Source: Escherichia phage DK-13. From it: a DNA stretch of 64,000 nt. The notes beneath the pieces are model-generated. The model did no database searches, was not told the DNA's origin, and saw nothing but the letters and a program-made list of their open reading frames with translations. The position numbers were made by a program, and so were the translations under genes. Of this stretch, positions 1-64,000 are shown piece after piece. The DNA is taken from the sequence record MT611523.1; one strand, written 5' to 3'. The stretch's first letter is position 1. Each line of letters starts with the position of its first letter.

Positions 1-269
1 ACCTGCAAGATGACTTTAATAAAATGGAAGCTCCGGCTGACCAAACAGTTTATTACACAATTGGCGAAATTGACTATTACTCTGATTATATTTTTTGGGA
101 TATCGCTGCGATTGGATTGACCTCCGACCACTTTGAAGTTCAATCAATCGAACTTTATGCAAGTCCTAACCAAGATAATATATACACGCAAGATGGTTCA
201 CTGATTGTATTTGAGAATGACCTTCGTCCGCAATATACAAAGATTGACCTTGAACCAATTACACTATAA
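1..269 (+). CDS. gp6: Baseplate wedge protein gp6, C-terminal fragment (5' end outside window)
   Basis: Open frame running into the window and ending just upstream of gp7; assignment by synteny only. Confidence 0.55.
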   Translation, partial: LQDDFNKMEAPADQTVYYTIGEIDYYSDYIFWDIAAIGLTSDHFEVQSIELYASPNQDNIYTQDGSLIVFENDLRPQYTKIDLEPITL

Positions 270-297
270 GCCTCTTCGGAGGCTTTTTAAGGAAACC

Positions 298-3200
298 ATG
301 ATGAGTGTTAAAGCCCCTTATGTAACCAGCTTACGGATTGATAAACTATCTGCTAACCAGGTTAGCATAAAATGGGATAATGTTGGCGCCAACTTTTATT
401 ATTTTGTTGAGATTGCTCCGACAAAAGAAAATGGTGTTGCTATTCCAGAAGAAAATCTGTTATGGAGGAATTTAGGTTATACTCCAGACAATGAATGGTT
501 CGAACAAGATTTTATTCGTCCAGTATCATTTTACAAAATGCGTGTTGCTGTTGCAGCAATGGGTTTTGAACAATCTGATTGGGTTTATACCGAAGAATTT
601 GAAACCTTTGCAACTAACGCATACACATTTGAACACATGCGTGAGTTTACATTAACAAATAAATTCATCGAAGAAAAATTCACAAACAATAACCAGGCTT
701 ATATCAACTTTAATAATGATGCAATTATGGCATCGCTGATGTCTGAAGATTTTAGCTTTACTCCTGCTTATTCTCATTTGTCTTCAATTTCAAACTATGT
801 ATTAAAAGAAGACCAATACCATGAAATTCAGGGTAGTATTCAGCCGGTGTGTAACGATGTTAATCGTACGATGATTGCTGAACTCGGTGGTGTACTGTAT
901 TTGTTTGAACGATTCCAGACAACTGTCAAAGTCTCCAATGATAAAGGGCAGAACTGGTATTATGTAAAATTGTTTAATGACCGTATCGGTAACCCAGTAT
1001 CGCGCACAATTTATTATCAATCAGATACGACAACTTATGTACTCGGATATGACCGAATTTTTTACGGTCGTAAATCAAGTGACATAAGATGGTCTGCTGA
1101 TGATGTTCGATTCAGTTCTCAGGATATAACATTTGCAAAAATTGGTTCGGATATCAATCTCGGATTTGATATTGAAATATTTGGCACATACGCAAGACTC
1201 CCGGCATATATCTCAACAATTGCCGAAGCAATTACTACGACCGATTCCATGATTTACGTTGCTGGCCGCGACCGTGTATACAAAGCTAAATCTTCTGATG
1301 CTCCAATTGATAACGACCCTAACTCCCCAACATTCGGTGAAAAATTATTTGAAGCTGGATATAGCACAATAAGCGGCAATCCAAAAGCTGTTTGTTACAA
1401 GATGGATTCAATTGACGGTGAAGTATTTGCATTAATCACGGGTGAAGTAAAGGAAGAACGCCAAGACCCGACTAAGCCTGAAAACGTTGTCGATTCATTA
1501 TCAAAGGGCGTTTATAAATTAAATACCGATACCGATACATGGACACGAGTTTTTGGTAATACAGAGGATGAACGTCGCCGTATTGAACATGGTTACACAA
1601 GCATGTCAACTGATGGAATTGAACTTTTTATCAGTTCAAGTAACTTCCGTTATTCCGTTGAGCCAGATACCGAACTCCCTACTAAGTATCCTGAAGAAGT
1701 TAACGAAGCAGTCAAATATGTGTATGATGAACAATGGATACATGACAAGCATTATTTGATGATGAGTTTTAGGTCAAATAAAGATTCAGGTTGGGAAGAG
1801 TTTAAACCTGGACGTATGTCATATTACGCTGAACCGTTCTTTAACTGGTCTCGCCGTGATGATACTCGTTGTTGGATTACCACATCAGACAGAGCTCTGG
1901 TTGTATATAATGACATGCTGTATCAAAAGATTATCGATACCTTTGGTGGTTCATCCCCTGAACGTATTGTACACGAATACTGGAATAAAGGTCAAGTAAA
2001 AGTTACTTCTCCTAACATCGAATTCAATGGCTTTAAAAAATATGCCTCGGGTATTATGTTACATAAAAATACTGGTGAGCTTATTGGTTATTTTGAATTT
2101 GACTATCGTATGCGTGATGAAGTTAGATTAATCTGGAAACCGAAAGAAGTTATGTTCACTGCAGAATTACAGAACCAGGAACATGATATTCCATGGACCC
2201 CGGATAATGATGAACAAGAGAAAGACCCGGACTTGCGTCCTCTTTTAACAAAGATGGTTCCGGATAGTTATTTGCTCCAGGATAGCAACTTCGAAAAATT
2301 CTGTGAATATTATTTGCAGTTTATCAGTGATGGCTCTGGCACATATTATAACAACCTTTTGAACTTGATTCGCAACCAGTACCCACGCGAGGAAGATGCA
2401 TGGGAATACCTTTGGAGTGAAATGTACAAAAGAAACATATATTTGTCAAAGACCAAGCGTGACGAAGTAGTTCGTTTCTTTGAAGCAAGACAGTCTGATT
2501 TTTGGGCAACCAAGGGGACTGAAGCATCCTATAAGTTTTTATTCAAATTGTTATATAATGAAGACGTTGAAATCGATATTGAATCCAAGAACGGAACCGA
2601 GTATGACATAATTGTCGAATCTGATAATATCAGCGAAGATATTGTTGGGCAAACAATTTACACACCAACCGGCCGCAGTAACGTTACCTATATGGAGCGT
2701 GACTACAAACAGGGTAAATTGAGATGGCGTATCACGATTCATAACTTGCTTGGTCGCTTTATTGTTGGGCAAGAAATTAAATCCGAAAGGACTTCCTTTG
2801 AAGGCATGATTGTTCAGGGCGTTCGCGGGAAAGAATTGCTTAGCAACAACATCGATTATATCAACCGAAATCGTTCTTACTATGTAATGACCATTAAATC
2901 AAGTCTCCCGACATCTCGTTATCGTAATGACGTATTGCGATTTGTTCATCCGGTTGGATTTGGATTTGTTGGAATTACATTATTGACAATGTTTGTTAAT
3001 GCTGGTCTGTCATTAAAACATACAGAAACCATTATCAATAAACTGAACAACTATCGTTGGTCGTCGGGTATTCCGTCAGAATGGTGTGACCGTATTGCAG
3101 TTATTGGAGCCGATGGAAACATTGAGCATAATGCTGTTACAGGCGAAGCAGTATATAATATTGCTCCTAACGCAGGTTTACCGTTCCCATTACCGGCAGA

Positions 3201-3396
3201 TTATGATGCCGAAAACGATTTTTCAGATTTTCATGGGACTCTCCCGTCTGAACGTCGTAAAAAATACAGTCCATTGTTTGACCAGTCTGCCGTGACTTTT
3301 GCGAACTGGCGCAATTTGGTTAATCAACGTCTTAAGGATGATATTGGTAATCCACGCGACCCGAAAGACCCATCACAGGTAAAGGTAAATGAATAA
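298..3396 (+). CDS. gp7: Baseplate wedge protein gp7
   Basis: 1032 aa from ATG 298, same length as T4 gp7; N-terminus MMSVKAPYVTSLRIDKLSANQV matches recalled T4 gp7; RBS AAGGA upstream. Confidence 0.9.
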   Translation: MMSVKAPYVTSLRIDKLSANQVSIKWDNVGANFYYFVEIAPTKENGVAIPEENLLWRNLGYTPDNEWFEQDFIRPVSFYKMRVAVAAMGFEQSDWVYTEEFETFATNAYTFEHMREFTLTNKFIEEKFTNNNQAYINFNNDAIMASLMSEDFSFTPAYSHLSSISNYVLKEDQYHEIQGSIQPVCNDVNRTMIAELGGVLYLFERFQTTVKVSNDKGQNWYYVKLFNDRIGNPVSRTIYYQSDTTTYVLGYDRIFYGRKSSDIRWSADDVRFSSQDITFAKIGSDINLGFDIEIFGTYARLPAYISTIAEAITTTDSMIYVAGRDRVYKAKSSDAPIDNDPNSPTFGEKLFEAGYSTISGNPKAVCYKMDSIDGEVFALITGEVKEERQDPTKPENVVDSLSKGVYKLNTDTDTWTRVFGNTEDERRRIEHGYTSMSTDGIELFISSSNFRYSVEPDTELPTKYPEEVNEAVKYVYDEQWIHDKHYLMMSFRSNKDSGWEEFKPGRMSYYAEPFFNWSRRDDTRCWITTSDRALVVYNDMLYQKIIDTFGGSSPERIVHEYWNKGQVKVTSPNIEFNGFKKYASGIMLHKNTGELIGYFEFDYRMRDEVRLIWKPKEVMFTAELQNQEHDIPWTPDNDEQEKDPDLRPLLTKMVPDSYLLQDSNFEKFCEYYLQFISDGSGTYYNNLLNLIRNQYPREEDAWEYLWSEMYKRNIYLSKTKRDEVVRFFEARQSDFWATKGTEASYKFLFKLLYNEDVEIDIESKNGTEYDIIVESDNISEDIVGQTIYTPTGRSNVTYMERDYKQGKLRWRITIHNLLGRFIVGQEIKSERTSFEGMIVQGVRGKELLSNNIDYINRNRSYYVMTIKSSLPTSRYRNDVLRFVHPVGFGFVGITLLTMFVNAGLSLKHTETIINKLNNYRWSSGIPSEWCDRIAVIGADGNIEHNAVTGEAVYNIAPNAGLPFPLPADYDAENDFSDFHGTLPSERRKKYSPLFDQSAVTFANWRNLVNQRLKDDIGNPRDPKDPSQVKVNE

Positions 3397-4393
3397 TTCA
3401 TCTGTAGTTTATCGTTCGATAATTACCTCGAAATTTCGAACTGAAAAAATGTATAACTTTTATAAAATGATTGGTAATGAGCCCGACCAGAATACGATGT
3501 ATGTAACGTTCGGTCGTGCTGAACCCTGGGCTTCGAATGAGAATGACCCGGGGTTCGCCCCTCCTTATCCGGTTGACACAGCACAAGGTGTTGAAGATAC
3601 TTGGACAAATATGATGGGTGCAGTCAAAGTTTATAAGTCAATGCTTGATTGTGTTGTCCCACGTAAAGACTGGGGCGATATCAGATATCCCAATCCGCTT
3701 AACTTCCAGGTAGGGGAAATTGTTGTAGCTAACAGTGCTCCGTATAACCGAACTGATGTTGGTAAAGGTTGGATGGTTTATCGTTGTGTAGACGTTCCTG
3801 ATGTTGGGACTTGCTCCATTTATTCTATTATCAATAAAGAAGAGTGTTTAAAACTCGGTGGTAAATGGACTGCAGAATATAACTCGACGAGAGCTCCAGC
3901 TGGGACTGGTGATACAGAAGGACGAGTCGATATGGGCGATGGTTATCTCTGGGAATATTTGTATGAGATTCCACCTGATGTATCCATCAACCGTTGTACT
4001 AACGAATATATTGTTGTTCCATGGCCTGAAGAAATCGAAGAAGACCCATCACGTTGGGGCTACAAAGACAATATCAGCTGGCAACAAGATGATTTCGGTT
4101 TAATATACAGAATCAAAGGATATACAATCAGATTTAAAGCATTTATGGATTCCATTTATTTCCCAGAGTTCAGTCTTCCAGGGAACAAAGGCTTCCGCCA
4201 GCTGTCGATTATATCCAACCCACTTGAAGTTAAAGTACATCCTAATGACCCAAATATCAAAGCAATCAAAGAATACTACGATGCAATTGATTTGGACCGT
4301 CATTCCGGGGAAATGATTTATATGGAAAACCGCCCACCGATTATTCGTGCAATGGACCAGACAGAAGAAGTTAACATTATTTTTGAATTCTAG
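3389..4393 (+). CDS. gp8: Baseplate wedge protein gp8
   Basis: 334 aa as in T4 gp8; position after gp7; start overlaps gp7 stop. Confidence 0.85.
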   Translation: MNNSSVVYRSIITSKFRTEKMYNFYKMIGNEPDQNTMYVTFGRAEPWASNENDPGFAPPYPVDTAQGVEDTWTNMMGAVKVYKSMLDCVVPRKDWGDIRYPNPLNFQVGEIVVANSAPYNRTDVGKGWMVYRCVDVPDVGTCSIYSIINKEECLKLGGKWTAEYNSTRAPAGTGDTEGRVDMGDGYLWEYLYEIPPDVSINRCTNEYIVVPWPEEIEEDPSRWGYKDNISWQQDDFGLIYRIKGYTIRFKAFMDSIYFPEFSLPGNKGFRQLSIISNPLEVKVHPNDPNIKAIKEYYDAIDLDRHSGEMIYMENRPPIIRAMDQTEEVNIIFEF

Positions 4394-4396
4394 CAA

Positions 4397-4418
4397 GGGA
4401 CCTTCGGGTCCCTTTTTT
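4397..4418 (+). terminator. Hairpin GGGACC-TTCG-GGTCCC plus T-run after gp8
   Basis: Perfect 6-bp GC-rich stem, tetraloop, T stretch (coordinates approximate). Confidence 0.7.
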
Positions 4419-4422
4419 ATTC

Positions 4423-4430
4423 TATAAATA
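4423..4430 (+). promoter_or_regulatory. T4-type late promoter TATAAATA upstream of gp9
   Basis: Exact TATAAATA about 30 nt upstream of start. Confidence 0.65.
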
Positions 4431-4457
4431 TAGCTATATCAATAACGAGGCTTACCT

Positions 4458-5327
4458 ATGATTAATCAAACCCCAAAATTATTAGTAGACATCGGCGAGA
4501 TTGGTAACGCCAGCACCGGTGATATTCTATATGAAGGCGGTCGTAAACTGAACGTGGATTTAGACAGTTTGTATAATACATTCGGCGACCAGCGTCTGTA
4601 CTCTGTGAACAATGGAGAAAACTCCCAGGTACTTCATGCTACTGGCTACTATCAAAAAGCCACAAATATCATCGAATGGAACTCGACTGTTGCCCTCGGT
4701 TCTATGCGGGATGTCAATACTGCCGAAGGTGTTATCACTGCAAGAATTGCAAAAGGTAAAGCAGGCGAAGGTGTTATCTTTATTAACTCCAATGGTTCAT
4801 TATCCACCTCGTTGCCTCTGGAAGTTGAACTACAAGGCACGGATTCATTCCTGACTGCTGCAACGAACAAAATGAAATTTACTCAGCCTTATACAAAAAT
4901 TACATTGTGGTGTATTGACGATGCTAACGGCGTAGGGACCTGGGACTACAAAATTGAAAGTATGTTTGGCAACCAATCTGTATTGCTCGACAAAACATAC
5001 AATATGAGCTCGGTTGTTCGTGATATTCCACTTGCTTTCCGCGCAGATTATAAAACTATCAAATTGATGCTGACAGCTATTTCAACAGACGAAACTAAAT
5101 ACAAAGCATCAGAAATATTACTTTACATCGACCTTAAGGACCGCAAGGTATATAGCACAGAATACGCTGTAATCAGACGTGGACAAACTAATGAAGAAGA
5201 TGAGATATATGCCATCGATTTTAGAATTGATAACCAGGATATCATTCAGGCGGCTATAAGCTCACCCACTGCCATGAAGCTCGCTGTTAAAGTAATTTCC
5301 GCCCAAACAATCGGAGTACCGGTATAA
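4458..5327 (+). CDS. gp9: Baseplate wedge / long tail fibre socket protein gp9
   Basis: 289 aa; GEIGNASTGDIL...HATGYYQK matches recalled T4 gp9. Confidence 0.85.
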   Translation: MINQTPKLLVDIGEIGNASTGDILYEGGRKLNVDLDSLYNTFGDQRLYSVNNGENSQVLHATGYYQKATNIIEWNSTVALGSMRDVNTAEGVITARIAKGKAGEGVIFINSNGSLSTSLPLEVELQGTDSFLTAATNKMKFTQPYTKITLWCIDDANGVGTWDYKIESMFGNQSVLLDKTYNMSSVVRDIPLAFRADYKTIKLMLTAISTDETKYKASEILLYIDLKDRKVYSTEYAVIRRGQTNEEDEIYAIDFRIDNQDIIQAAISSPTAMKLAVKVISAQTIGVPV

Positions 5328-7138
5328 TGAAACAGAATTTAAAAATTGGCAATATGGTTGATGATGGTACTGGTGATTACCTTCGTCTCGGCGGTCAAAA
5401 AATAAACAATAACTTTGACGACCTTTATTATCAGCTGGGTGATGGTGAAAATCCTCATGCGGCTGGTGCATGGAAAACTTGGACTACACAAGAAGGCACC
5501 GAGTTGTCTGCTGTTATGGGTCGAAGCTATACCATCGATACATCAGCCGGTGCGGTTCGAGTCGTCCTCCCGAAAGGAACAACTCAAGAATACAATTATG
5601 TAATTCGCTTGCGTGACGTGTTTGCTACCTGGCAAATCAACCCGGTGACAATTGTTCCTGCAGTCGGGGATACGATTAAAGGCTCACCAAATCCAGTAGA
5701 AATTAAACGCAACTTAGCTGACCTTGAACTTGTATATTGTTCACCAGGTCGTTGGGAATATATCGATAATAAACAAGTCGATAAAATTTCAAATAACGAC
5801 GTTGCTACGGTTGCATCCCAACAGTTTATTGCTACCGAAGGACAAACTGACTTTATCAATGTGTTTGGTGCTATTCCGTATAGCGTATCGAACTTAGAAG
5901 TCAAACATCGTGGTAACGACCTGTTTTATGGTAAAGATGATATTTTCGACCCGGTGAATGCTGAATTTGGTTCCCCTGGTGCAAACCCTGGCGAAATTGT
6001 TGCGCTTGACGGCAAAAGCATCCGTCTGAAAATGCCATGCGCCGAAGGTGATACGGTTATCATCCGAACATTTAATGATGGTATTGCACAATGGCGTAGT
6101 TCGTATAATCGTCGTGATGTACTTGTTCGTAGTCAGGACAGGACCAAAGAAACAACAATTAATGGTTCTTTGATTGTTACAGATTTGACAACCAAACACA
6201 CCTTTACAATTGAAGAACTTGGTATTTCTCCGGGTAGTCCAATTAACCCAAACGCATGTCAGGTATTCATTAACAGTATTTTACAACACCAAGCCGGGAC
6301 TGCAGGAACTCCAGTATTTTATTGCGAAGGTGCACAAGGTTCCACTGCGGCAGAATGTAGCGCAAATGGTGGCAGTTGGTCTGAATCAACCCAGGATTAT
6401 TTGCTGCAATTTGATGATGACAACCGCATCGAAGGTATTAGCATTTATCGTGAATTTGAAGACGGTGATATTCTGTCGGTCATTTGGTACAATAACGATA
6501 TCGGCACAACTATGACCATGGATGAAATCCGTGATGAGACTGACACTCTTTATGTTTCTCAGGGAAATACATTGAGCCTAACTGGTCGTGTACGTATTAC
6601 AGATTTTGATAATCCGTTTGCACCAAACGTTGAACCGGTCGGTCTTCAGGAAGTTGTTCCATCTTCTGTTGGCGCTATCTTTGAATTATTCTATCCGGTT
6701 GGTACAATTTACGAAAATACGGTTAACCCGAATAACCCGGTTACTTATATGGGATTCGGTTCATGGAAACGTTTGAAAGAACGTGTAATCGTTGCCTGGT
6801 CTGATGACCCTGCCTCAAACTTCCATACAAACAATAATGACCTGGATTCTGGTGGTAACCCACAAGCGACAGCGGGTGGCACAGGTGGCAGTGTTGAAGT
6901 TCATATTAAAGATATAAACGTACCTAAACTTGAAACCGATGAGAAAGTTTTGGTTGTTGATGATAATGGTCCGATTGTTGTTGGCGGTTGTCAGGTAGAC
7001 CCAGATGCACAAGGTCCAGCCTATACCAAATACAGAGAAGACAAAGCCACTATTAATCAGGCGCAAGACCCTCAAGCTCAACCGGTTTATACAATGCCTC
7101 CATATTTGATTGCTCATCGCTGGGTAAGGATTGCTTAA
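5327..7138 (+). CDS. gp10: Baseplate wedge protein gp10
   Basis: 603 aa; strong match to recalled T4 gp10 at both N-terminus (MKQNLKIGN..DDGTGDYLR) and C-terminus (RWVRIA). Confidence 0.9.
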   Translation: MKQNLKIGNMVDDGTGDYLRLGGQKINNNFDDLYYQLGDGENPHAAGAWKTWTTQEGTELSAVMGRSYTIDTSAGAVRVVLPKGTTQEYNYVIRLRDVFATWQINPVTIVPAVGDTIKGSPNPVEIKRNLADLELVYCSPGRWEYIDNKQVDKISNNDVATVASQQFIATEGQTDFINVFGAIPYSVSNLEVKHRGNDLFYGKDDIFDPVNAEFGSPGANPGEIVALDGKSIRLKMPCAEGDTVIIRTFNDGIAQWRSSYNRRDVLVRSQDRTKETTINGSLIVTDLTTKHTFTIEELGISPGSPINPNACQVFINSILQHQAGTAGTPVFYCEGAQGSTAAECSANGGSWSESTQDYLLQFDDDNRIEGISIYREFEDGDILSVIWYNNDIGTTMTMDEIRDETDTLYVSQGNTLSLTGRVRITDFDNPFAPNVEPVGLQEVVPSSVGAIFELFYPVGTIYENTVNPNNPVTYMGFGSWKRLKERVIVAWSDDPASNFHTNNNDLDSGGNPQATAGGTGGSVEVHIKDINVPKLETDEKVLVVDDNGPIVVGGCQVDPDAQGPAYTKYREDKATINQAQDPQAQPVYTMPPYLIAHRWVRIA

Positions 7139-7803
7139 TGAAAACATTAACGAATAAAAAGGCTGGAGTAATTTCCCGCCTTGCTAGTCACTTAGAATTT
7201 CAAAATACATCAAAAAATATTACGGCTGTCATGGGTCAACGAGCAATCGGCGGCCCATCCGCAACACAAACAACCGAGGGTATTTTTTATCCAACAGTTC
7301 AGAGCGCAATAGACGATATTGCGTTTCGATATGAGCTTCCGGTTGGCAGTGTAATTACTAATACGAATAACCTTTCTCCTGCGGCAATTAGCCAGTCGGA
7401 TAAAATTAAATTCACCGGGTCTATTTCTGGCGCAGGGGTCGGTGATACTGTTTTGTTTTTCATTTTTGGTATTCCAGTTGAGGTTATTGTCGGGGATTCG
7501 GCTGTATTAGTTGCTTCCAAGGTTAACGATGCTTTGCTGACGGCTGTTGCTGATAGTTTAATTGTGTCAAGCTCTGCAATTGATAGTGTGGACCAGTCTA
7601 TATTAAATATTACATATAACGACTACCAAAACCATAATTTTGTACCTTTCACTCAATATGGTTGTACGCTTAGCCAGACTATTACACAGCAACCGCGCGG
7701 TGGTTATGGTTCATGGGAATATCTTGGAACTTCAACCCAGACATTATCAGGTGGCACAGCAAATGGCGCAATTTCACTTTACCATTATAAGCGAGTATCG
7801 TAA
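7138..7803 (+). CDS. gp11: Baseplate wedge / short tail fibre attachment protein gp11
   Basis: 221 aa; synteny between gp10 and gp12; ATGA-type overlaps. Confidence 0.8.
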   Translation: MKTLTNKKAGVISRLASHLEFQNTSKNITAVMGQRAIGGPSATQTTEGIFYPTVQSAIDDIAFRYELPVGSVITNTNNLSPAAISQSDKIKFTGSISGAGVGDTVLFFIFGIPVEVIVGDSAVLVASKVNDALLTAVADSLIVSSSAIDSVDQSILNITYNDYQNHNFVPFTQYGCTLSQTITQQPRGGYGSWEYLGTSTQTLSGGTANGAISLYHYKRVS

Positions 7804-9353
7804 TGACAACGACTAACACGCTAAAACACATTAGCGATAAATCCGAATATAAAACGTTCGACCCGACGGGGACAGCCTTCCCGTCGACTGTTACCAACGT
7901 ACAAGAGGCTTTAGGGTCTCTTAATAAAATTGCGTTAGATGGATATATCCCAGCCTCTTCCGAAACGACTGCAGGACTCATCAGACTAGCCACCACACAA
8001 GAAGTTATTGATGGTATTAGTCCAGACTCTGCAGTTACTCCAGCGACCTTAAAAGCTCGTTTAGACATCCCTACGCAAGCCACAGAAACTTATGTAGGTA
8101 TTACCCGTTATGCAACCAATGCTGAAGCAATTGCCGGGACAGTAACCGATGCGGCTATTGTTCCATCTTCATTAAAAGCAACAATTGATGATGTTTTTAC
8201 TGTTCGTGTCGGTACCGAAAATAATTTGGGTGTTCTTCGTATTAGTACCGAGGATGCAGCTTTAGCTGGTACAGATGATACAACTGCTATGTCTCCGTTG
8301 AAAGTTGCTCTGGCAATTGGCAAAGCAACAGCAGCTCTTCCGACTTATTCAACTGCCACACAAACTGTTTCTGGTTTAGTACGAATTGCTACAAATGCTG
8401 AAGTGCAAGCAGGAACTCTGGGTGACGGTGTAGCAATTTCTCCGGCTGGTTTAAATGCTCGTACAGCAACACAAGACCGCGCGGGGATTATTCGTCTTGG
8501 TACTCAGTCAGAGATTAATAACAGTGCTGATGGTGTTGCGGTAACCGGAGCAACTCTTAATGGTCGTGGTGCTACAACCGATATTCGCGGTGTTGTTAGA
8601 TTAACTACTCAGGCTGGGGTTGCTCCTGGTGGTGACGGTGCCGGGGCGCTGGCTTGGAACGCCGATGTAATCAACACTCGCGGCGGTCAACGAATTAATG
8701 GAAGTCTTTCTTTAGATTATATTTCCACCGGCAATTTTGATTCTAATACGGCCCATATGGGTGGCCAATTACTTTCCACACAGCGTTATGCTTCCGAACG
8801 CGTTCCTGTCGGAACAGTGATGATGTTCGCGGGTGATAGTGCTCCTCCTGGTTGGATTATGTGTCATGGTGGCACCGTTAATGGTGACCAATTCCCTGAC
8901 TATCGAAATACTGTTGGAACTCGTTTTGGTGGCGATTGGACTAACGTCGGTATTCCTGATATGCGCGGTTTGTTTGTTCGCGGTGCTGGTACCGGTGGAC
9001 ATATTCTGAATAACCGCGGTCAAGATGGTTATGGCAAAGACCGTTTGGGTGTTGGTTGTGATGGTTCATGGGTCGGTGGTGTACAAGCTCAGCAAATGTC
9101 ATATCATAAACACGCGGGTGGCTGGGGTGAATACCAACGCAACGAAGCTCCATTTGGTGCATCAGTTTATCAGGGTTATCTGGGCACAAGAAAATATGCA
9201 GACTGGGATAACGCTTCATATTTTACTAACGATGGATTTGAACTCGGTGGCGGCAGAGATGCTTTAGGTACATTAAACCGTGAAGGTCTTATTGGTTATG
9301 AAACTCGCCCATGGAATATGTCTTTAAACTATATTATCAAAATTCATTACTAA
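7803..9353 (+). CDS. gp12: Short tail fibre protein gp12
   Basis: 516 aa, Ala/Thr/Gly-rich repeats, C-terminal receptor-binding region; synteny. Confidence 0.8.
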   Translation: MTTTNTLKHISDKSEYKTFDPTGTAFPSTVTNVQEALGSLNKIALDGYIPASSETTAGLIRLATTQEVIDGISPDSAVTPATLKARLDIPTQATETYVGITRYATNAEAIAGTVTDAAIVPSSLKATIDDVFTVRVGTENNLGVLRISTEDAALAGTDDTTAMSPLKVALAIGKATAALPTYSTATQTVSGLVRIATNAEVQAGTLGDGVAISPAGLNARTATQDRAGIIRLGTQSEINNSADGVAVTGATLNGRGATTDIRGVVRLTTQAGVAPGGDGAGALAWNADVINTRGGQRINGSLSLDYISTGNFDSNTAHMGGQLLSTQRYASERVPVGTVMMFAGDSAPPGWIMCHGGTVNGDQFPDYRNTVGTRFGGDWTNVGIPDMRGLFVRGAGTGGHILNNRGQDGYGKDRLGVGCDGSWVGGVQAQQMSYHKHAGGWGEYQRNEAPFGASVYQGYLGTRKYADWDNASYFTNDGFELGGGRDALGTLNREGLIGYETRPWNMSLNYIIKIHY

Positions 9354-9361
9354 GGACCAAA

Positions 9362-10993
9362 ATGATTAATAAACTCAGTCTCAAAGAGCTGCCGTATAGC
9401 ATCGGTATTCCAGACGAAGGTCAACAGAGAATTCGTTGGATACAAAACGGCGATTGTATGACTGCGGCCAGTACCAAATATGGTTATGATGGTAATTTGA
9501 ACGCCGCTGCAGTTGGCGTTCAAACAAACGTAGATACACTCGACGACAACTCAAATGCATCTAAAGAAAAAATCAACGAAATTATTGATAACGTCAATAA
9601 TATTCAGGAAGCTTTGGATATAACAACTAACACAGAAGTTGTTAAACAAATTGAAAAAAACCGTACGGATATTCTTGACCTTGATGAACGTCAATTTAAT
9701 ACCGAATTGCTGTCAAGTGAAACATCCGAAGGTCTTAAAACGTTAAAAGAAGATGTTGGTGCTTATGACCCGTTAACCGATTCATATTATCGCACAGTTC
9801 GTAATGACCTCGTATGGATTAAAAATGAATTAGGTCAGTATGTTGACCAAGATATAAATGGTCTCCAGGTTATCGGCAATCCATCAAAAGGCATGAAACG
9901 CCGCATCATCGATAACAGTTCTGCTATTGTTGCTCATGGAGTTCGTATTAAGACTCTTGAGGACAATTACCATGATTCTGATGTTGGTTCTCTTAACGTA
10001 AAAGTAATTAAAATTCGCGAAGAATTAGGTGAGTCTACTTTAGCAATAGGTAAACCGGCTGTATTTGTTAGACTGAATACTCTTGATGGTAAAGCAGTCG
10101 AAATTGACGAAGATATTGCCAACATTCAAGAAGCTATTGGTTTTGGTACAGGGATTGCAATTACAACCCGCGTTGAAAATCTTGGTGGGCGTGTTTCGGT
10201 CAATGAAACAGATATTGCGAATATCAAACCAAGACTCACTAAGGTTGAAGCTGATATTGGAACAGCACTGGAGCCATTGACAATTAATGGTCGAATCAGT
10301 GCTTTACGAGCGGATGTCAATGGATTACAGGTTGTTGTTGGCCAGGATTCAAGTTCCGGTTTGCGTGGTACCACTGCATGGCTTTCTCAGAGAATCGGTA
10401 CAGAGCAATCTCCAGAGCCAAACACTATCACGTATAAGTTGAATGCAACCACTACGCTGGCTAACGAAACTGCATCAGGTCTCCAGGATGTACAAGCTGA
10501 AATTGGTACAAATAACACTGGTATGAAAGGTTCTATTTTGACTTTAACTAGTCAGATGAATGGTACAAACCCTAACGGTGCTACTGTGGCTGAACGTGGT
10601 GTTCTTCCGGTTGTAATTAACTTGGATATGCTGATGGCGTCCAAGCTGAACGATGCACCACTGGATAATAAGCTATATGGACGTAAGCAAGGAACCTGGG
10701 CTGAAATTATCGATGCTAAAACCGAGATTGATGCAATTAAACTCGATACTGCAAAAATCGCACCATTAACTACTCGTGTGACAACTCTTGAAGGTACAGT
10801 AACTCCGCTTCCTGGTCGCCTGGATGCGGCCGAGACGAAGATAACTACTTTAGAAGGTAAAGTATCAGCCTTAGAAACAGAGCTCGCCAAAAGGCCTCCT
10901 GTCGCTCCTGTGGCCGATGGCCTCCCGTATGTTCTAGTTGATAATGCATGGGTTCTTTTGTCAACATTTGTGACATTAAATCCAGCACCATAA
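9362..10993 (+). CDS. wac: Fibritin (whisker antigen control) with C-terminal foldon
   Basis: Start MINKLSLKELPY..EGQQRIRWIQNG resembles T4 fibritin N-terminus; coiled-coil body; C-terminal GLPYVLVDNAWVLLSTF foldon-like motif; RBS AAGGA. Confidence 0.85.
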   Translation: MINKLSLKELPYSIGIPDEGQQRIRWIQNGDCMTAASTKYGYDGNLNAAAVGVQTNVDTLDDNSNASKEKINEIIDNVNNIQEALDITTNTEVVKQIEKNRTDILDLDERQFNTELLSSETSEGLKTLKEDVGAYDPLTDSYYRTVRNDLVWIKNELGQYVDQDINGLQVIGNPSKGMKRRIIDNSSAIVAHGVRIKTLEDNYHDSDVGSLNVKVIKIREELGESTLAIGKPAVFVRLNTLDGKAVEIDEDIANIQEAIGFGTGIAITTRVENLGGRVSVNETDIANIKPRLTKVEADIGTALEPLTINGRISALRADVNGLQVVVGQDSSSGLRGTTAWLSQRIGTEQSPEPNTITYKLNATTTLANETASGLQDVQAEIGTNNTGMKGSILTLTSQMNGTNPNGATVAERGVLPVVINLDMLMASKLNDAPLDNKLYGRKQGTWAEIIDAKTEIDAIKLDTAKIAPLTTRVTTLEGTVTPLPGRLDAAETKITTLEGKVSALETELAKRPPVAPVADGLPYVLVDNAWVLLSTFVTLNPAP

Positions 10994-10994
10994 T

Positions 10995-11018
10995 AAAAGG
11001 GCTTCGGCCCTTTTTTCG
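10995..11018 (+). terminator. Hairpin GGGC-TTCG-GCCC plus T-run after wac
   Basis: Stem-loop plus T6. Confidence 0.65.
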
Positions 11019-11028
11019 TATAAATACA

Positions 11029-11036
11029 GTAAAGAG
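11029..11036 (+). promoter_or_regulatory. Late promoter TATAAATA upstream of gp13
   Basis: Exact late-promoter octamer. Confidence 0.65.
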
Positions 11037-11044
11037 GAAAACAT

Positions 11045-11983
11045 ATGGCAACTGAATCATACAACCCGAAACAATTAAAAGATGCAATCCTTCGTCGTCT
11101 TGGTGCGCCAATCACGAATATCGAAGTTACGACCGAACAGGTTTATGATTGCATCCAGCGTGCATTAGAATTATATGGCGAATATCACTATAATGGTTAT
11201 AACAAAGGTTATCAGGCTTTTTATATTGGCCATGATGAAGTTTCACAGCAGAAATTCCGCGATGGTGTTTTCGATTTAAAAGGCCGTAATATTTTTGCAG
11301 TAACGCAGATTATTCGTACTAACGTCGGTTCATTAACTTCGATGGACGGGCAAGCCACATATCCGTGGTTCACAGATTTTGTTCTGGGACTTGCTGGGAT
11401 TAACGGTGGAATGGGTAGCTCATGTAACAGCTTTGGACCAAATGCTTTTGGTGCAGACCTTGGTTATTTTACACAACTTATGCAATACCGTTCAATGATG
11501 CAAGACCTGATGGTTCCGCTGCCAGATTACTGGTATAATGACGATACTGAACAACTTAAAATTATGGGCAACTTCCGTCAGGGAGATGTGATTGTAATTG
11601 AAGTTTATACCAAATCATATAACGGTGTGGATTCAATGGTAGGCAATACAGCTGGCTATGGTTTTGCTTCGGCCGATTGTGATAATCCATGGAATGCTGG
11701 TGCACAGTGGGATAACCCAGCGCGCAGAATAAGCGGCATGAGAGCCGGTGAGGACCTTGGACTTCAAGATGGTGCATACAACAATCGTTGGGTGAAAGAC
11801 TATGCCACGGCACTCGTTAAGGAAGTTAATGGCAACGTATTAGCTAAACACCAGGGAATGATGATGCCAGGTGGCGTCACAGTTGATGGTGTTCGTTTAA
11901 TCGAAGAAGCTCGTATGGAAAAAGAACGTCTTCGCGAAGAACTTGACCTGCTGGATGCACCGACTCCTATATTGGTGGGCTAA
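11045..11983 (+). CDS. gp13: Neck protein gp13
   Basis: 312 aa; late promoter and terminator hairpin upstream; synteny. Confidence 0.8.
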
Positions 11984-12768
11984 TGGCTACTTATGACTCA
12001 AGATTATTCGCCCGGCTCGAAGACGGGACCGGGTATGACAATACTAATGCTACAGAGATATTGAACCCTTATGTAAACTTTATGCATCATGAAAATACCC
12101 AGACTTTAGCCGATGCTATTGTTGCCGAAAGTATTCAGATGCGCGGAATGTCTCTCTATTATATCCCAAGACAATTCGTTAAACCGGATTTGTTATTCGG
12201 TGAAGACCTCCAGAGTAAATTTGATAAAGCATGGAAATTTGCAGGTTATCTGGATACGTTTGACGCATATCAGGGTGATGGTTCTATCTTTAGTAAATTC
12301 GGTATGACTGTGAATGATGAAATCACAATATCGATTAACCCTAATCTGTTTAAACATCAATGCAACGGAACCGAACCTATTGCAGGGGATTTGATTTATT
12401 TCCCTCTTGATAACAGCCTGTTCGAAATTACATGGGTGCAACCTTACGACCCATTCTATCAGGTAGGTCAAAACGCCATTCGTAAAATCACCGCGAGCAA
12501 ATACATTTACTCCGGGGAAGAACTTAAACCTGAATTGCAACGGAATGAAGGTATTAATATTTCAGAATTCAGCGAGCTCGATTTACAACCAATCCACAAT
12601 ATTGATGGCCTTACAGATATCAGCGATATCCCTTATGCAGAATCTGATGAGATTAACGCAGAAGCAGCTGAATATGTTAAACCATATTTTGTGCAGAATG
12701 GTCGTGGACTTGAGGCTCCTCCGAAGGCAAAACAGGATAGCTTTGACGATAGTTTCTTTGATGAATAA
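11983..12768 (+). CDS. gp14: Neck protein gp14
   Basis: 261 aa; synteny, ATGA-type overlap with gp13. Confidence 0.8.
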
Positions 12769-12811
12769 ATACATTTATTAATGCGCCCGAATTGGGCGCC
12801 TGGAGGTTACT

Positions 12812-13683
12812 TTGTTTGGGCATTTTTATAATTCGTCTCTGCGTCGCTATATCGTTTTAATGGGCGATTTATTTTCCCATGTACAAGTGGCCAGAACCAG
12901 AGAAGACACTGGACTTAAATATATTAAGGTCCCTATTTCTTATGCTTCAAAAGAAAAATTCATGATGCAGCTTGGAAAATGGACCGCTATTCAGAATACA
13001 CCGACTCCTGACATGACACCACAAGAACGTGCTGCTCAGAAGGCTAAAATCGAGACCGTACTGCCCCGTATGAACCTGCATATGGTTGACTTGATGTATA
13101 ACGGGCAATATAAAACGGCTCTCCAGAATCACACACAGGCGCGATTTGCTAATAACGACCCTCGCAAGCAGATATCTCAATATTCTCCTGTGCCGGTCAA
13201 AATGATTTTCGAGCTTGGAATATATACAAGGCATCAAGATGATATGTTCCAGATTATCGAACAAATCATGCCTTACTTCCAACCACATTTTAATACAACT
13301 ATCACTGAACTTTATACGAATGAAATTACGTTCGAACGTGATATAAGAATCGTATTGCAGTCTATAGCAATGGATGAGCAAATTGAAGGTGATGCAATGA
13401 CTCGTCGTAGACTCGAATGGTCCATTATGTTCGAAGTTAACGGTTGGTTATATCCACCGGTCAAGGAAGTAGCCGGGGAAATCCGTACTATCTATCTTGA
13501 CTTCTTTGCGAATTCTAGAGAGCTTGCACCGGAAGGTAATTTCGAATCTGTTGACTCGGAAGCCGTTCCACGAGACGTCGACCAAGAAGACTGGCAAGGT
13601 GAATCTGTTCAAACATACTCGCAGGATATTCCTGTACCGGTTGACCCAGCACCTCCGGCACCAAGAAAAAATAAGGTATCATT

Positions 13684-13687
<4 letters not shown>
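12812..13687 (+). CDS. gp15: Tail sheath stabiliser / tail completion protein gp15
   Basis: N-terminus [19 protein letters not shown] matches recalled T4 gp15; apparent TTG start preceded by GGAGG. Confidence 0.8.
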
Positions 13688-15994
<2,307 letters not shown>

Positions 15995-16023
15995 AAGTAA
16001 AGCAAACTATTAGAGGACTCAAA

Positions 16024-18003
16024 ATGGCTTTATTATCTCCGGGCATTGAGCTCAAAGAAACAACGGTCCAAAGCACTGTTGTTCGTAACGCGACGGGTCG
16101 TGCGGCGCTGGTTGGTAAATTCCAGTGGGGCCCAGCTTTCCAGGTAACTCAGATTACAAACGAAGTTGAACTTGTTGATTTGTTTGGTGGTCCGAATAAT
16201 GAAACAGCAGATTACTTTATGAGTGGGATGAACTTCCTGCAATATGGTAATGACCTCCGTACTGTACGTGTTGTTAACCGTGACGAAGCTAAAAACGCAT
16301 CCCCTATTGCTGGCAATATTGAAACTACCATCGTAACTGCTGGTACAAACTATGCTGTCGGTGATGTTATTCAGGTTAAACACAACCAGACTGTTGTTGA
16401 ACCAGCTGGCCGTGTGACCAAGGTCGATGTTGATGGTAAAATTCTGGCAATCTTTATTCCTACCAATAAGATTATTGCATTTGCTAAAACTATTAATCAG
16501 TATCCTAATTTGGGCAGTGCATGGACTGCAGAAGTTACGACCACTTCTTCCGGTGTATCTGGTACCATCACTGTCGGAAAAATTGTTACCGATTCTGGCA
16601 TTCTGTTGACTGAAGCAGAAAACAGTGAAGAAGCAATTACTTCTCTGGAATTCCAGGCATCATTGGCAAAATATGCAATGCCGGGTGTTGTTGCTCTTTA
16701 TCCTGGTGAAATTGGTTCGACTCTTGAAGTTGAAATCGTATCCAAAGCTGAATTTGAAAAAGGCGCAACTGCAAATCTGGATATTTTCCCCGGTGGTGGT
16801 TCCCGCGCTTCTATAGCTCGTGCGGTGTTTAACTATGGCCCTCAGACCGAAAACCAATATGCAATTATCGTTCGCCGCGATGGTGCAATCGTCGAAAACG
16901 TTGTTTTGTCTACTAAGCAGGGCGAAAAAGATGTTTATGGTAATAACATTTACCTGGATGACTACTTTGCAAAAGGTACTTCCAACTACATCTATGCAAC
17001 ATCTCGCAACTGGCCTGTAGGCTTCAGTGGTATCATCAATCTGTCTGGTGGTATTTCTGCAAACGATAAGATTACCGCTGGTGATTTGATGCAAGGTTGG
17101 GACCTGTTCGCTGACCGTGAAGCTCTGCATATCAACCTACTTATCGCTGGTGCTTGTGCTGGTGAAGGTGATGCGACCGCTTCCACTGTTCAGAAGCACG
17201 TAGTTTCTATTGCTGACGAACGTCAGGATTGCTTGGCATTCATTTCCCCGCCGAAAGGTCTGTTGGTTAACGTTCCTCTGACCCGTGCAGTGGATAACCT
17301 GATTGACTGGCGTACAGGTGCTGGTGCATTTGATACCGATAACATGAATATCAGCACGACTTATGCAGCGATTGATGGCAACTATAAATATCAGTATGAT
17401 AAATATAACGACGTTAACCGTTGGGTTCCTCTGGCAGCTGATATGGCTGGTCTGTGTGCTCGTACTGATGATGTTTCTCAGCCTTGGATGTCTCCGGCAG
17501 GTTATAACCGCGGTCAGATTCTGAACGTTCTGAAATTGGCTGTTGAACCACGTCAGACCCAACGTGACCGCATGTATCAGGAAGCTATCAACCCGGTTGT
17601 TGGTTTCGCAGGTGGTGATGGTTTTGTTCTGTATGGTGATAAGACTGCAACTAAAGTTCCATCTCCGATGGACCATATCAACGTTCGCCGTCTTACGAAT
17701 ATGCTGAAGAAAAATATCGGTGACGCATCCAAATATAAACTGTTTGAGCTTAACGATAACTTCACTCGTGCATCATTCCGTATGGAAACTTCTCAATACT
17801 TGGATGGTATTCGTGCGCTCGGTGGCATTTATGAAGGTCGTGTGGTTTGTGATACTACCAACAACACCCCGGCGGTTATTGACCGAAATGAGTTTGTTGC
17901 TAGCATTTATTATAAACCTGCCCGCAGTATTAACTATATACAGCTTAATTTCGTTGCCACTAGCACTGGTGCTGATTTCGATGAGCTGATTGGGCCACAA
18001 TAA
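16024..18003 (+). CDS. gp18: Tail sheath protein gp18
   Basis: 659 aa, same length as T4 gp18; late promoter TATAAATA upstream. Confidence 0.95.
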   Translation: MALLSPGIELKETTVQSTVVRNATGRAALVGKFQWGPAFQVTQITNEVELVDLFGGPNNETADYFMSGMNFLQYGNDLRTVRVVNRDEAKNASPIAGNIETTIVTAGTNYAVGDVIQVKHNQTVVEPAGRVTKVDVDGKILAIFIPTNKIIAFAKTINQYPNLGSAWTAEVTTTSSGVSGTITVGKIVTDSGILLTEAENSEEAITSLEFQASLAKYAMPGVVALYPGEIGSTLEVEIVSKAEFEKGATANLDIFPGGGSRASIARAVFNYGPQTENQYAIIVRRDGAIVENVVLSTKQGEKDVYGNNIYLDDYFAKGTSNYIYATSRNWPVGFSGIINLSGGISANDKITAGDLMQGWDLFADREALHINLLIAGACAGEGDATASTVQKHVVSIADERQDCLAFISPPKGLLVNVPLTRAVDNLIDWRTGAGAFDTDNMNISTTYAAIDGNYKYQYDKYNDVNRWVPLAADMAGLCARTDDVSQPWMSPAGYNRGQILNVLKLAVEPRQTQRDRMYQEAINPVVGFAGGDGFVLYGDKTATKVPSPMDHINVRRLTNMLKKNIGDASKYKLFELNDNFTRASFRMETSQYLDGIRALGGIYEGRVVCDTTNNTPAVIDRNEFVASIYYKPARSINYIQLNFVATSTGADFDELIGPQ

Positions 18004-18045
18004 GACTTTACTTCTGATTTAACTTGGGTTATAATGCGCGTATAA

Positions 18046-18053
18046 TATAAATA
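18046..18053 (+). promoter_or_regulatory. Late promoter TATAAATA inside the palindrome GCGCGTAT-N7-ATACGCGC, upstream of the gp18/gp19 HNH gene
   Basis: Octamer flanked by 8-bp inverted repeat. Confidence 0.55.
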
Positions 18054-18070
18054 CGCGCAAGGATTTACAA

Positions 18071-18676
18071 GTGATTATTTCTAAATTTGTTGAAGTTAAA
18101 ATACGAAATCATGCAAAATGGTGGAGTGAATACTTAGGTAAAACTCTAACATACCATGATGTAATTTCTGTTCCAGTTGAACAAATGCCAGATAATAGTA
18201 ATAAAAAGATTGAGTGTTCCTGTGATGAATGTGGGGTACATTTTGAGCGCGGCATTCAGCTGCTTCGTCGTGTTGATAAACATTTATGTAAAGCATGTTC
18301 AAGAAAAGATATTGGACAAAAGAATGTTATTGCGCAAGGTGGTGTACCAAGACCATGGCAACGCGGTGAAAAACATCATAGCTGGAAGGGTAATAAGCGC
18401 GAATTCTATTTGTATGCTCAACGCGTTCATGCATTGACAAGAGCAAAACATCTAAAGAATATTTGGTCAACATGGGAAAATGCAGATAAGATAGGAAAAT
18501 GTGGAGAAGATGGTGCATATCAACTTGACCACAAAGTTTCTATTGCATATGGATTTTATAATCACATACCAGAGACTGTTATCGCTTCGCTCAACAATTT
18601 AGAAATAGTCACTTGGGAATCTAATAGGTCCAAAGGAAAATCAAATAGTATTGACTTATGGGATATATTATCCTGA
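18071..18676 (+). CDS. Putative HNH-family endonuclease with N-terminal Cys-rich region (free-standing, inserted between gp18 and gp19)
   Basis: GTG start with AAGGA RBS; CxxC...CxxC then YQLDHKVSIAYGF...NNLEIVTWESNRSKG, an HNH-like His/Asn core; no gene lies between 18 and 19 in T4. Confidence 0.6.
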   Translation: MIISKFVEVKIRNHAKWWSEYLGKTLTYHDVISVPVEQMPDNSNKKIECSCDECGVHFERGIQLLRRVDKHLCKACSRKDIGQKNVIAQGGVPRPWQRGEKHHSWKGNKREFYLYAQRVHALTRAKHLKNIWSTWENADKIGKCGEDGAYQLDHKVSIAYGFYNHIPETVIASLNNLEIVTWESNRSKGKSNSIDLWDILS

Positions 18677-18723
18677 CAGTAAATGTAATTAAGCAGTAAA
18701 CCGTAGAACCATTATACAATGCT

Positions 18724-18731
18724 ATAAATAA
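18724..18731 (+). promoter_or_regulatory. Late promoter TATAAATA within the loop of a 10-bp inverted repeat
   Basis: CCGTAGAACC / GGTTCTACGG arms at about 18701-18710 and 18744-18753. Confidence 0.5.
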
Positions 18732-18811
18732 AAGCATATCATCGGTTCTACGGACTCCTCAGAGCTCCTCCAGCGACCTAAATACATTTATTGATGAATC
18801 ATATTACCTAG

Positions 18812-18819
18812 TATAAATA
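18812..18819 (+). promoter_or_regulatory. Late promoter TATAAATA upstream of gp19
   Basis: Octamer about 50 nt upstream of gp19 start. Confidence 0.6.
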
Positions 18820-18871
18820 CATGCATCAGGGACGCGTTCGCGCGACCTGTGTCTATAAAGAGGATTCCTTA

Positions 18872-19363
18872 ATGGAGTTGACCGATATCACACGTGCTTT
18901 CGAATCCGGTGACTTTGCTCGTCCTAACCTGTTCGAAGTCGAAATCCCATTCCTGGGTAAAAACTTTGCTTTCCATTGTAAAGCAGCCCCGATGCCAGCT
19001 GGCATTGTAGAAAAAGTTCCGGTCGGTTACATGAACCGTAAAATCAACGTGGCGGGTGACCGTACATTTGATGACTGGACTATTACGATTTATAACGACG
19101 ATGCTCATAAAGTTCGTCAAGCAATTGTTGATTGGCAAAACCTGTGTCACGGTATGACTAACGAAATCACTGGTGCAGCTCCTGCTGATTATAAGAAAAC
19201 CGCTACTGTCCGCCAGTTCCATCGTGATGGCAAGACCATTACGAAAGAAGTTGTTATTACCGGCATGTGGCCAACCAACGTTGGGGAAGTCCAGATGGAT
19301 TGGGACTCCAATAATGAGATTGAGACGTTTGAAACAACGTTCGCAATTGACTGGTGGGAATAA
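18872..19363 (+). CDS. gp19: Tail tube protein gp19
   Basis: 163 aa from ATG 18872; MELTDITRAFESGDFARPNLFEV matches recalled T4 gp19 N-terminus. Confidence 0.9.
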   Translation: MELTDITRAFESGDFARPNLFEVEIPFLGKNFAFHCKAAPMPAGIVEKVPVGYMNRKINVAGDRTFDDWTITIYNDDAHKVRQAIVDWQNLCHGMTNEITGAAPADYKKTATVRQFHRDGKTITKEVVITGMWPTNVGEVQMDWDSNNEIETFETTFAIDWWE

Positions 19364-19364
19364 G

Positions 19365-19372
19365 TATAAATA
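19365..19372 (+). promoter_or_regulatory. Late promoter TATAAATA upstream of gp20
   Basis: Octamer, followed by hairpin GAGGC-TTCG-GCCTC. Confidence 0.55.
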
Positions 19373-19420
19373 AAGTTATTATGAGGCTTCGGCCTCATTT
19401 CCCAAACTTCGGAGACTCTA

Positions 19421-20995
19421 ATGGCAGGTTTTAACACAATACTAAATTTTCTTAAGCCTTGGGCTAAAGAAGATGAACAAGAATATAAGCAACAAGAAAA
19501 AAATAATTTAGAGTCAATGACCGGGCCGAAGTTTGATGATGGGGCTCGTGAAATTGAGTCACAAGAACAAAACGTCCCGTATAATGCATTGATGCAACAG
19601 ATGTTCGGGAGCAATGAACCTGAAGTAAAAAATACCAGGGAATTAATTGACACCTACCGCAACTTACTAAATAATTATGAAGTTGATAACGCAGTGCAAG
19701 AAATTGTGTCTGATGCTATCGTTTTTGAAGACGGTAAAGATGTTGTAGCTCTTAACCTTGATGCTACCGAATTTAGTCAGAAAATTAAAGACCGAATCCT
19801 CGAAGAATTCTCGGAAGTCAATAACCTCCTTAATTTCGAGCGCAAAGGTTCTGACCACTTTAAACGTTGGTATGTGGATTCTCGAATTTTCTTCCACAAA
19901 ATTATCAACCCATCAAAACTTAAAGATGGAGTTCAAGAACTTCGTCGCCTTGACCCAAGACAAATCCAGTTCATCCGTGAAATCGTTACACGCATGGAAA
20001 ACGGTACAAAAATTGTCGACGGTTACAGAGAATATTTTGTATACGATACTGGCCATGAAAGTTATTGTGCCGATGGTCGTATATATGAAGCAGGTACTAA
20101 AATAAAAATTCCTCGCGCGGCGATTGTATATGCGCATTCTGGATTACTCGATTGTTGTGGCAAGAATATCATCGGATACTTGCAACGAGCAATTAAACCT
20201 GCAAACCAATTAAAACTATTAGAAGATGCTTTAGTCATTTATCGTATAACTCGTGCCCCAGACCGCCGAGTCTTTTATATCGATACCGGGAATATGCCGT
20301 CTCGTAAAGCAGCAGCACACATGCAACATATTATGAACACGATGAAAAACCGTGTCGTATATGATGCAACTACGGGTAAAATCAAAAACCAACAACACAA
20401 CATGTCAATGACAGAAGACTATTGGTTGCAACGTCGTGATGGTAAAGCAGTCACCGAAGTTGATACACTCCCGGGTGCACAAGGCATGTCGGATATGGAC
20501 GATGTTCGCTGGTTTAAGAACAACCTATATCAGGCTCTCCGAATTCCATTATCTCGTATTCCTAACGACCAGAACAGCGGCGTTATGTTTGATGCGGGTG
20601 CGACAATTACTCGCGATGAATTGAATTTCTCTAAATGGATTCGACAGCTACAGAATAAATTTGAAGAAGTTTTCCTCGACCCGCTTAAAACCAACCTTAT
20701 CCTGAAAAAAATTATTTCAGAAGAGGAATGGGAAAAGGAACTAAATAATATTAAAGTTACGTTCAACCGTGATAGCTATTTCACCGAAATGAAAGATGCA
20801 GAAATCATGGAACGCAGAATCAATATGCTAACGATGGCTGAACCGTTTATCGGTAAATATATTTCGCATCAAACGGCTATGAAGGATTTCCTCCAGATGT
20901 CTGATGAAGAAATTAATCAAGAAGCTAAGCAAATTGAATTGGAGTCCAAAGAGGCTCGTTTCCAAAACCCTGAAGAAGAAGAAGAGGATTTCTAA
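19421..20995 (+). CDS. gp20: Portal vertex protein gp20
   Basis: 524 aa as in T4 gp20; synteny. Confidence 0.9.
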
Positions 20996-21255
20996 TGGAT
21001 GATTTATTTGAAGCCATTAAATCAAACGACCTCGTAGCCGTTCGCAAATATTTTGCTGAAAACATTGGCCCAGTATGCGGTAGTTTGATTGAAGAACGTA
21101 AGATTGAAATTGCACGTTCCATCATGATTGAAGGCGAAGAGCCTAAAGATGATGAAGATGAAGACAAGGACGACGGTAAAGCAGAAAAGAAAGACAAAAA
21201 AGAATCTGATGACGCTGACGAAGGCGACGATGATGAAGATGAGGACGATGAATAA
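20995..21255 (+). CDS. gp67: Prohead core protein gp67
   Basis: 86 aa with highly acidic C-terminus; synteny. Confidence 0.7.
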
Positions 21256-21683
21256 TGTTTATTATCCCTGATGATTACGAATTAACTCTTGAAAACATCG
21301 AAAGTGTTTCCGAAGAAGCTCAGGGACAATTTGATTCATTATCTGAAGCCTTAGAAAAAGACGATATAAATATTATTGTAGAAAACATGTTTGCAGCCGG
21401 TGAATACGAAAAAGCAACGGTTATCGGCGCTCTGAATGAAGGTGTTCAGCTTAACGAATTTATCGTTAAACATGTATCGTCTCGCGGTGAGTTAACCCGC
21501 ACAAAAGACCGAGCTACTCGTAAGCGTAATGCTTTCCAAACAACTGGTCTTTCTAAAGCTAAACGTCGTCAAATTGCCCGTCTGGCTACTAAAACGAAAA
21601 GAGCAAACCCATCTACGCAAATCAGAGCAGAGCGCAAGCGCAAAAAAGCTCGAGCTAAGCGTAAAGCATTCGGACTTGATTAA
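21255..21683 (+). CDS. gp68: Prohead core protein gp68
   Basis: 142 aa, basic C-terminus; synteny. Confidence 0.7.
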
Positions 21684-22321
21684 TGGAACAGAAACCAGAG
21701 TTACTAATCGAACACTGGGGTCAACCGGGCGAAATTAAAGATGGTGTACCGATGTTGGAATCTCATGATGGTTCCAGCAGCGGTTTAAAGCCAGGACTTT
21801 ATATTGAAGGTATTTTCCTACAAGCTGAAGTTGTTAACCGTAATAAACGACTTTATCCTAAACATATTTTGGAAAAAGCCGTTGCGGACTATATCGCCGA
21901 ACAGGTTGAAACCAAGCAGTCTCTTGGAGAATTAAACCATCCACCTCGCGCAAACGTTGACCCTATGCAGGCAGCAATTATTATCGAGGAAATGTGGTGG
22001 AAAGGGAATGATGTATATGGCCGCGCGCGTATTATCGAAGGCGACCATGGCCCAGGTGATAAACTTGCTGCGAATATAAGAGCAGGTTGGATTCCTGGCG
22101 TATCTAGTCGTGGACTCGGTTCCCTGACTAAATCAGCAAAAGGTTATAGCATCGTTAATGAAGGTTTTAAATTGACGGTTGGAGTAGACGCAGTATGGGG
22201 GCCAAGTGCTCCGGACGCTTGGGTCAAACCAAAGCAGATTACAGAATCACAAACGGCTGTTGCCGATACCAGTGCCGATGACGCCTTTATGGCTCTCGCA
22301 GAGGCTTTAAAGACGTTATAA
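21683..22321 (+). CDS. gp21: Prohead core protease gp21
   Basis: 212 aa as in T4 gp21; synteny. Confidence 0.85.
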   Translation: MEQKPELLIEHWGQPGEIKDGVPMLESHDGSSSGLKPGLYIEGIFLQAEVVNRNKRLYPKHILEKAVADYIAEQVETKQSLGELNHPPRANVDPMQAAIIIEEMWWKGNDVYGRARIIEGDHGPGDKLAANIRAGWIPGVSSRGLGSLTKSAKGYSIVNEGFKLTVGVDAVWGPSAPDAWVKPKQITESQTAVADTSADDAFMALAEALKTL

Positions 22322-22324
22322 ATA
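22317..22324 (+). promoter_or_regulatory. Late promoter TATAAATA upstream of gp22
   Basis: Octamer overlapping gp21 stop. Confidence 0.55.
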
Positions 22325-22353
22325 AATGTATATCTTAACAACAGGACTACAAA

Positions 22354-23172
22354 ATGCTTAAAGAACAACTCATTGCTGAAGCTCAGAATATCGATGCTTC
22401 CGTTGCTCTCGATAGTATTTTCGAATCAGTTAATTTGTCCCCGGAAGCGAAAGCTACCTTCGGCACTGTATTCGAAGCTACCGTCAAGCAACACGCCATC
22501 AAACTGGCAGAATCTCACATTCACGCCATCGCTGAAAAAGCTGAAGAAGAAGTCGAAAAGAATAAAGAAGAATCCGACGAAAAAGCAGAGAAAAAACTGA
22601 AAGAATCTGCAGCTAAATTCCTGGACCACGTTGCTAAAGAATGGCTTGCTGAAAATAAACTGGCTGTCGACCGTGGCATTAAAGCTGACCTGTTCGAATC
22701 CATGTTCACCGGCATGAAAGAACTGTTCGTTGAGCACAACGTTGTTGTTCCGGAAGAATCTGTTGATGTTGTTGCAGAAATGCAGGAAGAACTGGCTGAA
22801 CAGAAAGAAGAAACCGCTAACCTGTTCGAAGAAGTTTCTAAGCGTGATGCTTATATCAATTATGTCCAACGTGAAGTTGCGTTGACTGAAGCAACTAAAG
22901 ACCTGACTGAATCTCAGAAAGAAAAAGTTGGTTCTCTGGTAGAAGGCATGGAATACTCTGATGCATTCGGTACCAAAATTGGCGCTATTGTTGAAATGGT
23001 TAAAGGTCAGGTAGAACCTACCGACAAACCAATCACCGAAGCCGCTATAAATAAAAATGTAGACGATGCTGCGGCACTGAATTACATTTCAGAAGCAGTT
23101 GAAGAAAAAGGCGCCAAGCCTACCCTGTCCTTCGCGGACTTGTCTGCTCTCGCAGCATCACGAATTTCTTAA
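22354..23172 (+). CDS. gp22: Prohead core scaffold protein gp22
   Basis: 272 aa, Glu/Lys/Ala-rich helical protein; synteny. Confidence 0.85.
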   Translation: MLKEQLIAEAQNIDASVALDSIFESVNLSPEAKATFGTVFEATVKQHAIKLAESHIHAIAEKAEEEVEKNKEESDEKAEKKLKESAAKFLDHVAKEWLAENKLAVDRGIKADLFESMFTGMKELFVEHNVVVPEESVDVVAEMQEELAEQKEETANLFEEVSKRDAYINYVQREVALTEATKDLTESQKEKVGSLVEGMEYSDAFGTKIGAIVEMVKGQVEPTDKPITEAAINKNVDDAAALNYISEAVEEKGAKPTLSFADLSALAASRIS

Positions 23173-23193
23173 TTTAATAAGGTTATACAACAC

Positions 23194-24753
23194 ATGAAAA
23201 AGAATGCATTAGTTCAAAAATGGTCCGCTCTGCTGGAAAACGAAGCTCTTCCGGAAATCGTTGGTGCTTCTAAACAAGCTATCATCGCTAAAATCTTTGA
23301 AAACCAGGAACAAGATATTCTGACCGCTCCTGAATACCGTGACGAAAAAATCTCTGAAGCATTTGGTTCTTTCCTGACCGAAGCTGAAATCGGTGGTGAC
23401 CATGGTTATGATGCTACCAATATTGCTGCTGGCCAGACCTCTGGTGCAGTAACTCAGATTGGGCCGGCAGTTATGGGTATGGTTCGTCGTGCTATCCCGC
23501 ATCTGATTGCGTTTGATATTTGTGGCGTACAGCCTCTGAACAACCCGACTGGCCAGGTATTTGCACTGCGTGCAGTATACGGCAAAGATCCTGTCGCTGC
23601 TGGCGCTAAAGAAGCTTTCCATCCGATGTATGCTCCGAACGCTATGTTCTCTGGTCAGGGCGCTGCTCAGACTTTTGAAGCACTGGCTGCAAGCAAAGTT
23701 CTGGAAGTTGGTAAAATTTATTCTCACTTCTTCGAAGCAACCGGTTCTGCACACTTCCAGGCTGTTGAAGCTGTAACTGTTGATGCTGCTGCTACCGATG
23801 CTGCTAAACTTGACGCTGCTGTTACCGCTCTGGTTGAAGCTGGTCAGCTGGCTGAACTGGCTGAAGGTATGGCTACCTCCATCGCCGAACTGCAAGAAGG
23901 TTTTAACGGTTCCCAGGATAACCCGTGGAACGAAATGGGCTTCCGCATCGACAAACAAGTTATCGAAGCTAAATCCCGTCAGCTGAAAGCAAGCTACTCC
24001 ATCGAACTGGCACAGGACCTCCGCGCTGTTCACGGTATGGATGCTGATGCCGAATTGAGTGGTATTCTGGCTACCGAAATTATGCTGGAAATCAACCGCG
24101 AAGTTATCGATTGGATTAACTACTCCGCACAGGTTGGTAAATCTGGTATGACCAACACCGTTGGCGCTAAAGCTGGTGTGTTTGACTTCCAGGACCCGAT
24201 TGATATCCGTGGTGCTCGTTGGGCTGGTGAAAGCTTCAAAGCTTTACTGTTCCAGATTGATAAAGAAGCCGCTGAAATCGCTCGTCAGACCGGTCGTGGT
24301 GCAGGTAACTTCATCATCGCTTCCCGTAACGTAGTTAACGTGCTGGCTGCTGTTGATACTTCTGTTAGTTATGCTGCTCAGGGTCTGGGTAAAGGTTTCA
24401 ACGTTGACACCACTAAAGCTGTGTTCGCTGGTGTTCTGGGTGGCAAATACCGTGTCTATATCGACCAGTATGCTCGTGCAGATTACTTCACCATCGGTTA
24501 CAAAGGCGCTAACGAAATGGATGCTGGTATCTACTACGCACCATATGTTGCACTGACCCCGCTGCGTGGTTCTGACCCGAAAAACTTCCAGCCGGTTATG
24601 GGCTTCAAAACCCGTTACGGTATCGGTATCAACCCGTTTGCTGACCCTGCTGCTCAGGCTCCGACCAAGCGCATTCAGAACGGCATGCCGGACATCGTTA
24701 ACAGCCTTGGCTTGAACGGTTACTTCCGCCGCGTATATGTTAAAGGAATTTAA
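23194..24753 (+). CDS. gp23: Major capsid protein gp23
   Basis: 519 aa; position, length and high codon bias consistent with T4 gp23. Confidence 0.95.
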   Translation: MKKNALVQKWSALLENEALPEIVGASKQAIIAKIFENQEQDILTAPEYRDEKISEAFGSFLTEAEIGGDHGYDATNIAAGQTSGAVTQIGPAVMGMVRRAIPHLIAFDICGVQPLNNPTGQVFALRAVYGKDPVAAGAKEAFHPMYAPNAMFSGQGAAQTFEALAASKVLEVGKIYSHFFEATGSAHFQAVEAVTVDAAATDAAKLDAAVTALVEAGQLAELAEGMATSIAELQEGFNGSQDNPWNEMGFRIDKQVIEAKSRQLKASYSIELAQDLRAVHGMDADAELSGILATEIMLEINREVIDWINYSAQVGKSGMTNTVGAKAGVFDFQDPIDIRGARWAGESFKALLFQIDKEAAEIARQTGRGAGNFIIASRNVVNVLAAVDTSVSYAAQGLGKGFNVDTTKAVFAGVLGGKYRVYIDQYARADYFTIGYKGANEMDAGIYYAPYVALTPLRGSDPKNFQPVMGFKTRYGIGINPFADPAAQAPTKRIQNGMPDIVNSLGLNGYFRRVYVKGI

Positions 24754-24775
24754 TCCTAGATTAAGTTAAATAAAA

Positions 24776-24800
24776 AGGGACCCTTGAGGTCCCTTTCTTG
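24776..24800 (+). terminator. Hairpin AGGGACC-CTTGA-GGTCCCT after gp23
   Basis: 7-bp stem followed by T-rich tract. Confidence 0.7.
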
Positions 24801-24803
24801 TTT

Positions 24804-25085
24804 TCATACCATACCATTTAAATGAACTTCTACCCGGCGCTTGATGAGGTCTCTGAAGTTAACATTGTTTTCTTGAAGTTTCAACCAGTTACCATTTTTA
24901 TCTTTAGTGTGAGTAGAATAATTACCATTCCACCAGAAATCAGTGTCATATGCTAAGTTTTCATATTTTTTAACTAGTTTGTTCAGAGCATTACCATTAA
25001 CACCATTTGGGTATTTGTTGACCAAGGCAATAACTTCAATTTCCAGATTTTTAAAGGTGTTCAGAAGGAAAGTTGCTTTGTTCAT
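24804..25085 (-). CDS. Hypothetical protein (93 aa) on opposite strand between gp23 and gp24
   Basis: ORF with its own upstream early-type promoter; occupies the slot where T4 carries segD. Confidence 0.5.
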   Translation of the reverse strand: MNKATFLLNTFKNLEIEVIALVNKYPNGVNGNALNKLVKKYENLAYDTDFWWNGNYSTHTKDKNGNWLKLQENNVNFRDLIKRRVEVHLNGMV

Positions 25086-25109
25086 TTTTAAACTCCAGGT
25101 TTTGTTTGT

Positions 25110-25150
25110 TAACTCAGTATGGAATCATTATGTCTTATCTTAATCTGGTT
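25110..25150 (-). promoter_or_regulatory. Early-type promoter upstream of the 93-aa minus-strand gene
   Basis: Minus strand reads GTTTAC-N18-CATAATGATTCCATAC. Confidence 0.45.
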
Positions 25151-25162
25151 GTAAACAACTTT

Positions 25163-25170
25163 TATAAATA
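25163..25170 (+). promoter_or_regulatory. Late promoter TATAAATA upstream of gp24
   Basis: Exact octamer. Confidence 0.6.
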
Positions 25171-25195
25171 AAGTATATCACAAAAGGAAATAGCA

Positions 25196-26476
25196 ATGGC
25201 TAAAATTAACGAACTCTTAAAAGAGTCGACCACGACCACAAGTTCTTCGATTGGTCGACCGAATCTAGTAGCTTTAACCAGAGCTACGACTAAACTGATT
25301 TACACCGATTTAGTAGCACAACAGCGCACATCCCAGCCACTGGCGGCATTATACGGTCTTAAATACCTGACTCAGCAAGATGAATTATCTTTCCAGACTG
25401 GTGCAACCTATTCTGGTGCAGTATCAGCAAAAGACCGTGCGACCATTCCGGTTTTTGTTGCTGGCACAGTTTATGCTAAAGACGATTTGTTCCAGTTTGA
25501 AAATGTAGTTTATAAAGCGCTGGTAGCAACTCCATTTGCTGGAGCAACGGGCGATGAGTATGACCAGCTTCAAGAAGCGATGGTTAAATTGACCATCCGT
25601 ATTATGTCCGAAGCTGCAATCACCGAACGTTTTGAAGGACCGCAGGAAGTCGAAATTGCCGAAGCTAAATTTTTGGTTAACAAATGGAATGCTCCGGTTA
25701 AATCTCGTAAGCTGAAAAGCACTGTTACAGTGGAACTGGCCCAGGACCTGGAAGCAAACGGTTTTGACGCTCCAAACTTCCTGGAAGACCTGTTAGCTAC
25801 CGAAATGGCTGATGAAATTAACAAAGATATCCTGCAATCCCTGGTAACAGTTTCCAAGCGTTATAAAGTTGCTGGGCTCTGTGATGATGGCCTGATTGAC
25901 CTGTCTTATACCAACTCTCCGGAAGCTTCACGCAAGTTGTACGAAATCATGTGTGAGATGGTCTCCCATATTCAGCGGGCAACTTCTTACACCGCAACAT
26001 ACGTTGTTGCTTCTACGCGTGTAGCTGCAGTTTTGGCTGGTTCCGGTTGGTTGAAGCATCGTCCACAAGATGAGAAATATCTCTCCGATAATGCGTATGG
26101 TTTCTTGGATAATGGTCTACCGCTTTATTGCGATACGAACACTCCATTTGATTATGTGACTGTTGGTGTTAAAGAAGATTTCGGTGGGAAAGAGATGGTG
26201 GGTTCACTGTTTTATGCACCTTATACCGAAGGTCTTGACCTGGAAGACCCTGAACATGTTGGTTCGTTCAAAGTTGTCGTTGACCCAGAAAGTTTGCAGC
26301 CGTCTATTGCATTAATGGTTCGTTATGCGTTAGCAGCTAACCCTTATACAGTGACTGCTGATGATAAACAAGCTCGTATTATTGATGCAACAAATATGGA
26401 TTTGATGGCAGGACGTTCAGATATGTCTGTACTGCTTGGTGTGAAACTTCCTAAAGTTCTGACTGAAATAAATTAA
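25196..26476 (+). CDS. gp24: Capsid vertex protein gp24
   Basis: 426 aa; late promoter upstream; synteny. Confidence 0.9.
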   Translation: MAKINELLKESTTTTSSSIGRPNLVALTRATTKLIYTDLVAQQRTSQPLAALYGLKYLTQQDELSFQTGATYSGAVSAKDRATIPVFVAGTVYAKDDLFQFENVVYKALVATPFAGATGDEYDQLQEAMVKLTIRIMSEAAITERFEGPQEVEIAEAKFLVNKWNAPVKSRKLKSTVTVELAQDLEANGFDAPNFLEDLLATEMADEINKDILQSLVTVSKRYKVAGLCDDGLIDLSYTNSPEASRKLYEIMCEMVSHIQRATSYTATYVVASTRVAAVLAGSGWLKHRPQDEKYLSDNAYGFLDNGLPLYCDTNTPFDYVTVGVKEDFGGKEMVGSLFYAPYTEGLDLEDPEHVGSFKVVVDPESLQPSIALMVRYALAANPYTVTADDKQARIIDATNMDLMAGRSDMSVLLGVKLPKVLTEIN

Positions 26477-26478
26477 AA

Positions 26479-26503
26479 AGGGACCTTCGGGTCCCTTTAT
26501 TTT
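26479..26503. terminator. Bidirectional hairpin AGGGACC-TTCG-GGTCCCT between convergent gp24 and rnlB
   Basis: Stem-loop flanked by A-run and T-run. Confidence 0.7.
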
Positions 26504-27510
26504 TATTCACTAACTAATGCAATCCAAACATGTCTTAATGTTTCTCTTACATTTGTGATGAGTTGCTTTTTAACTTCAACAGGATTTTCCGTCAGGGATA
26601 ATTCAAGACCTTCGCGCCCCGCTTCTTCCAGAATATCTTGGACTGTTAACCCCATTACCTTTCCAAAATCCTTCGGTGTTACTTCCCCAATTTTACTGAT
26701 AACATTGTTGATACGGTTAACAGTCACATAATCAGTGAAATTCCACAGTAAATCCATATCATTTTGGCTCAGAACCACTGCAGCCTTAATAGGCTTATCA
26801 GACTTTTTCTTTTCACTGAATTTAGAGTTCTTACATTTAATCGCTACACGCTCGCCGTTAGGTAACCATGCAGGAACATCAGGTTTTAATACAAATCCTT
26901 CAGCAGTGAATACTTTACCTTCCGCCTTTGCATCAAAATCAGTGGTATTTGCTGTAGTCAAACCTGCGTTATCCACTGTAAAATTGTAATCAGGGACAAC
27001 AGAATCCAGGTCATTAGGGAGCTTAATTAATTCTTCAAAACTACCTGTAGCCAGGCGCGGTGCAACCTTAAACTTATGGATAATACAGAATGCTTCCATC
27101 AAGGTGTCAGTCAGGACGGATTCAAAACCATCTTCTTTAGTAACGCGGATATCAAATACATAAAAATCTTTATCACCGTAATCCACATTCTTCTGGATAC
27201 CTGCCCCGGCAAACTCACCATAAATCTGGTATGCCTGGTAATTAATATCCTGCAAAAGTTTCTGCACAGATTTAATAGAATCAGCATAATTCTTTAATAC
27301 AATTTCATAACCATAGAAATCTTCTGCAGGCAGGATAGGTCCAGTGCGTTTCGCACATGTCACATTGTCTTGTTCAATGATTAATGAAAAGTTGGTACCA
27401 TGAATCTTCTCGCGAGCTACCCATTCACCGCTGGTGAAGCCTTGCAGGCGAATCTTTTCAATGAACTTGTTGTTATAGTGATTTTCAAGGCTGTTGTATT
27501 TCTTAAACAT
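26503..27510 (-). CDS. rnlB: RNA ligase 2 (Rnl2)
   Basis: 335 aa; nucleotidyltransferase lysine motif REKIHGTNF; convergent with gp24. Confidence 0.85.
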
Positions 27511-27599
27511 AATCTCTCACTTTTGATGTTATAAATATCATTATAAATTAGACCCATTATACTTTCTTTCTCTGAAAGGAATTAATAGTCACAAAGGGG

Positions 27600-27640
27600 T
27601 CTAGAACCATTATACCACAATTTTATTTGAAGCAAAAAGG
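27600..27640 (-). promoter_or_regulatory. Middle (MotA-box) promoter upstream of rnlB
   Basis: Minus strand reads TTGCTTCA-N13-TATAAT-GGTTCTAGACCCC (approximate coordinates). Confidence 0.5.
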
Positions 27641-27641
27641 G

Positions 27642-27905
27642 TCAGAATTTTACATACAGCATTGGCTTGGCTTCTTGCCAATCATAATTCCAGGTAAATG
27701 ATGTAAATTTTTCTGCTCGCAGAAAATCAGATATCTTCGCGCGGTTTCCTTCTTCATACTCTTTTTCAGAAACTGCCATATTAACAGCATCTTTGCCATT
27801 CTCGGCGGCGGCAATAGCCACTTTGCGAAATATAGCAATAAAGTCATTTGCAACTTTATCTTGGGATTCTTTTGCGATTTGACGTAGTTCTTCTGCGAAT
27901 GTCAT
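27642..27905 (-). CDS. Hypothetical protein (24.2-like position)
   Basis: 87 aa ORF, synteny only. Confidence 0.45.
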   Translation of the reverse strand: MTFAEELRQIAKESQDKVANDFIAIFRKVAIAAAENGKDAVNMAVSEKEYEEGNRAKISDFLRAEKFTSFTWNYDWQEAKPMLYVKF

Positions 27906-28105
27906 TTCTTCACCTTTTTGTTATTCAAACGTTTACGATAAACAATCTTTTCTTTTGCTTTAAATTTAGCTTTGGCCTGTTCTACATCAACCCAGGCCTT
28001 TGCCATCTCTTTAGCAGTCCCGCCTAATACCTTGGCAATTTCAATAAATGTCATGCCAGATTCATGCAGAAAATGTACTTTAACCTTATCCATAATGATT
28101 CTCAT
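27902..28105 (-). CDS. Hypothetical small protein with helix-turn-helix-like segment (24.3-like position)
   Basis: 67 aa; GMTFIEIAKVLGGTAKEMAKAW resembles an HTH; basic C-terminus. Confidence 0.45.
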   Translation of the reverse strand: MRIIMDKVKVHFLHESGMTFIEIAKVLGGTAKEMAKAWVDVEQAKAKFKAKEKIVYRKRLNNKKVKK

Positions 28106-28198
28106 GTTGAGTTAGTGAAGCTATCTTAACATGGAATTTTTAACTTGTAAACAGGGTTTTTATGCCAGGCGACGTTTGTACAGTACCATAAAAACAAA

Positions 28199-28220
28199 GG
28201 GACCCGAAGGTCCCTTTTTA
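28199..28220 (-). terminator. Hairpin GGGACC-CGAA-GGTCCC downstream of hoc
   Basis: Stem-loop flanked by A/T runs. Confidence 0.6.
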
Positions 28221-28221
28221 A

Positions 28222-29070
28222 TTAATAAACGTAATCGTATATAATACCAGCTTCTAAAGCGGTGCGATGAATAATTCGACCATTACGAGATTCCTGTACA
28301 TCAACCTCTGGATAGTCGGTAATCATTTTTTGAAGTGTATATCGGTGCAAATAATACGGGCTATCTGGAGCATCAGTTTTCCAGTCTTGCTCAGCAAGAG
28401 TCATTTTCTGAATTTCGTCCATAACCCACCAACCACACCAGATATAAGCTGAATTACGAACTGGCAGCGGATGAACGTAAGGTAGTTCGCCCTCTGGTTC
28501 AGGAGCTACTTTAGCCGTGACTGTTACATTACCAGTTTTTGTAACGGTTACAGGGTTATAATCAGTCGCAGATACAACAACAGAAACTTCAATTACCTGG
28601 GAACCTTCGGTGCTTGTATCGATTGCTAGAGTATCCGTGGTGCCAACTACAGGAGAACCGTCTTTCTTCCATGAATAGGCAAAAGTAGCTCCACTCGGTG
28701 CGCCAACTACATCTGCTTTAAATGAAGCTAGGGTGTCTTCCGGAACATTAATTGATTCTGGGGTTAATGTCACAGAAACACCAGACATTGTTTTATTCTG
28801 GATAGTTAAAGTTGTTTCGGCTTCAGCTGTTTCTGGTTCGCCGTCCGCTGGTGTAGTTGTTGCAACAACTTTAATAGTCTTACTGCCTGCTGGACCAACA
28901 GCAACATAATCCATTGCAGCAGTCACAGAAGATTGAGGAACGCCATCAACGGTCCAGACAAATGATTCGGTACCTTCAGCTGCAGCACCGGAACCGGTCG
29001 CAGTGAAATTGGTTGTTGCTCCAATAACGGCCGTAGCCGCCAAAGGAGCAATAGTTACGGTATAAGCCAT
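28222..29070 (-). CDS. hoc: Highly immunogenic outer capsid protein Hoc (shortened)
   Basis: C-terminal region matches recalled T4 Hoc (VTVTKTGNVTVTAKVAPEPEGELPYVHPLP...WCGWWVMDEIQKMT); 282 aa versus 376 in T4. Confidence 0.8.
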   Translation of the reverse strand: MAYTVTIAPLAATAVIGATTNFTATGSGAAAEGTESFVWTVDGVPQSSVTAAMDYVAVGPAGSKTIKVVATTTPADGEPETAEAETTLTIQNKTMSGVSVTLTPESINVPEDTLASFKADVVGAPSGATFAYSWKKDGSPVVGTTDTLAIDTSTEGSQVIEVSVVVSATDYNPVTVTKTGNVTVTAKVAPEPEGELPYVHPLPVRNSAYIWCGWWVMDEIQKMTLAEQDWKTDAPDSPYYLHRYTLQKMITDYPEVDVQESRNGRIIHRTALEAGIIYDYVY

Positions 29071-29079
29071 AATAAACCC

Positions 29080-29745
29080 TTATTTTAAAGTGACAAAAGA
29101 TGAGTTACGAGTTTCTCGTACTAGAACAGACCCATTACGATTGATGTAATAAATCAAACTGAATAGAGTTTGGTGTGCGGTGGGATGTGGGAAAGCAGTT
29201 GGACGTTCTTTCCAATCTGGAGTCTCGGCAATCCACTGATAAATCCACCATGGAACAGTACAGAATCCAGGGTTCTTACCAATAAGCATAAGATTTGGAC
29301 TAAAGTTTTTTGGCAGAGCAAATACAGGTTTTTCAGATTCGATAACCTTAGCAACAGCAGCTTCGAACTTTTCTTCGACAAAAGGAACATCTTCTTCAAC
29401 CACAACAACTGGTTCTTCGATTTCAACAACTTCAACCTTTGCTTCGGTTGGAGCATCAAATAAGAGTTTAGCTTCTTCTTTAGCTGACTCATCGCCATCA
29501 AATTTAGCACCTGACAATTCATCATCGGCATCGATAAGGTCAGTGATGCTCAGGCCTTCATTATCATCAGGCATAGGCATGTCAGCAAATGCTTTAAGTC
29601 CTGCTTCCAGGTCAGCCAACATATTATCAAAGGTTTTTGTTTTCTTAACATCAACACCAAGTGATGCTGCATATTCGGCTAATTTTTCTTTGGCTTCTTT
29701 TTTCTCGAGGACACGAATTTCCTCAATGTAGTTCTTGTCAATCAT
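29080..29745 (-). CDS. inh: Putative inhibitor of prohead protease Inh
   Basis: 221 aa acidic protein immediately upstream of hoc; synteny. Confidence 0.5.
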   Translation of the reverse strand: MIDKNYIEEIRVLEKKEAKEKLAEYAASLGVDVKKTKTFDNMLADLEAGLKAFADMPMPDDNEGLSITDLIDADDELSGAKFDGDESAKEEAKLLFDAPTEAKVEVVEIEEPVVVVEEDVPFVEEKFEAAVAKVIESEKPVFALPKNFSPNLMLIGKNPGFCTVPWWIYQWIAETPDWKERPTAFPHPTAHQTLFSLIYYINRNGSVLVRETRNSSFVTLK

Positions 29746-29763
29746 GATGAACCTCGGTTAGTG

Positions 29764-29771
29764 TATAAATA
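29764..29771 (+). promoter_or_regulatory. Late promoter TATAAATA upstream of uvsW
   Basis: Exact octamer about 30 nt upstream of uvsW ATG. Confidence 0.55.
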
Positions 29772-29799
29772 TAGATATATTTATTACCTTGGAATCATC

Positions 29800-31299
29800 A
29801 TGGATATTAAAATCAACTTTCTAAATTTTAGTCACGTGCATGTTGAATGTGAAGATGGAATCTTCTACGAACTCCGTGATTACTTCAGCTTCGAAGCTGA
29901 AAACTATCGCTTCAATCCAAAGTTCAAGCAGGGAGTTTGGGACGGACGTATCCGCCTCCTGGATTACAATCGTAAATTACCATACGGTTTGGTTAATCAA
30001 ATTAAAAAGTTCGCTGACCAGTTTGGCTATTCATTCTGGATTGACCCGCAAATCACCGAGAAAGAAGAAATCTCTCGCGAAGAATTCAACAAATGGGTTG
30101 AGTCAAAAGAAATCTATTCAGGCAATACCAAGATAACTCCTCATTGGTATCAATCTGACGCCGTATATGATGGTCTGGTCAACAGAAGAAAGATTCTGAA
30201 CTTACCTACGTCTGCAGGTAAAAGCCTCATCCAGGCGCTTCTGGCGCGATATTATCTCGAGAACTATGAAGGCAAGGTGCTTATCCTTGTTCCTACAACT
30301 GCGCTTGTTGACCAGATGATTAATGACTTTGTTGATTATCGGCTTTTCCCTCGTGCAGCTTGTCTGGGTATTCGTTCCGGGACTAAACGCGATTCTGATG
30401 CGATGATTTATGTATCGACTTATCAGACGGCTGTAAAACAACCTAAAGAATGGTTTGAACAGTTTGGCCAGTTTATGAATGACGAATGCCACATGGCTAC
30501 AGGTAAATCGATTTCGACGGTTATCGAAGGCCTTACGAATTGCATGTTTAAATTTGGTCTGTCAGGTTCACTCCGTGATGGCAAAGCCAACCTTATGCAA
30601 TATATGGGTCTGTTTGGTGATATCTTTAAACCAGTATCAACATCTAAATTAATGGAAGATGGCCAGGTTACTGACCTTAAAATAAATAGTATTTTCCTTC
30701 GTTACCCTGATGAATTCACCGTTAAAATGAAAGGTAAAACTTATCAGGATGAAATCAAGGTAATTACAAAAGCTACACGCAGAAATAAATGGGTAACAAA
30801 CCTTGCCCTCAAGCTTTCTAAAAAAGATGAAAACGTCTTTTTGATGTTTAAGAATATCGAGCACGGTAAATCGATGTTTGAAATGATTAAGGAAGCTGGT
30901 CATGAAAAAGTGTATTATGTTTCTGGGGAAGTCGATACCGAAACTCGTAATGCTCTGAAGGTCATGGCAGAGAATGGAAAGGGAATTATTGTTGTAGCTT
31001 CATATGGTGTATTCTCGACGGGGATTTCCGTTAAAAACCTCCATCATATTATTTTCGCTCACCCAGTCAAGTCAAAGGTAATTGTACTCCAGACAATTGG
31101 CCGCGTGCTTCGAAAACATGAATCCAAATCACAAGCAAACGTTTTTGATATCGTTGACGATATGGGTGTTAAACCTAAATCGGCAAATGCTAAAAAGAAA
31201 TATGTTCATTTGAACTTTGCCCTAAAGCATGGCCTTGAACGTATACAAAGATATGCTGATGAACGGTTTAACTATGTAATTAAACAGGTGGAAATTTGA
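29800..31299 (+). CDS. uvsW: UvsW DNA/RNA helicase
   Basis: Start MDIKINFLNFSHVHVECEDG matches recalled T4 UvsW; Walker A LPTSAGKS, DECH box. Confidence 0.9.
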   Translation: MDIKINFLNFSHVHVECEDGIFYELRDYFSFEAENYRFNPKFKQGVWDGRIRLLDYNRKLPYGLVNQIKKFADQFGYSFWIDPQITEKEEISREEFNKWVESKEIYSGNTKITPHWYQSDAVYDGLVNRRKILNLPTSAGKSLIQALLARYYLENYEGKVLILVPTTALVDQMINDFVDYRLFPRAACLGIRSGTKRDSDAMIYVSTYQTAVKQPKEWFEQFGQFMNDECHMATGKSISTVIEGLTNCMFKFGLSGSLRDGKANLMQYMGLFGDIFKPVSTSKLMEDGQVTDLKINSIFLRYPDEFTVKMKGKTYQDEIKVITKATRRNKWVTNLALKLSKKDENVFLMFKNIEHGKSMFEMIKEAGHEKVYYVSGEVDTETRNALKVMAENGKGIIVVASYGVFSTGISVKNLHHIIFAHPVKSKVIVLQTIGRVLRKHESKSQANVFDIVDDMGVKPKSANAKKKYVHLNFALKHGLERIQRYADERFNYVIKQVEI

Positions 31300-31991
31300 A
31301 TTATCAAAAAATATATGATGATTTAATTGGGAGCCGAAAGGCTTCCAAACCAATTGGATATACGGAATCTCACCATATTATTCCAGAATGTATGGGTGGA
31401 CCTGATACACAAGAAAACAGAGTCAACCTTACTCCAGAAGAACATTTCGTTGCGCATAAATTATTGGCCAAAATTCATCCTAATCATTACGGTCTTATAA
31501 AGGCCGTCATTGCTATGGGTATGAGCTCTCGAACACATCAACGACAATTTAATAAATCGTATGGATGGGAGCGTAGACAAATGTCAGTTCTTCAAACTGG
31601 TGAAGGTAATCCTTTTTATGGTAAGCACCATACTGAAGAACATAAAGAATATATGAGCCAATTATTAAAGGGTCGCAAAATAACTTGGGCCGATAAAATA
31701 TCTGCGACAAAGAAAGCGAATCCGTATAAATACTCTCAAGCACAATGTCAAGCTATATCTGAAAGAAATAAAGGTGAAGGTAATTGGATGTATGGTAAAT
31801 CACATACACCAGAAGCATCAAAGAAAATTTCAGATAAAGCAAAAGAACGTTATAAGGACCCATCCAAAAATCCTGCCGCTAAGAAAGTGGTTTTAAACGG
31901 GATTGAATATGGTTCGATGAAGCAAGCTTCTGTAGCAACGGGGCTTTCTTTATATAAAATCAGAAATTTAATTAAACAGGTGGAAATATAA
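31296..31991 (+). CDS. HNH homing endonuclease, Mob-like
   Basis: YTESHHIIPECMGG HNH core; repeated NxxYGKxHTxE modules; apparent TTG start preceded by AGGTGG. Confidence 0.85.
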   Translation: MNYQKIYDDLIGSRKASKPIGYTESHHIIPECMGGPDTQENRVNLTPEEHFVAHKLLAKIHPNHYGLIKAVIAMGMSSRTHQRQFNKSYGWERRQMSVLQTGEGNPFYGKHHTEEHKEYMSQLLKGRKITWADKISATKKANPYKYSQAQCQAISERNKGEGNWMYGKSHTPEASKKISDKAKERYKDPSKNPAAKKVVLNGIEYGSMKQASVATGLSLYKIRNLIKQVEI

Positions 31992-32218
31992 TGAAATCCT
32001 TCGAAGAAATTATGTACGAAGCATCAATTGAAGGCTTTATGGCTAAGATTGGTTCCTGTCAGACCATGGACGGTCTGAAGGAGTTGGAAGGCTATTATAA
32101 GAAACGCAGCAAAGAAGCTGAACTGAAAGATTCCGATGATATCAGTGTTCGCGATGCTCTTGCCGGTAAACGCGCCGAGCTTGAGGATATGGACGACGAA
32201 GAAGACGAAGATTTCTAA
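31991..32218 (+). CDS. uvsW.1: UvsW.1-like small acidic protein
   Basis: 75 aa; TAATG overlap with upstream gene; synteny. Confidence 0.65.
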   Translation: MKSFEEIMYEASIEGFMAKIGSCQTMDGLKELEGYYKKRSKEAELKDSDDISVRDALAGKRAELEDMDDEEDEDF

Positions 32219-32275
32219 ATAAAAAGGCCCCAACCAAAAGGAAGGGGCAAAACCAAAAATGGTTAACAACACTAG

Positions 32276-32443
32276 CTAAATTAAAAGTTGGGTCTCGTTC
32301 AGTTGCTCTTCTGTATTTTCCGTAACTGGCAAACTCTGAACATAATTATAACAGGCGCCCGGATGCACCGGACCTTGGTCTGTATCCACAACCAATGCAG
32401 AATCGATTGGAGTTTTACAGACAACACAAATCTTATCTGACAT
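32276..32443 (-). CDS. Small hypothetical protein (uvsY.-2 position), about 55 aa
   Basis: My own translation, below the ORF-track size cut-off: MSDKICVVCKTPIDSALVVD...; synteny. Confidence 0.4.
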   Translation of the reverse strand: MSDKICVVCKTPIDSALVVDTDQGPVHPGACYNYVQSLPVTENTEEQLNETQLLI

Positions 32444-32582
32444 GATTGTCTCCTCAGTTAAACTTACATATCTATTTAGTGCTCTTCATAATAGCAGCAC
32501 GAGCTTTCATCTCATTAACAATTTCGGTTATTCGGTTTGCAGAGATAACCATCTCGTCGAGAATCTTACTAATATTTTTCAT

Positions 32583-32816
32583 TTAATTTTCCTTAAAGTA
32601 TCTCATACCAGTATCTATTCCCATATTGTGAGAATAGAACGCATCATCGATGTATCCTGCAAATTTACCTTTAACATAGATAACATCTTCACCACAAGGG
32701 TGGTCAGCGCAGATACGAATATCTGCACGATTCAATTTCCATTCCTTCATCATATACTTAATTTCTTCTTCGAACTCTTCGTCTTGGTTAAACGCATCGT
32801 CGATAGAATATCGCAT
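32583..32816 (-). CDS. Hypothetical protein (uvsY.-1 position)
   Basis: 77 aa; TAATG overlap with uvsY. Confidence 0.55.
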   Translation of the reverse strand: MRYSIDDAFNQDEEFEEEIKYMMKEWKLNRADIRICADHPCGEDVIYVKGKFAGYIDDAFYSHNMGIDTGMRYFKEN

Positions 32817-33250
32817 TACTTGCCCGCCTCAAATTGTCTTATTTCTAACATATGTTTAAGTGCGAAACTTCGTGACTTAACACCATCTAATGCAGCGCTA
32901 CAGAAGTCCTGGAGCAGTGTCCAATACTGAATTGACGTATCAATCTTCAGTACGCTTGAATCTGCGGCCATGACTGTTTTCAATTCTGACTTCTCGTACA
33001 CATCCATGCATACTTCTTCCCCTGGGTCACCCCTTCCTGTATAATGGTCTAGTCGTTTTTTCAGTGCAGTTTTCTTCTGAATCTCAAGACGCATTATTTC
33101 TTTCTTGCAGTTGGTATACAATCTCAACCATTTGCTATGCAACAAAACGTTGTTTTGTGTTTCATATTGAAGTTGTGTACCATCAATTTTTAAATCTGCA
33201 TCTAACTCATCCTGAAAGACTTCTAACTTATATTCAATCTCTGTTTTCAT
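32816..33250 (-). CDS. uvsY: Recombination mediator UvsY
   Basis: QLQYETQNNVLLHSKWL...GRGD...KSRSFALKHMLEIRQFEAGK matches recalled T4 UvsY; MotA-type promoter upstream. Confidence 0.85.
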   Translation of the reverse strand: MKTEIEYKLEVFQDELDADLKIDGTQLQYETQNNVLLHSKWLRLYTNCKKEIMRLEIQKKTALKKRLDHYTGRGDPGEEVCMDVYEKSELKTVMAADSSVLKIDTSIQYWTLLQDFCSAALDGVKSRSFALKHMLEIRQFEAGK

Positions 33251-33269
33251 AATGTATCCAATGTAAGGG

Positions 33270-33312
33270 TCTAGAACCATTATACAGCCATAAAATTAAA
33301 GCATTAACCGTT
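33270..33312 (-). promoter_or_regulatory. Middle (MotA-box) promoter upstream of uvsY
   Basis: Minus strand reads AATGCTTTA-N12-TATAAT-GGTTCTAGACCC. Confidence 0.55.
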
Positions 33313-33693
33313 TTGACTTAGCTGAATCCTGATTTGTTCGAGGGTATCAGGGTCATCAACAATGCTGAACTGAACTGTTACGATAATGGAGTTATCATCA
33401 TACATAGGGACAACTGCCACCTGTAGATTGCTTATCCTTGGTTCGAAGTTCCGCACCGCGGAGACGATGTTGCGTTTAATGGTATCTGTGATTAATGGAG
33501 TGATATTCTCGAAAAGCTGATTACTTATATCACATCCAAATTCAGGCATAAAAGGCCTTGACCCTTTTCTTGTGGTGATTATTCCCAAAAGACTGTTCTT
33601 AACAGACCTTGCACCAGTTACTTTAGCAACGTCTTTATCCCAACTTGTAGATAAGTCGGGAGACACATCGCTATACATTTTGTTTATATTCAT
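33304..33693 (-). CDS. gp25: Baseplate wedge protein gp25
   Basis: 129 aa; gpW/gp25-like; synteny. Confidence 0.85.
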   Translation of the reverse strand: MNINKMYSDVSPDLSTSWDKDVAKVTGARSVKNSLLGIITTRKGSRPFMPEFGCDISNQLFENITPLITDTIKRNIVSAVRNFEPRISNLQVAVVPMYDDNSIIVTVQFSIVDDPDTLEQIRIQLSQNG

Positions 33694-34317
33694 TTACATA
33701 AACTTAAAGAATTCTTTAAGCCCCTTAATTACATGGACAGAATGTGCTCCGCACTCGCAAGAGATAGGAATAGCCATTTGGACCTGTGGCTTGAGAAGTT
33801 CTTCTGTTAGTGCATTTATATCATCGAGGGTAATTGCATTGTACAGGTCCTCGATTTCAGCTTCATTTAAGTCATCAACAACGATGCGCTCACCGCCTTC
33901 CGTGATAATATATTCGATACAACAAGCAATCATTTTTCCTTTATCACCATCTTCAAACAGTCCAGGATAACGGAATTTAATTTTAAACGCCCCGAAATCA
34001 CGAATAACTTCAGACTCATCCACGATGCTTGCGCGACTTATAGTCACAGGAATATCTTGTTCCTTTCCGCACTCACATACCCATGTATGCTCGACGTTAA
34101 CAGCTCCGAGACTATTTGCCCAGAGATTAATAAGAAGCAGCTCGGCTTCCTGTTTGTTTAACCCTTTAGCATCAGTGCATTTATTAAGCAGTTCAATTAT
34201 TGCAGGTTCCATACGCTTTTCTAATTTTGCCTGAAGCAAATCTTTGTATTCGCGCAAGGTAAAAGCCCTACAATTTATAGTTTTATTTTTAATTTGGACA
34301 ATAAATTCATAAGTCAT
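33694..34317 (-). CDS. gp26: Baseplate hub protein gp26
   Basis: 207 aa from ATG with GGAG RBS (track ORF extends to a TTG at 34350); T4 gp26 is 208 aa. Confidence 0.75.
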   Translation of the reverse strand: MTYEFIVQIKNKTINCRAFTLREYKDLLQAKLEKRMEPAIIELLNKCTDAKGLNKQEAELLLINLWANSLGAVNVEHTWVCECGKEQDIPVTISRASIVDESEVIRDFGAFKIKFRYPGLFEDGDKGKMIACCIEYIITEGGERIVVDDLNEAEIEDLYNAITLDDINALTEELLKPQVQMAIPISCECGAHSVHVIKGLKEFFKFM

Positions 34318-34335
34318 AATTTGCTCCTTTACTGT

Positions 34336-34346
34336 ATTTATAAATA
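34336..34346. promoter_or_regulatory. Palindromic divergent late promoter TATTTATAAATA between gp26 and gp51
   Basis: TATAAATA on plus strand and its reverse complement on minus strand overlap by 5 nt. Confidence 0.55.
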
Positions 34347-34370
34347 TCAATAAAGATAAAAGGGGATTCT

Positions 34371-35123
34371 ATGGCCAATATCGTAAGATGTGAAATGCCA
34401 GACGGAGTTCATCGTTTCAAACCGTTTACAGTCGCTGATTACCGTGATTTACTGCTTGTGCGAAACGACATGAACAACAAACCCGTCGAAGAACAAAAAC
34501 AATTATTAGACGAACTGTTGGAAGATTATTTTGGAGAGTATCCAAAAGCATGGAGGCCTTACATATTTCTGAAGGTATTCACTTCCTCTATCGGTAAGAC
34601 AAAAGTCCCGGTAGCGTTTGAATGTCAAAAATGTAAAAAGACAAAGCAGACTTTGTTTAACCTGAATCAGGGTCCATTAGTAAATCCAACGATGGAAACC
34701 GCCGGGATAAAAATACAATTTAAGTTCCCTGAAGTGGAATATAAAGATAAGTCAGAGCTTGTCTTGAATACCATCCAGACTGTCGAAGACTCGGAACAAA
34801 AATACAATTGGGAAGACCTTCCTGAAGAAACAAAGATGCAGGTTATCGATGCAATTGATATAGAGAGTCTCGAAGCACTCCTTAAGAAAATGCATTCGGT
34901 TTATATTCCATTTACATATGGCTGTTGTGAAAAGCACAAAACCGAATACACTGACCTGCTTGACGTCTTTAAGCTTATCCTTAACCCGGATGAAGTCTTT
35001 GTATTTTATCAAATTAACCACTTGCTGGTAAAGAATCAATATTCGCTGGATAGCATCATGCATATGATTCCTATTGAACGAGGTATTGCTTTATCACTAG
35101 TTGAGAAGGACTTGAAAAAATGA
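34371..35123 (+). CDS. gp51: Baseplate hub assembly protein gp51
   Basis: 250 aa; divergent from gp26 across a late promoter; synteny. Confidence 0.8.
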
Positions 35124-36289
35124 CAGTTAAATCTATGCAGCGCGAAGGCTTTCCTAATATCAGCATCCGCCTTTACGAAGATTATGATGCATGGCTTGAG
35201 CACCGTTTTGTGGAACTAGCTGCTACCTTTACAACGTTAACCATGCGCGATTCCCTTTACGGAAGAAACGAGGGGCTCTTGCAATTCTATGATACGAAAA
35301 ACCTACATACAAAAATGAATGGTGAACAGGTTATTCAGATTTCTGTTAAGAATGCCAACTCTGACCGAACCCAATCTAGAATATATGGAAGTAAACACTT
35401 TGCCGTTTCCGTGGATTCAAAGGGTGATAACATAATTACAATTCAGCTGGCTCCTATTCACGAAATTGAAGACTTGAAATTTAGTCGTATGTTTTACCCG
35501 AGCGTACAGGAAACATTAGTCGAAATGACCGGGGTAATTTATCAAGATAGACCATTACTTTCCCCACCAATAAACGGCATAAACGTTTATGCTCCTAACG
35601 TTCCATGGTGTGATTCGATGAACCAATATATGGAATTCATAAGGGAAGTTGGCCTGTCGGTAGAAACTGATAAATTTGTTTTTGTATGGGAAGATATTGA
35701 TGGGATAAGTATCCAGGATTATGAATGGCTAACATCACAAGAGCCAATTAATTTTGTGGTGGGGGAACCTCGATTGGTTGGGCAATTTGTACAAAACCTG
35801 ACTACTCCTTTAGCCTTCGATTTTGAATGGTTAACAAAGGCAAACCAACACACAAGAAAACCATACGAAAACGCAACCGTGTATGCACATTCATTCCTTG
35901 ATAAGAACGCAACCAGAATAACTTTTGGGGAAGGACAAAACAGTATTCTGGTATCTCGTTCCGGTGGCTATGCAGATTACACATACCGAAATGGTTTCGA
36001 GGAAGCACAACGATTGATAACCATGTCACAATATGACGGTTACGCGCATTGCAAAACGTACGGGAACTTTGAATTAACTCCGGGCGATAAGATAAATTTC
36101 TTTGACCCTAAGAACCAATTCAAATATGATTTTTACGTAGACGAAGTTATTCATGAAGTGAGTAACAATACATCAATTACAAACCTCTATATGTTTACCA
36201 ATGGTAAGCCTATCGAAGTTGAAGAACCACCGAAGGTTAAAAATGAACTTAAAACTGATTCTGCCGACGAAGAAAATACAGCTGGGTGA
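35120..36289 (+). CDS. gp27: Baseplate hub protein gp27
   Basis: 389 aa versus 391 in T4; synteny. Confidence 0.85.
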
Positions 36290-36761
36290 TAAAGAGATTC
36301 ATGTTCCTAAGCTTGGTCTCAAGCATCACAATCTGATTAAAAACGAACCTAACCCATACGCTGCATTAAGAAAGATTATGCAATCGATATTCCCTAATCT
36401 TACAGCAGCCGAATCCGACTTTGTATCTTTACATCTCCTGGAATTCAATGGTAAGCTAAAAGACAAACGCGAGATTAATGGATTTACATATAAGCTGGAT
36501 GATGTTTATATCTGTCAGCGCCTTGAATTTTCTTATCAAGGAAAGACATTTAAATTCCGCTCCAATAAACCGTATGAAGAATTCGGACCAGTTGACAATC
36601 TCCTGGAGACCCTTTATCTTGGGGAAGATGTTCCAGACTTTCTGGATATGCCTGCTTTTGTTGCTAAGTGGGCAGACGATATCACAAGCACATTAGCAAT
36701 CCCGGGTCCGAATGGTCCTGTTAAGGGGTTACTGAAAATAATGGAACTCCTAAATGAATAA
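36243..36761 (+). CDS. gp28: Baseplate hub distal subunit gp28
   Basis: 172 aa from internal ATG (T4 gp28 is 177 aa); overlaps 3' end of gp27. Confidence 0.7.
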
Positions 36762-38499
36762 AAACTCCGAACAAACGAGCTTCAGACGCGGTGGACCTAA
36801 TAAAAAGCTTATCGAAGAATTAGCACCACAAAGGAGGGCGGAAGCCCTCTCTGCTGAACAGAATGATGAATTATCGAATCTGAATACAACTCTTACAAAT
36901 ACTCAGGCGGCAACCGAACTTGTATCGGAAGCTATTGAGGATAAGGGTAATCAGATTATTGAGAATATCCAGACCAACAATGGAGTCCTCCAGGATATCA
37001 GTGCTGGGGTTGAACTGACGGCCGAAGCCACCGAGAAGACTCAACAAGGGATTAAAAACCTCACGGATATTCTCTCGGATAAGCTCGACAAACTCAGTGC
37101 AATGATAAGCGGTAAAATAGGCGTCACGTCTCCTGTGGCTGGTTCTGAAAGCCTTAAACCTGTGGAGGATGCACTACCAGAGCCTGAAGAGAATAAGCCC
37201 ACAGCGAGCGTTCCAGCGCTCATACCGCCAGAAGAAAAAAAGCCCGACGCTGACTTCATTCCGGAACCAGAACAGCCAAAAAACGATGCAGAAGGTAAAG
37301 AGACTAATACCTGGTCACTTGGTGATAAGCTTGATACCCTTTCGAAGATAACCGAAAAAGGATTTAAGGCATCGATTTCTGTAGCTGACCGAATCTCCGG
37401 GATGCTGTTCAAATATACAATTACGGCAGCAGCCGAAGCAGCCAAGCTTATTGGTGGATTATTGTTGTTGGTATTCGGTATCGATGCAATACGAGTTTAC
37501 TTCCAATATTTCATGAAGCAATTCGAAAAAGGCTGGGCCGAATTTAATGATAAGTTCAAAGAATGGGGTCCGTTGCTTGAAGGACTAATGACCTGGGCTA
37601 AGAACGCCGAAGCGATGTTTAGTGAAAGGAACTGGTTAGGATTAGCCGAAGCTATTATCCGTGGGATGGTCAACTTAACGAAGAACATGGCTCAACTTCT
37701 TATGCTTGGTATTTCAAAATTAATCTCGGCTATTTTAAGTAAAATCCCTGGGATGGGTGATTTAGCAGATAATGTGGAAGCCTCAGCTTTGATGTCTTAT
37801 CAGCAAAATACAGGGGCAACTCTGGATGATGAAGACCAAACCAAGATAGCAAAATATCATGACAAACGTTCGGCCGAAGCAATGGAAGCTGCAGAGAAGA
37901 TGAATAAGAAGTATAAGGATAAACCTGAACTAATTAATCAAGCCGAAAAATATGGTAACCTTACCAAGGAACAAGCTGACCAGCTTCGCGCGGGTGGGAT
38001 TGACACAAGCTTCAGAGACCTTCCGGAAGAAGAACGTCTGGACTATTTCAAGAAGCGTGACAAAGCACAGGCTGATATTATTCGTTTGACCCAAACTGCT
38101 GACAACCTAATGAAGCCAGACGCAACCGATAAAAAGAATGCGATGGAAATGAGAGCTAACATTGAAAAACAATTAGCTGACCCAGCTATGGCAAAAGGTG
38201 GAGCTCCGAAAGACCTGAATATGCGCACCCTGTTGGAAAAACTTGATAAGTCTCTCGAGAAGTTCAAAGACGAACCGAAAGTTAAACCGCCGGATGTTAA
38301 GACTTCTCCGGATGCACAACAAGCTGCGAAGGTTGACGAAGGTATGAAGGCCAAAGAAAATAAATACAAGGATGCACCAGCTCAGGCACAAATTAACACG
38401 GTCAATAATATTCAGAAGACTTCCAGGACGCAATACAATATGCCTCCTCAAAGTTCAACCCCTGCCCCTGGCATGAGACAGGCCACGAGAATTAACTAA
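36754..38499 (+). CDS. gp29: Baseplate hub / tail length determinator gp29
   Basis: 581 aa; synteny and size. Confidence 0.85.
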   Translation: MNKNSEQTSFRRGGPNKKLIEELAPQRRAEALSAEQNDELSNLNTTLTNTQAATELVSEAIEDKGNQIIENIQTNNGVLQDISAGVELTAEATEKTQQGIKNLTDILSDKLDKLSAMISGKIGVTSPVAGSESLKPVEDALPEPEENKPTASVPALIPPEEKKPDADFIPEPEQPKNDAEGKETNTWSLGDKLDTLSKITEKGFKASISVADRISGMLFKYTITAAAEAAKLIGGLLLLVFGIDAIRVYFQYFMKQFEKGWAEFNDKFKEWGPLLEGLMTWAKNAEAMFSERNWLGLAEAIIRGMVNLTKNMAQLLMLGISKLISAILSKIPGMGDLADNVEASALMSYQQNTGATLDDEDQTKIAKYHDKRSAEAMEAAEKMNKKYKDKPELINQAEKYGNLTKEQADQLRAGGIDTSFRDLPEEERLDYFKKRDKAQADIIRLTQTADNLMKPDATDKKNAMEMRANIEKQLADPAMAKGGAPKDLNMRTLLEKLDKSLEKFKDEPKVKPPDVKTSPDAQQAAKVDEGMKAKENKYKDAPAQAQINTVNNIQKTSRTQYNMPPQSSTPAPGMRQATRIN

Positions 38500-38507
38500 G
38501 GAATAAC

Positions 38508-39602
38508 ATGAAAGTAAAAGAACTCGATATTGATATTGCGGGTTTATTTAACGGAGGTTCTAAGACCTCCGCTGGGCAGTCAAAAGCTGCCCAGACTCAA
38601 GCTACTATTGTGGCGCAATATCCAGCAGAACGAGCTTCCGGTAATGATTCTTCAGATGATATGCGAGTTAATGACCTTTATAAAAATGGTCTGTTATTCA
38701 CGGCATACAATTTCAGTTCAAGAACATCTCCGGAATTACGCTCAGACAGGTCAAGCCAATTGACTTCATTAAAGAAAGTTTCCAATGGTGCTTCATTTAA
38801 CCCGGTTAAAAGTTTAACATCTTTTGCTAAATCGAAATTAACCGGCGCTGGCTCAACCGGTAAAAGTTTTGATTCAAACGCTGTTGCAAATATCCTGTTG
38901 CCTCGTTCGAAGTCCGATGTAGAATCCGTATCGCATCGATTCAACGATGTTGGTGAGTCTCTTATTACGAAAGGTGGTGGCTCAGCTACAGGTATTCTTA
39001 GTAACATCGCATCGACTGCAGTTTTCGGCGCACTCGAATCAGTTACAAACGGTGTAATGGCCGACCATGGCGAACAGATTTACACAACGGCACGAAGCAT
39101 GTATGCTGGTCCAGACAACAGGACAAAAGTTTATACATGGGAAATGACTCCACGTTCGGCCCAGGACTTAATCCAGATAGTGAAGATATACGAGATTTTT
39201 AACTATTACTCCTATGGAGAAACCGGTAAAAGTTCGTTTGCTTCCGAGCTGAAAGATAAAATCGATACATGGTATAAATCCACCTTCAAAAAGGAAGCAA
39301 TCGATAACTTTGACGGCAAGTTGCTCGGTGAAGAGATAACAAGCTTCCTAACGAACGTTCTGGTGGTCTCTAACCCTACTATCTGGTATATCCGCAACTT
39401 CGGTGATACAAGCTCGTACGATGGCCGTGGGGAGCTATTTGGGCCGTGCCAGATTCAGAGCATAAGATTCGATAAATCCCCGGATGGTCATTTCGGTGGA
39501 TTAGCTATTGCTCCTAACCTGCCATCGACTTTTGTACTTGAAATCACTTTCCGTGAAATCATTACGCTTAACCGTGGCTCACTATATGCGGAAGGTTTCT
39601 AA
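38508..39602 (+). CDS. gp48: Baseplate tail-tube junction protein gp48
   Basis: 364 aa, same as T4 gp48. Confidence 0.85.
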   Translation: MKVKELDIDIAGLFNGGSKTSAGQSKAAQTQATIVAQYPAERASGNDSSDDMRVNDLYKNGLLFTAYNFSSRTSPELRSDRSSQLTSLKKVSNGASFNPVKSLTSFAKSKLTGAGSTGKSFDSNAVANILLPRSKSDVESVSHRFNDVGESLITKGGGSATGILSNIASTAVFGALESVTNGVMADHGEQIYTTARSMYAGPDNRTKVYTWEMTPRSAQDLIQIVKIYEIFNYYSYGETGKSSFASELKDKIDTWYKSTFKKEAIDNFDGKLLGEEITSFLTNVLVVSNPTIWYIRNFGDTSSYDGRGELFGPCQIQSIRFDKSPDGHFGGLAIAPNLPSTFVLEITFREIITLNRGSLYAEGF

Positions 39603-40561
39603 TGTTTACTTTACAAGAATTTCAAACACAAGCGATTAATATCGACTTGCAGAGGAATAACCTTTTTAGTGTGGTCTTCGCGACCACGCCTTCCTCTAAA
39701 TCTCAGAATCTTCTGGACCAGTTCGGGGGTGCATTATTCAGTAACCTTCCTGTTAACTCAGATTGGTTTGGATTAACACAAGGTGACTTAACTCAGGGGA
39801 TAACAACTCTTGTTACTGCCGGGACACAAAAGCTTATTCGCAAATCAGGGATAAGCAAATATCTTATCGGGGCAATGAGTAACCGTGTTGTGCAATCATT
39901 ATTGGGGGAATTTGAGGTTGGTACTTACCTGCTTGATTTCTTTAATATGGCATATCCAACGGCTGGTCTATTAGTTCACTCTGTTAAGCTTCCGGATAAC
40001 ACATTGAACTACGAAATGGACCTTAACCATAATGCACCAAATATCAAGATAACAGGGAGAGAATATTCTCCATTGGTATTGAGCTTCAGAATGGATTCAG
40101 AGGCAGGGAACTTTAGAGCATTTAACGATTGGGTCAACTCTGTACAGGACCCAGTTACCCAGCTAAGGGCCTTGCCTGAAGACGTTGAAGCTGATATTCA
40201 GGTTAACCTTCATTCGCGTAACGGATTGCCGCATACGGTTGTTATGTTAACTGGTTGTGTTCCTGTAAGTGTATCAGCGCCTGAATTGAGTTATGAAGGG
40301 GATAATCAGATAGCTACATTTGATGTAACTTTTGCTTATCGCGTTATGTCAACTGGTGCGGTGGGAAGAGCTGCGGCATTGGAATGGTTGGAAGATAAGG
40401 TTATTAAGGGTGTATCTGGTATTAGTTCAGATAACAACTTGAACTCAGAAGTTGCCAAATTGAGCCGCTTGTCTGGTGCTCAATCTGGATTAACAAGTCT
40501 ATACAATACGTTTACTGGTTCTGGGAGAACAGTCTCTGGTGGAAGTCAACGTATATTATAA
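39602..40561 (+). CDS. gp54: Baseplate tail-tube initiator gp54
   Basis: 319 aa versus 320 in T4; followed by strong hairpin terminator. Confidence 0.85.
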   Translation: MFTLQEFQTQAINIDLQRNNLFSVVFATTPSSKSQNLLDQFGGALFSNLPVNSDWFGLTQGDLTQGITTLVTAGTQKLIRKSGISKYLIGAMSNRVVQSLLGEFEVGTYLLDFFNMAYPTAGLLVHSVKLPDNTLNYEMDLNHNAPNIKITGREYSPLVLSFRMDSEAGNFRAFNDWVNSVQDPVTQLRALPEDVEADIQVNLHSRNGLPHTVVMLTGCVPVSVSAPELSYEGDNQIATFDVTFAYRVMSTGAVGRAAALEWLEDKVIKGVSGISSDNNLNSEVAKLSRLSGAQSGLTSLYNTFTGSGRTVSGGSQRIL

Positions 40562-40565
40562 AAAG

Positions 40566-40590
40566 AAAGGGACCCGAAGGTCCCTTTTTT
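40566..40590. terminator. Bidirectional hairpin AAGGGACC-CGAA-GGTCCCTT after gp54
   Basis: 8-bp stem and T7 run. Confidence 0.7.
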
Positions 40591-40879
40591 ATTTGCGGAA
40601 TGAAATGAAACCTGCTGCAGTCATTACAACTTCTTTCTTAGCAAAGACTGTAATTGCAATTGGTGCTTCAGATTCAAGTTGCCCAGTTACTACACCATTA
40701 AAAATATTTTCTGTTTGTTCAGAATTTACAAAGTTTTCAACAGGGCGAAGGTCAAACTTCTTATCTTCGCCAAACACGCGCCGCAGTTCATTACCCACCG
40801 CGCTGTCAAACTCTTCTGAAGCCGGGATAACATTCTCAACTACTAGTTCCTGACCATTAAAGCGAAAAGATGATTTCAT
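40589..40879 (-). CDS. Hypothetical protein downstream of alt
   Basis: 96 aa from ATG with GAGGA RBS; synteny with the alt-adjacent small genes of T4. Confidence 0.45.
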   Translation of the reverse strand: MKSSFRFNGQELVVENVIPASEEFDSAVGNELRRVFGEDKKFDLRPVENFVNSEQTENIFNGVVTGQLESEAPIAITVFAKKEVVMTAAGFISFRK

Positions 40880-40942
40880 TTTGTTTTCCTCATGTGCAAT
40901 TGATATGAACATTGTATCGCACTTCCTTGTGCTTGTAAACCC

Positions 40943-43003
40943 CTACGAAAGGAATTTAGGAGGAATAGCTTCCAAATTAATACAACTAGCAAGAATACCA
41001 AGACCTTGATTGACTTTCTTCGTTACCCCAGAGGATGCAAACGATGCAAAGTCAACAGATTCTACTGGCTCTTCTGTTTCCTCGCCCTGATAAACGACAA
41101 GCTCACCAGTTTCCATCAACACATCACCATCATAGATAACTGCATTTTCATCCAGTTGGTCCGTAGTCTGGATATCAGCTTCCAGCATTTTGACGTTCGC
41201 GTTTCCTTGATACGAAGCATCAGTAATTTTGGTAATCTTAACTACAGTCCCACGAGGAAGAATAACTTCCTGCTCGGATGGGTTGCCTGACAATTCCCCA
41301 GGAACAATTACGTTAATTAAGTCCGCTCCAGAAATTTTCCAACCAACATGCATCATTACGTGTTCGCGGCGTGCTTCCGGCATATCTGGTAAAACAATTT
41401 CGTCATCAGCCTGGAAAGATGTCCCATCACGATAGTCCTGATGAACTGCAGCCATAGCAACGTTCGCCACCCAGCCACCAAAGATAATCGGTTTAAACGA
41501 CGTTGATACATAGTTCCTGAAATAAAATAATTTAGATTTCTTAATTTTATCAAATGTAGGAACGTTTAAATATTGACCACGCCAAAGAGTTGTATTAGGT
41601 GGCAACTTATGTCCAATTTCAAAGGCCGAATCCAATTCCTTAATTGTTTCGACAACTCTGTCTAGATTTAGGAATTCAGCTTCTTCTTCATAATATTTGC
41701 CCATCAAATAATTATTAATATCGGCATAGTTTGCTCCACAATAATCTGCAATTGCTTCTCGCTGACCATAATGGAAACGGTTGTCAGTATACCCTGCTGT
41801 GAAATTAAGAGTATTTTCTGATGCTTCTTCAGCAAAGTCTTTAACTGCAACACGAATGGCGCTTGTGTATTCTTTTTCCCAGAGCGAGGCTGCATAAGTG
41901 GCTGCATCCACGTTAGGAGGAGCATCATTCATTTTTCTTTCGATAAATGCGGCTTTGCGAAGGTTAAGAATCTCTGCACATGATTCGGCAAAAATCTGCA
42001 TCTGCTTCATACTACCAACTGGAGCACGTTTAAGTTCGCGATGCATACGGTTAAAAATTGGGTCAGAGTCTTCAACACGAATTTCTTCTTTCCAAACACC
42101 ATTTGCTCGCATAGCCGTATCTGCTGCGCGCATACGAGCCATAGTATTCGTTTCGGAAGGTCGAACAAAAATTTCCAGTTCTTCATAATCATCGATAAGT
42201 TCTGCCGTAGCCGGTCGGCTAAACTTAGCAGCTTCTGCATCGATTTCGTCCCAACCTTCTGGCACGGAATCACTTGGAGCGTACTGGGCTTGTGCAATAG
42301 CTCGGCGACTGATTTTAGTTTTCTGGGCAACAGCAGCATCGGTCTTTTTGTTTGCTGCGTCAATCAGAATCTCGGCTGCAATTTCTTGTTTGGATACTTG
42401 TGCACCATTATCTTTATTGGTGAATACATCACCAACTTTAGTTTCGACTTTTTTATATTTCTCAGGGACTGGTGGCATACCATCGACTGAAAGCAGGTCA
42501 ACACCCCTTTTGTACATAATTACATAAGCGTTCTTTTTACCAATGCCAGAAGCATTCGGAAGAACATGATAACGTCCGCTGGTTTTCATTTGAATCAGTC
42601 GATTCATAATACGAATAATAGCTTGGTCTTGTCCTTTCATCTTTTTGGATGGGAAACGGAACAAGACTACATCAGGTTTGCCTAGTTTAATGCTTTCCCA
42701 GACTGTAGTAAAAATCAAGTTAATTGCATCAAGAGGTTTTTCACCTAAACCACCCTTCAGAGGAACAGCATGACCGTGTGAAGTTCCGGATAACAGGAAT
42801 ACCTCGGCAATTGCATCGCCGCGTTTATATTGTTTAACTGTTTCTTTGCCCGTGAATTGCATCAAACGGGCCATAAGAGAATTGGTCCCAGGAACACCGA
42901 ATTGCCAAACCTGTGGGACCTTGTATTTTGGATTCATATTAATGACAGGATAACCGAAGGTTTCGATATATTTGTCAAAGAGTTCATTTAATTGTTCAGA
43001 CAT
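40943..43003 (-). CDS. alt: Alt, packaged ADP-ribosyltransferase
   Basis: 686 aa versus 682 in T4; position between gp54 and DNA ligase. Confidence 0.8.
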   Translation of the reverse strand: MSEQLNELFDKYIETFGYPVINMNPKYKVPQVWQFGVPGTNSLMARLMQFTGKETVKQYKRGDAIAEVFLLSGTSHGHAVPLKGGLGEKPLDAINLIFTTVWESIKLGKPDVVLFRFPSKKMKGQDQAIIRIMNRLIQMKTSGRYHVLPNASGIGKKNAYVIMYKRGVDLLSVDGMPPVPEKYKKVETKVGDVFTNKDNGAQVSKQEIAAEILIDAANKKTDAAVAQKTKISRRAIAQAQYAPSDSVPEGWDEIDAEAAKFSRPATAELIDDYEELEIFVRPSETNTMARMRAADTAMRANGVWKEEIRVEDSDPIFNRMHRELKRAPVGSMKQMQIFAESCAEILNLRKAAFIERKMNDAPPNVDAATYAASLWEKEYTSAIRVAVKDFAEEASENTLNFTAGYTDNRFHYGQREAIADYCGANYADINNYLMGKYYEEEAEFLNLDRVVETIKELDSAFEIGHKLPPNTTLWRGQYLNVPTFDKIKKSKLFYFRNYVSTSFKPIIFGGWVANVAMAAVHQDYRDGTSFQADDEIVLPDMPEARREHVMMHVGWKISGADLINVIVPGELSGNPSEQEVILPRGTVVKITKITDASYQGNANVKMLEADIQTTDQLDENAVIYDGDVLMETGELVVYQGEETEEPVESVDFASFASSGVTKKVNQGLGILASCINLEAIPPKFLS

Positions 43004-43035
43004 AATAGGTTCCTTATAAAATATGATGTATTTAT

Positions 43036-43058
43036 ACTAAAAAAGGGCCGAAGCCCTT
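43036..43058 (-). terminator. Hairpin GGGCC-GAAG-GCCC between ligase and alt
   Basis: Stem-loop with flanking A/T runs. Confidence 0.55.
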
Positions 43059-43061
43059 TTG

Positions 43062-44594
43062 TTATTTTAATCCAGTCTTTGACCAGTCGCCAAATACATC
43101 TTCGAATGTGTCTGCATGGTCTTTATCAAAACGGAACCCTTTAATAATCGGCAGGAACAATGCAACCGTATTATCTTTACGAGTCTCGGAAGTCAACCAA
43201 CCATTACATTCACAGTCGGCAATCATTCCAACCAATTCACCTTTACGTGCTTTAACCATCAAGGCTTCACGGTCCATTTCATGACGCTCCTCAATCGGAA
43301 TAGTAACCCATTTTTTGGTTTTCTTATCTTTGACTTGAGTTGTGTCTTTAAAACCAGAACCACAGTTATTCGTAATCTTACCACAAGAAGAACGAAGCAC
43401 CACACCGCCAATCTTATTCGGGTCTTTATCGTGCTCGTAATATCCAATGATTTCCATTGCAATGTCAATTACTTCTTTGAACTTATACAGGTTCTTTGAG
43501 CGCTTGTTTTCCCAAATCGATGCCATGTTTTTAAGGATAATACCTTCAAGGCCTTCATCTACATATTTCTTATAGATAACCTTCGCTTCATCGAGATTGT
43601 TAACAACATGGTTTTCAATCAGAATCATGCGGTCGAAACCATGTAGCACCACGTTATCTGCAATCATCTTTTCCAGAACAGCAAAACGCACATCATATTT
43701 CAGCGGATTGAGAATCTTAACATCAGAATAGACTTCAATCAGTGGAACATAATCCCAAACCTGGAATTTCATACAAGAAGCTTCTGCTGCAGAAATAGTT
43801 CCTTTCAATGATTTGTTTGCCAGACCATTTGAAAAGGTTCTTGATTCAGCAGTTTCTTTTGCAGGAGCAATCTCATCTGAATCGTCAAAAAGGAAGCCCA
43901 AACCGTCATTCTGGGGAGCTATTTTCTGTTCGTGATATACTAACTCGCCATCAATTAAAACGCCCTCAGGATGTCTCTCACGCGCTTCACGGGTGGCTTC
44001 AATCAATTCCTTCTTAAGGAGGTCAAGCTTGAGGTATTCGTTACCAGCTCGGGATAACAATCGAACATCATCCAACTCATCGCCACGAACTTCTGCAAAA
44101 CATCGGGCGCCGTCGGCTTTCAATTGTGCAAAGGCCGGGAACTTAATGTTCTTAGCAATGCCAGCTTCATCATAAGAAGAAGCGAGCATCTGCTGTTGTT
44201 CAGGAATTAAACCTTTCCAAACCTTATTCGCAATTGATACAGACGCACCACATTCCAGGTCACGCATCATCACGCGGCGCAAGACTTCAACATCTGCTTT
44301 TTTACCATCTGCAATATAGCCAGATAATTCCTCGATTGCAGCATTACCTGTTAATTTGCGCGCGGCTAATGTGAATTCTATAAAGTCAAGCATATCATCA
44401 ATATTCAACATGCCAAAGCTTTGAGACGTTGTACCAGGTTTAGGCCATTTCTTTATATAGAACTGGATGCCTTTGGAATATGTCAAACGATACACACGTT
44501 TGAGGGTTTCATTGTCAGAATACGATTCCAGAATAGCTTGTTTCTCTTTAGTGGAATCGGTTGCAGCAATTTCATTTAAAATATCTAAAATCAT
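43062..44594 (-). CDS. gp30: ATP-dependent DNA ligase gp30
   Basis: Long near-identical runs to recalled T4 DNA ligase, including adenylation motif KADGARC. Confidence 0.95.
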   Translation of the reverse strand: MILDILNEIAATDSTKEKQAILESYSDNETLKRVYRLTYSKGIQFYIKKWPKPGTTSQSFGMLNIDDMLDFIEFTLAARKLTGNAAIEELSGYIADGKKADVEVLRRVMMRDLECGASVSIANKVWKGLIPEQQQMLASSYDEAGIAKNIKFPAFAQLKADGARCFAEVRGDELDDVRLLSRAGNEYLKLDLLKKELIEATREARERHPEGVLIDGELVYHEQKIAPQNDGLGFLFDDSDEIAPAKETAESRTFSNGLANKSLKGTISAAEASCMKFQVWDYVPLIEVYSDVKILNPLKYDVRFAVLEKMIADNVVLHGFDRMILIENHVVNNLDEAKVIYKKYVDEGLEGIILKNMASIWENKRSKNLYKFKEVIDIAMEIIGYYEHDKDPNKIGGVVLRSSCGKITNNCGSGFKDTTQVKDKKTKKWVTIPIEERHEMDREALMVKARKGELVGMIADCECNGWLTSETRKDNTVALFLPIIKGFRFDKDHADTFEDVFGDWSKTGLK

Positions 44595-44603
44595 AATCAC
44601 CTC

Positions 44604-44882
44604 TTAGTCGTTGGCTCTATTATATGCCACATCTTCCAAAAGCAAATCCAGACGCTTATGATAAGTGAACACAAATTTAGTCGCCCCATCCGGTTTCATT
44701 TTAGTCAGGAAGTGAACATAGATAAATCCTTGCTCAACACATTCCCGCCAGATTGGGTTATCCTTGGCCGGATTAATATCAAACGAGTAATTATGATTCA
44801 CATGACGAATAAACTGGTTAACATGACCGTAATCCATCGTGGTGGTTGGGCCACGGTCTGAAATAGTATGAACGACAAACAT
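44604..44882 (-). CDS. Hypothetical protein (30.1 position)
   Basis: 92 aa, TGATG overlap with upstream gene. Confidence 0.5.
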   Translation of the reverse strand: MFVVHTISDRGPTTTMDYGHVNQFIRHVNHNYSFDINPAKDNPIWRECVEQGFIYVHFLTKMKPDGATKFVFTYHKRLDLLLEDVAYNRAND

Positions 44883-45706
44883 CAATTACCCCCTTGTCCG
44901 CCGGTCGGTTGATTGTACCAATATTCAATGCCAGTACCTACACGCTGGCCATATTGATATGGATATGCTGGATTATATCCAGGAGTCCACGGTTGACCAG
45001 GCTGCCAGCCTTGTTGCATTTGTTGTTGAAGACGGCGAGTTTCACGAAACAGCTCATCCAGTTTACGGAGTTCATCTGGGGTGAATTCTGGTTTGACCGG
45101 TTCATCTTTGTGTTTCAGTTTAAGCTGTCCAGCAACATCGTCCCAGTTAAAAACTTTGGAAGCCGTCTTAGGAATAGCATCACGTTCGCCACGGGCCATC
45201 CAATAAACCGGGACTTCAAGGATTTCACTCGCATGGTCGCAATGGTGTGCAAGGTCATCAATATAACAAATGACATTATATTTGGTCTTCGCTTTCTGGA
45301 ATAACTCTTCTTTAGAGGCTGTATGGCCACACATCATCACTTCTTTAAATGCGCCAGGGAACAAAGCATTCAGGTTGAATTGACGATTCAGACGGGCATC
45401 AATGGAATCACCCAGAGCTGTAACGGCCACAAAATCATATTGCTCTTTGAGGTTATTAATAACCCTTAGCGCATCTGTGTAAGGAGACAAATAGCGAATA
45501 AAATCTGAACAGTTATATTTCTCAATCAACTGTGCTCCCAACTCTTCATCACAATTGAACAGTTTACCAGGGGTCACAAATTTTTCATCCTGAATCATCT
45601 TAAGGATATGTTCCAGGGGTAAATTATATTTTTGGGCGAAATAAGGCAAGCCAGACTGCCATGACAAACATACGCCATCAATATCTGTTAAAATAACGGG
45701 TTTCAT
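44882..45706 (-). CDS. HAD-superfamily phosphatase / 5'(3')-deoxyribonucleotidase-like protein with Gln/Pro/Tyr/Gly-rich C-terminal tail
   Basis: N-terminal ILTDIDGV (HAD motif I, DxDGV as in NT5C-type nucleotidases); C-terminal 45 aa low-complexity tail. Confidence 0.6.
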   Translation of the reverse strand: MKPVILTDIDGVCLSWQSGLPYFAQKYNLPLEHILKMIQDEKFVTPGKLFNCDEELGAQLIEKYNCSDFIRYLSPYTDALRVINNLKEQYDFVAVTALGDSIDARLNRQFNLNALFPGAFKEVMMCGHTASKEELFQKAKTKYNVICYIDDLAHHCDHASEILEVPVYWMARGERDAIPKTASKVFNWDDVAGQLKLKHKDEPVKPEFTPDELRKLDELFRETRRLQQQMQQGWQPGQPWTPGYNPAYPYQYGQRVGTGIEYWYNQPTGGQGGN

Positions 45707-46161
45707 AATGCATCTCTCAATTGGTTAAGTATGTCAATAAATTCTTGTTCAGTCAATATTGTATCATGAACAGTAAGGTGGCTCGCCATCGAATGCTTTA
45801 AAACTTTGCCCTTTGTAGCTTGTAATGCGTCGCGGAACCCTTTGTTTTGGAGCGCTGCTTCAAAATAAACATTTGTATACAACTCTTTCCATGATGCAGA
45901 GTATCTTGAAAAGGGAATTCCAAGCCAGAAAAGCGTCCCACGGTCCGCAGCTCTTGCATAAGCTCTTCCACTTTGCTGGGCGGCCAATCCGGACATCCCA
46001 AATATACGTTTTTGTTGTTCATGATTTCTCACCTTACACCCTTGTAGGAAGCCTTCAAGACCTCCAAACTGGATGCCATCCATAACAAAAGGCCATTTAG
46101 CAAAGTTACTTAATGCACATGATGGCCATGGGAAATTGCTTCTGATTTCTAACTCAGACAT
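45703..46161 (-). CDS. NADAR / YbiA-family (DUF1768) protein
   Basis: LSNFAKWPFVMDGIQFGGLEGFLQ resembles the conserved core of E. coli YbiA (FSNFAAWPIKVDG...EHYFQ). Confidence 0.65.
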   Translation of the reverse strand: MSELEIRSNFPWPSCALSNFAKWPFVMDGIQFGGLEGFLQGCKVRNHEQQKRIFGMSGLAAQQSGRAYARAADRGTLFWLGIPFSRYSASWKELYTNVYFEAALQNKGFRDALQATKGKVLKHSMASHLTVHDTILTEQEFIDILNQLRDAL

Positions 46162-46366
46162 CTTTGACACTTACTACATCAACGTTTGCCCAATGACCAT
46201 AACCAGGTAGACGGTCTTTAATAGATAATCCACCGTCAGATTTCAGCATTTTAATTGTTTTAGTATATGGTTCAATATTTCGGGCCCATGGACTCACGTC
46301 TGTTACGCGATAAGTAACTTCAACCATTTCTGTGCCCAAAATTTTCTGAATCAGTTTCTTAAACAT
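46154..46366 (-). CDS. Hypothetical protein
   Basis: 70 aa ORF in operon-like array, no recognisable motif. Confidence 0.45.
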   Translation of the reverse strand: MFKKLIQKILGTEMVEVTYRVTDVSPWARNIEPYTKTIKMLKSDGGLSIKDRLPGYGHWANVDVVSVKDV

Positions 46367-46367
46367 A

Positions 46368-46562
46368 TTATCCTCGCCTTAAACATTTGATTACAGACAG
46401 TTCACCGCTCATGCGAACGTCTTCAGTTCCGTCAACCCACAAGACTGCATATGCTTCTTTAATTTGGGTATTGTCTAATTTAAACGCAGGCAGGACCTTT
46501 GAAATCATTCCAGGAATACCCACACCTTTTAACTGAACTGTTTGTGATAAGAATAGTTGCAT
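46368..46562 (-). CDS. Hypothetical protein
   Basis: 64 aa ORF, tight spacing with neighbours. Confidence 0.45.
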   Translation of the reverse strand: MQLFLSQTVQLKGVGIPGMISKVLPAFKLDNTQIKEAYAVLWVDGTEDVRMSGELSVIKCLRRG

Positions 46563-46879
46563 TAGAACCTCATCTGAAAGCCGTGCGATTTAACATTGCC
46601 ACCATAGATGTCAGACGTATTAACTTCACGTGCAGCGCTCGGGTCGATATTGATATCATGGTTGAGCTTAGTGATTGCTAGGGTATCACGACCGTTAACA
46701 GTACGGAATTCTACCGGGCAAACTATATCCGCATAGTTTTTAATGGATTCTTTAGTTGGTTGCTTATCAGCAGGTACACCTGGACCAGCTTTAGAGAAAA
46801 CAACTTCACAGAAATTTTTACGTGTATCAAAGTAAGTAGTCATAAACATAGTATTTTCCTCAAGGGGCTTTCGCCCCAT
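46562..46879 (-). CDS. Hypothetical protein
   Basis: 105 aa ORF; early-type promoter upstream. Confidence 0.45.
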   Translation of the reverse strand: MGRKPLEENTMFMTTYFDTRKNFCEVVFSKAGPGVPADKQPTKESIKNYADIVCPVEFRTVNGRDTLAITKLNHDINIDPSAAREVNTSDIYGGNVKSHGFQMRF

Positions 46880-46934
46880 TTAAGATTAGATATCAAATTC
46901 ATTAAGAACTACATCAAAGATTGCTTCCAGGTGT

Positions 46935-46975
46935 TCAGTATGGAATCATTATGCACTGGACAACCCCTGTTGTAA
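46935..46975 (-). promoter_or_regulatory. Early-type promoter upstream of the 105-aa gene
   Basis: Minus strand reads GTTTAC-N18-CATAATGATTCCATAC, the same downstream element as at 25110-25150. Confidence 0.45.
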
Positions 46976-46991
46976 ACCCTTTATGGAAAAT

Positions 46992-47018
46992 AAAAAAGGG
47001 ACTCCGAAGAGTCCCTGA
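46992..47018 (-). terminator. Hairpin GGGACTC-CGAAG-AGTCCC downstream of the 53-aa basic protein gene
   Basis: Stem-loop with A-run. Confidence 0.55.
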
Positions 47019-47020
47019 AC

Positions 47021-47182
47021 TTATGCTTTCGGCTTACCAAAGCAAGCTGCATCGGCACGCAATACCGCACGAGCACGAGCCTGAAGTTTATCAGTTACCT
47101 GATTGATTCGCTTGTTGGACGCACGCTTGTAACCAGCGCGTTTGGAGGAGCCATCAACAACTTTAACTTCTTTCTTAGCCAT
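47021..47182 (-). CDS. Small basic protein, 53 aa
   Basis: My own translation, below ORF-track cut-off: MAKKEVKVVDGSSKRAGYKRASNKRINQVTDKLQARARAVLRADAACFGKPKA; AAGAGA RBS; hairpin terminator immediately downstream. Confidence 0.45.
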   Translation of the reverse strand: MAKKEVKVVDGSSKRAGYKRASNKRINQVTDKLQARARAVLRADAACFGKPKA

Positions 47183-47479
47183 ATTAAATTCTCTTTAAAA
47201 ATAGAATGCAGGACTTATTGACATTGCCTGCGCAAGCCCTCGAAGGGAACATTAGGTTTCGGATATTTAACGACAGGATAACCATAAACCTCGTCATCAT
47301 ACCAACCACGACTTAGACAGATAACCTTTTTCTGACGCGTGATAGTACAAAATACATTCAAGAGGTACACCATAAAACTGTCGGGGTCTTAAAACTATAA
47401 CGATTCGCAAATCATTAATCAGACAGTTCGATGGCTCCTCGATTTTCTAGCCGCACTAAGGTAGCGAATCACCTAAAAC

Positions 47480-47734
47480 TTACTTCAGGGTTACGACAAA
47501 ATGACGAACAGCTTTACGGGCAGCAGATGCCAGCGGCTTAGCAAATTTCAGTTCATCTTTTGCTTCGAGCACTGCGCGAAGGTCGGTTTGAATCGGGTTA
47601 AGATGTTTGAAATACTGCAGAATTTCCAGTGCTTCGGCTTCAACATCAATAGATGCGCCGTAGTTTTCGTGACCGTTATTCCATGCAGTGCGTTGCAGTT
47701 CAAGAGCGTGTTGTAATTGTTTGTTTAAAGACAT
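47480..47734 (-). CDS. rIII: Putative lysis-inhibition accessory protein RIII
   Basis: 84 aa from internal ATG (T4 RIII is about 82 aa); position adjacent to gene 31. Confidence 0.5.
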   Translation of the reverse strand: MSLNKQLQHALELQRTAWNNGHENYGASIDVEAEALEILQYFKHLNPIQTDLRAVLEAKDELKFAKPLASAARKAVRHFVVTLK

Positions 47735-47905
47735 TTTAGAAGCCTCAATATGAGGTGAATATTTGGTGGACACGTTCTTCTGAATTTCACTTCCTTTCGG
47801 CAAGTCTCTCAGTTGTAGTCCACCGTTTAGGATTAGCTAACCCCATACACCAGCAAAGCTCTGTATGACATCAACCAATCCATATTATTATTTATAACGC
47901 TAATT

Positions 47906-48253
47906 TTACTTATAAAGACAAGGAACAGCTTTATAATGACAGGTCACAAATTTCTGCTTAACTTCTTTAGCCTGCTTAAGTCCCAGAGCAACCAGAGGAT
48001 GTGGAACGTTTGCAATCTTGCCAACCGGAAGAGGAGTCAAATCACCTACTTCACAGAAACCTTCAGGAACATCTGGACCAACCGAAAATACTTCACACAT
48101 CTCCGGGATTTCACCCTGATGAAGTTTTCCGATAACGATACCTGATGCCGTAGTTTCTTCATCACCAGCTTGCTTTGGCTCAGAAACCAAAATAATATAT
48201 TCACCTACTGCTTTAATTGGTAATTCCATATTTAATCCATGTTGTTTGGTCAT
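47906..48253 (-). CDS. gp31: Co-chaperonin gp31 (GroES analogue)
   Basis: [23 protein letters not shown]...[17 protein letters not shown] matches recalled T4 gp31. Confidence 0.9.
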
Positions 48254-48284
48254 GTATTAATAATAACACGCACCGTTTGAAGCA

Positions 48285-48584
48285 TTAAAGGACAAGCAGT
48301 GTCTCGGTCTGCAGTCCATTCACGGAAATCAATTTATTGAAACAGAATGAACGCCATTCATTAAGCTTGGTATCAAATACCCGGATATAGCTAACTGGTT
48401 CTTTATGAGCTTCTGGTCCAGGGGCCTGGATTTCTTTATACGGTAGCAGGTCCAGGTCGCGAGTACAAGTCATACGACGAACGCTGCCATCTGCTTTTTC
48501 AAACAGAACTTCATGAAAGCCAACAGACAAGATAGTCTTGACTTTTTCACGAAGACGAATTGTTTCTTGTTCAGTTAAAATCAT
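48285..48584 (-). CDS. Hypothetical protein (31.1 position)
   Basis: 99 aa; synteny. Confidence 0.5.
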   Translation of the reverse strand: MILTEQETIRLREKVKTILSVGFHEVLFEKADGSVRRMTCTRDLDLLPYKEIQAPGPEAHKEPVSYIRVFDTKLNEWRSFCFNKLISVNGLQTETLLVL

Positions 48585-48586
48585 AA

Positions 48587-48820
48587 TTATTCCAAAACAG
48601 TTTTAATAGTGGTTGCATTACGCTCTTTTAGAGCACGCAATAGATGGTGACAATTTTCAAGAATAGGCACCGTTTTATAGTTCGTTTCGGCGCGAACCCA
48701 CTCGGATTTATAGTACGATTTCCAGCGAGAGAAAAAGTACTTTTTGTATTCTACTGAATAGGCTACTAAGCTTTCGCCTTTTGAGTTTAGCCCTGAAAAT
48801 TTAACTAGACGAAATTTCAT
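48587..48820 (-). CDS. Hypothetical protein (31.2 position)
   Basis: 77 aa; synteny. Confidence 0.5.
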   Translation of the reverse strand: MKFRLVKFSGLNSKGESLVAYSVEYKKYFFSRWKSYYKSEWVRAETNYKTVPILENCHHLLRALKERNATTIKTVLE

Positions 48821-49401
48821 TATTCACCACAAAATTCGTTAATGTTTTCCCAGTTCAATTTGTCTAGACTACGCTTAGGCACATTGAACACCTCAATTCC
48901 TGCATTCTTCAGGATATCATCCCAACCAGGAATATTCTTATCATACGTTTCACAGTAAACCAATTTCTTGATTCCTGATTGAGAAATTGCCTTTGCACAA
49001 TCAGGGCAAGGAGAAAGCGTCACATACATAGTAGCGCCTTCAATTGACGAACCCATTCTGGCTGCGAACAGAATTGCATTAAGCTCGGCATGAATTTCGT
49101 TGTTCTTTGACCAGGCCGAATGAGCTTCGCGATGAGCTTTCGCCAATACAAAACGGTCAACCTTACTGAATCTCACACATTCTGGCTTGTGACCAGGGAC
49201 GAGAACAGGTTTAGGTTTATTCAGTAACCAACCTTGCTCTTCCGCATGCTCGCAACAGTTGACCCCACCTGCAGGGGAACCATTATACCCTGTAGAAATA
49301 ATGCGGCCATTCTTTTCAATAACAGCTCCCACTTTCCAGGAGCAACATTTGGATTCTTGAGATACAAGGTATGCGATTTGCAGAACAGTAGTTGGTTTCA
49401 T
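48820..49401 (-). CDS. cd: dCMP deaminase
   Basis: 193 aa as in T4 Cd; zinc-binding deaminase motifs CEHAE / HAELNAI and PCPDCAK. Confidence 0.9.
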   Translation of the reverse strand: MKPTTVLQIAYLVSQESKCCSWKVGAVIEKNGRIISTGYNGSPAGGVNCCEHAEEQGWLLNKPKPVLVPGHKPECVRFSKVDRFVLAKAHREAHSAWSKNNEIHAELNAILFAARMGSSIEGATMYVTLSPCPDCAKAISQSGIKKLVYCETYDKNIPGWDDILKNAGIEVFNVPKRSLDKLNWENINEFCGE

Positions 49402-49737
49402 TTACATCACCACGAGATAATTGGTTTTAATAGTTTCAACACGATATAATTCATGTCGCAATTTAGTAATGCTCTTAACATGTGTTGTAATTATACTATC
49501 ACCATCGCTGAAGCGTTTTTTCTTATCGTCAAAAATCACCCCAAACATTCGCTCACCAATTTCTACAGGAGCTTCTGTGATAACAACCGCATCATAATTA
49601 CTTGGGTGAATACTTTTAAACAGAGCATCATTCGCAAGCGTTACTTTGATAAATGCAGTTGTTTCTGGGTCCAACTTACGATGGTCACCTAAATCATTTT
49701 TAAGTGATTCTTTGAAAATATCCATTAAATTCATCAT
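49402..49737 (-). CDS. Hypothetical protein
   Basis: 111 aa; cd-proximal small gene. Confidence 0.5.
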   Translation of the reverse strand: MMNLMDIFKESLKNDLGDHRKLDPETTAFIKVTLANDALFKSIHPSNYDAVVITEAPVEIGERMFGVIFDDKKKRFSDGDSIITTHVKSITKLRHELYRVETIKTNYLVVM

Positions 49738-49979
49738 TGAATATACACTCGCTGCGCTTCAACCAGACCATCAGAACCCAATTTCAGTTGGGTCAACTGG
49801 TCACCACCTTTTAGAGTAATTTTCGGATTAATGACAATCATAAAACTGCGTGCAGATTCCTGAATAACTTGCAAAGTCGCAGCAGGGAATCGCTGTGATA
49901 CGCGGTTAATCATCTCTTGAGCAAATGCCTTCACTTTTTCGTGGAACTCTTCAACAGTAATTGGGGTTTCGCTAAGCAT
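49734..49979 (-). CDS. Hypothetical protein
   Basis: 81 aa, overlapping start/stop with neighbours. Confidence 0.5.
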   Translation of the reverse strand: MLSETPITVEEFHEKVKAFAQEMINRVSQRFPAATLQVIQESARSFMIVINPKITLKGGDQLTQLKLGSDGLVEAQRVYIQ

Positions 49980-50521
49980 CAGATTGTCTCCTGTTTTACT
50001 TGTTTAACGATAGAAGCTTTTGTGATATCGCCTTTGATAATATAGCAATCTTCAACAGTACCACGGTTTAACAGACGCTCTGCTTCGCCTTCCGCATATT
50101 CTTTTGACACATGACGAGAGTTAATCTCAATCTTGCCATTTTTAACCACAAGCAATTTCCAAACTGATGCAAGTTTTACTGGCACAGGTTCAACTTCTGG
50201 CTTAACACCAACTTCTGCCTGGATGAAATAATCAAATTCATCAGACAATGGACCAGCAGAAACAAACATTGCCCCATGATGCCTGTTCTGTGTGCCAGAT
50301 ATTTTTGGCAAATCCACAAAATCATTTTCATCAATCAAACGAATCTCACAAACTTTTTTACCGCCGCTGATGTCATCGGATAAAATCTTAACTTCAAACG
50401 GAGTCATACCGATGTATCCAGCAATTTGGTAATTGGCTGCCCAGCCTCCGGCAATAAACTGTTTTTTGGCATTTTCAGATACAAATTTGTAAAACTTACC
50501 TTCTTCAAAGAAATCGCTCAT
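49979..50521 (-). CDS. Hypothetical protein
   Basis: 180 aa, no motif recognised. Confidence 0.5.
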   Translation of the reverse strand: MSDFFEEGKFYKFVSENAKKQFIAGGWAANYQIAGYIGMTPFEVKILSDDISGGKKVCEIRLIDENDFVDLPKISGTQNRHHGAMFVSAGPLSDEFDYFIQAEVGVKPEVEPVPVKLASVWKLLVVKNGKIEINSRHVSKEYAEGEAERLLNRGTVEDCYIIKGDITKASIVKQVKQETI

Positions 50522-50581
50522 TTTGTTTTCCTCATGTGTTGATGAAATTCATTATACACCATCCATGGTGAAAGTAAACAC

Positions 50582-50860
50582 TTAAATTGCTTCGACAACT
50601 ACCGTTTGTTTCTGGAAGTCCATTTTGCATGAAATAGCCAAAATATGGTTATCAATTTTAAATGGAACAATTGCAAATGCTGCACCAGGCGTGAGTTGAA
50701 CAGTGATTGCATCAACTGCATCCGGGAACATGATTTCCAGAATAGCAGACAAACGACCGTGCACTTTTAGTTCAGTCGACACGTCGACGCTTTCGTATAG
50801 ATAATCAGATACAATCTGACTAAAAAGTACTTTAACAATTTCAGAATATGTAGGAAACAT
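50582..50860 (-). CDS. Hypothetical protein
   Basis: 92 aa; MotA-type promoter just upstream. Confidence 0.5.
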   Translation of the reverse strand: MFPTYSEIVKVLFSQIVSDYLYESVDVSTELKVHGRLSAILEIMFPDAVDAITVQLTPGAAFAIVPFKIDNHILAISCKMDFQKQTVVVEAI

Positions 50861-50889
50861 TTCTTTTCTCGCTTAGTTATTGGGGTATC

Positions 50890-50932
50890 CAAAGGACCTA
50901 GACCCCATTATACCATAAAATTTTTAAAGCGT
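50890..50932 (-). promoter_or_regulatory. Middle (MotA-box-like) promoter upstream of the 92-aa gene
   Basis: Minus strand reads ACGCTTTA-N12-TATAAT-GGGGTCTAGG. Confidence 0.45.
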
Positions 50933-51147
50933 TAATGGACGGTATGCACCTTGACATTAACGATAAATCGGTCAATGACTTCAGTCAGCGGAACGAATTC
51001 AACATAATATTCGCCCTTGTACCGTTCGTTGATGTCATTACGCAGTGCAGCCAGGTTATTGATAAGAGCAGGAGACATATTCTGACCTACCAGTTTCTGA
51101 AGCTCTTTATAAGCTTCTTCTTCAACTTCATGGTGTTTGTTATACAT
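50932..51147 (-). CDS. Hypothetical protein
   Basis: Start set at internal ATG (MYNKHH...) so as not to overlap the upstream ORF. Confidence 0.4.
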   Translation of the reverse strand: MYNKHHEVEEEAYKELQKLVGQNMSPALINNLAALRNDINERYKGEYYVEFVPLTEVIDRFIVNVKVHTVH

Positions 51148-51337
51148 AATGTTCTTCCAAGAAGGCCAAGAGTTCTGGAGCGGATTTAAAGATACCGCCA
51201 TCGACCTTGTCTTCATCTTTATAGTCCATTACATCCAGGCCAATACGTCCATCAGTTAAAGGCCATACGCTGAAAAAGTATTCGTAACGTTTTTCAATCT
51301 CTTCGATTGTGCGAAAAATCTTTTCAATGTTATTCAT
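51140..51337 (-). CDS. Hypothetical protein
   Basis: 65 aa ORF. Confidence 0.4.
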   Translation of the reverse strand: MNNIEKIFRTIEEIEKRYEYFFSVWPLTDGRIGLDVMDYKDEDKVDGGIFKSAPELLAFLEEHYV

Positions 51338-51529
51338 AAGTTTTCCATGGTAATTGGATTCGAGTTTGTTTTACAGTAAGCTCGACCTCGGGATTCAATT
51401 TTTTCAATCGGAGACATTCTTCCCAGGCGTCTGATTCGTTACTGAACGTATAGAAACGGCCGTCAATAACTACAATCTTTTTCTGATTGGTAATATTAAC
51501 AATGGCCCAGGTATCGCAATAATAGCCCA

Positions 51530-51530
<1 letters not shown>
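51330..51530 (-). CDS. Hypothetical protein
   Basis: 66 aa ORF, start overlaps pseT stop. Confidence 0.4.
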
Positions 51531-52748
<1,218 letters not shown>

Positions 52749-52752
<4 letters not shown>

Positions 52753-53267
52753 ACACCAAGCTCCTTATAAAGTTCTTCGCGACAAGTTTTAAGGATTTTA
52801 CCAGTTTCATAAGCTGCGCTTTCAGAAACATCACCAAGTGTGGCGGCAGCTTGCATTTGACCATGGCGTTTAGCCGCATATTCAAAACTTTTTACCAGTT
52901 CACGAATACGTTCTTTTTCATTGTATTCTTCAATAAATTCTGGGTATTCCCAAACAGGTCGCATCATACGATACCAATGCTGAATAGTAATATAATTACT
53001 TCCATCCAGATTAATAATTTGCGAAGGCTTAATAGCGCCCGGGGCATAAAAAGTTACCTGTCTCACTACATCAATACCGTCCACAATAGCCCAAGCAAAA
53101 TTGAAAGTGGCCTTCTTTTCAATTGGTGTGCTTGCACAGGACCCTAATTTTAAGAGCTTTTGTAATACAGGAGATTTAACACCTGAAATGTATTCAGGCT
53201 TAGCCACAAAACTGTTATCACGTAATGTCATAATCATTTCCTCAAATTTTATTATCCGTGGGAGCAT
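52749..53267 (-). CDS. Hypothetical protein
   Basis: 172 aa ORF (true start may be an internal Met). Confidence 0.45.
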
Positions 53268-53398
53268 TATACTCTGCTCCCATGAGTTTGTACACTATTT
53301 TCCAAAAAGACCTTGAATATGCAAAGTGGTCGCAATTCCAAAACAAAAACAGAATGCACCAAATCTAACAATATCCCAACCAAGGCTACAGGTCTCTA

Positions 53399-53689
53399 TC
53401 ATTTGCAACGTTCCTCTTTTAGTTCAGAACGATAATAACATAACATACCTTTTTGGTCATGTACATATCTTTTTACATCATTCATCCAAATCCTGAATTC
53501 TTGCGATGCCTCAAAAGGCATACCAACCCACGGCTGACCTTCAATTACCTTCACTTCCCATTGCTGCTTATAATCAGCCAATGCAGCAGGCCAATTAGGA
53601 TGAACTTGGATTGTGGGCTCCACAACGGGCTTCTGGGCGCACGAAACGAGCCCAATAGCCAAACATACTGCCATGATAGATTTCATCAT
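53399..53689 (-). CDS. Putative outer-membrane spanin (lipoprotein)
   Basis: Signal peptide with lipobox LVSC-A; 4-nt overlap with upstream inner-spanin-like gene. Confidence 0.6.
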   Translation of the reverse strand: MMKSIMAVCLAIGLVSCAQKPVVEPTIQVHPNWPAALADYKQQWEVKVIEGQPWVGMPFEASQEFRIWMNDVKRYVHDQKGMLCYYRSELKEERCK

Positions 53690-54039
53690 TTGGTGAGCTC
53701 CTGGAAGTCCTGGGCGAACTTATCAAAAGACTGATTAATCTGTTTTTCAACTAATTTAGGCTTCGCGGCCACAACCTTAGTACGTTTTGCATCTGCACGG
53801 AGTTTATCATTTTCCTTCTGCAGGTGTTCAACATATTCCTGACGTTGCTGGTCAAGGAGATTAATTTGATTAATCTGGTCTTTTACTGATTGTAGATTTT
53901 TCGCGTTATCTTCTGCGACTTTGGTGACTTCCGCCACCGCTGTCTTGAGATTATCCACTTTTGCTTTTAGATAGAAACCACTACCAGCAGTTACTACCAG
54001 GGCGAGCATAAGCCCTGCAGTGAGATTACTTATTTGCAT
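53686..54039 (-). CDS. Putative inner-membrane spanin
   Basis: N-terminal transmembrane helix followed by coiled-coil periplasmic region. Confidence 0.6.
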   Translation of the reverse strand: MQISNLTAGLMLALVVTAGSGFYLKAKVDNLKTAVAEVTKVAEDNAKNLQSVKDQINQINLLDQQRQEYVEHLQKENDKLRADAKRTKVVAAKPKLVEKQINQSFDKFAQDFQELTK

Positions 54040-54533
54040 AACTTGATGATTACCTCAACAATATCATCCTGGGATAAACCATTCAGGAGGATGTGATTTG
54101 TGCTGTCAGATGCTGAAATGCGGAACTGATTACCAACTTCATCCGCCATATCATCCTGGGTTAACACTGGATGTTTAATTCCCAGGCGGTGTTGAAGTGT
54201 CAGGGGTTCAACCACAACATAACAAACACATCCATTGATATGTACATTAGGTTGGGTCTGGTTAATGAACACTTCTGCATCATATTTAACCAAATGGTTC
54301 TTTAAGAATTCAACCATTTCAGGAACAGATTCATGCAGTGCTTCTTTCCGCTCTTCTGATTTTTTATCGCGATATTCTTTTTGTTTCGCCTTCAACTTTT
54401 TGTTAGAGGCGAGTTTTTTCCGCAGGTCAGTCATAAGACCAATTTTCTTGGTCCCTTTATAGACATAAATTCCGTCATGACGGTCACCATATTCATTGAC
54501 AATCATTTCATTTGAAATCAGTTGCATATCCAT
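54030..54533 (-). CDS. alc: Putative Alc (host transcription termination/unfoldase) protein
   Basis: 167 aa from internal ATG, same length as T4 Alc; position between spanins and rnlA. Confidence 0.55.
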   Translation of the reverse strand: MDMQLISNEMIVNEYGDRHDGIYVYKGTKKIGLMTDLRKKLASNKKLKAKQKEYRDKKSEERKEALHESVPEMVEFLKNHLVKYDAEVFINQTQPNVHINGCVCYVVVEPLTLQHRLGIKHPVLTQDDMADEVGNQFRISASDSTNHILLNGLSQDDIVEVIIKLCK

Positions 54534-54546
54534 AATATTTTCCTCA

Positions 54547-54780
54547 TTAGTAGCGGTTATAACCCCGGGGACCAAAAGAGTTGGCACCCAGGCGCTCATC
54601 TTTCTTTTTGGCTCTTGCTCTAAACCCAGAATCACCTGTTTGAGCTTTCAGTTCTTTTAACAATTTGGCCTTCAGGTCAGTAATGAAACCAATCCGGCGG
54701 TCTCCCTTATAGACATAGATTCCATCATTTCTGTCACCATATGCCTTTGTAACTCTGTCATTTGTAATTAAGTTTAACAT
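54547..54780 (-). CDS. Alc N-terminal-domain paralog (77 aa), possible duplication remnant
   Basis: First ~45 aa homologous to N-terminus of the downstream alc-like gene (YGDRNDGIYVYKGDRRIGFITDLKAKL versus YGDRHDGIYVYKGTKKIGLMTDLRKKL); GAGGA RBS. Confidence 0.45.
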   Translation of the reverse strand: MLNLITNDRVTKAYGDRNDGIYVYKGDRRIGFITDLKAKLLKELKAQTGDSGFRARAKKKDERLGANSFGPRGYNRY

Positions 54781-54850
54781 GTTTTGGTCCTCATCAGTAG
54801 TTGATGGAACCATTATGTATAGAAAGAAGGGGCTTGTACACCCCTTTTTA

Positions 54851-55987
54851 TTATTCAGGAAGGATTACTTCCGCTTGGTAGTCTAACGGAATGTAAAGTT
54901 TATGATTTTTAAGGAAAACTTTATTGATTTGAGCAATCGTTTGTTCAGTTTCCTGTGGGCGTTGATAGGTGTTCATTAATACGGAGAACAATCCCGGGTA
55001 AGGTTTGCACAACTCTTGACCTTTAATCGCAAACTCGCGACGGTCTTTTCCTGCCAATTGTTTCTGAGCATCAAGCAACAATCCAAGAGTGTTGGACAGA
55101 TAATCCAGATGCGTTACAGTAAAGGCATTAACTTTTTCGCGAGCATAAGTATCGCCAGTAAACATGGCAATAACATCATCCGCCCCGCCAGCAACAACAA
55201 CTTCAAACAGTCGCTCATTATTATTAATGGAGTCTTTAGTATGATGCAGAGCACAATACCATTCTGTTTTCATCTTGAACTTCTGACCACTTGCCAACTC
55301 GTAGACGAAGCCTTCAATCTCTTTCATACCACGGACATTCTCAATGCTCGCCGGGTCATATGCTTCAACCAGGAAAGGACGGAGCGCAGCATCTTTGAAC
55401 AGTTCCTGATAAGGAATATATTCACCAGTTTCATTATGGCGAACGTTCAGTAAAATCAGGTCACGTTCCTGGTAAGGCAAAACAATGCGGTTGGTTGGTG
55501 CAACATATTCCATATTGCATGTATAACCAGCTTCAGTGATTTCAGTTACGCGAGTCCTGAATGCACTGCGATGCTCTTGTTTAAACACCTGCAAGGATTC
55601 AGCAGCTTGGGAGCTTTTGATTGACCCTTTGGATTTAAAGGCGATATTAGTCTGGTCCATATAAGTAGAAACCAAGCTACCATCAGCTTTTGCAGTAACC
55701 AGGACAACCTCATCAAGGTTAAGGTCCATGGTCATTGGATTCTCACCCAGATTAAAGAATTTTTCCATAGGACGGGCGGCAATGCGAACTGGACCATTGT
55801 CATCCATTTCAAACATAATGCCACGACACTCCAGCGCATCATCAAGGAGCCAATCACTATAGGAAGCATAGTTATAGCTAAAGATGCGGAACTTAGTTTC
55901 AAATGGAGAAACAAAATCCGTATAGAAAAACTTACCTTTATCGGATTCGGCGCAAAGCTTCATTAAGTTATCATATAATTCAATCAT
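54851..55987 (-). CDS. rnlA: RNA ligase 1
   Basis: 378 aa; nucleotidyltransferase motif TAKADGSLV; synteny. Confidence 0.85.
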   Translation of the reverse strand: MIELYDNLMKLCAESDKGKFFYTDFVSPFETKFRIFSYNYASYSDWLLDDALECRGIMFEMDDNGPVRIAARPMEKFFNLGENPMTMDLNLDEVVLVTAKADGSLVSTYMDQTNIAFKSKGSIKSSQAAESLQVFKQEHRSAFRTRVTEITEAGYTCNMEYVAPTNRIVLPYQERDLILLNVRHNETGEYIPYQELFKDAALRPFLVEAYDPASIENVRGMKEIEGFVYELASGQKFKMKTEWYCALHHTKDSINNNERLFEVVVAGGADDVIAMFTGDTYAREKVNAFTVTHLDYLSNTLGLLLDAQKQLAGKDRREFAIKGQELCKPYPGLFSVLMNTYQRPQETEQTIAQINKVFLKNHKLYIPLDYQAEVILPE

Positions 55988-56400
55988 TTCTTCACCTTAT
56001 GTTGGTAATTCCACGGGGGATTAAAAAGCTTGATGAACATCGGCTCTTCCAGAGACATCGTTTCGACTGACATTGTGCCAAGTTCATTGGTCATTGACAG
56101 ATTGAAACATTGACGTGCATAGAATACCACCTTTTTACCTTCTTGTAAAGCTTCATGTATCATCCGGGATTTGTTTGAATCACTCGTCTGTTCGATTCGG
56201 TTAATTGCAGTCCGGTAATAGTTGATACGCTTCTTAAGGTTGTTCGTCTTACCAATATACACTAGTTCATCATCAACTGAAATAGCATAGATAACATTTT
56301 TCTTGTTTGCGAGAGTAAGGATAGGGATTTTACCATCGACTAACTCTAACTCCGCGTATTTTATAAAACTGTATTCATCAGCGATTTGTTTCATGGGCAA
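55984..56400 (-). CDS. denA: Endonuclease II (GIY-YIG family)
   Basis: 138 aa; GIY-YIG-like ELVYIGKTNNLKKRINYY; synteny. Confidence 0.8.
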   Translation of the reverse strand: MPMKQIADEYSFIKYAELELVDGKIPILTLANKKNVIYAISVDDELVYIGKTNNLKKRINYYRTAINRIEQTSDSNKSRMIHEALQEGKKVVFYARQCFNLSMTNELGTMSVETMSLEEPMFIKLFNPPWNYQHKVKK

Positions 56401-56401
56401 A

Positions 56402-56420
56402 AAGGGCCGAAGCCCTTTCC
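56402..56420 (-). terminator. Hairpin AAGGGCC-GAAG-CCCTT between nrdB and denA
   Basis: Stem-loop. Confidence 0.5.
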
Positions 56421-57599
56421 TTATAGATATTTACGGAAACTAGCAAGAACATTCTCATCGACGTCATTGTCAATCTGGGCTACCAGGTAAGCAGACAACT
56501 CAACTTCTTGTGGTGCAGATTGCACATTATCAGAGTTAAGATATTCACGAATCCATGGAATCGGGTGCTTAGTAGATTCTAACACGATTTCACAAGGGAG
56601 ACCGCATTGCTTCATACGAGAAACCGTCAGGTAATCGATGAACCGGTTAAGAATCTCGACGCTCAGCCCAGGGAGTCCACCATCTTTAAACAGATGCACG
56701 GCCCATTCTTTTTCCTGGCGATTAACTTCCATGAAAATGGCTGCGGCTTCTGCTTCACATTCGTGAGCGATTTTAACCCATTCGTCACCGTCAACACCAG
56801 TTTGCAGCTGACGAAGAATATATTGGGTCCCCTTAAGGTGGAGCTGCTCATCACGGGCGATGAACTTCATTATCTTCGCATTACCTTCCATGATTTCCAT
56901 GTTCTTATGGAAGTTAAAGGTGCATGCGAAAGATACATAAAAACGAATAGCTTCCAGGGCGTTAATAACATGCAGGCAGAGATAAAGAGACTTCATCAAT
57001 GCTCGTTTGGCGATAGCTTCTTGTTTGATAGCTCGTTCCAAACGTTCGTCCGCTTCGGGAGTTTCTTTGGCCAGTTCAACAAAAGCAATCTGGTTTTGCC
57101 ATTGACGAGTTTTATTCAGAACATCATCATAGTAATGACCAATGGATTCTGCGCGCTTCATGATTGCATCATCTAACAGGATTTCGTCGAATACCTTCGC
57201 CGGGTCCGTATAGAGATTTCGCATGATGTGCGTATAAGAACGAGAGTGAATTGTCTCGCTGAATGTCCAGGTCTGAATCCATGTATCAAGACTCGGGTCG
57301 GAAACTAATGCGGCTAATGCTGCAGCTGGAGCACGTCCCTGGATACTATCCAGAAGTGATTGGTATTTCAGGTTATTGGTAAAAATATTTTGTTGATGTT
57401 CAGGAAGCTTATTAAATTGGGCTCCATCCATCATCAGGTTTACTTCCTCAGGTCGCCAGAAGTACGAGAGTTGACGCTCTGTCAACTCTTCAAACTGTTT
57501 GTGTCGCTGGATATCATAACGGGCGATGCCCAATCCAGAACCGAAGAACATCGGCTCGGCTAAAACATCCACCGGAGTGGTATTAAAAACTGTACTCAT
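56421..57599 (-). CDS. nrdB: Ribonucleotide reductase small subunit
   Basis: 392 aa from ATG overlapping upstream stop (TAATG); ferritin-like di-iron R2 fold; no intron. Confidence 0.9.
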   Translation of the reverse strand: MSTVFNTTPVDVLAEPMFFGSGLGIARYDIQRHKQFEELTERQLSYFWRPEEVNLMMDGAQFNKLPEHQQNIFTNNLKYQSLLDSIQGRAPAAALAALVSDPSLDTWIQTWTFSETIHSRSYTHIMRNLYTDPAKVFDEILLDDAIMKRAESIGHYYDDVLNKTRQWQNQIAFVELAKETPEADERLERAIKQEAIAKRALMKSLYLCLHVINALEAIRFYVSFACTFNFHKNMEIMEGNAKIMKFIARDEQLHLKGTQYILRQLQTGVDGDEWVKIAHECEAEAAAIFMEVNRQEKEWAVHLFKDGGLPGLSVEILNRFIDYLTVSRMKQCGLPCEIVLESTKHPIPWIREYLNSDNVQSAPQEVELSAYLVAQIDNDVDENVLASFRKYL

Positions 57600-58324
57600 T
57601 AATTTTTCCTCTTTAAAATTCTTCCACGTTTCCAACCTGAAGGTATAATACCACCCTTTTCTATAAGCGTACAAGATGAGCCATCATTAATCCAAATTTT
57701 ACCGCGTATTCCTTTATATGCTCGGTCCTTGACTTCTGCAAAGGTTGCATCCGGTTTATATGACCATCTGAATCCATATGCATATTGGAATTTCCCTTCT
57801 GCACAATATTTTAGATTTGATGCATTACCGTTAACATGCCGAGCAGCTTCGGCAATTGACTGGAAGCTTTCAATAAATTTTCCGGCTAAATCAAATTTGA
57901 AAATTTTAATTGATGGAACCGAAGTTCTATTTGCAATTGAAACTTGTTCTTTAGATTTATCGGAATGATGCTTACCTAACATTCCCTTTGGATGTGGATT
58001 ATTTTTAAAATATTCTTTCATATGTTTGGAAGAGGACTCTGCAAATCTAAGTCTATGCCATTCATATAATCGATTATTCAATCTATTACCAAATTTATCC
58101 GTACACATTAATGTAATAGCACAAAGTAATCCATGAGTTCTATATATTTTGTACAGTAATTGATGCGCAACGAAATGTTCTCGAGCTGATAATTTAACTA
58201 AATTGGATTTGTCATCTGTGCCGCCCATGCATTTGGGAATAATATGATGGGATTCGGTATAGCCTTCTAAAGGAGAGGCTTTCCGCCTCTCAATTAGAGA
58301 ATCATATATTTTCTTATAATTCAT
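57599..58324 (-). CDS. mobE: HNH homing endonuclease, MobE-like
   Basis: YTESHHIIPKCMGG HNH core; N-terminus paralogous to the uvsW-adjacent HNH gene; sits between nrdA and nrdB as mobE does in T4. Confidence 0.85.
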   Translation of the reverse strand: MNYKKIYDSLIERRKASPLEGYTESHHIIPKCMGGTDDKSNLVKLSAREHFVAHQLLYKIYRTHGLLCAITLMCTDKFGNRLNNRLYEWHRLRFAESSSKHMKEYFKNNPHPKGMLGKHHSDKSKEQVSIANRTSVPSIKIFKFDLAGKFIESFQSIAEAARHVNGNASNLKYCAEGKFQYAYGFRWSYKPDATFAEVKDRAYKGIRGKIWINDGSSCTLIEKGGIIPSGWKRGRILKRKN

Positions 58325-60579
58325 TACAGTTTACATGCCGAGCAATCATCTGCTTTTGGAACTTCAATTTCGTAATCATCTTGACCAGAACCATCACGAG
58401 AATTATGATAATATAAATTCTTGAGACCAAAATACCAACTGTACATCAAGTCGTCAAGCATAACTGACATCGGAACTTTTCCTTTCGGATAATTCTGTGG
58501 GTCATAATATGTATTGGCTGATGCTGACTGACAAATCCATTTCAACATAATCGCGACTTGTGTCAGATAAGGTTTGTTACCTTGCTTAGCTAGCACCCAT
58601 GCGTAATCGTACAATCCTTTATTGTGCTCAATATTGGGCACGACTTGATTAAAGGAACCCTCTTTTGACTCTTTAATAGAGACTGGTCCACGCGGAGGTT
58701 CGATACCGTTTGTACTGTTAGAAACTTGGGAAGATGACTCACAAGGCATAAGCGCTGATAATGTGCTATTACGGATGCCATGTTCAACCAGGTCTTCCCG
58801 CAACTGCGCCCAGTCACAAACGTAGTTTGGAGCTGCGATTTGGTCAATCTTTTTATTGTACCAGTCGATAGGTAATTCGCCTCGAGCCCAACGAGTGTCT
58901 GAATAATATTCGCAAGGTCCTTTTTCTTTGGCGAGCTTGATTGATGCTCGGATAAGGCCATATTGTAATCTCTCGAACAGTTCATGCGTTAAATCGTTTG
59001 CATCAGCATAGGAAGCGAAATTGCTTGCCAGCCATGCAGCATAGTTAGTAACCCCAACACCCAGGTTGCGCCGTTTTTTGGCTTTCAGAGCTTCTTTAAC
59101 CGGATAACCCTGGTAGTCCAACAGGTTATCAAGAGCACGAACTTGTACTTCGGCCAACTCGTTAATCTTATCTTGGTCCTGCCAGTCAAAACTATCCAGA
59201 ACAAATGCAGACAATGTGCACAATCCGATTTCAGCGTCTTCGCTGTTCACATCAGTAGTCGGGATTGCAATTTCGCAGCAAAGGTTTGATTGACGAATCG
59301 GAGCCTTATCACGGATGAACGGAGTGTAGTCATTCACGTTATCGACGAACTGCGGATAAACCCTGGCCGTACCGGAACGTTCGGTCATGAATAATTCAAA
59401 TACATCTTTTGCTTTGATGCGCTTCTTACGAACCGTCGGGTCTTTTTCTAAGGCTTCATATAACTCGCGGAATTTATCCGGGTTATCAAAATATGAATAA
59501 TACAATTCACCGCCAGCTTCGTGCGGACTAAACAGAGTGATGTAATCATTCTTAGCCAGTCGTTCCATCATCAGGTTATTCAGCTGGACACCATAGTCCA
59601 TATGTCTGATGCGGTTTTCTTCAACGCCCTTGTTGTTCTTCAGAACGAGTAAATTTTCAACTTCCAAATGCCAAATAGGATAATAAGCAGTAGCAGCGCC
59701 GCCACGGATTCCACCTTGTGAACATGATTTAACAGCCGTTTGGAAATGTTTCCAGAACGGAATAACACCAGTATGCTTGACTTCGCCCATACCGATTTTC
59801 GAACCTTCAGCACGAATCATGCCAACGTTGATACCGATACCTGCACGCTTACTGATATATTCGATGATTGAATTAGCAGTCTTATTAATTGACTTCAGGG
59901 AGTCAGCCGCTTCGATAACCACACAGGAACTGAACTGCCTGGTAGGTGTTCTGGCGCCCGCCATGATAGGTGTGGGCAACGAAACCTGTTGCGTGGATAC
60001 TGCATCATAAAAACGGCAAACGTGTTTCAGGCGGTCCGCTGGTTCATCCTGGTGCAGTGCCATGCCAATGGCCATGATAGCGAACTGTGGAGTCTCATAG
60101 ATTTTCCCAGTGGTTTTATCTTTAACCAGGTATTTCTCTTTAAGTTGCATCGCGCCTGCATAAGTCAGGTCAAAATCGCGTTCGTGCTTAATACGAGATT
60201 CCAGGTAAGTAATCTCTTCAGCTGAGTAGCTTGACAACAGCTCTGGGTCATATTTACCTTCATTAACACAATAAGAAATCTGGTCAATAAAAGAACGTGG
60301 CTCAAATTGTCCATAAACATCTTTACGCAGAGCAAACATTGTAGCTTTGGCTGCAACATATTGGTAATCTGGTTCTTCAACCGAAATAAGCCCAGCGGAT
60401 ACTTTGATGATAACCGTCTGAATATCGCGAGTAGTCATGCCATCGCGCAGATGCGGTTTGATTGTTTCGTATAATTCATACGGGTCGATATTAGTTCCTT
60501 CACATGACCAGGAAAGAACTTTAATAATTTTTTGGCCATCAAAATCTTGAGATACACCACTACTTTTTTGTACTTGCAT
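58324..60579 (-). CDS. nrdA: Ribonucleotide reductase large subunit
   Basis: 751 aa versus 754 in T4; ATP-cone and catalytic-site cysteines (NLCCEI), C-terminal redox cysteines. Confidence 0.95.
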   Translation of the reverse strand: MQVQKSSGVSQDFDGQKIIKVLSWSCEGTNIDPYELYETIKPHLRDGMTTRDIQTVIIKVSAGLISVEEPDYQYVAAKATMFALRKDVYGQFEPRSFIDQISYCVNEGKYDPELLSSYSAEEITYLESRIKHERDFDLTYAGAMQLKEKYLVKDKTTGKIYETPQFAIMAIGMALHQDEPADRLKHVCRFYDAVSTQQVSLPTPIMAGARTPTRQFSSCVVIEAADSLKSINKTANSIIEYISKRAGIGINVGMIRAEGSKIGMGEVKHTGVIPFWKHFQTAVKSCSQGGIRGGAATAYYPIWHLEVENLLVLKNNKGVEENRIRHMDYGVQLNNLMMERLAKNDYITLFSPHEAGGELYYSYFDNPDKFRELYEALEKDPTVRKKRIKAKDVFELFMTERSGTARVYPQFVDNVNDYTPFIRDKAPIRQSNLCCEIAIPTTDVNSEDAEIGLCTLSAFVLDSFDWQDQDKINELAEVQVRALDNLLDYQGYPVKEALKAKKRRNLGVGVTNYAAWLASNFASYADANDLTHELFERLQYGLIRASIKLAKEKGPCEYYSDTRWARGELPIDWYNKKIDQIAAPNYVCDWAQLREDLVEHGIRNSTLSALMPCESSSQVSNSTNGIEPPRGPVSIKESKEGSFNQVVPNIEHNKGLYDYAWVLAKQGNKPYLTQVAIMLKWICQSASANTYYDPQNYPKGKVPMSVMLDDLMYSWYFGLKNLYYHNSRDGSGQDDYEIEVPKADDCSACKL

Positions 60580-60612
60580 GTTTTCCTCTATAGTTCAAAA
60601 GGGTTGGGAACC

Positions 60613-60858
60613 TTAAATTGTCTCTGGTAGTTCCGAAGTCATTTCATCATTATATTCTTCTTCTGACTGGACAGTGATGTCAAAATATGACTGGACGTCA
60701 CCGGCTGAATCATGACAGTAGACACGTTCATGTCGTTTGGCCAGAAATTTGATTCCGTCAATAGTGATATAAGAATTTGGTGCAGGTAAATCCTGTTCGG
60801 TAAATTGTGGCATTTCAAAAATGACTTCGCCTGACTGGCGTTTAAATCGTAAATTCAT
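60613..60858 (-). CDS. Hypothetical protein
   Basis: 81 aa; synteny. Confidence 0.5.
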   Translation of the reverse strand: MNLRFKRQSGEVIFEMPQFTEQDLPAPNSYITIDGIKFLAKRHERVYCHDSAGDVQSYFDITVQSEEEYNDEMTSELPETI

Positions 60859-60917
60859 AATTTCCTCTCATTAAATTTTAAATAATTATATCACGGTGCC
60901 CTGAAGCGGAATCGTAT

Positions 60918-61217
60918 TTATGTACCCAAATCCTCGAGCGAAAAGGTGTCTTTGAAAAGTTTGTTAACGACCAGAGCGATAACATCGCCATGACATGCTT
61001 TCGGTTTACATGTACAGGCTAATCGCATTCCGCGAAGGGTTTCAAGGTGTTCTCTTTTGATTTCACCCGATTTAATCTTTGATATGAAATATTCTTTAAA
61101 GTTCTTTATGTTTTCTTCTCGGGTACCATCTTTATATGGATTTCCCCACATGGTACCCCGTTGAATATTCACATCAAAGTCGGATTGATATTTGTTAACA
61201 ACCCGACAGGCTTTCAT
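60918..61217 (-). CDS. Hypothetical protein, DUF4326-like
   Basis: RGTMWGNPY...LACTCKPKACHGDV pattern. Confidence 0.45.
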   Translation of the reverse strand: MKACRVVNKYQSDFDVNIQRGTMWGNPYKDGTREENIKNFKEYFISKIKSGEIKREHLETLRGMRLACTCKPKACHGDVIALVVNKLFKDTFSLEDLGT

Positions 61218-61278
61218 AGTAGGAAGTTAAGCCCGACCATTATGGCCAGAAATAAAAGGCCAGCAATTTGAATTTTCA

Positions 61279-61475
61279 TTAGACCTCAACAATAAACCAG
61301 ATAGACCGATTGAAATCATCATATTCATACGATTTAATCACACGCATAACATAAAGTTCTTTGTTCTGGACAAAAATCGTTGTTTTCTCTTTAGGCAGTT
61401 CATCGAGACTTATATTCATTTTTTCAAACAGCACCTCATTGGTGCCGTATCTATTGTTTACTATACGAATATTCA

Positions 61476-61476
<1 letters not shown>
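61279..61476 (-). CDS. Hypothetical protein
   Basis: 65 aa ORF. Confidence 0.4.
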
Positions 61477-63252
<1,776 letters not shown>

Positions 63253-63262
63253 TATATTTTCC

Positions 63263-63502
63263 TCACGCTTTCTTAGCGACTTTCCAGTCAGCTTTAAATT
63301 GGTCAACGTCAGAGTGATGAATCCAGAAACCAGATGAGCTACCATCTTCATAAAGAGGACAACCATCACACTCATCTTTCCAACCCATTGCACACAAAGT
63401 TTCTTCAGCTTTTTCCAGAGCTTCTGGATTGTTACCCTGGATTGTGAAATACCATTTGCCTTTAACTTCTGAATCTTTGATGCTCTCACGTTGTAATTTC
63501 AT
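63263..63502 (-). CDS. Hypothetical protein
   Basis: 79 aa from ATG with GGAG RBS; early-type promoter upstream. Confidence 0.5.
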   Translation of the reverse strand: MKLQRESIKDSEVKGKWYFTIQGNNPEALEKAEETLCAMGWKDECDGCPLYEDGSSSGFWIHHSDVDQFKADWKVAKKA

Positions 63503-63514
63503 TTTATTCTCCAG

Positions 63515-63560
63515 TTTTGTTGTGTAACTCAATATGGGACCATTATGTCATAGCCCCATT
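63515..63560 (-). promoter_or_regulatory. Early-type promoter upstream of the 79-aa gene
   Basis: Minus strand reads GTGTAC-N18-CATAATGGTCCC. Confidence 0.4.
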
Positions 63561-63577
63561 TGGTTGTACACTACTTT

Positions 63578-63832
63578 TTAAATTTTATCAAGCCATTTTC
63601 CAAGTTTAGTCATTTCCTTGGTGGCTTTTTCCATACTTCTGAATTTAATTAATAAAGGATAGGTATCTACACCCATCACCAGATTGGTTGCAAGACTATG
63701 TTCACCAACAAGCCATAATGAGTATGTTTGAACATCCAGACCATAATTTCTGTCTTTATGTAAACGTACACCCATCACTTCAAATTGTTCACTGGCTTTT
63801 TCCACTGCATTCAGGAAATCATCTTTAGTCAT
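63578..63832 (-). CDS. Hypothetical protein
   Basis: 84 aa from ATG (track ORF starts at a TTG 12 nt upstream). Confidence 0.4.
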   Translation of the reverse strand: MTKDDFLNAVEKASEQFEVMGVRLHKDRNYGLDVQTYSLWLVGEHSLATNLVMGVDTYPLLIKFRSMEKATKEMTKLGKWLDKI

Positions 63833-63833
63833 A

Positions 63834-64000
63834 TTAGACCCCAAAAGTTGCTTTAATCAGTGCAATGACTTCTGCGGCATTTTTGTGATTGACTTGCACA
63901 TGAATGGTTTGGGTATCAACATCAGGAGCATCGCCATCAACTTCCAGGAAGTGACAGAATTCCCATTCAGCGAGTTCAAAGTACTCATCAACATCACCCA
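63834..64000 (-). CDS. Hypothetical protein, 3' end only (5' end outside window)
   Basis: Open frame ending ...VIALIKATFGV at about 63834. Confidence 0.35.
   Translation of the reverse strand, partial: GDVDEYFELAEWEFCHFLEVDGDAPDVDTQTIHVQVNHKNAAEVIALIKATFGV

Follow-up and report, generated by a model that had tools for sequence, protein, structure and literature searches.

Introduction

Homing endonuclease genes of the T4 family are accompanied by characteristic expression signals. A stable hairpin is found at the ribosome-binding site of I-TevI, I-TevII, I-TevIII, segB, Aeh1 mobE and seg43(25), and the late promoter of T4-family homing endonucleases is positioned such that RNAs started from it are unable to form the hairpin (PMC2988022). 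In the T4-related phage LIMEstone1, the Hef-like homing endonuclease gene F-LimVIII is located immediately upstream of the tail-tube gene (PMC3296691). Hef enzymes belong to the Vsr-like (EDxHD) nuclease family and not to the HNH family (PMC3239194). A further type of element, the promoter-stem-loop cassette PeSL, has the promoter consensus TTTACW-N17-TAYWAT in PST/T4 (PMC4122927). PeSLs occur as repeats, chiefly in hyperplastic regions on the early strand, and their stem lies between -35 and -10 or over -10 (PMC2839356, PMC4122927).

Here, we analyzed a 64,000-nucleotide stretch of the genome of Escherichia phage DK-13 (MT611523.1; hereafter, the window), a Gaprivervirus sequence with approximately 99% identity to phage vB_EcoM_RZ. 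Between the tail sheath gene gp18 and the tail tube gene gp19, the window carries a gene of the uncharacterised "gp19.1" family, probably a free-standing homing-endonuclease gene. Its invariant residues, its relatives fused to NUMOD3 and HTH modules, its variable presence among related phages and its conserved location at the sheath/tube junction together argue for a homing-endonuclease gene of a divergent HNH type.

Results

An inserted gene between the tail sheath and tail tube genes

All sequence features described in a first-pass annotation of this DNA were located, either exactly where it had placed them or at most one base away (Table 1). They include the GTG-started open reading frame of 201 codons between gp18 and gp19, which is preceded by the Shine-Dalgarno sequence AAGGA (18059-18063). 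The annotation had regarded this reading frame as an insertion, and the comparison agreed: it is absent from T4, where no gene separates 18 and 19 and the gap is only 116 bp, and from most close relatives. In the insert-less Gapriverviruses SP18, EAWsc9, VR25 and VR20, the cassette is replaced by an empty site of approximately 19-22 bp (TTATCATCGCTTAGAAAGA...). The cassette starts directly past the gp18 stop codon, before the resident post-gp18 hairpin and late promoter, and the matching insertion point, right after the gp18 stop, was found when T4 was compared with RB3 and PST and when two Dhakavirus loci (L019 and L021) were compared with each other.

Table 1. Features of the gp18-gp19 region, in positions of the window
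Feature	Coordinates	Strand	Basis or remark
gp18 (tail sheath)	16024-18003		
Inserted cassette, ~682 bp	18004..18685	+	alignment, insert-carrying vs insert-less Gapriverviruses
Sigma-70 (T4 early-type) promoter-like site TTTACT-N17-TATAAT	18007..18035	+	consensus scan, 10/12 positions
Two-helix RNA structure	18022..18072	+	MFE -18 kcal/mol, z = -4.1, 0/200 shuffles as stable
Late promoter motif TATAAATA	18046..18053	+	hairpin loop and 3' arm, read from sequence
gp19.1-family gene, 201 aa, GTG start	18071-18676	+	putative zinc ribbon (N-terminal), putative divergent HNH domain (C-terminal)
Resident 10-bp inverted repeat, outside insert	18701..18753	.	present in insert-less SP18, EAWsc9, VR25, VR20
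Candidate middle promoter: Mot-box-like TGCTTTT (18736->18730), 13-nt spacer, TATAAT (18716->18711)	18711..18737	-	
First late promoter motif TATAAATA upstream of gp19	18723..18730	+	within resident hairpin loop
39-nt insert-linked block	18754..18792	.	common to all insert-carrying Gapriverviruses
Second, proximal gp19 late promoter motif TATAAATA	18812..18819	+	absent from the first-pass annotation
gp19 (tail tube)	18872-19363		

A 39-nt block downstream of the insertion also follows the presence of the insert. It is swapped for an unrelated block in all insert-less Gapriverviruses compared, and the region has 23-25 mismatches per 50 nt against insert-less phages versus 2 against VR7. Flank comparisons of Gaprivervirus, Dhakavirus and T-even pairs allowed no cleavage site to be deduced, as divergence was inconsistent between genera; only this Gaprivervirus-specific block stands out, and the Dhakavirus and T-even pairs have no equivalent. 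No paralogue of the gene was found elsewhere in the window. The other HNH gene of the window (31296-31991) is unrelated to it in sequence, as had been proposed (BLASTP E = 0.72).

A zinc-ribbon protein with a putative divergent HNH domain

The 201-residue protein is a member of PHROG 5104 (E = 1.7e-76), the gp19.1 family, whose PHROG annotation assigns no function. The Cys-rich N-terminus and the HNH-like core (LDHKVSIAYGF...NNLEIVTWESNRSKG) noted in the first pass are both present, and their key residues do not vary: in 22 homologues, the cysteines of the N-terminal CxxC-x18-CxxC motif (C51, C54, C73 and C76) and the C-terminal residues D153, H154, N176 and N185 are invariant. The core motif, YQLDH(154)-x21-N(176)L-x7-N(185)xxK, corresponds to the HNH-type signature D/H-H...N...H/N. 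Its D, H, N, W, N and K still show no variation in sets of 57 and 128 distant domain sequences, and the catalytic-type residues of the C-terminal domain persist over thousands of relatives. In an AF2 model (pLDDT 84), strands at 150-154 and 177-181 and a helix at 182-188 reproduce the strand-strand-helix layout of the HNH signature. A Foldseek search of the model against the PDB returned no significant match. The best structural matches are active HNH nucleases, and the fold resembles that of solved HNH nucleases. Among the BFVD matches, which go down to E = 1e-5, are proteins annotated as HNH endonuclease, endonuclease-like protein or homing endonuclease.

The protein itself had no match to the curated Pfam models HNH, HNH_3, HNH_4 and HNH_5 at E <= 10, the only hit being DUF4379 (E = 0.1), and no nuclease model matched it in the NCBIfam and PADLOC scans. 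Among 128 proteins that share the C-terminal domain, sub-threshold matches to HNH_4 appeared in 5 (best E = 1.8e-4) and to HNH in 2. When the full-length profile was compared with PDB sequences, only zinc-finger matches were obtained; LRR matches of the domain profile to PDB sequences were spurious, being produced by the "NLQ" segment. NUMOD3 was found in 17 of the 128 proteins, many of which carry HTH arrays. The C-terminal domain thus occurs in a modular build, fused variously to NUMOD3, HTH arrays, zinc ribbons and DUF7487, and a relative with a different N-terminal domain occupies a different locus. This C-terminal module comprises at least 4,200 clusters at 50% identity and has no Pfam model.

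Based on these features, we propose that residues ~1-100 form a C4 zinc-ribbon domain that would serve as the DNA-recognition module, and that residues ~125-190 form a divergent beta-beta-alpha-metal (HNH, H-N-N) nuclease domain. H154 is likely the general base, and N176 and N185 would be the structural and metal-binding asparagines. If the protein were instead a zinc-finger DNA- or RNA-binding regulator devoid of nuclease activity, with DH...N...N as a structural relic, the lack of a direct match to curated HNH models would be accounted for, as would the absence from the C-terminal domain of the canonical CxxC pairs that border many HNH motifs. However, D153, H154, N176 and N185 stay constant although the rest of the domain diverges to ~30% identity, the top structural matches are active HNH nucleases, and several relatives weakly reach the HNH_4 and HNH models. 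We therefore find this explanation scarcely credible.

Variable presence at a fixed position

The insert is carried by RZ, VR7, TH57 and DCP80 and is missing from SP18, VR20, VR25, EAWsc9 and others, and the flanks of insert-carrying and insert-less Gapriverviruses are 94-97% identical. Across 77 gp18-gp19 loci sampled without bias, the gap measured either 20-210 bp or 650-900 bp, and all seven long gaps held a member of the gp19.1 family on the + strand. The sheath/tube locus is also used in Tequatrovirus, Dhakavirus, Acinetobacter, Shewanella, Vibrio, Sinorhizobium and metagenomic phages, and two paralogous subfamilies use the junction at two different insertion points. T4 is a clean empty site relative to RB3 and PST. 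Allele similarities do not follow the phage phylogeny: that of the window shares 59% identity with the PST allele, 45% with the RB3 allele and 49% with the QL01 allele, whereas gp18 and gp19 of the window are 92-94% identical to those of QL01 and 70-79% identical to those of PST and RB3. Moreover, PST and RB3 hold two very different alleles within identical flanks, and the DCP80 allele is chimeric.

The gene is intact and under strong purifying selection (dN/dS = 0.04 versus VR7). This selection, together with a position that is constant from E. coli T-evens to Sinorhizobium phiM7 and metagenomic phages with sheaths of 829-995 aa, would also fit a tail-module accessory gene, domesticated or ancestral, that is vertically inherited, often lost and of service to the phage. 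That a gene with the gp19.1 N-terminal domain was never seen at another locus points in the same direction. Roles of this kind could be, for example, the exclusion of competing phages, the degradation of host DNA or the regulation of tail genes. Nevertheless, we consider such an accessory gene unlikely. In at least four genera, genomes with more than 94% identity differ in whether they carry the gene, with clean empty sites; the discordant alleles, including those in the identical flanks of PST and RB3, and the chimeric allele do not suit vertical descent; and NUMOD3, a typical homing-endonuclease module, is found in relatives. Additionally, cleaving a competitor in order to exclude it would mechanistically be the same act as homing.

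Upstream signals and expression control

The cassette begins with a sigma-70-type site that the first-pass annotation did not describe. Its TATAAT lies at 18030-18035, the site is conserved in VR7, TH57, DCP80 and QL01, and among the three TTTACT-N17-TATAAT-type sites of the window it is the only one on the + strand. A palindrome follows, with the arms GCGCGTAT (18036-18043) and ATACGCGC (18051-18058), and the late promoter that had been placed inside it is indeed there. In the predicted RNA structure, an inner stem pairs 18035-18043 with 18051-18059, and an outer 5-bp helix (18022-18026 with 18068-18072) closes over both the Shine-Dalgarno sequence and a portion of the GTG start codon. The outer helix is retained, through one compensatory and two wobble changes, in a consensus fold of four alleles, a sample of only four sequences. 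Transcripts starting at ~18042, as predicted for the early promoter, or at ~18059, as predicted for the late one, are without this structure and fold at only -3 kcal/mol. The alleles of the window, VR7 and TH57 have the late promoter motif in their hairpin loop, and the loops of DCP80 and QL01 lack it; because the motif is missing in two of five allele types, this regulatory part is not general. The first pass had called the flanking signals unusual. That view was not upheld, as an upstream hairpin with a late promoter is a documented homing-endonuclease design (PMC2988022).

Judging from sequence and predicted folding, the cassette would have its own sigma-70 early-type promoter, to which this allele would add a late promoter inside the hairpin, and transcripts from either promoter would leave the ribosome-binding site open. 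In read-through gp18 late mRNA, the two-helix fold would enclose the Shine-Dalgarno sequence and part of the weak GTG start, and this enclosure would limit the output of a potentially toxic nuclease.

The left end resembles a PeSL in fitting the published PST/T4 consensus, and there is a hairpin at each end of the insert, as might be expected if the cassette were moved by PeSL-mediated modular shuffling and the encoded protein took no part in its own transfer. The two hairpins, however, have no sequence in common, and neither repeats linking them nor further copies of the cassette ends were found in the window. The T-even, Shewanella and Acinetobacter versions have only the hairpin and no early promoter. 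Shuffling of this type has been described for hyperplastic regions and leaves one family at one core-gene junction across genera unexplained, as well as the invariance of catalytic-type residues over thousands of relatives. Transfer by shuffling is thus highly improbable, and we retain the homing-endonuclease reading.

A resident hairpin upstream of gp19

Downstream of the cassette, an inverted repeat with the arms CCGTAGAACC (18701-18710) and GGTTCTACGG (18744-18753) encloses a second late promoter motif, as had been described, and its fold has z-scores of -4.5 (+ strand) and -5.2 (- strand). T4, RB3 and PST show an analogous arrangement at the corresponding position, with TATAAATA behind a hairpin. 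The inverted repeat, its TATAAATA and the minus-strand motif discussed below are nearly unchanged in the four insert-less Gapriverviruses named in Table 1. Therefore, these signals belong to the resident gp19 upstream region and not to the insert, and the proposal that they flank the insert as unusual features does not hold. An Rfam scan of 17800-19000 found nothing.

The minus strand reads ATGCTTTTA (18737->18729), N12, TATAAT (18716->18711) and then GGTTCTACGG. The first pass had seen a MotA-box architecture here; the letters are as it gave them, but the strict MotA core is missed by one base. Against the Mot consensus used, (a/t)(a/t)(a/t)TGCTT(t/c)A placed 11-13 bp upstream of TAnnnT, the core matches at 6 of 7 positions, and a strict search does not return the site because its core is TGCTTTT and not TGCTT(t/c)A. 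A relaxed pattern (at most one mismatch in the box, exact TATAAT) gave 9 sites in the window, 8 of them on the minus strand, versus ~1 in Markov-1 simulations (~9-fold). A 15-nt -10/start block is common to the site described here and two canonical Mot-type sites in the window, including that at 33279-33303, and the -10 of the former is kept as CATTATAC in Dhakavirus and in two unassigned T4-like loci (L038 and L040). The motif occurs in all Gaprivervirus gp19 upstream regions examined, a comparison that did not establish it as a plus-strand element. It points into gp19.1 and gp18, with a predicted transcription start at ~18704, and is a plausible candidate for an antisense middle promoter.

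Discussion

Overall, we propose that the gp19.1 gene spreads by intron-less homing, with both nuclease activity and mobility predicted for its protein. During mixed infection, the enzyme would nick or cut the naive genome in or near the conserved sheath/tube junction, and T4-type recombinational repair would then copy the gene and nearby markers into that genome. The element is of an ordinary kind for T4-like phages, although its nuclease subfamily is large and uncharacterised. Literature searches brought up no relevant description of gp19.1 or of a homing endonuclease located at the 18/19 junction.

The widespread "hypothetical protein" (T6, VR7 gp19.1; PHROG 5104) would thereby receive a function assignment, and very distant T4-type phages would share a conserved homing hotspot at the sheath/tube junction. 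In phage crosses and cocktails, an enzyme of this kind would skew the inheritance of markers, and gp19.1 could supply a new site-specific nickase or nuclease. Since an HNH-like family of thousands of clusters is missed by current domain libraries, phage homing endonucleases would be under-counted. A lead on "anti-late" transcription is offered by the possible antisense middle promoter located among late genes.

A wider reading, in which the C-terminal module defines a very large nuclease family and the resident hairpin is a bidirectional promoter module, is offered tentatively, and we regard the two together as rather doubtful. If it were true, the zinc-ribbon branch would be a homing lineage that tracks one sheath/tube target through the whole T4 superfamily. 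One strand of the resident hairpin would hold a late promoter and the opposite strand a Mot-type middle promoter, whose antisense RNA would extend across the endonuclease gene and the 3' end of gp18. This would amount to timed antisense control of a selfish nuclease and a late structural gene.

Similar to gp19.1, the T4-type free-standing HNH homing endonucleases MobA-E are wedged between core genes, sporadic among close relatives, endowed with an HNH-type motif and under tight expression control (PMC2988022). In contrast to Mob, gp19.1 has a C-terminal nuclease domain of H-N-N type, an N-terminal C4 zinc ribbon and itself neither NUMOD3 nor NUMOD4. Neither sequence nor profile comparisons detected a relationship with RB3 MobE or with the mob-like gene at 31296-31991 (hhalign probability <=0.6%). 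I-TevIII, from the nrdB intron of the T-even phage RB3, unites an HNH domain with a zinc-finger DNA-binding domain, a combination like that of gp19.1. I-TevIII is intron-encoded, however, whereas gp19.1 is free-standing, and since hhalign gave only an 11-residue CxxC match (probability 0.6%), gp19.1 is not of the I-TevIII family. Gme HNH (4h9d) and phage GVE2 HNH (5h0o), small HNH nucleases with solved structures, are only 8-20% identical to gp19.1 and lack its N-terminal zinc ribbon. Phage terminase-associated HNH proteins have a different role. A Hef-like assignment, considered in view of Petrov's "hef-like" class and the LIMEstone1 location, was dropped because of the Vsr-like nature of Hef (PMC3239194).

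The flanking elements also have described counterparts. The upstream element is PeSL-like in joining TTTACT-N17-TATAAT to a stem-loop, a Shine-Dalgarno sequence and a start codon (PMC4122927), and the downstream element is PmSL-like, with a TGCTT Mot box and a -10 associated with a stem-loop (PMC2839356, PMC4122927). Unlike PeSLs, both are single-copy in the window, lie in a late structural region and have a stem that follows or encloses the promoter. The seg43(25) hairpin lies immediately upstream of an unsequestered ribosome-binding site, as does the inner stem of gp19.1 (PMC2988022). Compared with the regulatory hairpins of the T4 family, that of gp19.1 is preceded by an extra sigma-70 early-type promoter, and its late promoter is not shared by all alleles.

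Insertion of gp19.1 between the tail sheath and tail tube genes

Overall, after comparing the locus with those of related phages, we consider gp19.1, encoded between tail sheath gp18 and tail tube gp19, most likely to be a free-standing HNH-type homing endonuclease belonging to a very large, uncharacterised subfamily. The first-pass annotation, made from the sequence only, had proposed an inserted HNH-type gene here. Its reading of the region held in part, and what it described was confirmed: all of its quoted motifs were found within one base of where it had placed them, and its two palindromes fold far below shuffled controls (z = -4.1 and -4.5). The phage is of T4 type, genus Gaprivervirus, and Escherichia phage vB_EcoM_RZ is 99.1% identical to it over 17000-19900. 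As had been stated, T4 has no gene between 18 and 19, only a 116-bp gap.

Megablast found the segment in RZ, TH57 and VR7, where it is annotated as "gp19.1 hypothetical protein, similar to T6 gp19.1". It is absent from SP18, VR20, VR25, EAWsc9 and about 20 other Gapriverviruses, with flanks 94-97% identical. By alignment, the cassette spans approximately 18004-18685 and stands where insert-less phages have some 20 bp; comparing T4 with RB3 and PST gave a clean empty site, TAA-TACGGTGC-ATTCTAAAGG. These close relatives without the segment, together with the T4 empty site, bear out the insertion. In an unbiased sample of 79 loci fetched through gp19 alone, the gp18-gp19 gap was either 20-210 bp without an ORF or 650-900 bp, and all seven long gaps carried a gp19.1-family member on the plus strand. 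Among loci chosen through the gp19.1 protein itself, the sheath/tube position was kept in Tequatrovirus (RB3, PST), Dhakavirus, Shewanella, Vibrio and Sinorhizobium phages, and also in metagenomic phages with sheath proteins of 829-995 aa.

Features of the gp18-gp19 region and paralogous insertions (window coordinates unless a locus is named)
Feature	Position	Remark
gp18 end	18003	
Early-type promoter TTTACT-N17-TATAAT	18007-18035	5′ of palindrome
Upstream palindrome	18036-18058	
Late-promoter motif TATAAATA	18046-18053	in palindrome
gp19.1 Shine-Dalgarno AAGGA		7 nt 5′ of GTG
gp19.1 ORF	18071-18676	GTG start, 201 aa
Downstream 10-bp inverted repeat	18701-18710 and 18744-18753	
gp19 start	18872	
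227-aa paralogue, VR26 (L003/L013)	1711-2394	
227-aa paralogue, Dhakavirus 005 (L009/L020)	2501-3184	

The paralogous 227-aa subfamily of VR26 and Dhakavirus 005 uses another insertion point, immediately 5′ of the gp19 ATG. It is approximately 31-36% identical to gp19.1, with the same zinc-ribbon and H-N-N build, and its insert takes the place of the proximal late promoter of gp19, supplying a hairpin and TATAAATA of its own. Dhakavirus vB_EcoM_005 also has an annotated HNH endonuclease gene between gp19 and gp20 (L009 3747-4328), and thus nuclease genes on both sides of the tail-tube gene. On a metagenomic T4-like contig (L096 1-1426), the large terminase encoded 5′ of the sheath gene has 882 residues instead of 582 and a weak LAGLIDADG_3 match, which suggests an intein or inserted endonuclease; this is one of two contigs that are otherwise identical.

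Protein family and fold

Apart from weak hints, direct scans of gp19.1 gave one match, PHROG 5104 (E = 1.7e-76), a family of unknown function. In 22 homologues, C51, C54, C73 and C76 (CxxC-x18-CxxC) are invariant, as are D153, H154, N176 and N185, which map to a strand-strand-helix unit in the AlphaFold2 model (pLDDT 84). The canonical HNH motif is DHxxP...GG...NL...CN..K, and the C-terminal pattern of gp19.1, YQLDH-x6-G-x14-NL-x7-N-x2-K, mirrors it, minus its cysteines. Significant Foldseek matches among viral models included proteins named HNH endonuclease, endonuclease-like protein and homing endonuclease. The gp19.1 family is distinct from Mob, I-TevIII and Hef.

A profile search returned 171 relatives, in some of which the C-terminal module follows an HTH array, a zinc ribbon or DUF7487. 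With the C-terminal domain alone, an exhaustive HMM search reached at least 4,200 cluster representatives; among the best 128 of these, 17 carried NUMOD3, a DNA-binding module typical of homing endonucleases, and weak matches to HNH_4 and HNH occurred in five and two, respectively. One HTH-type relative adjoins baseplate genes rather than the sheath/tube junction, and this different locus is what one would expect if the target were determined by the N-terminal module.

The window holds a second homing-endonuclease-type gene, 31296-31991 (+), with a TTG start directly 3′ of a uvsW-like ORF (29761-31299). Its product shows an HNH motif of classic form at the N-terminus (ESHHIIPECMGG...N...EHFVAHK), two NUMOD3 motifs (Pfam E = 6.7e-19) and no similarity to gp19.1, and it is probably the "first" HNH gene of the first-pass annotation.

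Mobility and selection

How similar gp19.1 alleles are does not follow how closely the phages are related. The window protein shares 59% identity with that of PST, 49% with that of QL01 and 45% with that of RB3, whereas gp18 and gp19 are 92-94% identical in QL01 and only 70-79% in T-evens; PST and RB3 have identical flanks but very different gp19.1 alleles. The DCP80 allele (L094 2514-3164) is chimeric: its N-terminal half is swapped for the QL01/RB3 type with an LGYDLKPLGAAKWGY insertion, its last 60 residues match the window protein exactly, and its upstream hairpin loop reads TAATAAATA in place of TATAAATA. Against VR7, gp19.1 shows 4 non-synonymous and 22 synonymous changes (dN/dS = 0.04) and is under strong purifying selection. 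In Vibrio phage vB_VmeM-32 (L010), the sheath/tube family member is split over two overlapping frames (1648-2508 and 2360-2752), through either decay or a sequencing frameshift. Nuclease activity, a target site and homing are properties that we infer for gp19.1.

Just past the downstream hairpin, a 39-nt block (18754-18792) is common to all Gaprivervirus carriers (RZ, the window phage, VR7, TH57 and DCP80); all insert-less ones (SP18, EAWsc9, VR25 and VR20) have an unrelated block of equal length there. Both groups share the hairpin that separates this position from the insert. The 39-nt block may be a marker that was co-converted, or else a variant of the target or of immunity; no equivalent was found in Dhakavirus or T-even insert/empty pairs.

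Downstream signals and a candidate antisense promoter

The downstream signals had been taken as part of the inserted element, which was not borne out, since the inverted repeat, the enclosed TATAAATA and the minus-strand motif are nearly unchanged in insert-less SP18, EAWsc9, VR25 and VR20. They are the resident post-gp18 hairpin and the first gp19 late promoter; the T4 equivalent is a hairpin followed by TATAAATA, occurring twice.

An antisense middle promoter had also been proposed here. The minus-strand site, TGCTTTT-N13-TATAAT, is one base off the strict Mot consensus. The relaxed Mot pattern is approximately nine-fold over-represented in the window, with eight of nine sites on the minus (early/middle) strand. 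An exact 15-nt minus-strand block, TGTATAATGGTTCTA (18704-18718), recurs at 33272-33286, in the -10/start region of a canonical Mot-type promoter (33279-33303), and 14 nt of it at 27602-27615, in that of another (27609-27634), which precedes the RNA ligase 2 gene (26503-27510). The minus-strand -10 (CATTATAC on the plus strand) is kept inside intergenic hairpins of Dhakavirus and a further lineage (L038/L040), which have no plus-strand TATAAATA at this position. Pattern enrichment, block identity and -10 conservation make a real antisense promoter plausible, at slightly below an even chance. The candidate is older than the insertion. A 75-codon ORF lying 3′ of it, antisense to the gp18 3′ end (17773-18000, minus strand), is probably spurious.

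Upstream signals and comparison with known systems

The predicted expression control of gp19.1 is textbook T4-style. VR7, TH57, DCP80 and QL01 all retain the stem and the early-type promoter, and the loop late-promoter motif is found in only three of five alleles. An outer 5-bp helix pairs 18022-26 with 18068-72, covering the Shine-Dalgarno sequence and the beginning of the GTG; among only four sequences compared, it is retained through two wobble changes and one compensatory change. RNAs from the predicted early (~18042) or late (~18059) starts are unstructured (-3 kcal/mol), and gp18 read-through RNA is predicted to form the entire structure. At the corresponding place, RB3, PST and Thanatos-2 have an GGGGCUUCGGCCCC hairpin and Acinetobacter phages a hairpin enclosing TATAAATA.

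Elsewhere in the window, TTTACW-N16-18-TAYWAT occurs only at 50578 (-) and 40939 (-), on the early strand, each with a short stem-loop in the interval from -35 to -10, then ...ACATGAGGAAAACAAAATG, as in a classic PeSL cassette.

The palindrome with TATAAATA is real, but the label "unusual" does not hold, because such a hairpin/late-promoter arrangement has been described for I-TevI/II/III, segB, Aeh1 mobE and seg43(25) (PMC2988022). The region upstream of gp19.1 also matches PeSL cassettes, with a promoter and a stem-loop ahead of the Shine-Dalgarno sequence and the start codon, and it fits the PST/T4 PeSL consensus TTTACW-N17-TAYWAT (PMC4122927, PMC2839356); the upstream signals are thus typical.

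Follow-up and report, generated by a model that had tools for sequence, protein, structure and literature searches.

A stretch of 64,000 nucleotides from Escherichia phage DK-13 (sequence record MT611523.1), hereafter the window, was used for the analysis. The window belongs to a T4-like phage of the genus Gaprivervirus, and the 801 bases around the gene described here are 99.6-99.9% identical to Escherichia phage P479, Shigella phage SP18 and Escherichia phage vB_EcoM_RZ. An earlier sequence-only reading of this DNA had placed a 93-amino-acid open reading frame (ORF) on the minus strand between the gp23 terminator and the gp24 late promoter; this ORF, which starts with ATG, was found exactly as claimed, between a bidirectional terminator and the gp24 late promoter. 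The features of the locus, in window coordinates, are as follows.

22354-23172, plus strand: gp22
23194-24753, plus strand: gp23, the major capsid gene
24772..24798, both strands: bidirectional intrinsic terminator, GGGACC-loop-GGTCCC between A and T runs
24804..25085 (stop codon included), minus strand: gene for the 93-amino-acid protein, equal to SP18gp189 and a member of PHROG 6003
25093..25096, minus strand: Shine-Dalgarno sequence GGAG, 7 nt upstream of the ATG
25127..25156, minus strand: sigma-70/T4-early-type promoter, with -35 GTTTACA at 25156-25150, a 17-nt spacer and -10 CATAAT at 25132-25127
25163-25170, plus strand: gp24 late promoter TATAAATA, 25 nt before the gp24 ATG
25196-26476, plus strand: gp24, the vertex gene, with its ATG at 25196
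after gp24, minus strand: rnlB

The same reading gave the unit as 24804-25150. The ORF part of that span was correct; at the other end, 6 nt of the -35 hexamer were left out, and the unit extends to about 25156.

On the plus strand (24774-24796) as on the minus strand (24798-24772), the terminator stem is a GC-rich hairpin followed by a T run. It scores as an intrinsic terminator, and the bidirectional hairpin would end gp23 on the plus strand and the small gene on the minus strand. In an Rfam scan no family reached threshold, and only sub-threshold terminator-like matches were obtained. A second bidirectional terminator is present between gp24 and rnlB (window 26477-26498), and its stem (AAAGGGACC...GGTCCCTTT) is almost the same as that at 24774-24796. 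The gp24 gene itself varies in copy number, with one copy in the window, SP18 and C6, and two in tandem in EAWsc9, JS98 and UP19 (window 25196-26476; locus L002, 3098-5662; locus L007, 1-2399; locus L004, 4246-6169). The match to the window at the nucleotide level ends about 100-180 nt into gp24 in several close relatives (query coverage to 704-774 of 801), and this break just inside gp24, next to the gp23-gp24 slot, suggests a recombination boundary.

The promoter proposed for the ORF in the sequence-only reading, GTTTAC-N18-CATAAT, is present. The 18-nt spacing is counted from GTTTAC; written as TTTACA-N17-CATAAT, the site matches the consensus at 10 of 12 positions, its -10 being CATAAT and not TATAAT. 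GTTTACA-N17-CATAAT is the best sigma-70-like site in the region 23000-27800, and it shows the sequence features of a T4-type early promoter, namely the -35 element, a spacer of 17+/-1 nt, a -10 with A2 and T6, and an A/T-rich sequence (TTTATAAAAG) upstream of the -35. Transcription is predicted to start near 25120 on the minus strand. The -35 and the gp24 late promoter are arranged back-to-back on opposite strands, seven bases apart, and the A/T-rich region upstream of the -35 overlaps the late promoter.

Analysis of the whole 64-kb window revealed four occurrences of GTTTAC-N17-19 followed by a 5-of-6 match to TATAAT, all on the minus strand, compared with 0.76 +/- 0.86 in shuffled sequences; 17 of the 20 TATAAATA late-promoter motifs are on the plus strand. 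Early-promoter matches beyond chance, together with the strand bias of both motifs, indicate that the promoter call fits the strand logic of the genome and is not a product of chance. The three other early-promoter matches (GTTTAC-N17/18-TATAAT-like) are at window positions 50579, 46977 and 40940, again on the minus strand only. Within the first 35 kb, nearly every TATAAATA motif lies on the plus strand.

Alignment of the upstream region from Gaprivervirus, Dhakavirus and Mosigvirus found the late promoter, the GTTTACA -35 and the 17-nt spacing to be invariant, while the spacer sequence drifts and the -10 ranges from CATAAT to TACTAT; GGAG is retained in the aligned relatives. The -35 and the spacing are kept in four genera, including the Seg-occupied slots of T4 and TH15. 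As the sequence-only reading had stated, T4 carries segD here, antisense in the equivalent gp23-gp24 slot. In T4 (locus L012, NC_000866; 3735-3790, minus strand) TTTACA-N17-TATTAT is found directly upstream of segD. The TATTAT is preceded by TGA, an extended -10-like TGn, and the site lines up with the early promoter conserved in the slot. A review in 2010 found no segD-specific promoter identifiable (PMC2988022). In contrast to that review, the alignment shows a conserved, putative sigma-70-type promoter ahead of T4 segD, which agrees with the early RNA in the 2022 omics data; those data place T4 segD among the early genes by RNA and among the middle genes by protein, and they include a detection of SegD protein (PMC9697503 supplements). 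These data support the view that the conserved slot promoter fires early, which for the window gene would follow from promoter orthology with T4 segD and from the match to consensus.

The ORF belongs to a small but well-conserved protein family. Its product shares every residue with SP18gp189 and the vB_EcoM_RZ homologue (100% identity), and the HMM search proposed in the sequence-only reading gave a full-length match to PHROG 6003 (JS98 orf173, which is EpJS98_gp173, and RB69ORF188c), with residues 1-90 aligned to profile positions 1-90 of 90 (E=3.6e-47). PHROG 6003 is annotated as a hypothetical protein of unknown function. Homologues were identified by tblastn in 237 phage records, almost all of them from Gaprivervirus, Dhakavirus or Mosigvirus, with identities of at least 90% in Gapriverviruses, about 62% in Dhakaviruses (JS98 orf173, JS10, Bp7, IME08) and about 37% in Mosigviruses, whose copies (PhAPEC2 and others) are annotated as similar to RB69ORF188c. 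The possibility raised in that reading, that the ORF is not conserved or is disrupted in close relatives, does not hold, as the ORF is intact in the 237 records. Every Tevenvirinae copy inspected (SP18, EAWsc9, C6, JS98, UP19 and PhAPEC2) has the antisense position between gp23 and gp24, and a 55%-identical copy on a metagenomic T4-like contig is also antisense between these genes. The same slot is thus used across the three genera and the metagenomic contig at 37-100% identity. No material difference in length, antisense position or promoter and terminator arrangement was found between the window gene and SP18gp189, JS98 orf173 and RB69ORF188c. The gene already carries annotation in GenBank and PHROGs, so that its sequence is not new, and a full-text literature search for RB69ORF188c found no papers.

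Comparison of substitution rates (Nei-Gojobori) gave dN/dS values of 0.06-0.11 within Dhakavirus and of 0.1-0.3 between genera, the latter with synonymous sites near saturation. Values well below 1 indicate that selection acts on the amino-acid sequence, and on these comparisons the ORF is almost certainly a real protein-coding gene under strong purifying selection and not a spurious one.

Deeper searches showed the family to be tiny. A word-index deep-homology search returned three proteins, and an exhaustive HMMER scan of 1.8 billion representatives gave nine matches, representing about six genuine family clusters; the latter scan found no longer homologue and no fusion to another domain. 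With only about six cluster representatives among 1.8 billion, the family offers no co-occurrence or domain-fusion clue to function. One metagenomic protein (P0005) is a Dhakavirus-type copy that runs out of frame after residue 44, through a frameshift or a sequencing error; in another (P0006, 160 amino acids) the last ~35 residues are a family fragment fused to unrelated sequence, probably an assembly chimera. A 34%-identical homologue occurs in ABPH49 (locus L006, MH533020; 3001-3267), among small hypothetical genes on the same strand. ABPH49 is a Vequintavirinae-type genome labelled as an Acinetobacter phage, and this is the sole non-Tevenvirinae copy among the matches listed in the phage collection. 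It shows that the gene can apparently move, if rarely, with horizontal transfer at least once.

Analysis of the product revealed a protein of 93 amino acids and 10.9 kDa with 17 asparagines, 13 lysine and arginine residues, three tryptophans and no cysteine. All family members are basic (pI 9.2-9.6; about 9.4 for the window protein), hydrophilic and cysteine-free. Modelling with AlphaFold2 from eight family members gave a confident structure (mean pLDDT 87.4, pTM 0.72), which consists of a helix at residues 3-24, a tight turn with an invariant N-G-N motif, a helix at 31-47, a β-hairpin at 52-71 rich in tryptophan, tyrosine and asparagine, and a helix at 77-92. According to this model the product would be a soluble three-helix bundle with an aromatic, asparagine-rich β-hairpin and no catalytic motif.

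The sequence-only reading had recognised no nuclease motif in the protein, and our searches agree: no Pfam nuclease domain and no similarity to SegD were detected. The protein has no match in Pfam (E<=1) or NCBIfam, and none of the PADLOC-DB defence and anti-defence profiles matched at E<=1. A Pfam search with eight members at E<=10 gave scattered noise only (DUF5380, DUF4859, KIP1 and putAbiC, each in one or two members), with the GIY-YIG catalytic domain absent across the eight. A PDB profile search returned only designed three-helix proteins at E>0.03, and BFVD contained one unnamed viral protein of 88 amino acids with 30% identity, presumably a family member. In EAWsc9 (locus L002, PQ341120; 2705-2986) the same 93-amino-acid ORF is annotated as 'glycosyl hydrolase family 25'. 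This label was rejected, as no GH25 or cell-wall-binding match was found in eight members (Pfam, E<=10), the protein has only 93 amino acids and its modelled fold is a bundle of helices; the label is probably a mistake of automatic annotation and could spread further.

Comparison of the gp23-gp24 slot among the BLAST matches listed, which sample the Tevenvirinae genomes, revealed four natural states: the ORF alone; the ORF with a SegD orthologue downstream; SegD alone (T4, TH15); and an empty slot (TH57). The promoter geometry is kept in all the occupied states. Carriers with no adjacent SegD are the majority among the records listed; those inspected were SP18, EAWsc9, PhAPEC2, JS98 and C6. 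In Dhakavirus UP19 the ORF and a seg gene are both present, the seg ATG following 3 nt after the ORF stop codon, and comparison with JS98 revealed that seg is cleanly inserted between the last codons of the ORF and the terminator. Match coordinates place the ORF next to seg also in JK45, LF82 phages and 04086. In Gaprivervirus TH15 the small ORF is gone, and a SegD orthologue (72.5% identical to T4 SegD) is found behind GTTTACA-N17-TATAAT. T4 segD therefore resembles the window gene in its slot, its antisense orientation, its aligned -35 with 17-nt spacing and its bidirectional terminator by gene 23, whereas the proteins are unrelated: SegD has 223 amino acids, and the ORF product has 93, lacks a GIY-YIG motif and shows no similarity to SegD that could be detected; some Dhakaviruses carry the two kinds of gene in tandem.

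In TH57 (locus L009, MT446422, an UNVERIFIED record; 3155-3235) the slot contains only the terminator and a truncated late-promoter box, and gp23 is nearly identical between TH57 and TH15. The junction of the deletion removed the early promoter and left the gp24 late-promoter box as AATAAATA in place of TATAAATA. With its terminator of the TH15 type, TH57 appears to have arisen by deletion from an ancestor that carried seg. The ORF is missing from T4, TH15 and TH57, so the small gene is dispensable and any function it has is conditional. Seg has been added cleanly downstream of the ORF (UP19) or has replaced it (TH15), which marks the ORF as the resident and Seg as the invader. On these comparisons, the simplest history would be that the ORF is an old resident in this Tevenvirinae branch and that SegD genes have repeatedly exploited the promoter and terminator of the slot. 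This polymorphism fits the established view of free-standing homing endonucleases in T4-like phages (PMC2988022).

Four other explanations of the gene were weighed. The sequence-only reading had suggested that the ORF may be cargo left by a past mobile insertion, that is, delivered by, or a decayed piece of, a homing-endonuclease cassette once at this position. The comparison of gp23-gp24 content across relatives that it called for showed that SegD-type genes do occupy the slot in T4, TH15 and several Dhakaviruses, but the ORF looks resident and not inserted, and in UP19 it is the seg gene that is plainly the inserted piece. That the ORF is missing from some close relatives and has one homologue in an unrelated phage lineage, and so has moved horizontally at least once, is in keeping with mobile cargo; its occurrence at the same position in three genera down to 37% identity, under strong purifying selection, is not. 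The protein contains no nuclease domain and shows no similarity to T4 SegD (BLASTP E=3.1) or to UP19 Seg (E=5.1), and the check for flanking repeat footprints gave only chance matches of 9-20 nt. Nor is the composition skewed: the GC3 of the ORF (0.35) equals that of gp24 and rnlB, and its GC content is low (33.7%) because it is rich in asparagine and lysine codons. The mobile-remnant explanation thus appears largely refuted and is highly unlikely. A role as a Seg-related factor, in which the product would be a regulator, partner or immunity protein for SegD, for example shielding gp23-gp24 from cleavage or modulating homing, would suit a basic protein that could bind DNA and that forms one apparent operon with SegD in UP19, JK45, LF82 phages and 04086. 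This too is very unlikely, given that most carriers among the records listed have no adjacent SegD and that T4 and TH15 have SegD and no ORF; neither gene depends on the other.

All Tevenvirinae carriers inspected have the gene in the middle of the head-gene block, a location that may point to a role in the capsid, and a head-morphogenesis accessory kept between gp23 and gp24 to assist capsid or vertex assembly was considered. Against this, the ORF is opposite to the late genes in orientation and has a sigma-70 early-type promoter, and its strand lacks TATAAATA, reading TATAAAAG there. It is also missing in TH57, TH15 and T4, although TH57 and TH15 have nearly identical gp23, and one homologue occurs away from head genes in a non-T4-like phage; a head function is accordingly regarded as highly improbable. 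Least probable of all is a purely DNA- or RNA-level function, in which the divergent promoter and the antisense transcript would regulate gp24 or gp23 and the ORF would be incidental. The invariant overlap between the A/T-rich region upstream of the early promoter and the gp24 late promoter, and the retention of the promoter whatever the cargo, would suit this explanation, but the dN/dS values well below 1 point to selection on the amino-acid sequence, the terminator would halt the transcript before gene 23, TH57 has neither promoter nor cargo, and no Rfam family reached threshold.

The reality of the gene and the architecture of the slot are near-certain. The locus is best described as a self-contained antisense expression slot within the late capsid operon. 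Most likely, host RNA polymerase with sigma-70 would start at GTTTACA-N17-(C/T)A(T/C)(A/T)AT soon after infection and produce a transcript with a leader of about 35 nt and the 282-nt gene, which would stop at the bidirectional hairpin; this stop would keep early antisense transcription out of gene 23. The slot would also serve as a docking site for SegD-type GIY-YIG homing endonucleases, with SegD joining as a downstream operon partner or replacing the ORF.

Most small early proteins of T4-type phages are host-takeover or anti-defence accessories that act by stoichiometric binding. By analogy with these, the product, which would be made in the first minutes of infection, may bind a partner stoichiometrically, most likely a host protein or nucleic acid, and may be a host-takeover or anti-defence factor. 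With about even confidence, we interpret the ORF as a real accessory gene, not essential to the phages of the Gaprivervirus/Dhakavirus/Mosigvirus branch, that is expressed early and encodes a host-directed binder; that its product is an early accessory binder without enzymatic activity and aimed at the host is our best guess, made with low confidence. The basic pI would suit binding to phage DNA or RNA just as well. A bolder proposal, which we regard as speculative and rather unlikely, is that the protein founds an early phage effector family whose fold has no natural structural relative and which neutralises a specific E. coli/Shigella defence or housekeeping protein, the slot being a 'safe harbour' where the ORF and SegD compete or cooperate for one promoter. 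A link between the family and arabinosyl-hmC DNA modification was considered and rejected: Gapriverviruses are reported not to have the known modification enzymes (PMC8056088), and one homologue is in a Vequintavirinae-type phage.

The host-directed binder can be compared with small early accessory proteins of related phages. In RB69, early novel ORFs were predicted behind early promoters (Nolan et al. 2006, PMC1524935), and in Mosigvirus AV110 early host-reprogramming proteins were screened among T4 homologues only (bioRxiv 10.64898/2026.09.14.751387), so that the ORF family, which has no T4 homologue, was omitted from that screen. Like these proteins, the window gene is small, has a GTTTAC-type promoter, is dispensable and lineage-restricted and contains no enzymatic domain; unlike them, it is located inside a late structural block and not in an early hyperplastic region.

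T4-like phages have hundreds of conserved hypothetical early ORFs, of which this gene is one, and its significance is in that sense modest. Its product, well folded according to the model and strongly constrained, is an orphan protein that could be included at little cost in screens for host targets or anti-defence activity, and the slot might offer a safe place for insertions when these therapeutic phages are engineered. For the biology of the group, the locus represents a compact and reusable antisense slot amid the most highly expressed late operon, with early and late promoters back-to-back and a bidirectional terminator, and its four occupancy states constitute a natural experiment on how free-standing homing endonucleases may borrow promoters.

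Follow-up and report, generated by a model that had tools for sequence, protein, structure and literature searches.

A conserved block directly downstream of the -10 hexamer in a subset of MotA-type middle promoters of T-even-type phages

The DNA analysed here, referred to as the window, is a stretch of 64,000 nt from Escherichia phage DK-13 (MT611523.1), a Gaprivervirus of the VR7/SP18/RZ group. Four promoters on its minus strand carry a related block of sequence directly after the -10 hexamer, and are designated by the first position of that hexamer as sites 27614, 33284, 50912 and 18716 (Table 1). The block is identical at the rnlB and uvsY sites, and the cd.3 and 19.1/19 sites carry variants of it. 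MotA-dependent promoters, a textbook example of sigma appropriation, are characterized by a MotA box, (a/t)(a/t)TGCTT(t/c)A, near -30 and by 11-13 bp between this box and a sigma-70 -10 element, TAnnnT. The sequence-only reading had listed at least four minus-strand sites in which TATAAT, preceded by a MotA box at a distance of 12-13 nt, leads into the block, and had assigned them to the MotA-type middle promoters; all four are present, with boxes and spacers as this assignment demands. A MotA-like activator and the anti-sigma factor AsiA are annotated in RZ, the closest complete genome (97-98% identical); the window itself does not contain these genes.

Table 1. Promoters that carry the block, and a related copy, in the window
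Feature	Coordinates	Strand	Elements
rnlB middle promoter (RNA ligase 2 gene downstream)	27597..27634	(-)	MotA box TGCTTCA 27634-27628; spacer 13 nt
rnlB promoter core		(-)	TATAAT 27614-27609; block GGTTCTAGACCC 27608-27597; predicted +1 = A, 27602
Degenerate second block copy in rnlB leader	27548..27561	(-)	TATAATGGGTCTAA; without MotA box
uvsY middle promoter	33267..33303	(-)	MotA box TGCTTTA 33303-33297, within gene 25 3' end; spacer 12 nt
uvsY promoter core		(-)	TATAAT 33284-33279; block GGTTCTAGACCC 33278-33267; predicted +1 = A, 33272
cd.3 middle promoter	50894..50931	(-)	MotA box CGCTTTA 50931-50925; spacer 12 nt
cd.3 promoter core		(-)	TATAAT 50912-50907; variant block GGGGTCTAGGTCC 50906-50894; predicted +1 = A, 50899 (8th nt)
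Antisense middle-type promoter, genes 19.1/19	18701..18753	(-)	MotA box TGCTTTT 18736-18730; spacer 13 nt
19.1/19 promoter core		(-)	TATAAT 18716-18711; block GGTTCTACGG 18710-18701; predicted +1 = A, 18704

Judged by gene order, site 33284 is the positional (syntenic) ortholog of T4 PuvsY/oriF, which lies between gene 25 and uvsY and reads TATAATGAATCTAAGTCC at the annotated oriF. Orthologs of PuvsY were found in approximately 30 T4-like contigs, and in the window the uvsY start codon lies approximately 22 nt downstream of the predicted transcript start. The promoter at the rnlB site has no T4 counterpart at the corresponding locus; among four Gapriverviruses, identity at this site extends through GGTTCTAGACC and is lost immediately beyond. 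The second copy in the rnlB leader reads TATAGTGGGTCTAA in RZ and TATAGAGGGTATAA in VR7/VR25-like genomes, shows no conservation, and probably represents a duplicate that has decayed. The cd.3 block differs from that of the rnlB and uvsY sites by one additional G and by GGTCC in place of GACCC, and its leader contains CCCCAATAAC. This site is kept as TATAATGGGTCTAGGTCC in VR7 and, at 94% identity over 220 nt, in the IMG/VR contig that carries locus L047, and the cd.3 locus in T4 lacks intergenic space. The 19.1/19 copy, which has only GGTTCTA in common with the other copies, forms a perfect 10-bp inverted repeat with 18744-18753 and is kept as an island in a VR20-type genome although the flanks are strongly diverged. 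A late-promoter word, TATAAATA, is present on the plus strand at 18723-18730 and overlaps the junction of the MotA box and spacer of site 18716.

As a 12-mer by itself with at most two mismatches, the block is not significant in the window (5 matches against 2.5 expected), whereas TATAAT followed directly by GGNTCTA occurs four times against approximately 0.01 expected, and in the closest complete genome five such occurrences stand against 0.03 expected, indicating that it is the position directly after TATAAT that carries the signal. Genomes were scanned with a matrix covering -15 to +9, from which the MotA box was left out, at a cut-off of at least 16.8 bits. The scan returned five sites in T4 and eight in RZ, all 13 of which have a correctly spaced MotA box; the next-best matches in the two genomes (14.8 bits or less) have none. 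Promoters with a MotA box and TATAAT fall into two classes, those in which G(G/A)NTCTA follows and those with A/T-rich, unrelated starts. The window contains two without the block, 44624(-) with TATAAT-AGAGCC and 49495(-) with TATAAT-TACAAC, and the block therefore marks a subset of middle promoters and not all of them.

The block is not peculiar to the window phage. The five T4 members are PuvsY (oriF), the gene 34 promoter (oriG), nrdC.7, and antisense copies at srd/modA and genes 3/2, so that PuvsY/oriF and ori(34)/oriG are of the same class as the window sites. Antisense copies with no gene to express make up three of the five members in T4 and four of the eight in RZ. The genes 3/2 antisense copy is kept in Gapriver-, Dhaka- and Tequatrovirus types and others, and the srd/modA copy is kept even where Srd identity is only 31-47%. 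The conservation beyond the -10 element pointed out by the sequence-only reading is thus genuine and non-random, and extends across genera at orthologous loci. Retention of the orthologous block while its flanks decay suggests selection on the sequence itself. At three loci, rnlB, cd.3 and 19.1/19, copies have been gained or lost by lineage.

A logo of 34 non-identical members reads TGG-TATAAT-GGKTCTARGKYYTTT, with T-3 in 28, C-2 in 25, T-1 and A+1 each in 29, and G+3 in 23 of the 34. The consensus consists of an extended -10 (TGG), TATAAT, and then G-6 G-5 K T C T-1 A+1 R G K Y Y T T T, and information falls to background beyond approximately +9, which places most of the block at or upstream of the predicted start. 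Transcripts usually start 7 nt after the -10 hexamer; with the start taken there, the shared RNA would comprise only approximately +1 to +9. The earlier suggestion of a shared 5' leader is for the most part not borne out, given that GGTTCT would be an untranscribed discriminator, that close relatives diverge right past the conserved stretch at the rnlB site, and that the leaders have no common fold (mean z-score 0.07 over 34 leaders, no better than shuffles). The window contains no match to an Rfam family and no tRNA, and a structured RNA leader or known RNA family was accordingly rejected. A small antisense RNA was also rejected, as the few hundred nt around the antisense copies contain no convincing intrinsic terminator, as was a small ORF from the ATG contained in TATAATG, which is in frame with uvsY in the window phage and in Dhakavirus and is stopped in T4 and another lineage. 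Downstream of the gene 3/2 copies, the ORFs show no conservation.

The block family shares with T4 MotA/AsiA middle promoters the MotA box at approximately -30, the 12-13 nt spacer, the sigma-70 TATAAT and often TGn. It differs in that the published consensus stops at -10, as summarised in reviews (PMC2988021, PMC1524935), whereas the block subset adds approximately 15 conserved positions from -6 to +9. A description of the block was not found in the searchable literature, as covered by a full-text motif search and promoter reviews.

The reading preferred here, to which about an even chance is given, is that the block is a core-promoter extension which sets apart, within the MotA/AsiA-dependent middle promoters of T-even-type phages, a distinct subclass, the PuvsY/oriF class. 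E. coli RNA polymerase follows established rules in its contacts of sigma region 1.2 with the discriminator, its core recognition element (CRE) and its choice of start site. With these elements, of which lambda PR, GATAAT-GGTTGC-A, is an example, the block shares GG right behind the hexamer, a discriminator of 6-7 nt, a start at a pyrimidine-purine step and, frequently, G at +2. By these rules the host polymerase itself would read the upstream half of the block: sigma-70 region 1.2 would make its discriminator contact with the GG adjoining the hexamer, as it does in lambda PR, the start would be set by the pyrimidine-purine step that lies 6-7 nt past the hexamer, and G at +2 would fit the core recognition element. 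In combination, such contacts would make the open complex long-lived and the start precise at promoters that have no -35 contact. The point at which identity stops in close relatives, just past the block, and the island at site 18716 that outlasts its flanks are consistent with this. Conservation of the block, however, is far tighter than the discriminator and CRE demand, with TCTA nearly invariant, reaches +9, and has lineage flavours that the host polymerase cannot explain. T4, Gapriverviruses and Dhakaviruses are all served by one E. coli polymerase, and a pure polymerase optimum should therefore be uniform across lineages, yet +2 to +6 reads AAGTCC in T4, AGACC in the window phage and AGGTC in Dhakavirus, each common to the paralogs of a genome. 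T4 PuvsY also has GAA after the hexamer, not GG(G/T). Early promoters of the same phage read TATAAT-GA with a different conserved downstream sequence, indicating that a G-rich discriminator is not simply the best one.

Over 16 positions, copies within a genome agree at 11.1 and orthologs between genera at 9.8, a difference matched by 2 of 216 label permutations. The stretch from +2 to +9 thus evolves in concert within a genome, which leaves room for the additional factor proposed by the sequence-only reading, and the first nine or so transcribed bases are kept alike, either through gene conversion or through a reader specific to the phage. That the block is a DNA binding site, or an RNA 5' tag, of a putative co-evolving phage factor that switches this promoter subset on or off would account for this likeness, and in the window phage 10 of 12 block positions form a palindrome around TCTAGA, with the block in other lineages resembling two tandem GGTYC half-sites. 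This is nevertheless quite improbable, as the symmetry is inconsistent (palindromic in the window phage, a direct repeat in other lineages, and of neither kind in T4), half-sites vary between promoters of a single genome, and no candidate protein was identified. T4 DNA is cytosine-modified and that of these phages probably is likewise, which would reduce the number of possible binders. Direct-repeat covariation, prompted by the many orthologs that resemble GGGTT-ac-GGGTT or GGTC-ctac-GGTC, was rejected as a feature of the block, the mean score of 3.41 against 3.26 with halves re-paired being weak (P = 0.08); perfect direct repeats within the block number 6 against 2.4 on re-pairing (P = 0.02), which is also weak and is not claimed.

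Concerted evolution would also be expected if the block had no function of its own and were the core of a dispersed promoter cassette, spread and homogenised by recombination in the manner of PeSLs and PmSLs. In two phages near-identical repeats of approximately 50-60 nt or more run from the MotA-box region into the leader at two loci (L173 with L222, L076 with L084), presence or absence at rnlB, cd.3 and 19.1/19 follows lineage, a decayed second copy lies at 27561, and PmSLs that incorporate MotA-type promoters are documented from vibriophage nt-1 (PMC4122927). PeSLs and PmSLs (Arbiol 2010; Comeau 2014) are likewise dispersed, repeated intergenic promoter motifs with signs of recombination and homogenisation, gain and loss, but their stem-loop lies upstream of the promoter, whereas the block family is conserved downstream of the -10. 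The defining upstream stem-loop is missing at three of the four window sites, and membership was rejected on its absence; sites 27614 and 33284 have none, site 50912 has no more than a short repeat of 8 bp that lies within the gene upstream, and at site 18716 the arms flank the whole promoter with no upstream hairpin. Dispersed copies number eight per genome, and it is only other phages that have long identical cassettes, window paralogs sharing TATAAT and the block alone (identity 0.60 for the block, 0.42 for the spacer and approximately 0.3 for the flanks). Orthologous copies, moreover, outlast large divergence while their flanks decay, and a cassette without function is considered quite improbable.

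Beside the core-promoter extension, a role in replication has to be weighed, given that both oriF and oriG, which consist of a middle promoter and a downstream unwinding element and fire through an R-loop, have promoters in the block family. Site 33284 would be a middle-mode promoter at an origin through its synteny with oriF, and site 18716 is antisense, as is oriG within a late gene. The block and the G-poor leader behind it could together mark in cis those middle promoters that are of the origin type and form R-loops, and whose transcripts would stay hybridised and prime the leading strand. Such priming has been demonstrated at T4 oriF and suggested for oriG; these two, the sole T4 origins with defined cis elements, are among exactly five family members, and many copies are antisense with no gene to express. 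Positions +7 to +26 are G-poor at block promoters (0.08 against 0.17 at other middle promoters), and a 2010 review states that no motif common to T4 origins is known. A stronger form, in which every member, namely T4 oriF, oriG and the copies at 11.9, 53.3 and 76.0 kb together with the four window sites, is an R-loop origin cassette with the block and G-poor leader as common cis element, would make the three uncharacterised T4 copies the counterparts of oriA, oriC and oriE, which were mapped by arrays. These copies lie 3-6 kb from oriA (16.8 kb), oriC (near rI.-1, approximately 59 kb) and oriE (79.4 kb), and a one-to-one match within 5.5 kb has a probability of approximately 0.002, at a threshold picked post hoc. 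The 53.3 kb copy, however, is directed away from oriC, oriE has no middle promoter nearby and needs an early promoter, and the downstream unwinding element is replaceable by heterologous sequence, the latter two according to the 2010 review. Only oriF and oriG were recovered in the original plasmid screens, and a G cluster of the kind that would favour hybrid nucleation is absent at the start of the T4 oriF copy and the window copies. A+T content downstream is approximately 0.70 at block promoters and 0.68 at other middle promoters, and an A+T-rich unwinding element was rejected as a discriminator of the class. An R-loop signature in this sense is considered unlikely, and its extension to all members quite improbable.

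A conserved subclass of this kind would imply either that the appropriated polymerase recognises more of the promoter than has been assumed, or that these sites do a second job. Among its members are the two defined origins of T4 as well as antisense promoters of deep conservation. The block would offer a cheap and concrete test of why oriF and oriG are origins, unlike some 50 other middle promoters, and predicts specific new T4 sites to examine.

All four minus-strand promoters claimed by the sequence-only reading, each with a MotA box, a 12-13 nt spacer, TATAAT and a conserved downstream block, are present in the window, which runs from a late-gene block starting at gene 7 to an early/middle region around nrdA/td. 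Over 25 kb, Gaprivervirus genomes such as vB_EcoM_RZ, UPEC01, SP18, VR20 and VR7 match the window with 96-98% identity, and the closest complete genome, RZ, in which a coordinate minus 91,265 approximates the window coordinate, carries genes for a MotA-like activator and for AsiA, an anti-sigma factor. By every sequence criterion the window sites belong to the MotA-dependent middle promoter family, whereas a conserved -6 to +9 extension, the block, is found only in a subclass. Two window promoters with a MotA box and TATAAT, at 44624 (-) before gene 30 and at 49495 (-) in the cd region, lack the block, which therefore marks a subset of middle promoters. As a free-floating word, the block 12-mer is not enriched in the window (five matches with at most two mismatches versus 2.5 expected), whereas GGNTCTA directly 3' of TATAAT occurs four times versus about 0.01 expected; the non-random feature is position, not word frequency. 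The window paralogs have only the hexamer and the block in common; their identity drops from 1.0 for the hexamer to 0.60 for the block, 0.42 for the spacer and about 0.3 for the flanks.

Block-bearing middle promoters in the window and in T4. Window positions are starts of the -10 hexamer.
Site	Genome	Position (strand)	MotA box	Spacer (nt)	Sequence (in the window, after TATAAT)
rnlB promoter	window	27614 (-)	TGCTTCA	13	GGTTCTAGACCC
uvsY promoter	window	33284 (-)	TGCTTTA	12	GGTTCTAGACCC
cd.3 promoter	window	50912 (-)	CGCTTTA	12	GGGGTCTAGGTCC
Antisense, between 19.1 and 19, no downstream gene	window	18716 (-)	TGCTTTT	13	GGTTCTACGG
PuvsY, annotated oriF	T4	115383 (-)			TATAATGAATCTAAGTCCATCCAATAAC
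Inside gene 34, antisense, annotated oriG	T4	153023 (-)			TATAATGGTCCCAGAGAGTTCC
Before nrdC.7	T4	53337 (-)			TATAATGGTTCTAAGCCC
Antisense, between srd and modA	T4	11885 (+)			TATAATGAATCTAAGTCCTTCC
Antisense, between genes 3 and 2	T4	75988 (+)			TATAATGGGTCTAAGTCCCTTCC

In early promoters of the same phage, inverted repeats surround the -10 element and the conserved sequence that follows it is another one (TATAAT-GA...). The block is thus confined to some of the MotA-type promoters and is not a general trait of strong promoters in this genome. Early promoters with a GTGTAC/GTTTAC -35 element and a repeat bracketing the -10 lie at window 53271 (-) (the hexamer of the promoter at 53240-53300), T4 7191 (-) and RZ 6089, 17731 and 69890 (-); their repeat arms covary between phages (window GGGAGCagagTATAATGCTCCC, T4 GGGACCagagTATAATGGTCCC, RZ GGGGTCagagTATAATGACCCC), and common downstream words include CATACTGAGTTACCA and CTATCAACTAC. 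Elsewhere in the window, GGGACC-TTCG-GGTCCC hairpins followed by T runs, at about 28200-28225 and 40565-40590, are placed where opposite-strand gene blocks converge and look like bidirectional terminators. The late-promoter word TATAAATA occurs 20 times versus 4.7 expected, 17 of them on the plus strand, including one at 27530-27537 (+) in the rnlB leader, antisense to 24.2/24.3. The window uvsY ORF, 32816-33280 (-), begins at the ATG within the TATAATG of its own promoter and matches the length of RZ UvsY (gp225, RefSeq; 154 codons), whereas VR7 is annotated with a start some 10 codons later (ATGAAAACAG, near window 33250), a seemingly more plausible choice.

RZ and T4 sequences, pieced together from annotated stretches, were scanned with a matrix covering -15 to +9, built from 34 non-identical family members with the MotA box left out. 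Scores of at least 16.8 bits were obtained at five sites in T4 and eight in RZ, all 13 with a correctly spaced MotA box, which none of the next-best matches (at most 14.8 bits) possesses; the high scores are partly circular, as seeds are in the matrix, but the MotA-box coupling is not. The top non-family match in RZ (14.8 bits) is the block-like TATAATGGTCTAGTCG, which lies inside uvsY on the opposite strand (window 33040-33057 (+)) with no MotA box upstream. Orthologs of all five T4 sites are among the RZ members, and the remaining three RZ copies lie upstream of rnlB, upstream of cd.3 and between 19.1 and 19; T4 lacks the space that the rnlB and cd.3 copies would need. The T4 ortholog of window site 33284 is the oriF promoter, and oriF and oriG, defined R-loop replication origins, are two of the five T4 members. 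The other three lie 3-6 kb from oriA, oriC and oriE (a one-to-one match within 5.5 kb has a calculated chance of about 0.002, with a post hoc threshold), and three of the five run antisense and drive no gene. These features favour the block being an origin or R-loop determinant, which is nevertheless unlikely: according to an origin review, other sequence can stand in for the unwinding element, oriE relies on an early promoter, and no motif common to T4 origins is known.

The gene 25/uvsY promoter is found in about 30 T4-like contigs, with block versions differing by lineage (GGTCCTATGGTT, GGGTCTATGGGTT, GGGTTTACGGGTT, GGTTTTGAGTTCC, GGTTCTAGTTCC and GGCTTTGAGGCTTC); in more distant relatives, which by 44RR/Aeh1-group similarity look like Aeromonas-phage types, a terminator replaces it. 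The gene 3/2 antisense copy is found in Gapriver-, Dhaka- and Tequatrovirus types and several others, and the srd/modA antisense copy is retained where Srd is only 31-47% identical to T4 Srd. At the rnlB site, identity among close relatives of the window extends through GGTTCTAGACC and ends directly after, and site 18716 is an island of identity with diverged or deleted flanks (VR20-type genome). Across the uvsY, gene 3/2, nrdC.7 and srd/modA loci of three genera (the locus of the Dhakavirus srd/modA sequence, L045, being assumed, with no Srd or ModA match in its context), 11.1 of 16 positions agree between paralogs in one genome, 9.8 between orthologs from different genera and 9.6 between unrelated intergenus pairs, the observed value being reached in 2 of 216 within-locus label permutations. 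Lineages have their own flavours: AAGTCC in T4, AGACC in the window group and AGGTC in Dhakavirus. Such concerted evolution is consistent with a phage-encoded factor that reads the block as DNA or as an RNA 5' end, but this is quite improbable, given that the half-sites covary only weakly and that block symmetry differs from lineage to lineage.

In two other T4-like phages, near-identical promoter-plus-leader cassettes of about 50-60 nt or more occur at two distant loci each (L173 and L222 in IMGVR_UViG_2974770551, at PuvsY and the gene 3/2 antisense position; L076 and L084 in IMGVR_UViG_2974656882). Long duplicates and copy gain and loss are consistent with a passive promoter cassette in the sense of PeSL/PmSL, the mobile stem-loop and promoter cassettes of other T4-type phages (PMC2839356, PMC4122927); the defining upstream stem-loop is absent, however, and the block persists longer than its flanks, leaving this explanation with a low probability.

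The logo of the 34 members, chosen partly on G-6 and G-5 and not selected at other positions, reads T-15 G-14 G-13, TATAAT, G-6, G-5, K-4, then T-3 (28/34), C-2 (25/34), T-1 (29/34), A+1 (29/34), R+2, G+3 (23/34) and K, Y, Y, T, T, T, with information at background beyond about +9. If transcription begins at the usual distance, 7 nt past the hexamer, roughly half the block would be untranscribed discriminator. Primary 5' ends of the five T4 members would be expected near 115371 (-), 153011 (-), 53325 (-), 11897 (+) and 76000 (+); a T4 dRNA-seq study (bioRxiv 2024.04.04.588121) reports 150 start sites, 22 of them antisense. At +7 to +26 the G fraction is 0.08 in the family versus 0.17 in other T4 and RZ middle promoters, with no difference in A+T content. 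A second word, YCAATAAC, lies at about +15 to +30 in members from three different loci and several lineages (window about 50873-50882, the T4 oriF leader twice, RZ 83676 (+) and several IMG/VR loci); some instances, located in the coding sequence of uvsY or of the opposite strand, may be incidental. Further along, at +32 to +56, a purine-rich run with [AT]ATAG after it is also recurrent (ATAGA in 11 of 34 versus 1.1 expected).

The upstream half of the block would fit established preferences of E. coli RNA polymerase. Sigma region 1.2 favours a discriminator with GG adjoining the hexamer, lambda PR (GATAAT-GGTTGC-A) being an example; the start is set by the pyrimidine-purine step at 6/7, and the core recognition element fits G at +2. 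Long-lived open complexes would be expected at promoters without -35 contact, and providing them through polymerase contacts is the most likely core function of the block, with about an even chance of being correct. Polymerase contacts leave the near-invariance of TCTA unexplained and, since the host polymerase is the same for all these phages, the +2 to +9 lineage flavours as well.

Antisense copies are back-to-back with opposite-strand promoters or overlap them. Site 18716 overlaps the plus-strand TATAAATA at 18723-18730, and a perfect 10-bp inverted repeat (CCGTAGAACC / GGTTCTACGG; window 18701-18753) surrounds both; the RZ 22232 (+) copy and the srd early promoter at 22172 (-) point away from each other. 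These arrangements suggest that antisense copies could act via promoter occlusion, as roadblocks or by antisense RNA. No mention of the -6 to +9 extension, the subclass or its membership (oriF, oriG and the conserved antisense promoters) was found in promoter and origin reviews, and a full-text literature search with the motif strings, covering primary papers in part, returned no match. An earlier description is possible, but the extension and the subclass are apparently an undescribed addition to the known MotA promoter family.

Follow-up and report, generated by a model that had tools for sequence, protein, structure and literature searches.

A putative Mob-like homing endonuclease gene at the uvsW/uvsW.1 junction of Escherichia phage DK-13 and related phages

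Free-standing endonucleases of phage T4 cleave at a distance from their insertion sites, are associated with co-conversion and have starts that overlap the stop codon of the upstream gene (PMC2988022). A close parallel to the homing endonuclease gene (HEG) described here, from a 64,000-nt stretch of Escherichia phage DK-13 (MT611523.1; “the window”), is T4 mobE, located between nrdA and nrdB. The two products share an N-terminal HNH region of the same family, and both genes are free-standing between conserved DNA-metabolism genes and sporadically distributed. In both, the start overlaps the upstream stop (UAAUGA for mobE, UUGA for the window HEG; PMC2988022), which suggests translational coupling. 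The window HEG differs from mobE in its address (uvsW/uvsW.1), C-terminal region and TTG start, and its last six codons copy the tail of the upstream gene, of which we found no description for mobE; the activity of MobE has been demonstrated, whereas that of the window enzyme is putative. T4 segE is likewise a free-standing endonuclease gene beside uvsW, and its spread co-converts uvsW sequence (PMC2988022), but SegE, which cleaves uvsW, belongs to the GIY-YIG family and is encoded on the other side of uvsW (inh/uvsW). In the window, the gap between inh and uvsW is only 54 bp and no segE is present. Friedrich et al. 2007 reportedly described mobE of Aeromonas phage Aeh1 as inserted in nrdA, giving “genes in pieces”. 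As at the present locus, an HNH HEG sits there without intergenic space, and the element supplies stop, start and ribosome-binding signals for the flanking genes; unlike nrdA, which was split into two new ORFs, uvsW and uvsW.1 are separate in every relative examined.

In the window, uvsW and uvsW.1 are both complete ORFs, and the HEG between them is a stand-alone gene outside any intron or intein (Table 1). Its TTG (31296-31298) shares bases with the uvsW TGA (31297-31299) as TTGA, its TAA (31989-31991) overlaps the uvsW.1 ATG at 31991 as TAATG, and the insert measures 692 bp. UvsW of the window is 99.4% identical to UvsW of UPEC01. An earlier reading made from the letters alone (the sequence-only reading) had the HEG start at a TTG overlapping the uvsW stop; in favour of this start, 13 lineages share an MNY start at that position, encoded from TTG, GTG or ATG. 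Several public records already annotate the gene as “homing endonuclease”. Those of SP18, pEC-M719-6WT.2 and UPEC01 begin it at an internal ATG, which drops the catalytic histidines, and therefore need correction.

Table 1. Features of the uvsW/HEG/uvsW.1 locus (window coordinates)
Feature	Position	Strand	Details
TATAAATA, T4 late-promoter-type motif	29764..29771	+	motif search; 29 nt upstream of uvsW ATG
uvsW helicase gene	29800..31299	+	499 aa; stop TGA 31297-31299; Pfam UvsW_N E 1e-39, ResIII, DEAD, Helicase_C
Codons of helicase motif VI (QTIGRVLR)	31090..31113	+	divergent tract starts at motif VI or immediately 3' of it
HEG-linked (co-conversion) tract	31101..31272	+	172 bp, 37 substitutions vs RZ; identical to pEC-M719-6WT.2
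Left repeat copy	31277..31295	+	last uvsW codons (...IKQVEI); AGGTGG at 31286-31291, possible Shine-Dalgarno for HEG
Mob-like free-standing HNH homing endonuclease gene (HEG; putative activity)	31296..31991	+	231 codons; TTG start, TAA stop
Predicted 11-bp A/U-rich hairpin	31296..31326	+	5' arm begins at TTG start; 106-nt fold z = -3.0
HNH nuclease motif, residues 22-54: YTESHHIIPECMGGPDTQENRVNLTPEEHFVAH	31359..31457	+	conserved residues; aligns to HNH of McrA, IscB, Cas8-HNH
Two NUMOD3 DNA-binding motifs, ~residues 100-137 and 152-179	31593..31832	+	Pfam NUMOD3 E 6.7e-19, 2 stretches; first repeat's coordinates approximate
C-terminal beta-beta-helix-turn-helix module, residues 198-231	31887..31988	+	AlphaFold model
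Right repeat copy	31969..31987	+	last HEG codons (...IKQVEI); AGGTGG at 31978-31983 = Shine-Dalgarno of uvsW.1
uvsW.1	31991..32218	+	75 aa; Pfam UvsW-1 E 7.3e-25

The cassette had been taken for an HNH homing-endonuclease cassette between uvsW and uvsW.1, and the protein evidence agrees: a match to PHROG 655 “homing endonuclease” (E 7e-57), two NUMOD3 motifs, HNH residues, and 34% identity to T4 MobE over 86% of the protein (tblastn, E 4e-19). In an alignment of 57 homologues, H27, N41, H50 and H54 of the HNH motif were invariant and H26 nearly so (≥90%). The AlphaFold model (pLDDT 86.5) predicts strands at 24-27 and 42-45 followed by a helix at 47-60; thus, the His...Asn...His residues of the HNH superfamily are present in a beta-beta-alpha unit, and the N-terminal HNH is accompanied by a separate C-terminal DNA-binding region. 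The protein scored 13.8 bits against Pfam HNH (PF01844), below the cut-off of 21.4, while a paralogue filling the same site in P479 clears it with 22.9 bits; the sub-threshold score is a matter of sensitivity and does not contradict the motif evidence. In the predicted C-terminal module, strands (198-200 and 203-205) precede helices (208-215 and 219-230), the last of which continues into the six uvsW-derived codons. Foldseek placed this module closest to the DNA-binding domain of I-TevI (1i3j, probability 0.98). Matches of fold to that domain, to I-HmuI (for which the aligned region is not resolved) and to HNH domains were weak and covered single modules only; unlike the window protein, I-HmuI and I-TevI are both intron-encoded, and the I-TevI nuclease is of the GIY-YIG type. 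By sequence, the protein is a not yet characterized member of the Mob-like free-standing homing endonucleases with putative cleavage activity.

The 19-mer TAATTAAACAGGTGGAAAT occurs exactly twice in the window, at 31277-31295 and 31969-31987, with no third match anywhere in the window when up to 3 mismatches were tolerated. Its length is exactly 19 bp (preceding base G versus T, next base T versus A). Three statements of the sequence-only reading were reproduced here: the direct repeat is perfect, the translations of uvsW and the HEG both end in IKQVEI, and AGGTGG within the repeat is placed as a ribosome-binding site ahead of each next gene (4 nt before the HEG TTG, 7 nt before the uvsW.1 ATG). 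The right copy is identical to the uvsW/uvsW.1 junction of empty-site phages. Since both copies are under the same Shine-Dalgarno and coding constraints, their likeness might be ascribed to convergence on a short coding tail with no duplication at all. This is barely credible, given that all 19 of 19 bases are identical, synonymous positions included, and that 0 of 100 dinucleotide-preserving shuffles gave two or more matches; moreover, lineages that do not have the duplication carry unrelated Shine-Dalgarno-bearing tails, and the HEG tail follows the genus-specific uvsW tail, which effectively refutes convergence.

Alleles with and without the insert segregate in Gaprivervirus. About 25 Gaprivervirus records (VR7, RZ, EAWsc9, TH57, VR20 and ∼20 further) carry a 709-bp empty allele, and those that were read have one 19-mer, with the uvsW TAA overlapping the uvsW.1 ATG. 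This is the arrangement that the sequence-only reading had predicted for insert-free relatives, and no HEG-less relative with two 19-mers was found. The same 692-bp insert is present in five public records, each with two perfect 19-mers 692 bp apart, and two further records carry the paralogue. About 6 of 30 Gapriverviruses carry the HEG, a lower share than might be expected of an efficient drive element, which counts against homing. A scan of IMG/VR for the 22-mer spanning the junction returned only VR20, VR25 and VR26, all already among the relatives compared. The further suggestion that T4 has no mob gene at uvsW/uvsW.1 agrees with T2, where no gene lies between uvsW and uvsW.1, and with a review's tabulation of endonuclease genes in T4, which has only segE at inh/uvsW and none at uvsW/uvsW.1 (PMC2988022). 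A search of open-access text found no paper on an endonuclease gene at uvsW/uvsW.1, which is not proof of absence.

The insert is accompanied by a divergent stretch of uvsW (Table 1). Compared with empty-site RZ, the window differs at 0-2 positions per 100 nt across the leftward 1 kb and at a single position in the 2.9 kb on the right (none in uvsW.1 itself), and the left crossover of the tract falls between 31066 and 31100. The common haplotype is that of RZ, shared by ∼17 empty-site records whose backbones vary. Over the last 200 nt of uvsW, pairs of filled and empty genomes from all four genera had the same excess, with 13-26 against 0-9 differences per 100 nt; pairs of the same type showed none there. 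Faster evolution of the last 200 nt of uvsW was considered as a cause and rejected: KPV15 against RZ, the sole intergenus comparison of two empty alleles that stays in register, showed no excess (29 and 27 differences per 100 nt there, against 21-40), and same-type pairs within the genus were flat. VR7 carries the HEG-linked tract and is missing the HEG; the linkage between the two is therefore not absolute. In four genera, the linked tract begins ∼200 bp upstream, at or just beyond the motif VI codons, which may be either the cleavage site or a mere homology anchor for recombination. Together, the insert and adjacent tract point to homing or recombination in which co-conversion was one-sided, and DK-13 looks like an RZ-like genome into which an SP18-group donor introduced the HEG and upstream tract; the polarity of this exchange is suggested by haplotype frequency rather than by an outgroup.

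Orthologues occupy uvsW/uvsW.1 in at least four Tevenvirinae genera plus eight further loci, one of them in a Morganella phage, at 49-97% identity (the eight further loci reach down to 49%). Gene order is uvsW-HEG(-uvsW.1) in all orthologue loci, with contigs L022 and L023 ending before uvsW.1, and the HEG start overlaps the uvsW stop in every one. Where insert-free genomes allow the comparison, the HEG ends on the codons of the local uvsW tail in three genera out of four. Identity between the HEG 3' end and the empty-site uvsW tail of the same genus spans 23 nt in Dhakavirus, 18 nt in Tequatrovirus and 19-23 nt in Gaprivervirus, and the encoded ending varies by genus accordingly (IKQVEI, MKQVDL, KTVNL). 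A tail repeat of 16 nt is found at locus L018. In UP19 and HY03, the uvsW-side copy is recoded to AAAGAGGT...TTTGA, resembling the native tail of L018. The duplication is absent or decayed in L017, L019-L024 and Roth67, and is therefore not required for residence at uvsW/uvsW.1.

These comparisons bear on the idea that the repeat is a target-site duplication, produced at each entry by a transposition-like staggered-cut insertion. In the window, perfect repeat copies border the insert directly, and the empty site has exactly one copy, as such a process would give. However, the sole gene of the insert is HNH/NUMOD3, with no transposase or terminal inverted repeats; repeat length is inconstant (19, 16, 8 or at most 6 nt by lineage); and ∼200 bp of upstream uvsW moves with the insert, which fits recombinational repair and not transposition. 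In Dhakavirus and Tequatrovirus, the right-hand copy is the resident uvsW tail and the left-hand one, which ends uvsW, is a recoded, cassette-type version travelling with the HEG, an asymmetry that a fresh duplication would not give. We consider fresh duplication highly improbable. The sequence-only reading of the repeat as an insertion footprint accordingly stands insofar as empty sites are single-copy, and needs refining in that the repeat is not made afresh, transposon-style, each time.

In P479 and vB_YenM_P8 the same site is filled by a 33%-identical HNH paralogue (PHROG 655), which indicates repeated invasion or replacement. The paralogue and the SP18-type HEG share their first 11 codons and the uvsW-derived tail, suggesting that the gene interior was replaced by recombination at those ends. 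Similarly, SegH and Hef are said to replace mobC and mobE in T4 relatives (Sandegren et al. 2005), so that one site holds different endonuclease genes in related phages; in contrast to that case, both uvsW/uvsW.1 occupants belong to one broad family, PHROG 655.

Alternatively, the HEG could be an old, vertically inherited resident that no longer homes, with empty alleles arising by precise deletion between the repeats and the tract reflecting ordinary mosaicism. Identities to the window for HEG and UvsW rank in broad agreement (Dhakavirus, 84 and 83.5%; Jiaodavirus, 61 and 77%; Tequatrovirus, 58 and 72%), deletion from repeat to repeat would restore the empty junction exactly, and both the minority distribution of the HEG and the tract of VR7 would be accommodated. 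We nonetheless regard an old resident as unlikely. The backbone is RZ-like on both sides of the window locus, and only the HEG and the 172-bp tract are of the SP18-group type; because the RZ-type tract occurs in ∼17 empty-site genomes of varied backbone, gain is more parsimonious than loss in RZ. The paralogue at the same site also argues against it, and the strong purifying selection on the nuclease would need explaining if the enzyme had no role.

That selection is read from HEG alleles with dN/dS of 0.02-0.08 and an intact ORF in every allele sampled; by this sequence measure, the gene is under purifying selection. The same values, together with a position between two recombination genes kept across genera, could speak for domestication of the protein, which would then bind or nick DNA site-specifically to the benefit of the phage, perhaps alongside UvsW in recombination-dependent replication or by excluding competitor phages, and marker exclusion is known for T4 free-standing endonucleases (PMC2988022). 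Against this, most close relatives do not have the gene and show no visible compensation, and a presence/absence polymorphism tied to flanking haplotypes is the pattern expected of a selfish HEG; we give domestication a small chance.

The T4 late-promoter consensus is well established, and the TATAAATA motif upstream of uvsW probably drives a uvsW-HEG-uvsW.1 transcript. Scans of 29000-32600 for sigma-70 promoters and terminators gave results at shuffle expectation. HEG expression would ride on the late uvsW transcript through translational coupling, and is expected to be weak because of the TTG start, the 4-nt spacer and the possible start-codon hairpin. This hairpin could tie HEG translation to ribosomes finishing uvsW; across 14 lineages, RNAalifold found no consensus for it, and the share of cells that pair was scarcely above that of shuffles (75.3% versus 72.5%).

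Taken with the rivals above, the insert is very probably a T4 Mob-type free-standing HEG spreading by intronless homing at a fixed uvsW/uvsW.1 address. As the stop/start overlap leaves no intergenic space, the cassette contains an additional uvsW tail. Of the two copies, the one ending uvsW would keep the helicase at full length and give the HEG its Shine-Dalgarno and TTGA overlap, and the one at the HEG 3' end would give the HEG its last six codons and stop while retaining the original Shine-Dalgarno and TAATG for uvsW.1. In a mixed infection, the enzyme would presumably cut or nick the insert-free uvsW allele, and repair would then copy the HEG and ∼200 bp of the donor uvsW 3' end into the recipient.

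A broader and rather doubtful reading, offered tentatively, is that the uvsW tail may serve as an adaptor for a coupled gene pair. The HEG would be exchanged as a module, with its first 11 codons and its tail as recombination ends, which, if true, would explain why the 33%-identical paralogue shares both frame and site. With each transfer between lineages, microhomology between HEG ...RKLLK and uvsW ...V(I/M)K would let the HEG take up the resident tail anew. The 19-bp repeat would then allow scar-free excision to a cleavable empty site, and the target might be the motif VI codons ∼200 bp upstream. A separate idea, that endonuclease insertion created the split between uvsW and uvsW.1, is unsupported, since no UvsW-UvsW.1 fusion was found. 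A word-seeded search for UvsW.1 gave 68 proteins, nearly all of ∼75 aa and none >96 aa, and a profile search run exhaustively over 1.84 billion representatives gave 33 matches (small stand-alone proteins, a group of ∼290 aa that carry the domain N-terminally and one spurious PPR protein), none of them a helicase fusion.

The locus is a further well-behaved, putative Mob endonuclease, an unremarkable representative of a familiar type of mobile gene, and leaves the current understanding of homing endonucleases unchanged. DK-13 and RZ are near-isogenic around the site, and the apparently imported segment lies within roughly 31066-32100; the pair therefore amounts to a natural experiment of unusual clarity, with a concrete place to seek the cleavage site and a ready donor and recipient. 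The locus also illustrates how a selfish gene can settle in a stop/start overlap with its neighbours unharmed, by way of a ∼19-bp duplication that holds a coding tail and a ribosome-binding site.

Sequence comparison groups the 692-bp insert between uvsW and uvsW.1, called an HNH homing-endonuclease cassette in the sequence-only reading of this locus, with the free-standing Mob-type HNH endonuclease genes known from T4-like phages. The window protein matched PHROGs family 655 (“homing endonuclease”, E = 7e-57) and carried two NUMOD3 motifs (Pfam, E = 7e-19); relatives were found by tblastn in ~1,100 phage records, T4 mobE among them (34% identity). The Pfam HNH model, at 13.8 bits, stayed below its threshold of 21.4, and in a 57-sequence alignment H27, N41, H50 and H54 were invariant and H26 nearly so. 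An AlphaFold model (mean pLDDT 86.5) contained a beta-beta-alpha unit (residues 24-60), NUMOD3 modules formed by helices and, at the C-terminus, a beta-beta-helix-turn-helix. Whole-model structure searches were weak, as expected because the protein is extended and modular, and sequence identity was meaningful only for the HNH domains of Cas8-HNH, McrA and the GVE2 nuclease.

Features of the uvsW/uvsW.1 locus and its surroundings (window coordinates)
Feature	Position	Strand	Description
Hoc-like head decoration gene	28222-29070	-	849 nt, as in RZ
uvsW	29800-31299	+	499 aa; UvsW_N, ResIII/DEAD and Helicase_C domains
Helicase motif VI codons	31090-31113		-210 to -187 from uvsW stop
19-mer, left copy	31277-31295		last codons of uvsW
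Endonuclease ORF	31296-31991	+	231 codons
Internal late-promoter-type motif	31725-31732		inside endonuclease ORF (codons P-Y-K-Y); 266 nt ahead of uvsW.1
19-mer, right copy	31969-31987		last codons of endonuclease ORF
uvsW.1	directly 3' of insert	+	75 aa; UvsW-1 domain
Inverted repeat GGCCCC...GGGGC	32219-32260		G+C-rich, A-run flanks; between convergent uvsW.1 and uvsY.-2

A search of the 64-kb window placed both copies of the 19-mer (TAATTAAACAGGTGGAAAT) where the first reading had seen them, with no third copy at up to three mismatches; 100 dinucleotide-preserving shuffles never gave two matches. Since the bases on either side differ between copies, the repeat measures exactly 19 bp. Other details of that reading were likewise recovered: UvsW and the endonuclease both end in IKQVEI, the endonuclease TTG start overlaps the uvsW TGA (TTGA), and the repeat contains AGGTGG. 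In the left copy this motif stands 4 nt ahead of the TTG, in the right copy 7 nt ahead of the uvsW.1 ATG. The endonuclease TAA in turn overlaps the uvsW.1 ATG (TAATG).

Searching with window 30900-32300 sorted the genus Gaprivervirus into three groups: records with the same 692-bp insert (the SP18 group: SP18 [two records], pEC-M719-6WT.2, UPEC01 and TH40), ~25 records matching the flanks only, 709 bp apart, and P479 and vB_YenM_P8 with a different insert of 782 bp. The empty junction of VR7, RZ, EAWsc9, TH57 and VR20 (...TATGTAATTAAACAGGTGGAAATATAATGAA...) holds a single 19-mer, and the uvsW TAA overlaps the uvsW.1 ATG, the arrangement predicted for insert-free relatives; neither of the contrary findings that the prediction had named, two 19-mers without the HNH gene or a lack of empty alleles, was made. 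P479 (L003 1897-2682) and vB_YenM_P8 (L010 1897-2682) encode a 261-aa HNH endonuclease with an ATG start at the same site, 33 to 35% identical to the window protein, in the same frame and linked with a recoded uvsW tail (VVKHVEL). Its first 11 codons and IKQVEI tail are those of the window gene, and its interior looks to have been replaced between shared ends.

Orthologues occupy the same junction in Dhakavirus UP19 (84% amino acid identity), Jiaodavirus-like Roth67 (61%) and Tequatrovirus HY03 (58%). A protein search gave 14 orthologue clusters (49 to 97% identity), and eight more contigs, including Morganella phage Rgz1, had their genes arranged as uvsW-endonuclease(-uvsW.1), with two contigs ending ahead of uvsW.1. 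Every orthologue begins MNY(Q/K), or MKY in a single lineage, and its start codon, which overlaps the stop of uvsW, is TTG (five lineages), GTG (one) or ATG (seven); this recurrence validates the TTG start. It follows that the SP18, pEC-M719-6WT.2 and UPEC01 annotations, which use an internal ATG (199 aa; L002 1993-2592, L011 and L012 3493-4092) and drop the first 32 residues with the HH of the HNH motif, begin too far inside the gene. The UPEC01 record is labelled “group I intron endonuclease”, though no intron is present.

Insert-free comparators were on hand for four genera, and in three the endonuclease gene ends in the local uvsW tail: Gaprivervirus (...ATTAAACAGGTGGAAATATAA), Dhakavirus (TAATGAAACAGGTGGATTTATGA, 23 of 23 nt identical to the WG01 tail) and Tequatrovirus (AAAACAGTTAATTTATAA, 18 of 18 nt identical to the T2 tail, followed by the same intergenic hairpin). 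In Jiaodavirus just CTATGA is common to both. The uvsW of UP19 and HY03 has a different, recoded tail (...ATGAAAGAGGTyNAAAyTTTGA), which makes a GAGG Shine-Dalgarno for the endonuclease and looks like the tail native to a further lineage, L018, itself the bearer of a perfect 16-nt repeat. Because endonuclease tails match the local genus and the UP19 and HY03 uvsW tails are recoded, the resident sequence is the copy 3' of the endonuclease gene; its partner at the end of uvsW tends to move with the endonuclease gene. The proposal that the repeat is an insertion footprint regenerating the uvsW 3' end is upheld by the single-copy empty sites and amended in this respect: the pattern of tails across lineages excludes a transposon-type target-site duplication, as it does chance convergence of two 19-mers. 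SP18-group phages have two identical copies; AGGTGG is part of the native Gaprivervirus tail to begin with, and the sole changes are in the last codon and stop (ATA TAA to ATT TGA). No duplication can be recognised in several lineages (L017, L019-L024), which carry their own Shine-Dalgarno-bearing tails, so tail duplication is a common, not an obligatory, solution.

In a 7.4-kb alignment around the site, the window and the near-identical empty-site phage RZ differed at 78 positions in all, with none across 30379-31100, 37 within 31101-31272 (21% divergence, five amino acid changes) and five downstream of the insert (32610, 34868 and a cluster at 35269-35275). The window equals pEC-M719-6WT.2 exactly across 31066-31435, beyond which it tracks RZ instead. 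The RZ-type tract was found at 92 to 100% identity in ~17 empty-site records and the SP18-type tract in all filled genomes. On the simplest reading, an SP18-group donor would have passed the endonuclease gene and the ~200 bp of uvsW before it to an RZ-like genome, with the exchange on the right falling between 31988 and ~32100. Filled-versus-empty pairs from all four genera showed 13 to 26 differences per 100 nt in the last 200 nt of uvsW against 0 to 9 further upstream, with uvsW.1 at background level except in Dhakavirus; controls stayed flat, whether empty pairs sharing a tract type, filled pairs or the only inter-genus empty pair that kept register. The onset of dense divergence falls at -250 to -145 relative to the uvsW stop, level with the helicase motif VI codons or immediately 3' of them. 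Free-standing endonucleases of T4 cut some way off from the gene that encodes them, so that the stretch between is always co-converted (PMC2988022), and the divergent uvsW tract fits this rule; motif VI could equally be the nearest high-identity stretch usable for recombination. At the empty sites of EAWsc9 and TH57 (L014/L015), the last 210 nt of uvsW are mosaic, RZ-type at -169..-166 and -43..-28 and SP18-type in between, which places recombination breakpoints inside the 200-bp tract itself.

Set against sequenced Gapriverviruses, the window, itself of that genus, is also a mosaic as a whole: the left 12.7 kb (17000-29700) is closest to RZ (99.0%), while over the right 11.7 kb (32300-44000) TH41 (98.0%), P479 and UPEC01 edge ahead of RZ (97.6%). 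The kilobase around the Hoc-like gene is the most divergent stretch of the 7.4-kb alignment. That gene has 1134 nt in pEC-M719-6WT.2 and UPEC01 and, as alignment gaps imply, in unannotated TH40 (L011/L012/L013 38-1171), 285 nt or about one Ig-like domain more than in the window.

The endonuclease ORF is intact in all five Gaprivervirus alleles and UP19, with dN/dS against the window of 0.02 to 0.08 (pS up to 0.24 in TH40 and 0.62 in UP19) and synonymous changes far outnumbering non-synonymous ones; selection therefore maintains the protein. The sequence TATAAATA, of the T4 late-promoter type, precedes uvsW by 29 nt; taken with the TTGA and TAATG overlaps, it suggests that a single late transcript carries uvsW, the endonuclease gene and uvsW.1 and that they are translated one after another. 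Low endonuclease expression, typical of such genes, is suggested by the non-ATG start, the spacer of just 4 nt and a hairpin predicted to begin at the TTG (z = -3.0; no convincing comparative support across lineages). The second TATAAATA, inside the ORF (expected 0.04 per 696 bp), is kept in all SP18-group alleles, UP19 and metagenomic locus L017 and is missing from HY03 and Roth67. Filled genomes might use it for a separate late transcript of uvsW.1, or its persistence may simply reflect codon conservation. At the position of the inverted repeat, where a simple terminator scan made no call, a conserved bidirectional terminator is reported in T4-like phages (PMC1524935).

An origin of the uvsW/uvsW.1 split by endonuclease insertion was unsupported: neither the close homologues nor an exhaustive profile search yielded a fused UvsW-UvsW.1 protein. 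A group of proteins (P0209-P0213, P0216-P0219; ~260-300 aa) have a confident N-terminal UvsW-1 domain (for the two members checked, Pfam E 1e-22 to 1e-24) and then ~220 residues without a Pfam match, an architecture different from the 75-aa stand-alone UvsW.1. In the 96-aa UvsW.1 of Enterobacteria phage vB_EcoM_IME339 (P0026), alignment shows an internal tandem duplication of ~20 residues (CQTLEGLEELEAYYKKRVK repeated).

By analogy, the element is expected to work like Mob-type free-standing HNH endonuclease genes: among its closest analogues, T4 mobE resembles it in family and overlapping start and stop, Aeh1 mobE in nrdA in insertion where no spacer exists, and SegH/Hef in the use of one site by different endonucleases; SegE, another endonuclease, also targets uvsW. 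Several GenBank and RefSeq records already label the gene “homing endonuclease”, and no published description of the uvsW/uvsW.1 endonuclease or tail duplication was found in the open-access literature. The initial observation is confirmed and its interpretation supported with refinements; the value of the locus lies mainly in a clean natural donor/recipient pair and in the tidy preservation of two coupled genes by the cassette.

What the first reader, a model, noticed from the sequence alone, without database searches (positions are those of the whole stretch)
44882..46170. NADAR/YbiA-like gene coupled to a HAD/NT5C-like phosphatase with a prion-like tail, beside the ADP-ribosyltransferase Alt
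The 152-aa protein carries the YbiA/NADAR core (SNFAKWPFVMDG...EGFLQ). NADAR domains have been reported to hydrolyse ADP-ribose from guanine bases, the modification made by DarT toxins, so this is a candidate anti-defence or DNA-repair function. The overlapping upstream gene is a HAD-type (DxDGV) phosphatase ending in a 45-aa Gln/Pro/Tyr/Gly-rich low-complexity tail, which is unusual for a phage enzyme. The two genes overlap by 4 nt, suggesting co-expression. Alt lies about 2 kb away, so the phage may encode both writer and eraser ADP-ribosylation activities.
Basis: partly seen in the sequence, partly recalled or inferred. Interest (0 to 1): 0.65.

Follow-up and report, generated by a model that had tools for sequence, protein, structure and literature searches.

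The report
Known phage anti-DarT enzyme plus phosphatase
These are the T4 genes 30.3 and 30.2 in a T4-like phage: 30.3 is AdfN, an enzyme already shown to strip ADP-ribose from phage DNA and defeat the bacterial DarTG1 defence. 30.2 is an uncharacterised phosphatase with an unusual tail that, in published T4 data, is not needed for that job.

Summary
On the minus strand, 45703-46161 encodes a 152-aa gp30.3 protein and 44882-45706 encodes a 274-aa gp30.2 protein. They overlap by ATGA, and Alt lies 1.9 kb away. The window is a Gaprivervirus (Tevenvirinae).

gp30.3 is 85% identical to T4 AdfN. It keeps E36, K43, H123 and the C-terminal helix, and its model matches only NADAR structures. T4 AdfN has already been shown to hydrolyse ADP-ribosyl-guanine in DNA and to counter DarTG1. 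That part of the reading is right but already known.

gp30.2 is a capped HAD phosphatase with all four motifs invariant. Its closest fold match is 5'(3')-deoxyribonucleotidase. No HAD model reaches the Pfam cut-off for the window protein itself.

The last 47 residues are 70% Q/G/P/Y, the extreme in the window. The tail is lineage-variable, but it carries a conserved near-C-terminal motif, G[IVL]EY..x[QR]PT.

Functional coupling is not supported. T4 transposon sequencing shows 30.2 and alt insertions are neutral under DarTG1. The two genes lie about 58-65 kb apart in nine other T4-like genomes, and overlaps are the norm in this operon. The substrate of gp30.2 remains unknown.

The parts
45703..46161 (-). 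Gene 30.3 / adfN: 152-aa NADAR-superfamily DNA ADP-ribosylglycohydrolase. Key codons: E36 at 46054-46056, K43 at 46033-46035, H123 at 45793-45795. An alternative in-frame GTG start lies at 46170.
   Evidence: PF08010 hit at 5e-64, 214.7 bits. 85% identity to T4 gp30.3. AF2 pLDDT 94.5. The top three Foldseek hits are YbiA, PnNADAR and GlNADAR. E36 and H123 are invariant and K43 nearly so. Function shown in T4.
44882..45706 (-). Gene 30.2: 274-aa HAD-superfamily phosphatase, NT5C-like, with a C1 cap. Key codons: D8 at 45683-45685, D10 at 45677-45679, T96 at 45419-45421, K132 at 45311-45313, D150/D151 at 45254-45259.
   Evidence: phrog_420 hit at 7.5e-79. 66% identity to T4 gp30.2. Invariant HAD motifs. 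AF2 core pLDDT above 94. Foldseek top hit is 5'(3')-deoxyribonucleotidase 2jao, with over 100 HAD structures at E<=0.001. 23 of 57 remote relatives hit Pfam NT5C.
44885..45025 (-). Q/G/P/Y-rich C-terminal tail of gp30.2 (residues 228-274), predicted disordered.
   Evidence: Composition. Outlier within the window. pLDDT 48-65. No tandem DNA repeat.
44903..44932 (-). Conserved near-C-terminal motif GIEYWYNQPT (family pattern G[IVL]EY[LWY]xx[QR]PT), 6 residues from the C-terminus.
   Evidence: Found 6-10 residues from the C-terminus in 16 of the 63 long-tailed database cluster representatives and in the window protein itself, including T4- and Klebsiella-phage types at 46-66% identity. Unique within the window's ORFs.
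45703..45706 (-). ATGA overlap: stop of 30.3 and start of 30.2. A GAGAG Shine-Dalgarno-like sequence lies 9-13 nt upstream of the ATG.
   Evidence: the same arrangement occurs in T4
46154..46366 (-). Gene 30.4 homologue (70 aa, function unknown). Its stop overlaps the 30.3 start by 8 nt (ATGTCTGA).
   Evidence: phrog_2042. Junction. T4 30.4 insertions are partly depleted under DarTG1, log2FC -1.79, adjusted p 0.014. Present upstream only of T4-type AdfN genes.
44604..44882 (-). Gene 30.1 (DUF3045). Its start overlaps the 30.2 stop by 1 nt (TGATG).
43062..44600 (-). Gene 30, ATP-dependent DNA ligase. The last gene of the same tightly packed minus-strand block.
40943..43003 (-). alt, the Alt-like ADP-ribosyltransferase (686 aa).
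   Evidence: 35% identity to T4 Alt over the full length, E 1e-127. SP18 annotation.
46948..47016 (-). Terminator-like hairpin (47016-46997) followed by a sigma-70-like promoter (46976-46948, 10 of 12 matches). This is the likely start of the 30.6-to-30 transcription unit.
   Evidence: consensus scan only

Best explanation
The two genes are the Gaprivervirus orthologues of T4 genes 30.3 and 30.2. They sit in a tightly packed early/middle minus-strand block running 30.6, 30.5, 30.4, 30.3, 30.2, 30.1, 30.

**gp30.3 is AdfN.** It is a stand-alone NADAR-fold N-glycosidase.
- During infection it removes the ADP-ribose that the host DarT1 toxin attaches to guanine in phage DNA. Phage replication can then proceed in DarTG1-carrying cells.
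- E36 and K43 bind and activate the ADP-ribose.
- H123 replaces the acidic residue found in other NADAR subfamilies.
- The activity and the phenotype are shown for the 85%-identical T4 protein. They are inferred here by orthology and residue conservation.

**gp30.2 is a separate, catalytically competent, Mg-dependent HAD phosphomonoesterase.**
- It has a helical C1 cap and is closest to 5'(3')-deoxyribonucleotidases. It most likely dephosphorylates a small nucleotide-like substrate. This is inferred, and the substrate is unknown.
- Its C-terminal extension is a disordered, lineage-variable, aromatic/Pro-rich linker. It ends in a conserved short motif that probably docks onto a partner or back onto the enzyme. 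This too is inferred.

**Relationship between the two.** The genes are co-transcribed and translationally abutted, as most neighbours are in this block. gp30.2 is not required for AdfN's anti-DarTG1 function.
For: **Identity of the locus**
- 96% nucleotide identity to UPEC01 and VR20, with synteny to SP18 (Gaprivervirus) and T4.

**gp30.3**
- PF08010 hit at 5e-64.
- 85% identity to T4 AdfN.
- E36 and H123 are invariant and K43 is nearly invariant across 50 relatives.
- The family profile hits YbiA (2b3w) at E 0.005 over the SNFA..EGFLQ core.
- AF2 pLDDT is 94.5. The only meaningful Foldseek hits are YbiA, the Phytophthora NADAR and the Geobacter NADAR.

**Published function of T4 AdfN**
- It is necessary and sufficient against DarTG1. 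Purified protein removes ADP-ribose from DarT1-modified DNA, and E36A and K43A mutants lose most of the protection (PMC11825919).
- It is active on ADP-ribosyl-guanosine but not ADP-ribosyl-thymidine in vitro (PMC11125620).
- In T4 transposon sequencing under DarTG1, 30.3 shows log2FC -7.25.

**gp30.2**
- D8, D10, K132, D150 and D151 are invariant and T96 is nearly invariant.
- AF2 core pLDDT is above 94.
- Foldseek gives 110 PDB matches at E<=0.001, all 50 listed being HAD-superfamily enzymes, with cytosolic 5'(3')-deoxyribonucleotidase first.
- Viral structural neighbours are annotated as 5' nucleotidase.
- 23 of 57 remote relatives hit Pfam NT5C, best 1.5e-9.

**Independence of the two genes**
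- T4 30.2 under DarTG1: log2FC -0.12, p 0.61, 71 insertion sites.
- T4 30.2 is non-essential, with 72 of 72 sites hit, and shows no phenotype in M9 medium.
- In nine genomes the two genes are about 58-65 kb apart.
Against: - No assay was done on this phage's own proteins.
- The window gp30.2 itself reaches no Pfam HAD or NT5C threshold: HAD_2 scores E 0.12 and 12.9 bits against a cut-off of 23.8.
- The structural lead of NT5C over other HAD enzymes is small (TM 0.49/0.64, 17% identity). The nucleotidase assignment is therefore a best guess.
- A dNMP phosphatase has no obvious use in a phage that recycles host dNMPs.
- The NADAR-then-HAD order on one strand recurs in 37 of 76 HAD loci across diverse T4-like lineages. 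A link in an untested condition cannot be excluded.
- AdfN from T4 needs an unidentified T-even factor for full activity.
Confidence: 0.85

Rival explanations
1. NADAR and HAD form a two-enzyme module. gp30.2 either potentiates or localises AdfN (the missing T-even factor), or it dephosphorylates a product released when ADP-ribose is removed from DNA.
For: - 4-nt ATGA overlap.
- A NADAR gene lies upstream of the HAD gene on the same strand in 37 of 76 HAD loci, including Acinetobacter- and Aeromonas-type T4-like phages.
- AdfN from T4 works fully only in T-even infection.
Against: - T4 30.2 insertion mutants are not depleted under DarTG1: log2FC -0.12, p 0.61, 71 sites. For 30.3 the figure is -7.25.
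- Ectopic adfN alone complements.
- The genes are about 58-65 kb apart in nine genomes that keep both.
- 61 of 80 NADAR loci have no HAD gene within 6 kb.
- Overlapping or abutting junctions are the rule across 30.6 to 30.1.
Confidence: 0.08
2. Alt and the NADAR enzyme form a phage-encoded writer-eraser pair for the same ADP-ribosylation marks.
For: The genes are 1.9 kb apart on the same strand. The co-expression of T4-like NADAR genes with ADP-ribosyltransferases as early genes has been noted before (PMC9503650).
Against: - From established knowledge, Alt ADP-ribosylates proteins, for example an arginine in the RNA polymerase alpha subunit.
- AdfN and other NADARs act on guanine-linked ADP-ribose in DNA and not on thymine-linked ADP-ribose.
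- alt insertions are neutral under DarTG1, log2FC -0.01.
- The proximity is ordinary T4 synteny.
Confidence: 0.03
3. gp30.2 is a nucleic-acid end-healing phosphatase, a 3'-phosphatase like the HAD domain of T4 Pnk. It would work with the neighbouring DNA ligase.
For: Same operon as gene 30. Polynucleotide kinase/phosphatase proteins appear among the lower-ranked viral fold matches.
Against: - The model has a roughly 70-residue helical cap inserted between motifs I and II (helices 16-86). From general HAD knowledge this is typical of small-molecule phosphatases. Polynucleotide phosphatases have no such cap.
- The best fold and profile neighbours are nucleotidases.
Confidence: 0.06
4. The gp30.2 tail is a true prion-like or condensate-forming domain that concentrates the enzyme in a phage replication compartment.
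For: 70% Q/G/P/Y over 47 residues, the extreme in the window. Predicted disordered. Family tails are enriched in Pro and Trp.
Against: - It is only 47 residues long with 13% proline.
- The Q/G richness is specific to this lineage; the pooled long tails of the family are only 3.4% Q and 5.7% G.
- About half of the family has no tail at all.
- What is conserved is a 10-residue motif, which points to a docking peptide.
- No prion predictor was run.
Confidence: 0.1

Closest known systems
T4 gp30.3 = AdfN (anti-DarT factor NADAR); Pfam PF08010 Phage_30_3
   Same: 85% identical, same 152-aa length, same catalytic E36/K43/H123, intact C-terminal helix, and the same flanking genes and overlaps.
   Different: 23 substitutions, none at known catalytic positions. 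The host phage is a Gaprivervirus rather than a Tequatrovirus. Activity has not been measured for this allele.
DarG1 / DarT1-associated NADAR antitoxins and E. coli YbiA (PDB 8bat, 8bau, 2b3w)
   Same: Same fold and the same Glu/Lys ADP-ribose-binding core. DarG1 performs the same reaction on guanine-ADP-ribose.
   Different: 14-19% identity. His replaces the Asp or Glu at the third catalytic position. It lacks the N-terminal extension of DarG1. It is an orphan with no toxin partner. The T4 enzyme does not rescue DarT1 toxicity in uninfected cells.
T4 gp30.2 (hypothetical protein, phrog_420)
   Same: Orthologue: 66% identity overall, much higher across the HAD core than in the tail. Same gene position. 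Both tails end in the GIEY..PT motif.
   Different: The middle of the tail has diverged. It is Q/G-rich here and N/T/H/aromatic-rich in T4.
5'(3')-deoxyribonucleotidases (NT5C family, PF06941: human/mouse cdN and mdN, S. epidermidis 3bwv)
   Same: HAD fold with a C1 cap. Motif I is DxDGV. Asp, Asp, Thr, Lys and Asp-Asp are all present. It is the top structural neighbour.
   Different: 16-19% identity. The window protein has no Pfam NT5C hit. It carries an extra helix (residues 210-233) and a disordered tail. The substrate is unknown.

Membership tests
NADAR superfamily, phage gp30.3/AdfN subfamily | Significant match to the family profile (PF08010) | tested here: met
   E 5e-64, 214.7 bits against a cut-off of 36, covering profile positions 2-138 of 138.
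NADAR superfamily, phage gp30.3/AdfN subfamily | NADAR alpha+beta fold | tested here: met
   AF2 pLDDT 94.5. Foldseek ranks 1-3 are YbiA 2b3w (E 3e-5, TM 0.63), PnNADAR 8bau and GlNADAR 8bat. All other matches have E above 1.
NADAR superfamily, phage gp30.3/AdfN subfamily | Catalytic Glu and Lys (T4 E36, K43), and His at the third catalytic position that marks the phage subfamily | tested here: met
   E36, K43 and H123 are present. E36 and H123 are invariant and K43 is at least 90% conserved in 50 relatives. Their roles are described.
NADAR superfamily, phage gp30.3/AdfN subfamily | Intact C-terminal helix (its loss in RB69 reduces activity) | tested here: met
   Full-length 152 aa, with helix 138-151 in the model.
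NADAR superfamily, phage gp30.3/AdfN subfamily | Direct match to the general NADAR/YbiA profile (PF08719) | tested here: not met
   The window protein has no PF08719 hit at E<=0.1. Some family members carry both Pfam hits. The family profile reaches YbiA only at E 0.005. The link to NADAR therefore rests mainly on fold and catalytic residues.
NADAR superfamily, phage gp30.3/AdfN subfamily | Hydrolysis of ADP-ribosyl-guanine in DNA; protection from DarTG1 | not testable with these tools
   Shown for the T4 orthologue only.
HAD superfamily phosphatase | Motifs I-IV: DxDx[TV], S/T, K, DD | tested here: met
   D8-I-D10-G-V12, T96, K132, D150-D151. All are invariant across 50 relatives except T96, which is at least 90% conserved.
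HAD superfamily phosphatase | HAD Rossmann-like core fold with a cap | tested here: met
   Core pLDDT above 94. Foldseek gives 110 PDB matches at E<=0.001; all 50 listed are HAD enzymes at probability 1.00.
HAD superfamily phosphatase | Pfam HAD model at or above the gathering score | tested here: not met
   The window protein scores E 0.12 and 12.9 bits on HAD_2 against a cut-off of 23.8. Among relatives, 13 of 50 hit PF00702, best 9.6e-5.
NT5C 5'(3')-deoxyribonucleotidase family (PF06941) | Profile match to PF06941 | tested here: inconclusive
   The window protein has no hit. 8 of 50 close relatives hit weakly, best 0.0029. 23 of 57 remote relatives hit, best 1.5e-9. This is transitive support only.
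NT5C 5'(3')-deoxyribonucleotidase family (PF06941) | Closest solved structures are deoxyribonucleotidases | tested here: inconclusive
   2jao ranks first (E 1.6e-8), and 3bwv, 2i7d and 1q92 rank high. YfnB, haloacid dehalogenases and epoxysuccinate hydrolases score almost the same.
NT5C 5'(3')-deoxyribonucleotidase family (PF06941) | dNMP phosphatase activity | not testable with these tools
Prion-like / low-complexity domain | Long Q/N-rich segment, poor in proline and charged residues, scored by a prion predictor | tested here: inconclusive
   47 residues, Q+N 28%, G 21%, Y 13%, but P 13%. It is a compositional outlier. No PLAAC or PAPA run was available.

The most novel reading that the evidence does not exclude
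The 30.4-30.3-30.2 block is more than synteny.

- **30.4.** The 70-aa gp30.4 could be the unidentified T-even-specific factor that AdfN needs for full activity. It overlaps the adfN start. It is the only other gene significantly depleted in the T4 transposon screen under DarTG1. It is found only next to T4-type AdfN genes.
- **30.2.** gp30.2 could use its conserved C-terminal GIEY..QPT peptide to dock onto a partner. It would then dephosphorylate a nucleotide or an ADP-ribose-derived metabolite in a defence context not yet tested.
Probability: 0.12. Interest if true: 0.55.

Novelty: already known. Interest (0 to 1): 0.25.

Why it matters
The NADAR gene predicts that this phage resists DarTG1-type defence, which is useful for host-range or therapy annotation. 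The biology, however, was published for T4 in 2024-2025.

Three things remain open:
- the substrate and role of the widespread gp30.2 phosphatase;
- the meaning of its conserved tail motif;
- the identity of the T-even factor that AdfN needs.

The data here argue against gp30.2 for that last role and point weakly to gp30.4.

Tried and rejected
- **Sequence search of PDB with the gp30.2 profile.** No meaningful hit. The HAD call therefore rests on motifs, fold and remote relatives.
- **Pfam and NCBIfam on gp30.2.** Nothing at threshold.
- **Literature search for 'gp30.2'.** Zero papers. A broader search on 30.2/30.3 found only the AdfN paper.
- **Tail as a DNA tandem repeat.** None found.
- **Tail motif elsewhere in the window.** None found.
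- **Tail presence versus NADAR adjacency.** No correlation. Long-tailed forms occur both next to NADAR and far from it, and short forms also sit next to NADAR.
- **gp30.2 as AdfN's missing factor.** Rejected on the T4 transposon data.
- **AFDB fold search.** The library was not available.
- **Complex prediction of AdfN with gp30.2 or gp30.4.** Not possible with the tools and caps.
Full report
**What is there.** The window is a T4-like phage.
- The 1.8-kb region is 96% identical at the DNA level to Escherichia phages UPEC01 and VR20, and 93.5% identical to Shigella phage SP18, a Gaprivervirus in the Tevenvirinae.
- All relevant genes are on the minus strand, in the T4 order: alt (40943-43003), gene 30 DNA ligase (43062-44600), 30.1 (44604-44882), 30.2 (44882-45706), 30.3 (45703-46161), 30.4 (46154-46366), 30.5 and 30.6.
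- The quoted motifs, the ATGA overlap and the distance to Alt all check out.
- The one slip is orientation. The HAD gene lies downstream of the NADAR gene in the direction of transcription.

**gp30.3 is AdfN.**
- It matches Pfam PF08010 (Phage_30_3) at 5e-64 and is 85% identical to T4 gp30.3 with no gaps.
- In an alignment of 50 relatives, E36 and H123 are invariant and K43 is nearly so.
- The family profile reaches E. coli YbiA at E 0.005 across the SNFA...EGFLQ core.
- The AlphaFold model has pLDDT 94.5. It matches YbiA, the Phytophthora NADAR bound to ADP-ribose, and the Geobacter DarT1-associated NADAR. Nothing else scores meaningfully.

The literature has already settled the function.
- Johannesman et al. 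(Nat Commun 2025, PMC11825919) renamed T4 30.3 as adfN. They showed it is necessary and sufficient for resistance to DarTG1.
- In that study the purified protein removed ADP-ribose from DarT1-modified DNA. The E36A and K43A mutants lost most of the protection, as did a version truncated at the C-terminal helix.
- Toxins 2024 (PMC11125620) showed the phage NADAR hydrolyses guanosine-linked but not thymidine-linked ADP-ribose.
- Mol Cell 2023 (PMC11543638) describes the His that replaces the Glu or Asp in phage NADARs.
- The window allele keeps every one of these features, including the C-terminal helix.

**gp30.2 is a HAD phosphatase.**
- No Pfam or NCBIfam model reaches threshold on the window protein. 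A family profile finds nothing meaningful in PDB by sequence.
- The four HAD motifs are nevertheless present. D8, D10, K132, D150 and D151 are invariant in 50 relatives down to 36% identity, and T96 is nearly so.
- The AlphaFold model has pLDDT above 94 for residues 1-200. A helical cap is inserted between motifs I and II.
- Foldseek returns 110 PDB matches at E<=0.001. All 50 listed are HAD-superfamily enzymes, with mouse cytosolic 5'(3')-deoxyribonucleotidase first.
- Viral structural neighbours are annotated as 5' nucleotidases.
- A full profile search of 1.84 billion representatives found 1,179 relatives. Of 57 sampled mostly from the weaker end of the listed hits, 23 hit Pfam NT5C, best 1.5e-9. 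A profile built from them weakly hits solved nucleotide phosphatases.

I conclude it is an active, capped, small-molecule phosphatase. It is most similar to deoxyribonucleotidases, and its substrate is unknown.

**The tail.**
- In the last 47 residues Q is 21%, G 21%, P 13% and Y 13%, with almost no charged residues.
- A 47-residue window over this tail reaches 70% Q/G/P/Y, against 45% for the next ORF and a median of 23%.
- It is predicted disordered and is not encoded by a DNA tandem repeat.
- Across the family, about half of the proteins stop at roughly 200-220 residues and have no tail. The other half carry tails of 35-160 residues that are rich in Pro and Trp rather than Q and G.
- What is conserved is a short motif, G[IVL]EY[LWY]xx[QR]PT, 6-10 residues from the C-terminus. 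It occurs in 16 of the 63 long-tailed database cluster representatives and in the window protein itself. These include T4 and Klebsiella- and Citrobacter-phage types at only 46-66% identity.
- A WxxPG-like motif upstream is also recurrent.

The tail therefore looks like a variable disordered linker carrying a docking peptide. It does not look like a generic prion-like domain. The partner is unknown.

**Are the two genes functionally coupled?**

Evidence for:
- the ATGA overlap;
- a NADAR gene within 1.3 kb upstream of the HAD gene, on the same strand, in 37 of 76 HAD loci from diverse T4-like phages.

Evidence against:
- Nine genomes keep both genes but about 58-65 kb apart.
- 61 of 80 NADAR loci have no HAD gene within 6 kb.
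- Nearly every junction from 30.6 to 30.1 overlaps or abuts. All these genes lie downstream of one terminator and promoter-like pair at 47016-46948.
- The T4 transposon-sequencing data set (HIDEN-SEQ, bioRxiv 10.1101/2025.11.20.689424, Extended Data Table 6) is the strongest evidence. Under DarTG1, 30.3 shows log2FC -7.25. Gene 30.2 shows -0.12 (p 0.61, 71 sites) and alt shows -0.01.
- Gene 30.2 is also non-essential in LB (72 of 72 sites hit) and neutral in M9 medium.

So gp30.2 is not the T-even factor that AdfN is reported to need. The Alt writer-eraser idea has no support either.

**A lead outside the given coordinates.**
- The only other significant gene under DarTG1 in that screen is 30.4 (log2FC -1.79, adjusted p 0.014). 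It overlaps the adfN start by 8 nt.
- In the fetched loci, a 30.4 homologue lies directly upstream of every T4-type AdfN gene. It is absent near the divergent (about 40% identical) NADARs.
- This could be a polar effect plus simple synteny. Alternatively, gp30.4 could be the missing potentiator. I rate the polar explanation as more likely.

**Verdict.** The NADAR interpretation is right but already published. The HAD assignment is supported. The proposed coupling and the link to Alt are not supported. The modest new points are the conserved C-terminal motif in gp30.2 tails and the argument that gp30.2 is not AdfN's cofactor.

Noticed in passing
window 46154-46366 (-), gene 30.4 homologue: In published T4 transposon sequencing, 30.4 is the only gene besides adfN significantly depleted under DarTG1 (log2FC -1.79, adjusted p 0.014). 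It overlaps the adfN start by 8 nt. It is found upstream only of T4-type AdfN genes in the loci examined. The cause is either a polar effect or a role as cofactor.
   Followed up: partly
window 44903-44932 (-), gp30.2 residues 259-268: A conserved near-C-terminal peptide G[IVL]EY[LWY]xx[QR]PT sits in otherwise divergent gp30.2 tails of T4-, Gaprivervirus- and Klebsiella/Citrobacter-phage types. Its partner is unknown.
   Followed up: partly
window 45798-46022 (-), nested in 30.3 in the +1 frame: This 74-aa ORF corresponds to T4's annotated 30.3' (internal translation in another frame). The frame stays open (53-75 aa) in all 14 distinct T4-type adfN genes examined. It is mostly closed in divergent NADAR genes. 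That may simply reflect close relatedness.
   Followed up: partly
window 46948-47016 (-): A strong terminator-like hairpin (8-bp stem, 5 GC pairs, T-run) is followed immediately by a 10-of-12 sigma-70-like promoter, upstream of the 30.6 homologue. This probably marks the start of the 30.6-to-30 transcription unit.
   Followed up: no
window 40943-43003 (-): The window has a single 686-aa Alt next to the ligase gene, only 35% identical to T4 Alt. The related phage SP18 is annotated with two Alt paralogues (alta, altb) at this position.
   Followed up: no
locus L012 (IMGVR_UViG_2974741249_000001), 5636-6004: In one RB69-like genome the adfN reading frame is open only for its C-terminal 122 residues. 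This suggests an N-terminal disruption, a possible natural adfN pseudogene distinct from the RB69 C-terminal frameshift.
   Followed up: no
window 43062-44600 (-): The ligase ORF as listed starts at a GTG (MIMILDILNE...). The second ATG two codons downstream matches my recollection of the T4 N-terminus, so the true start is probably 44594.
   Followed up: no
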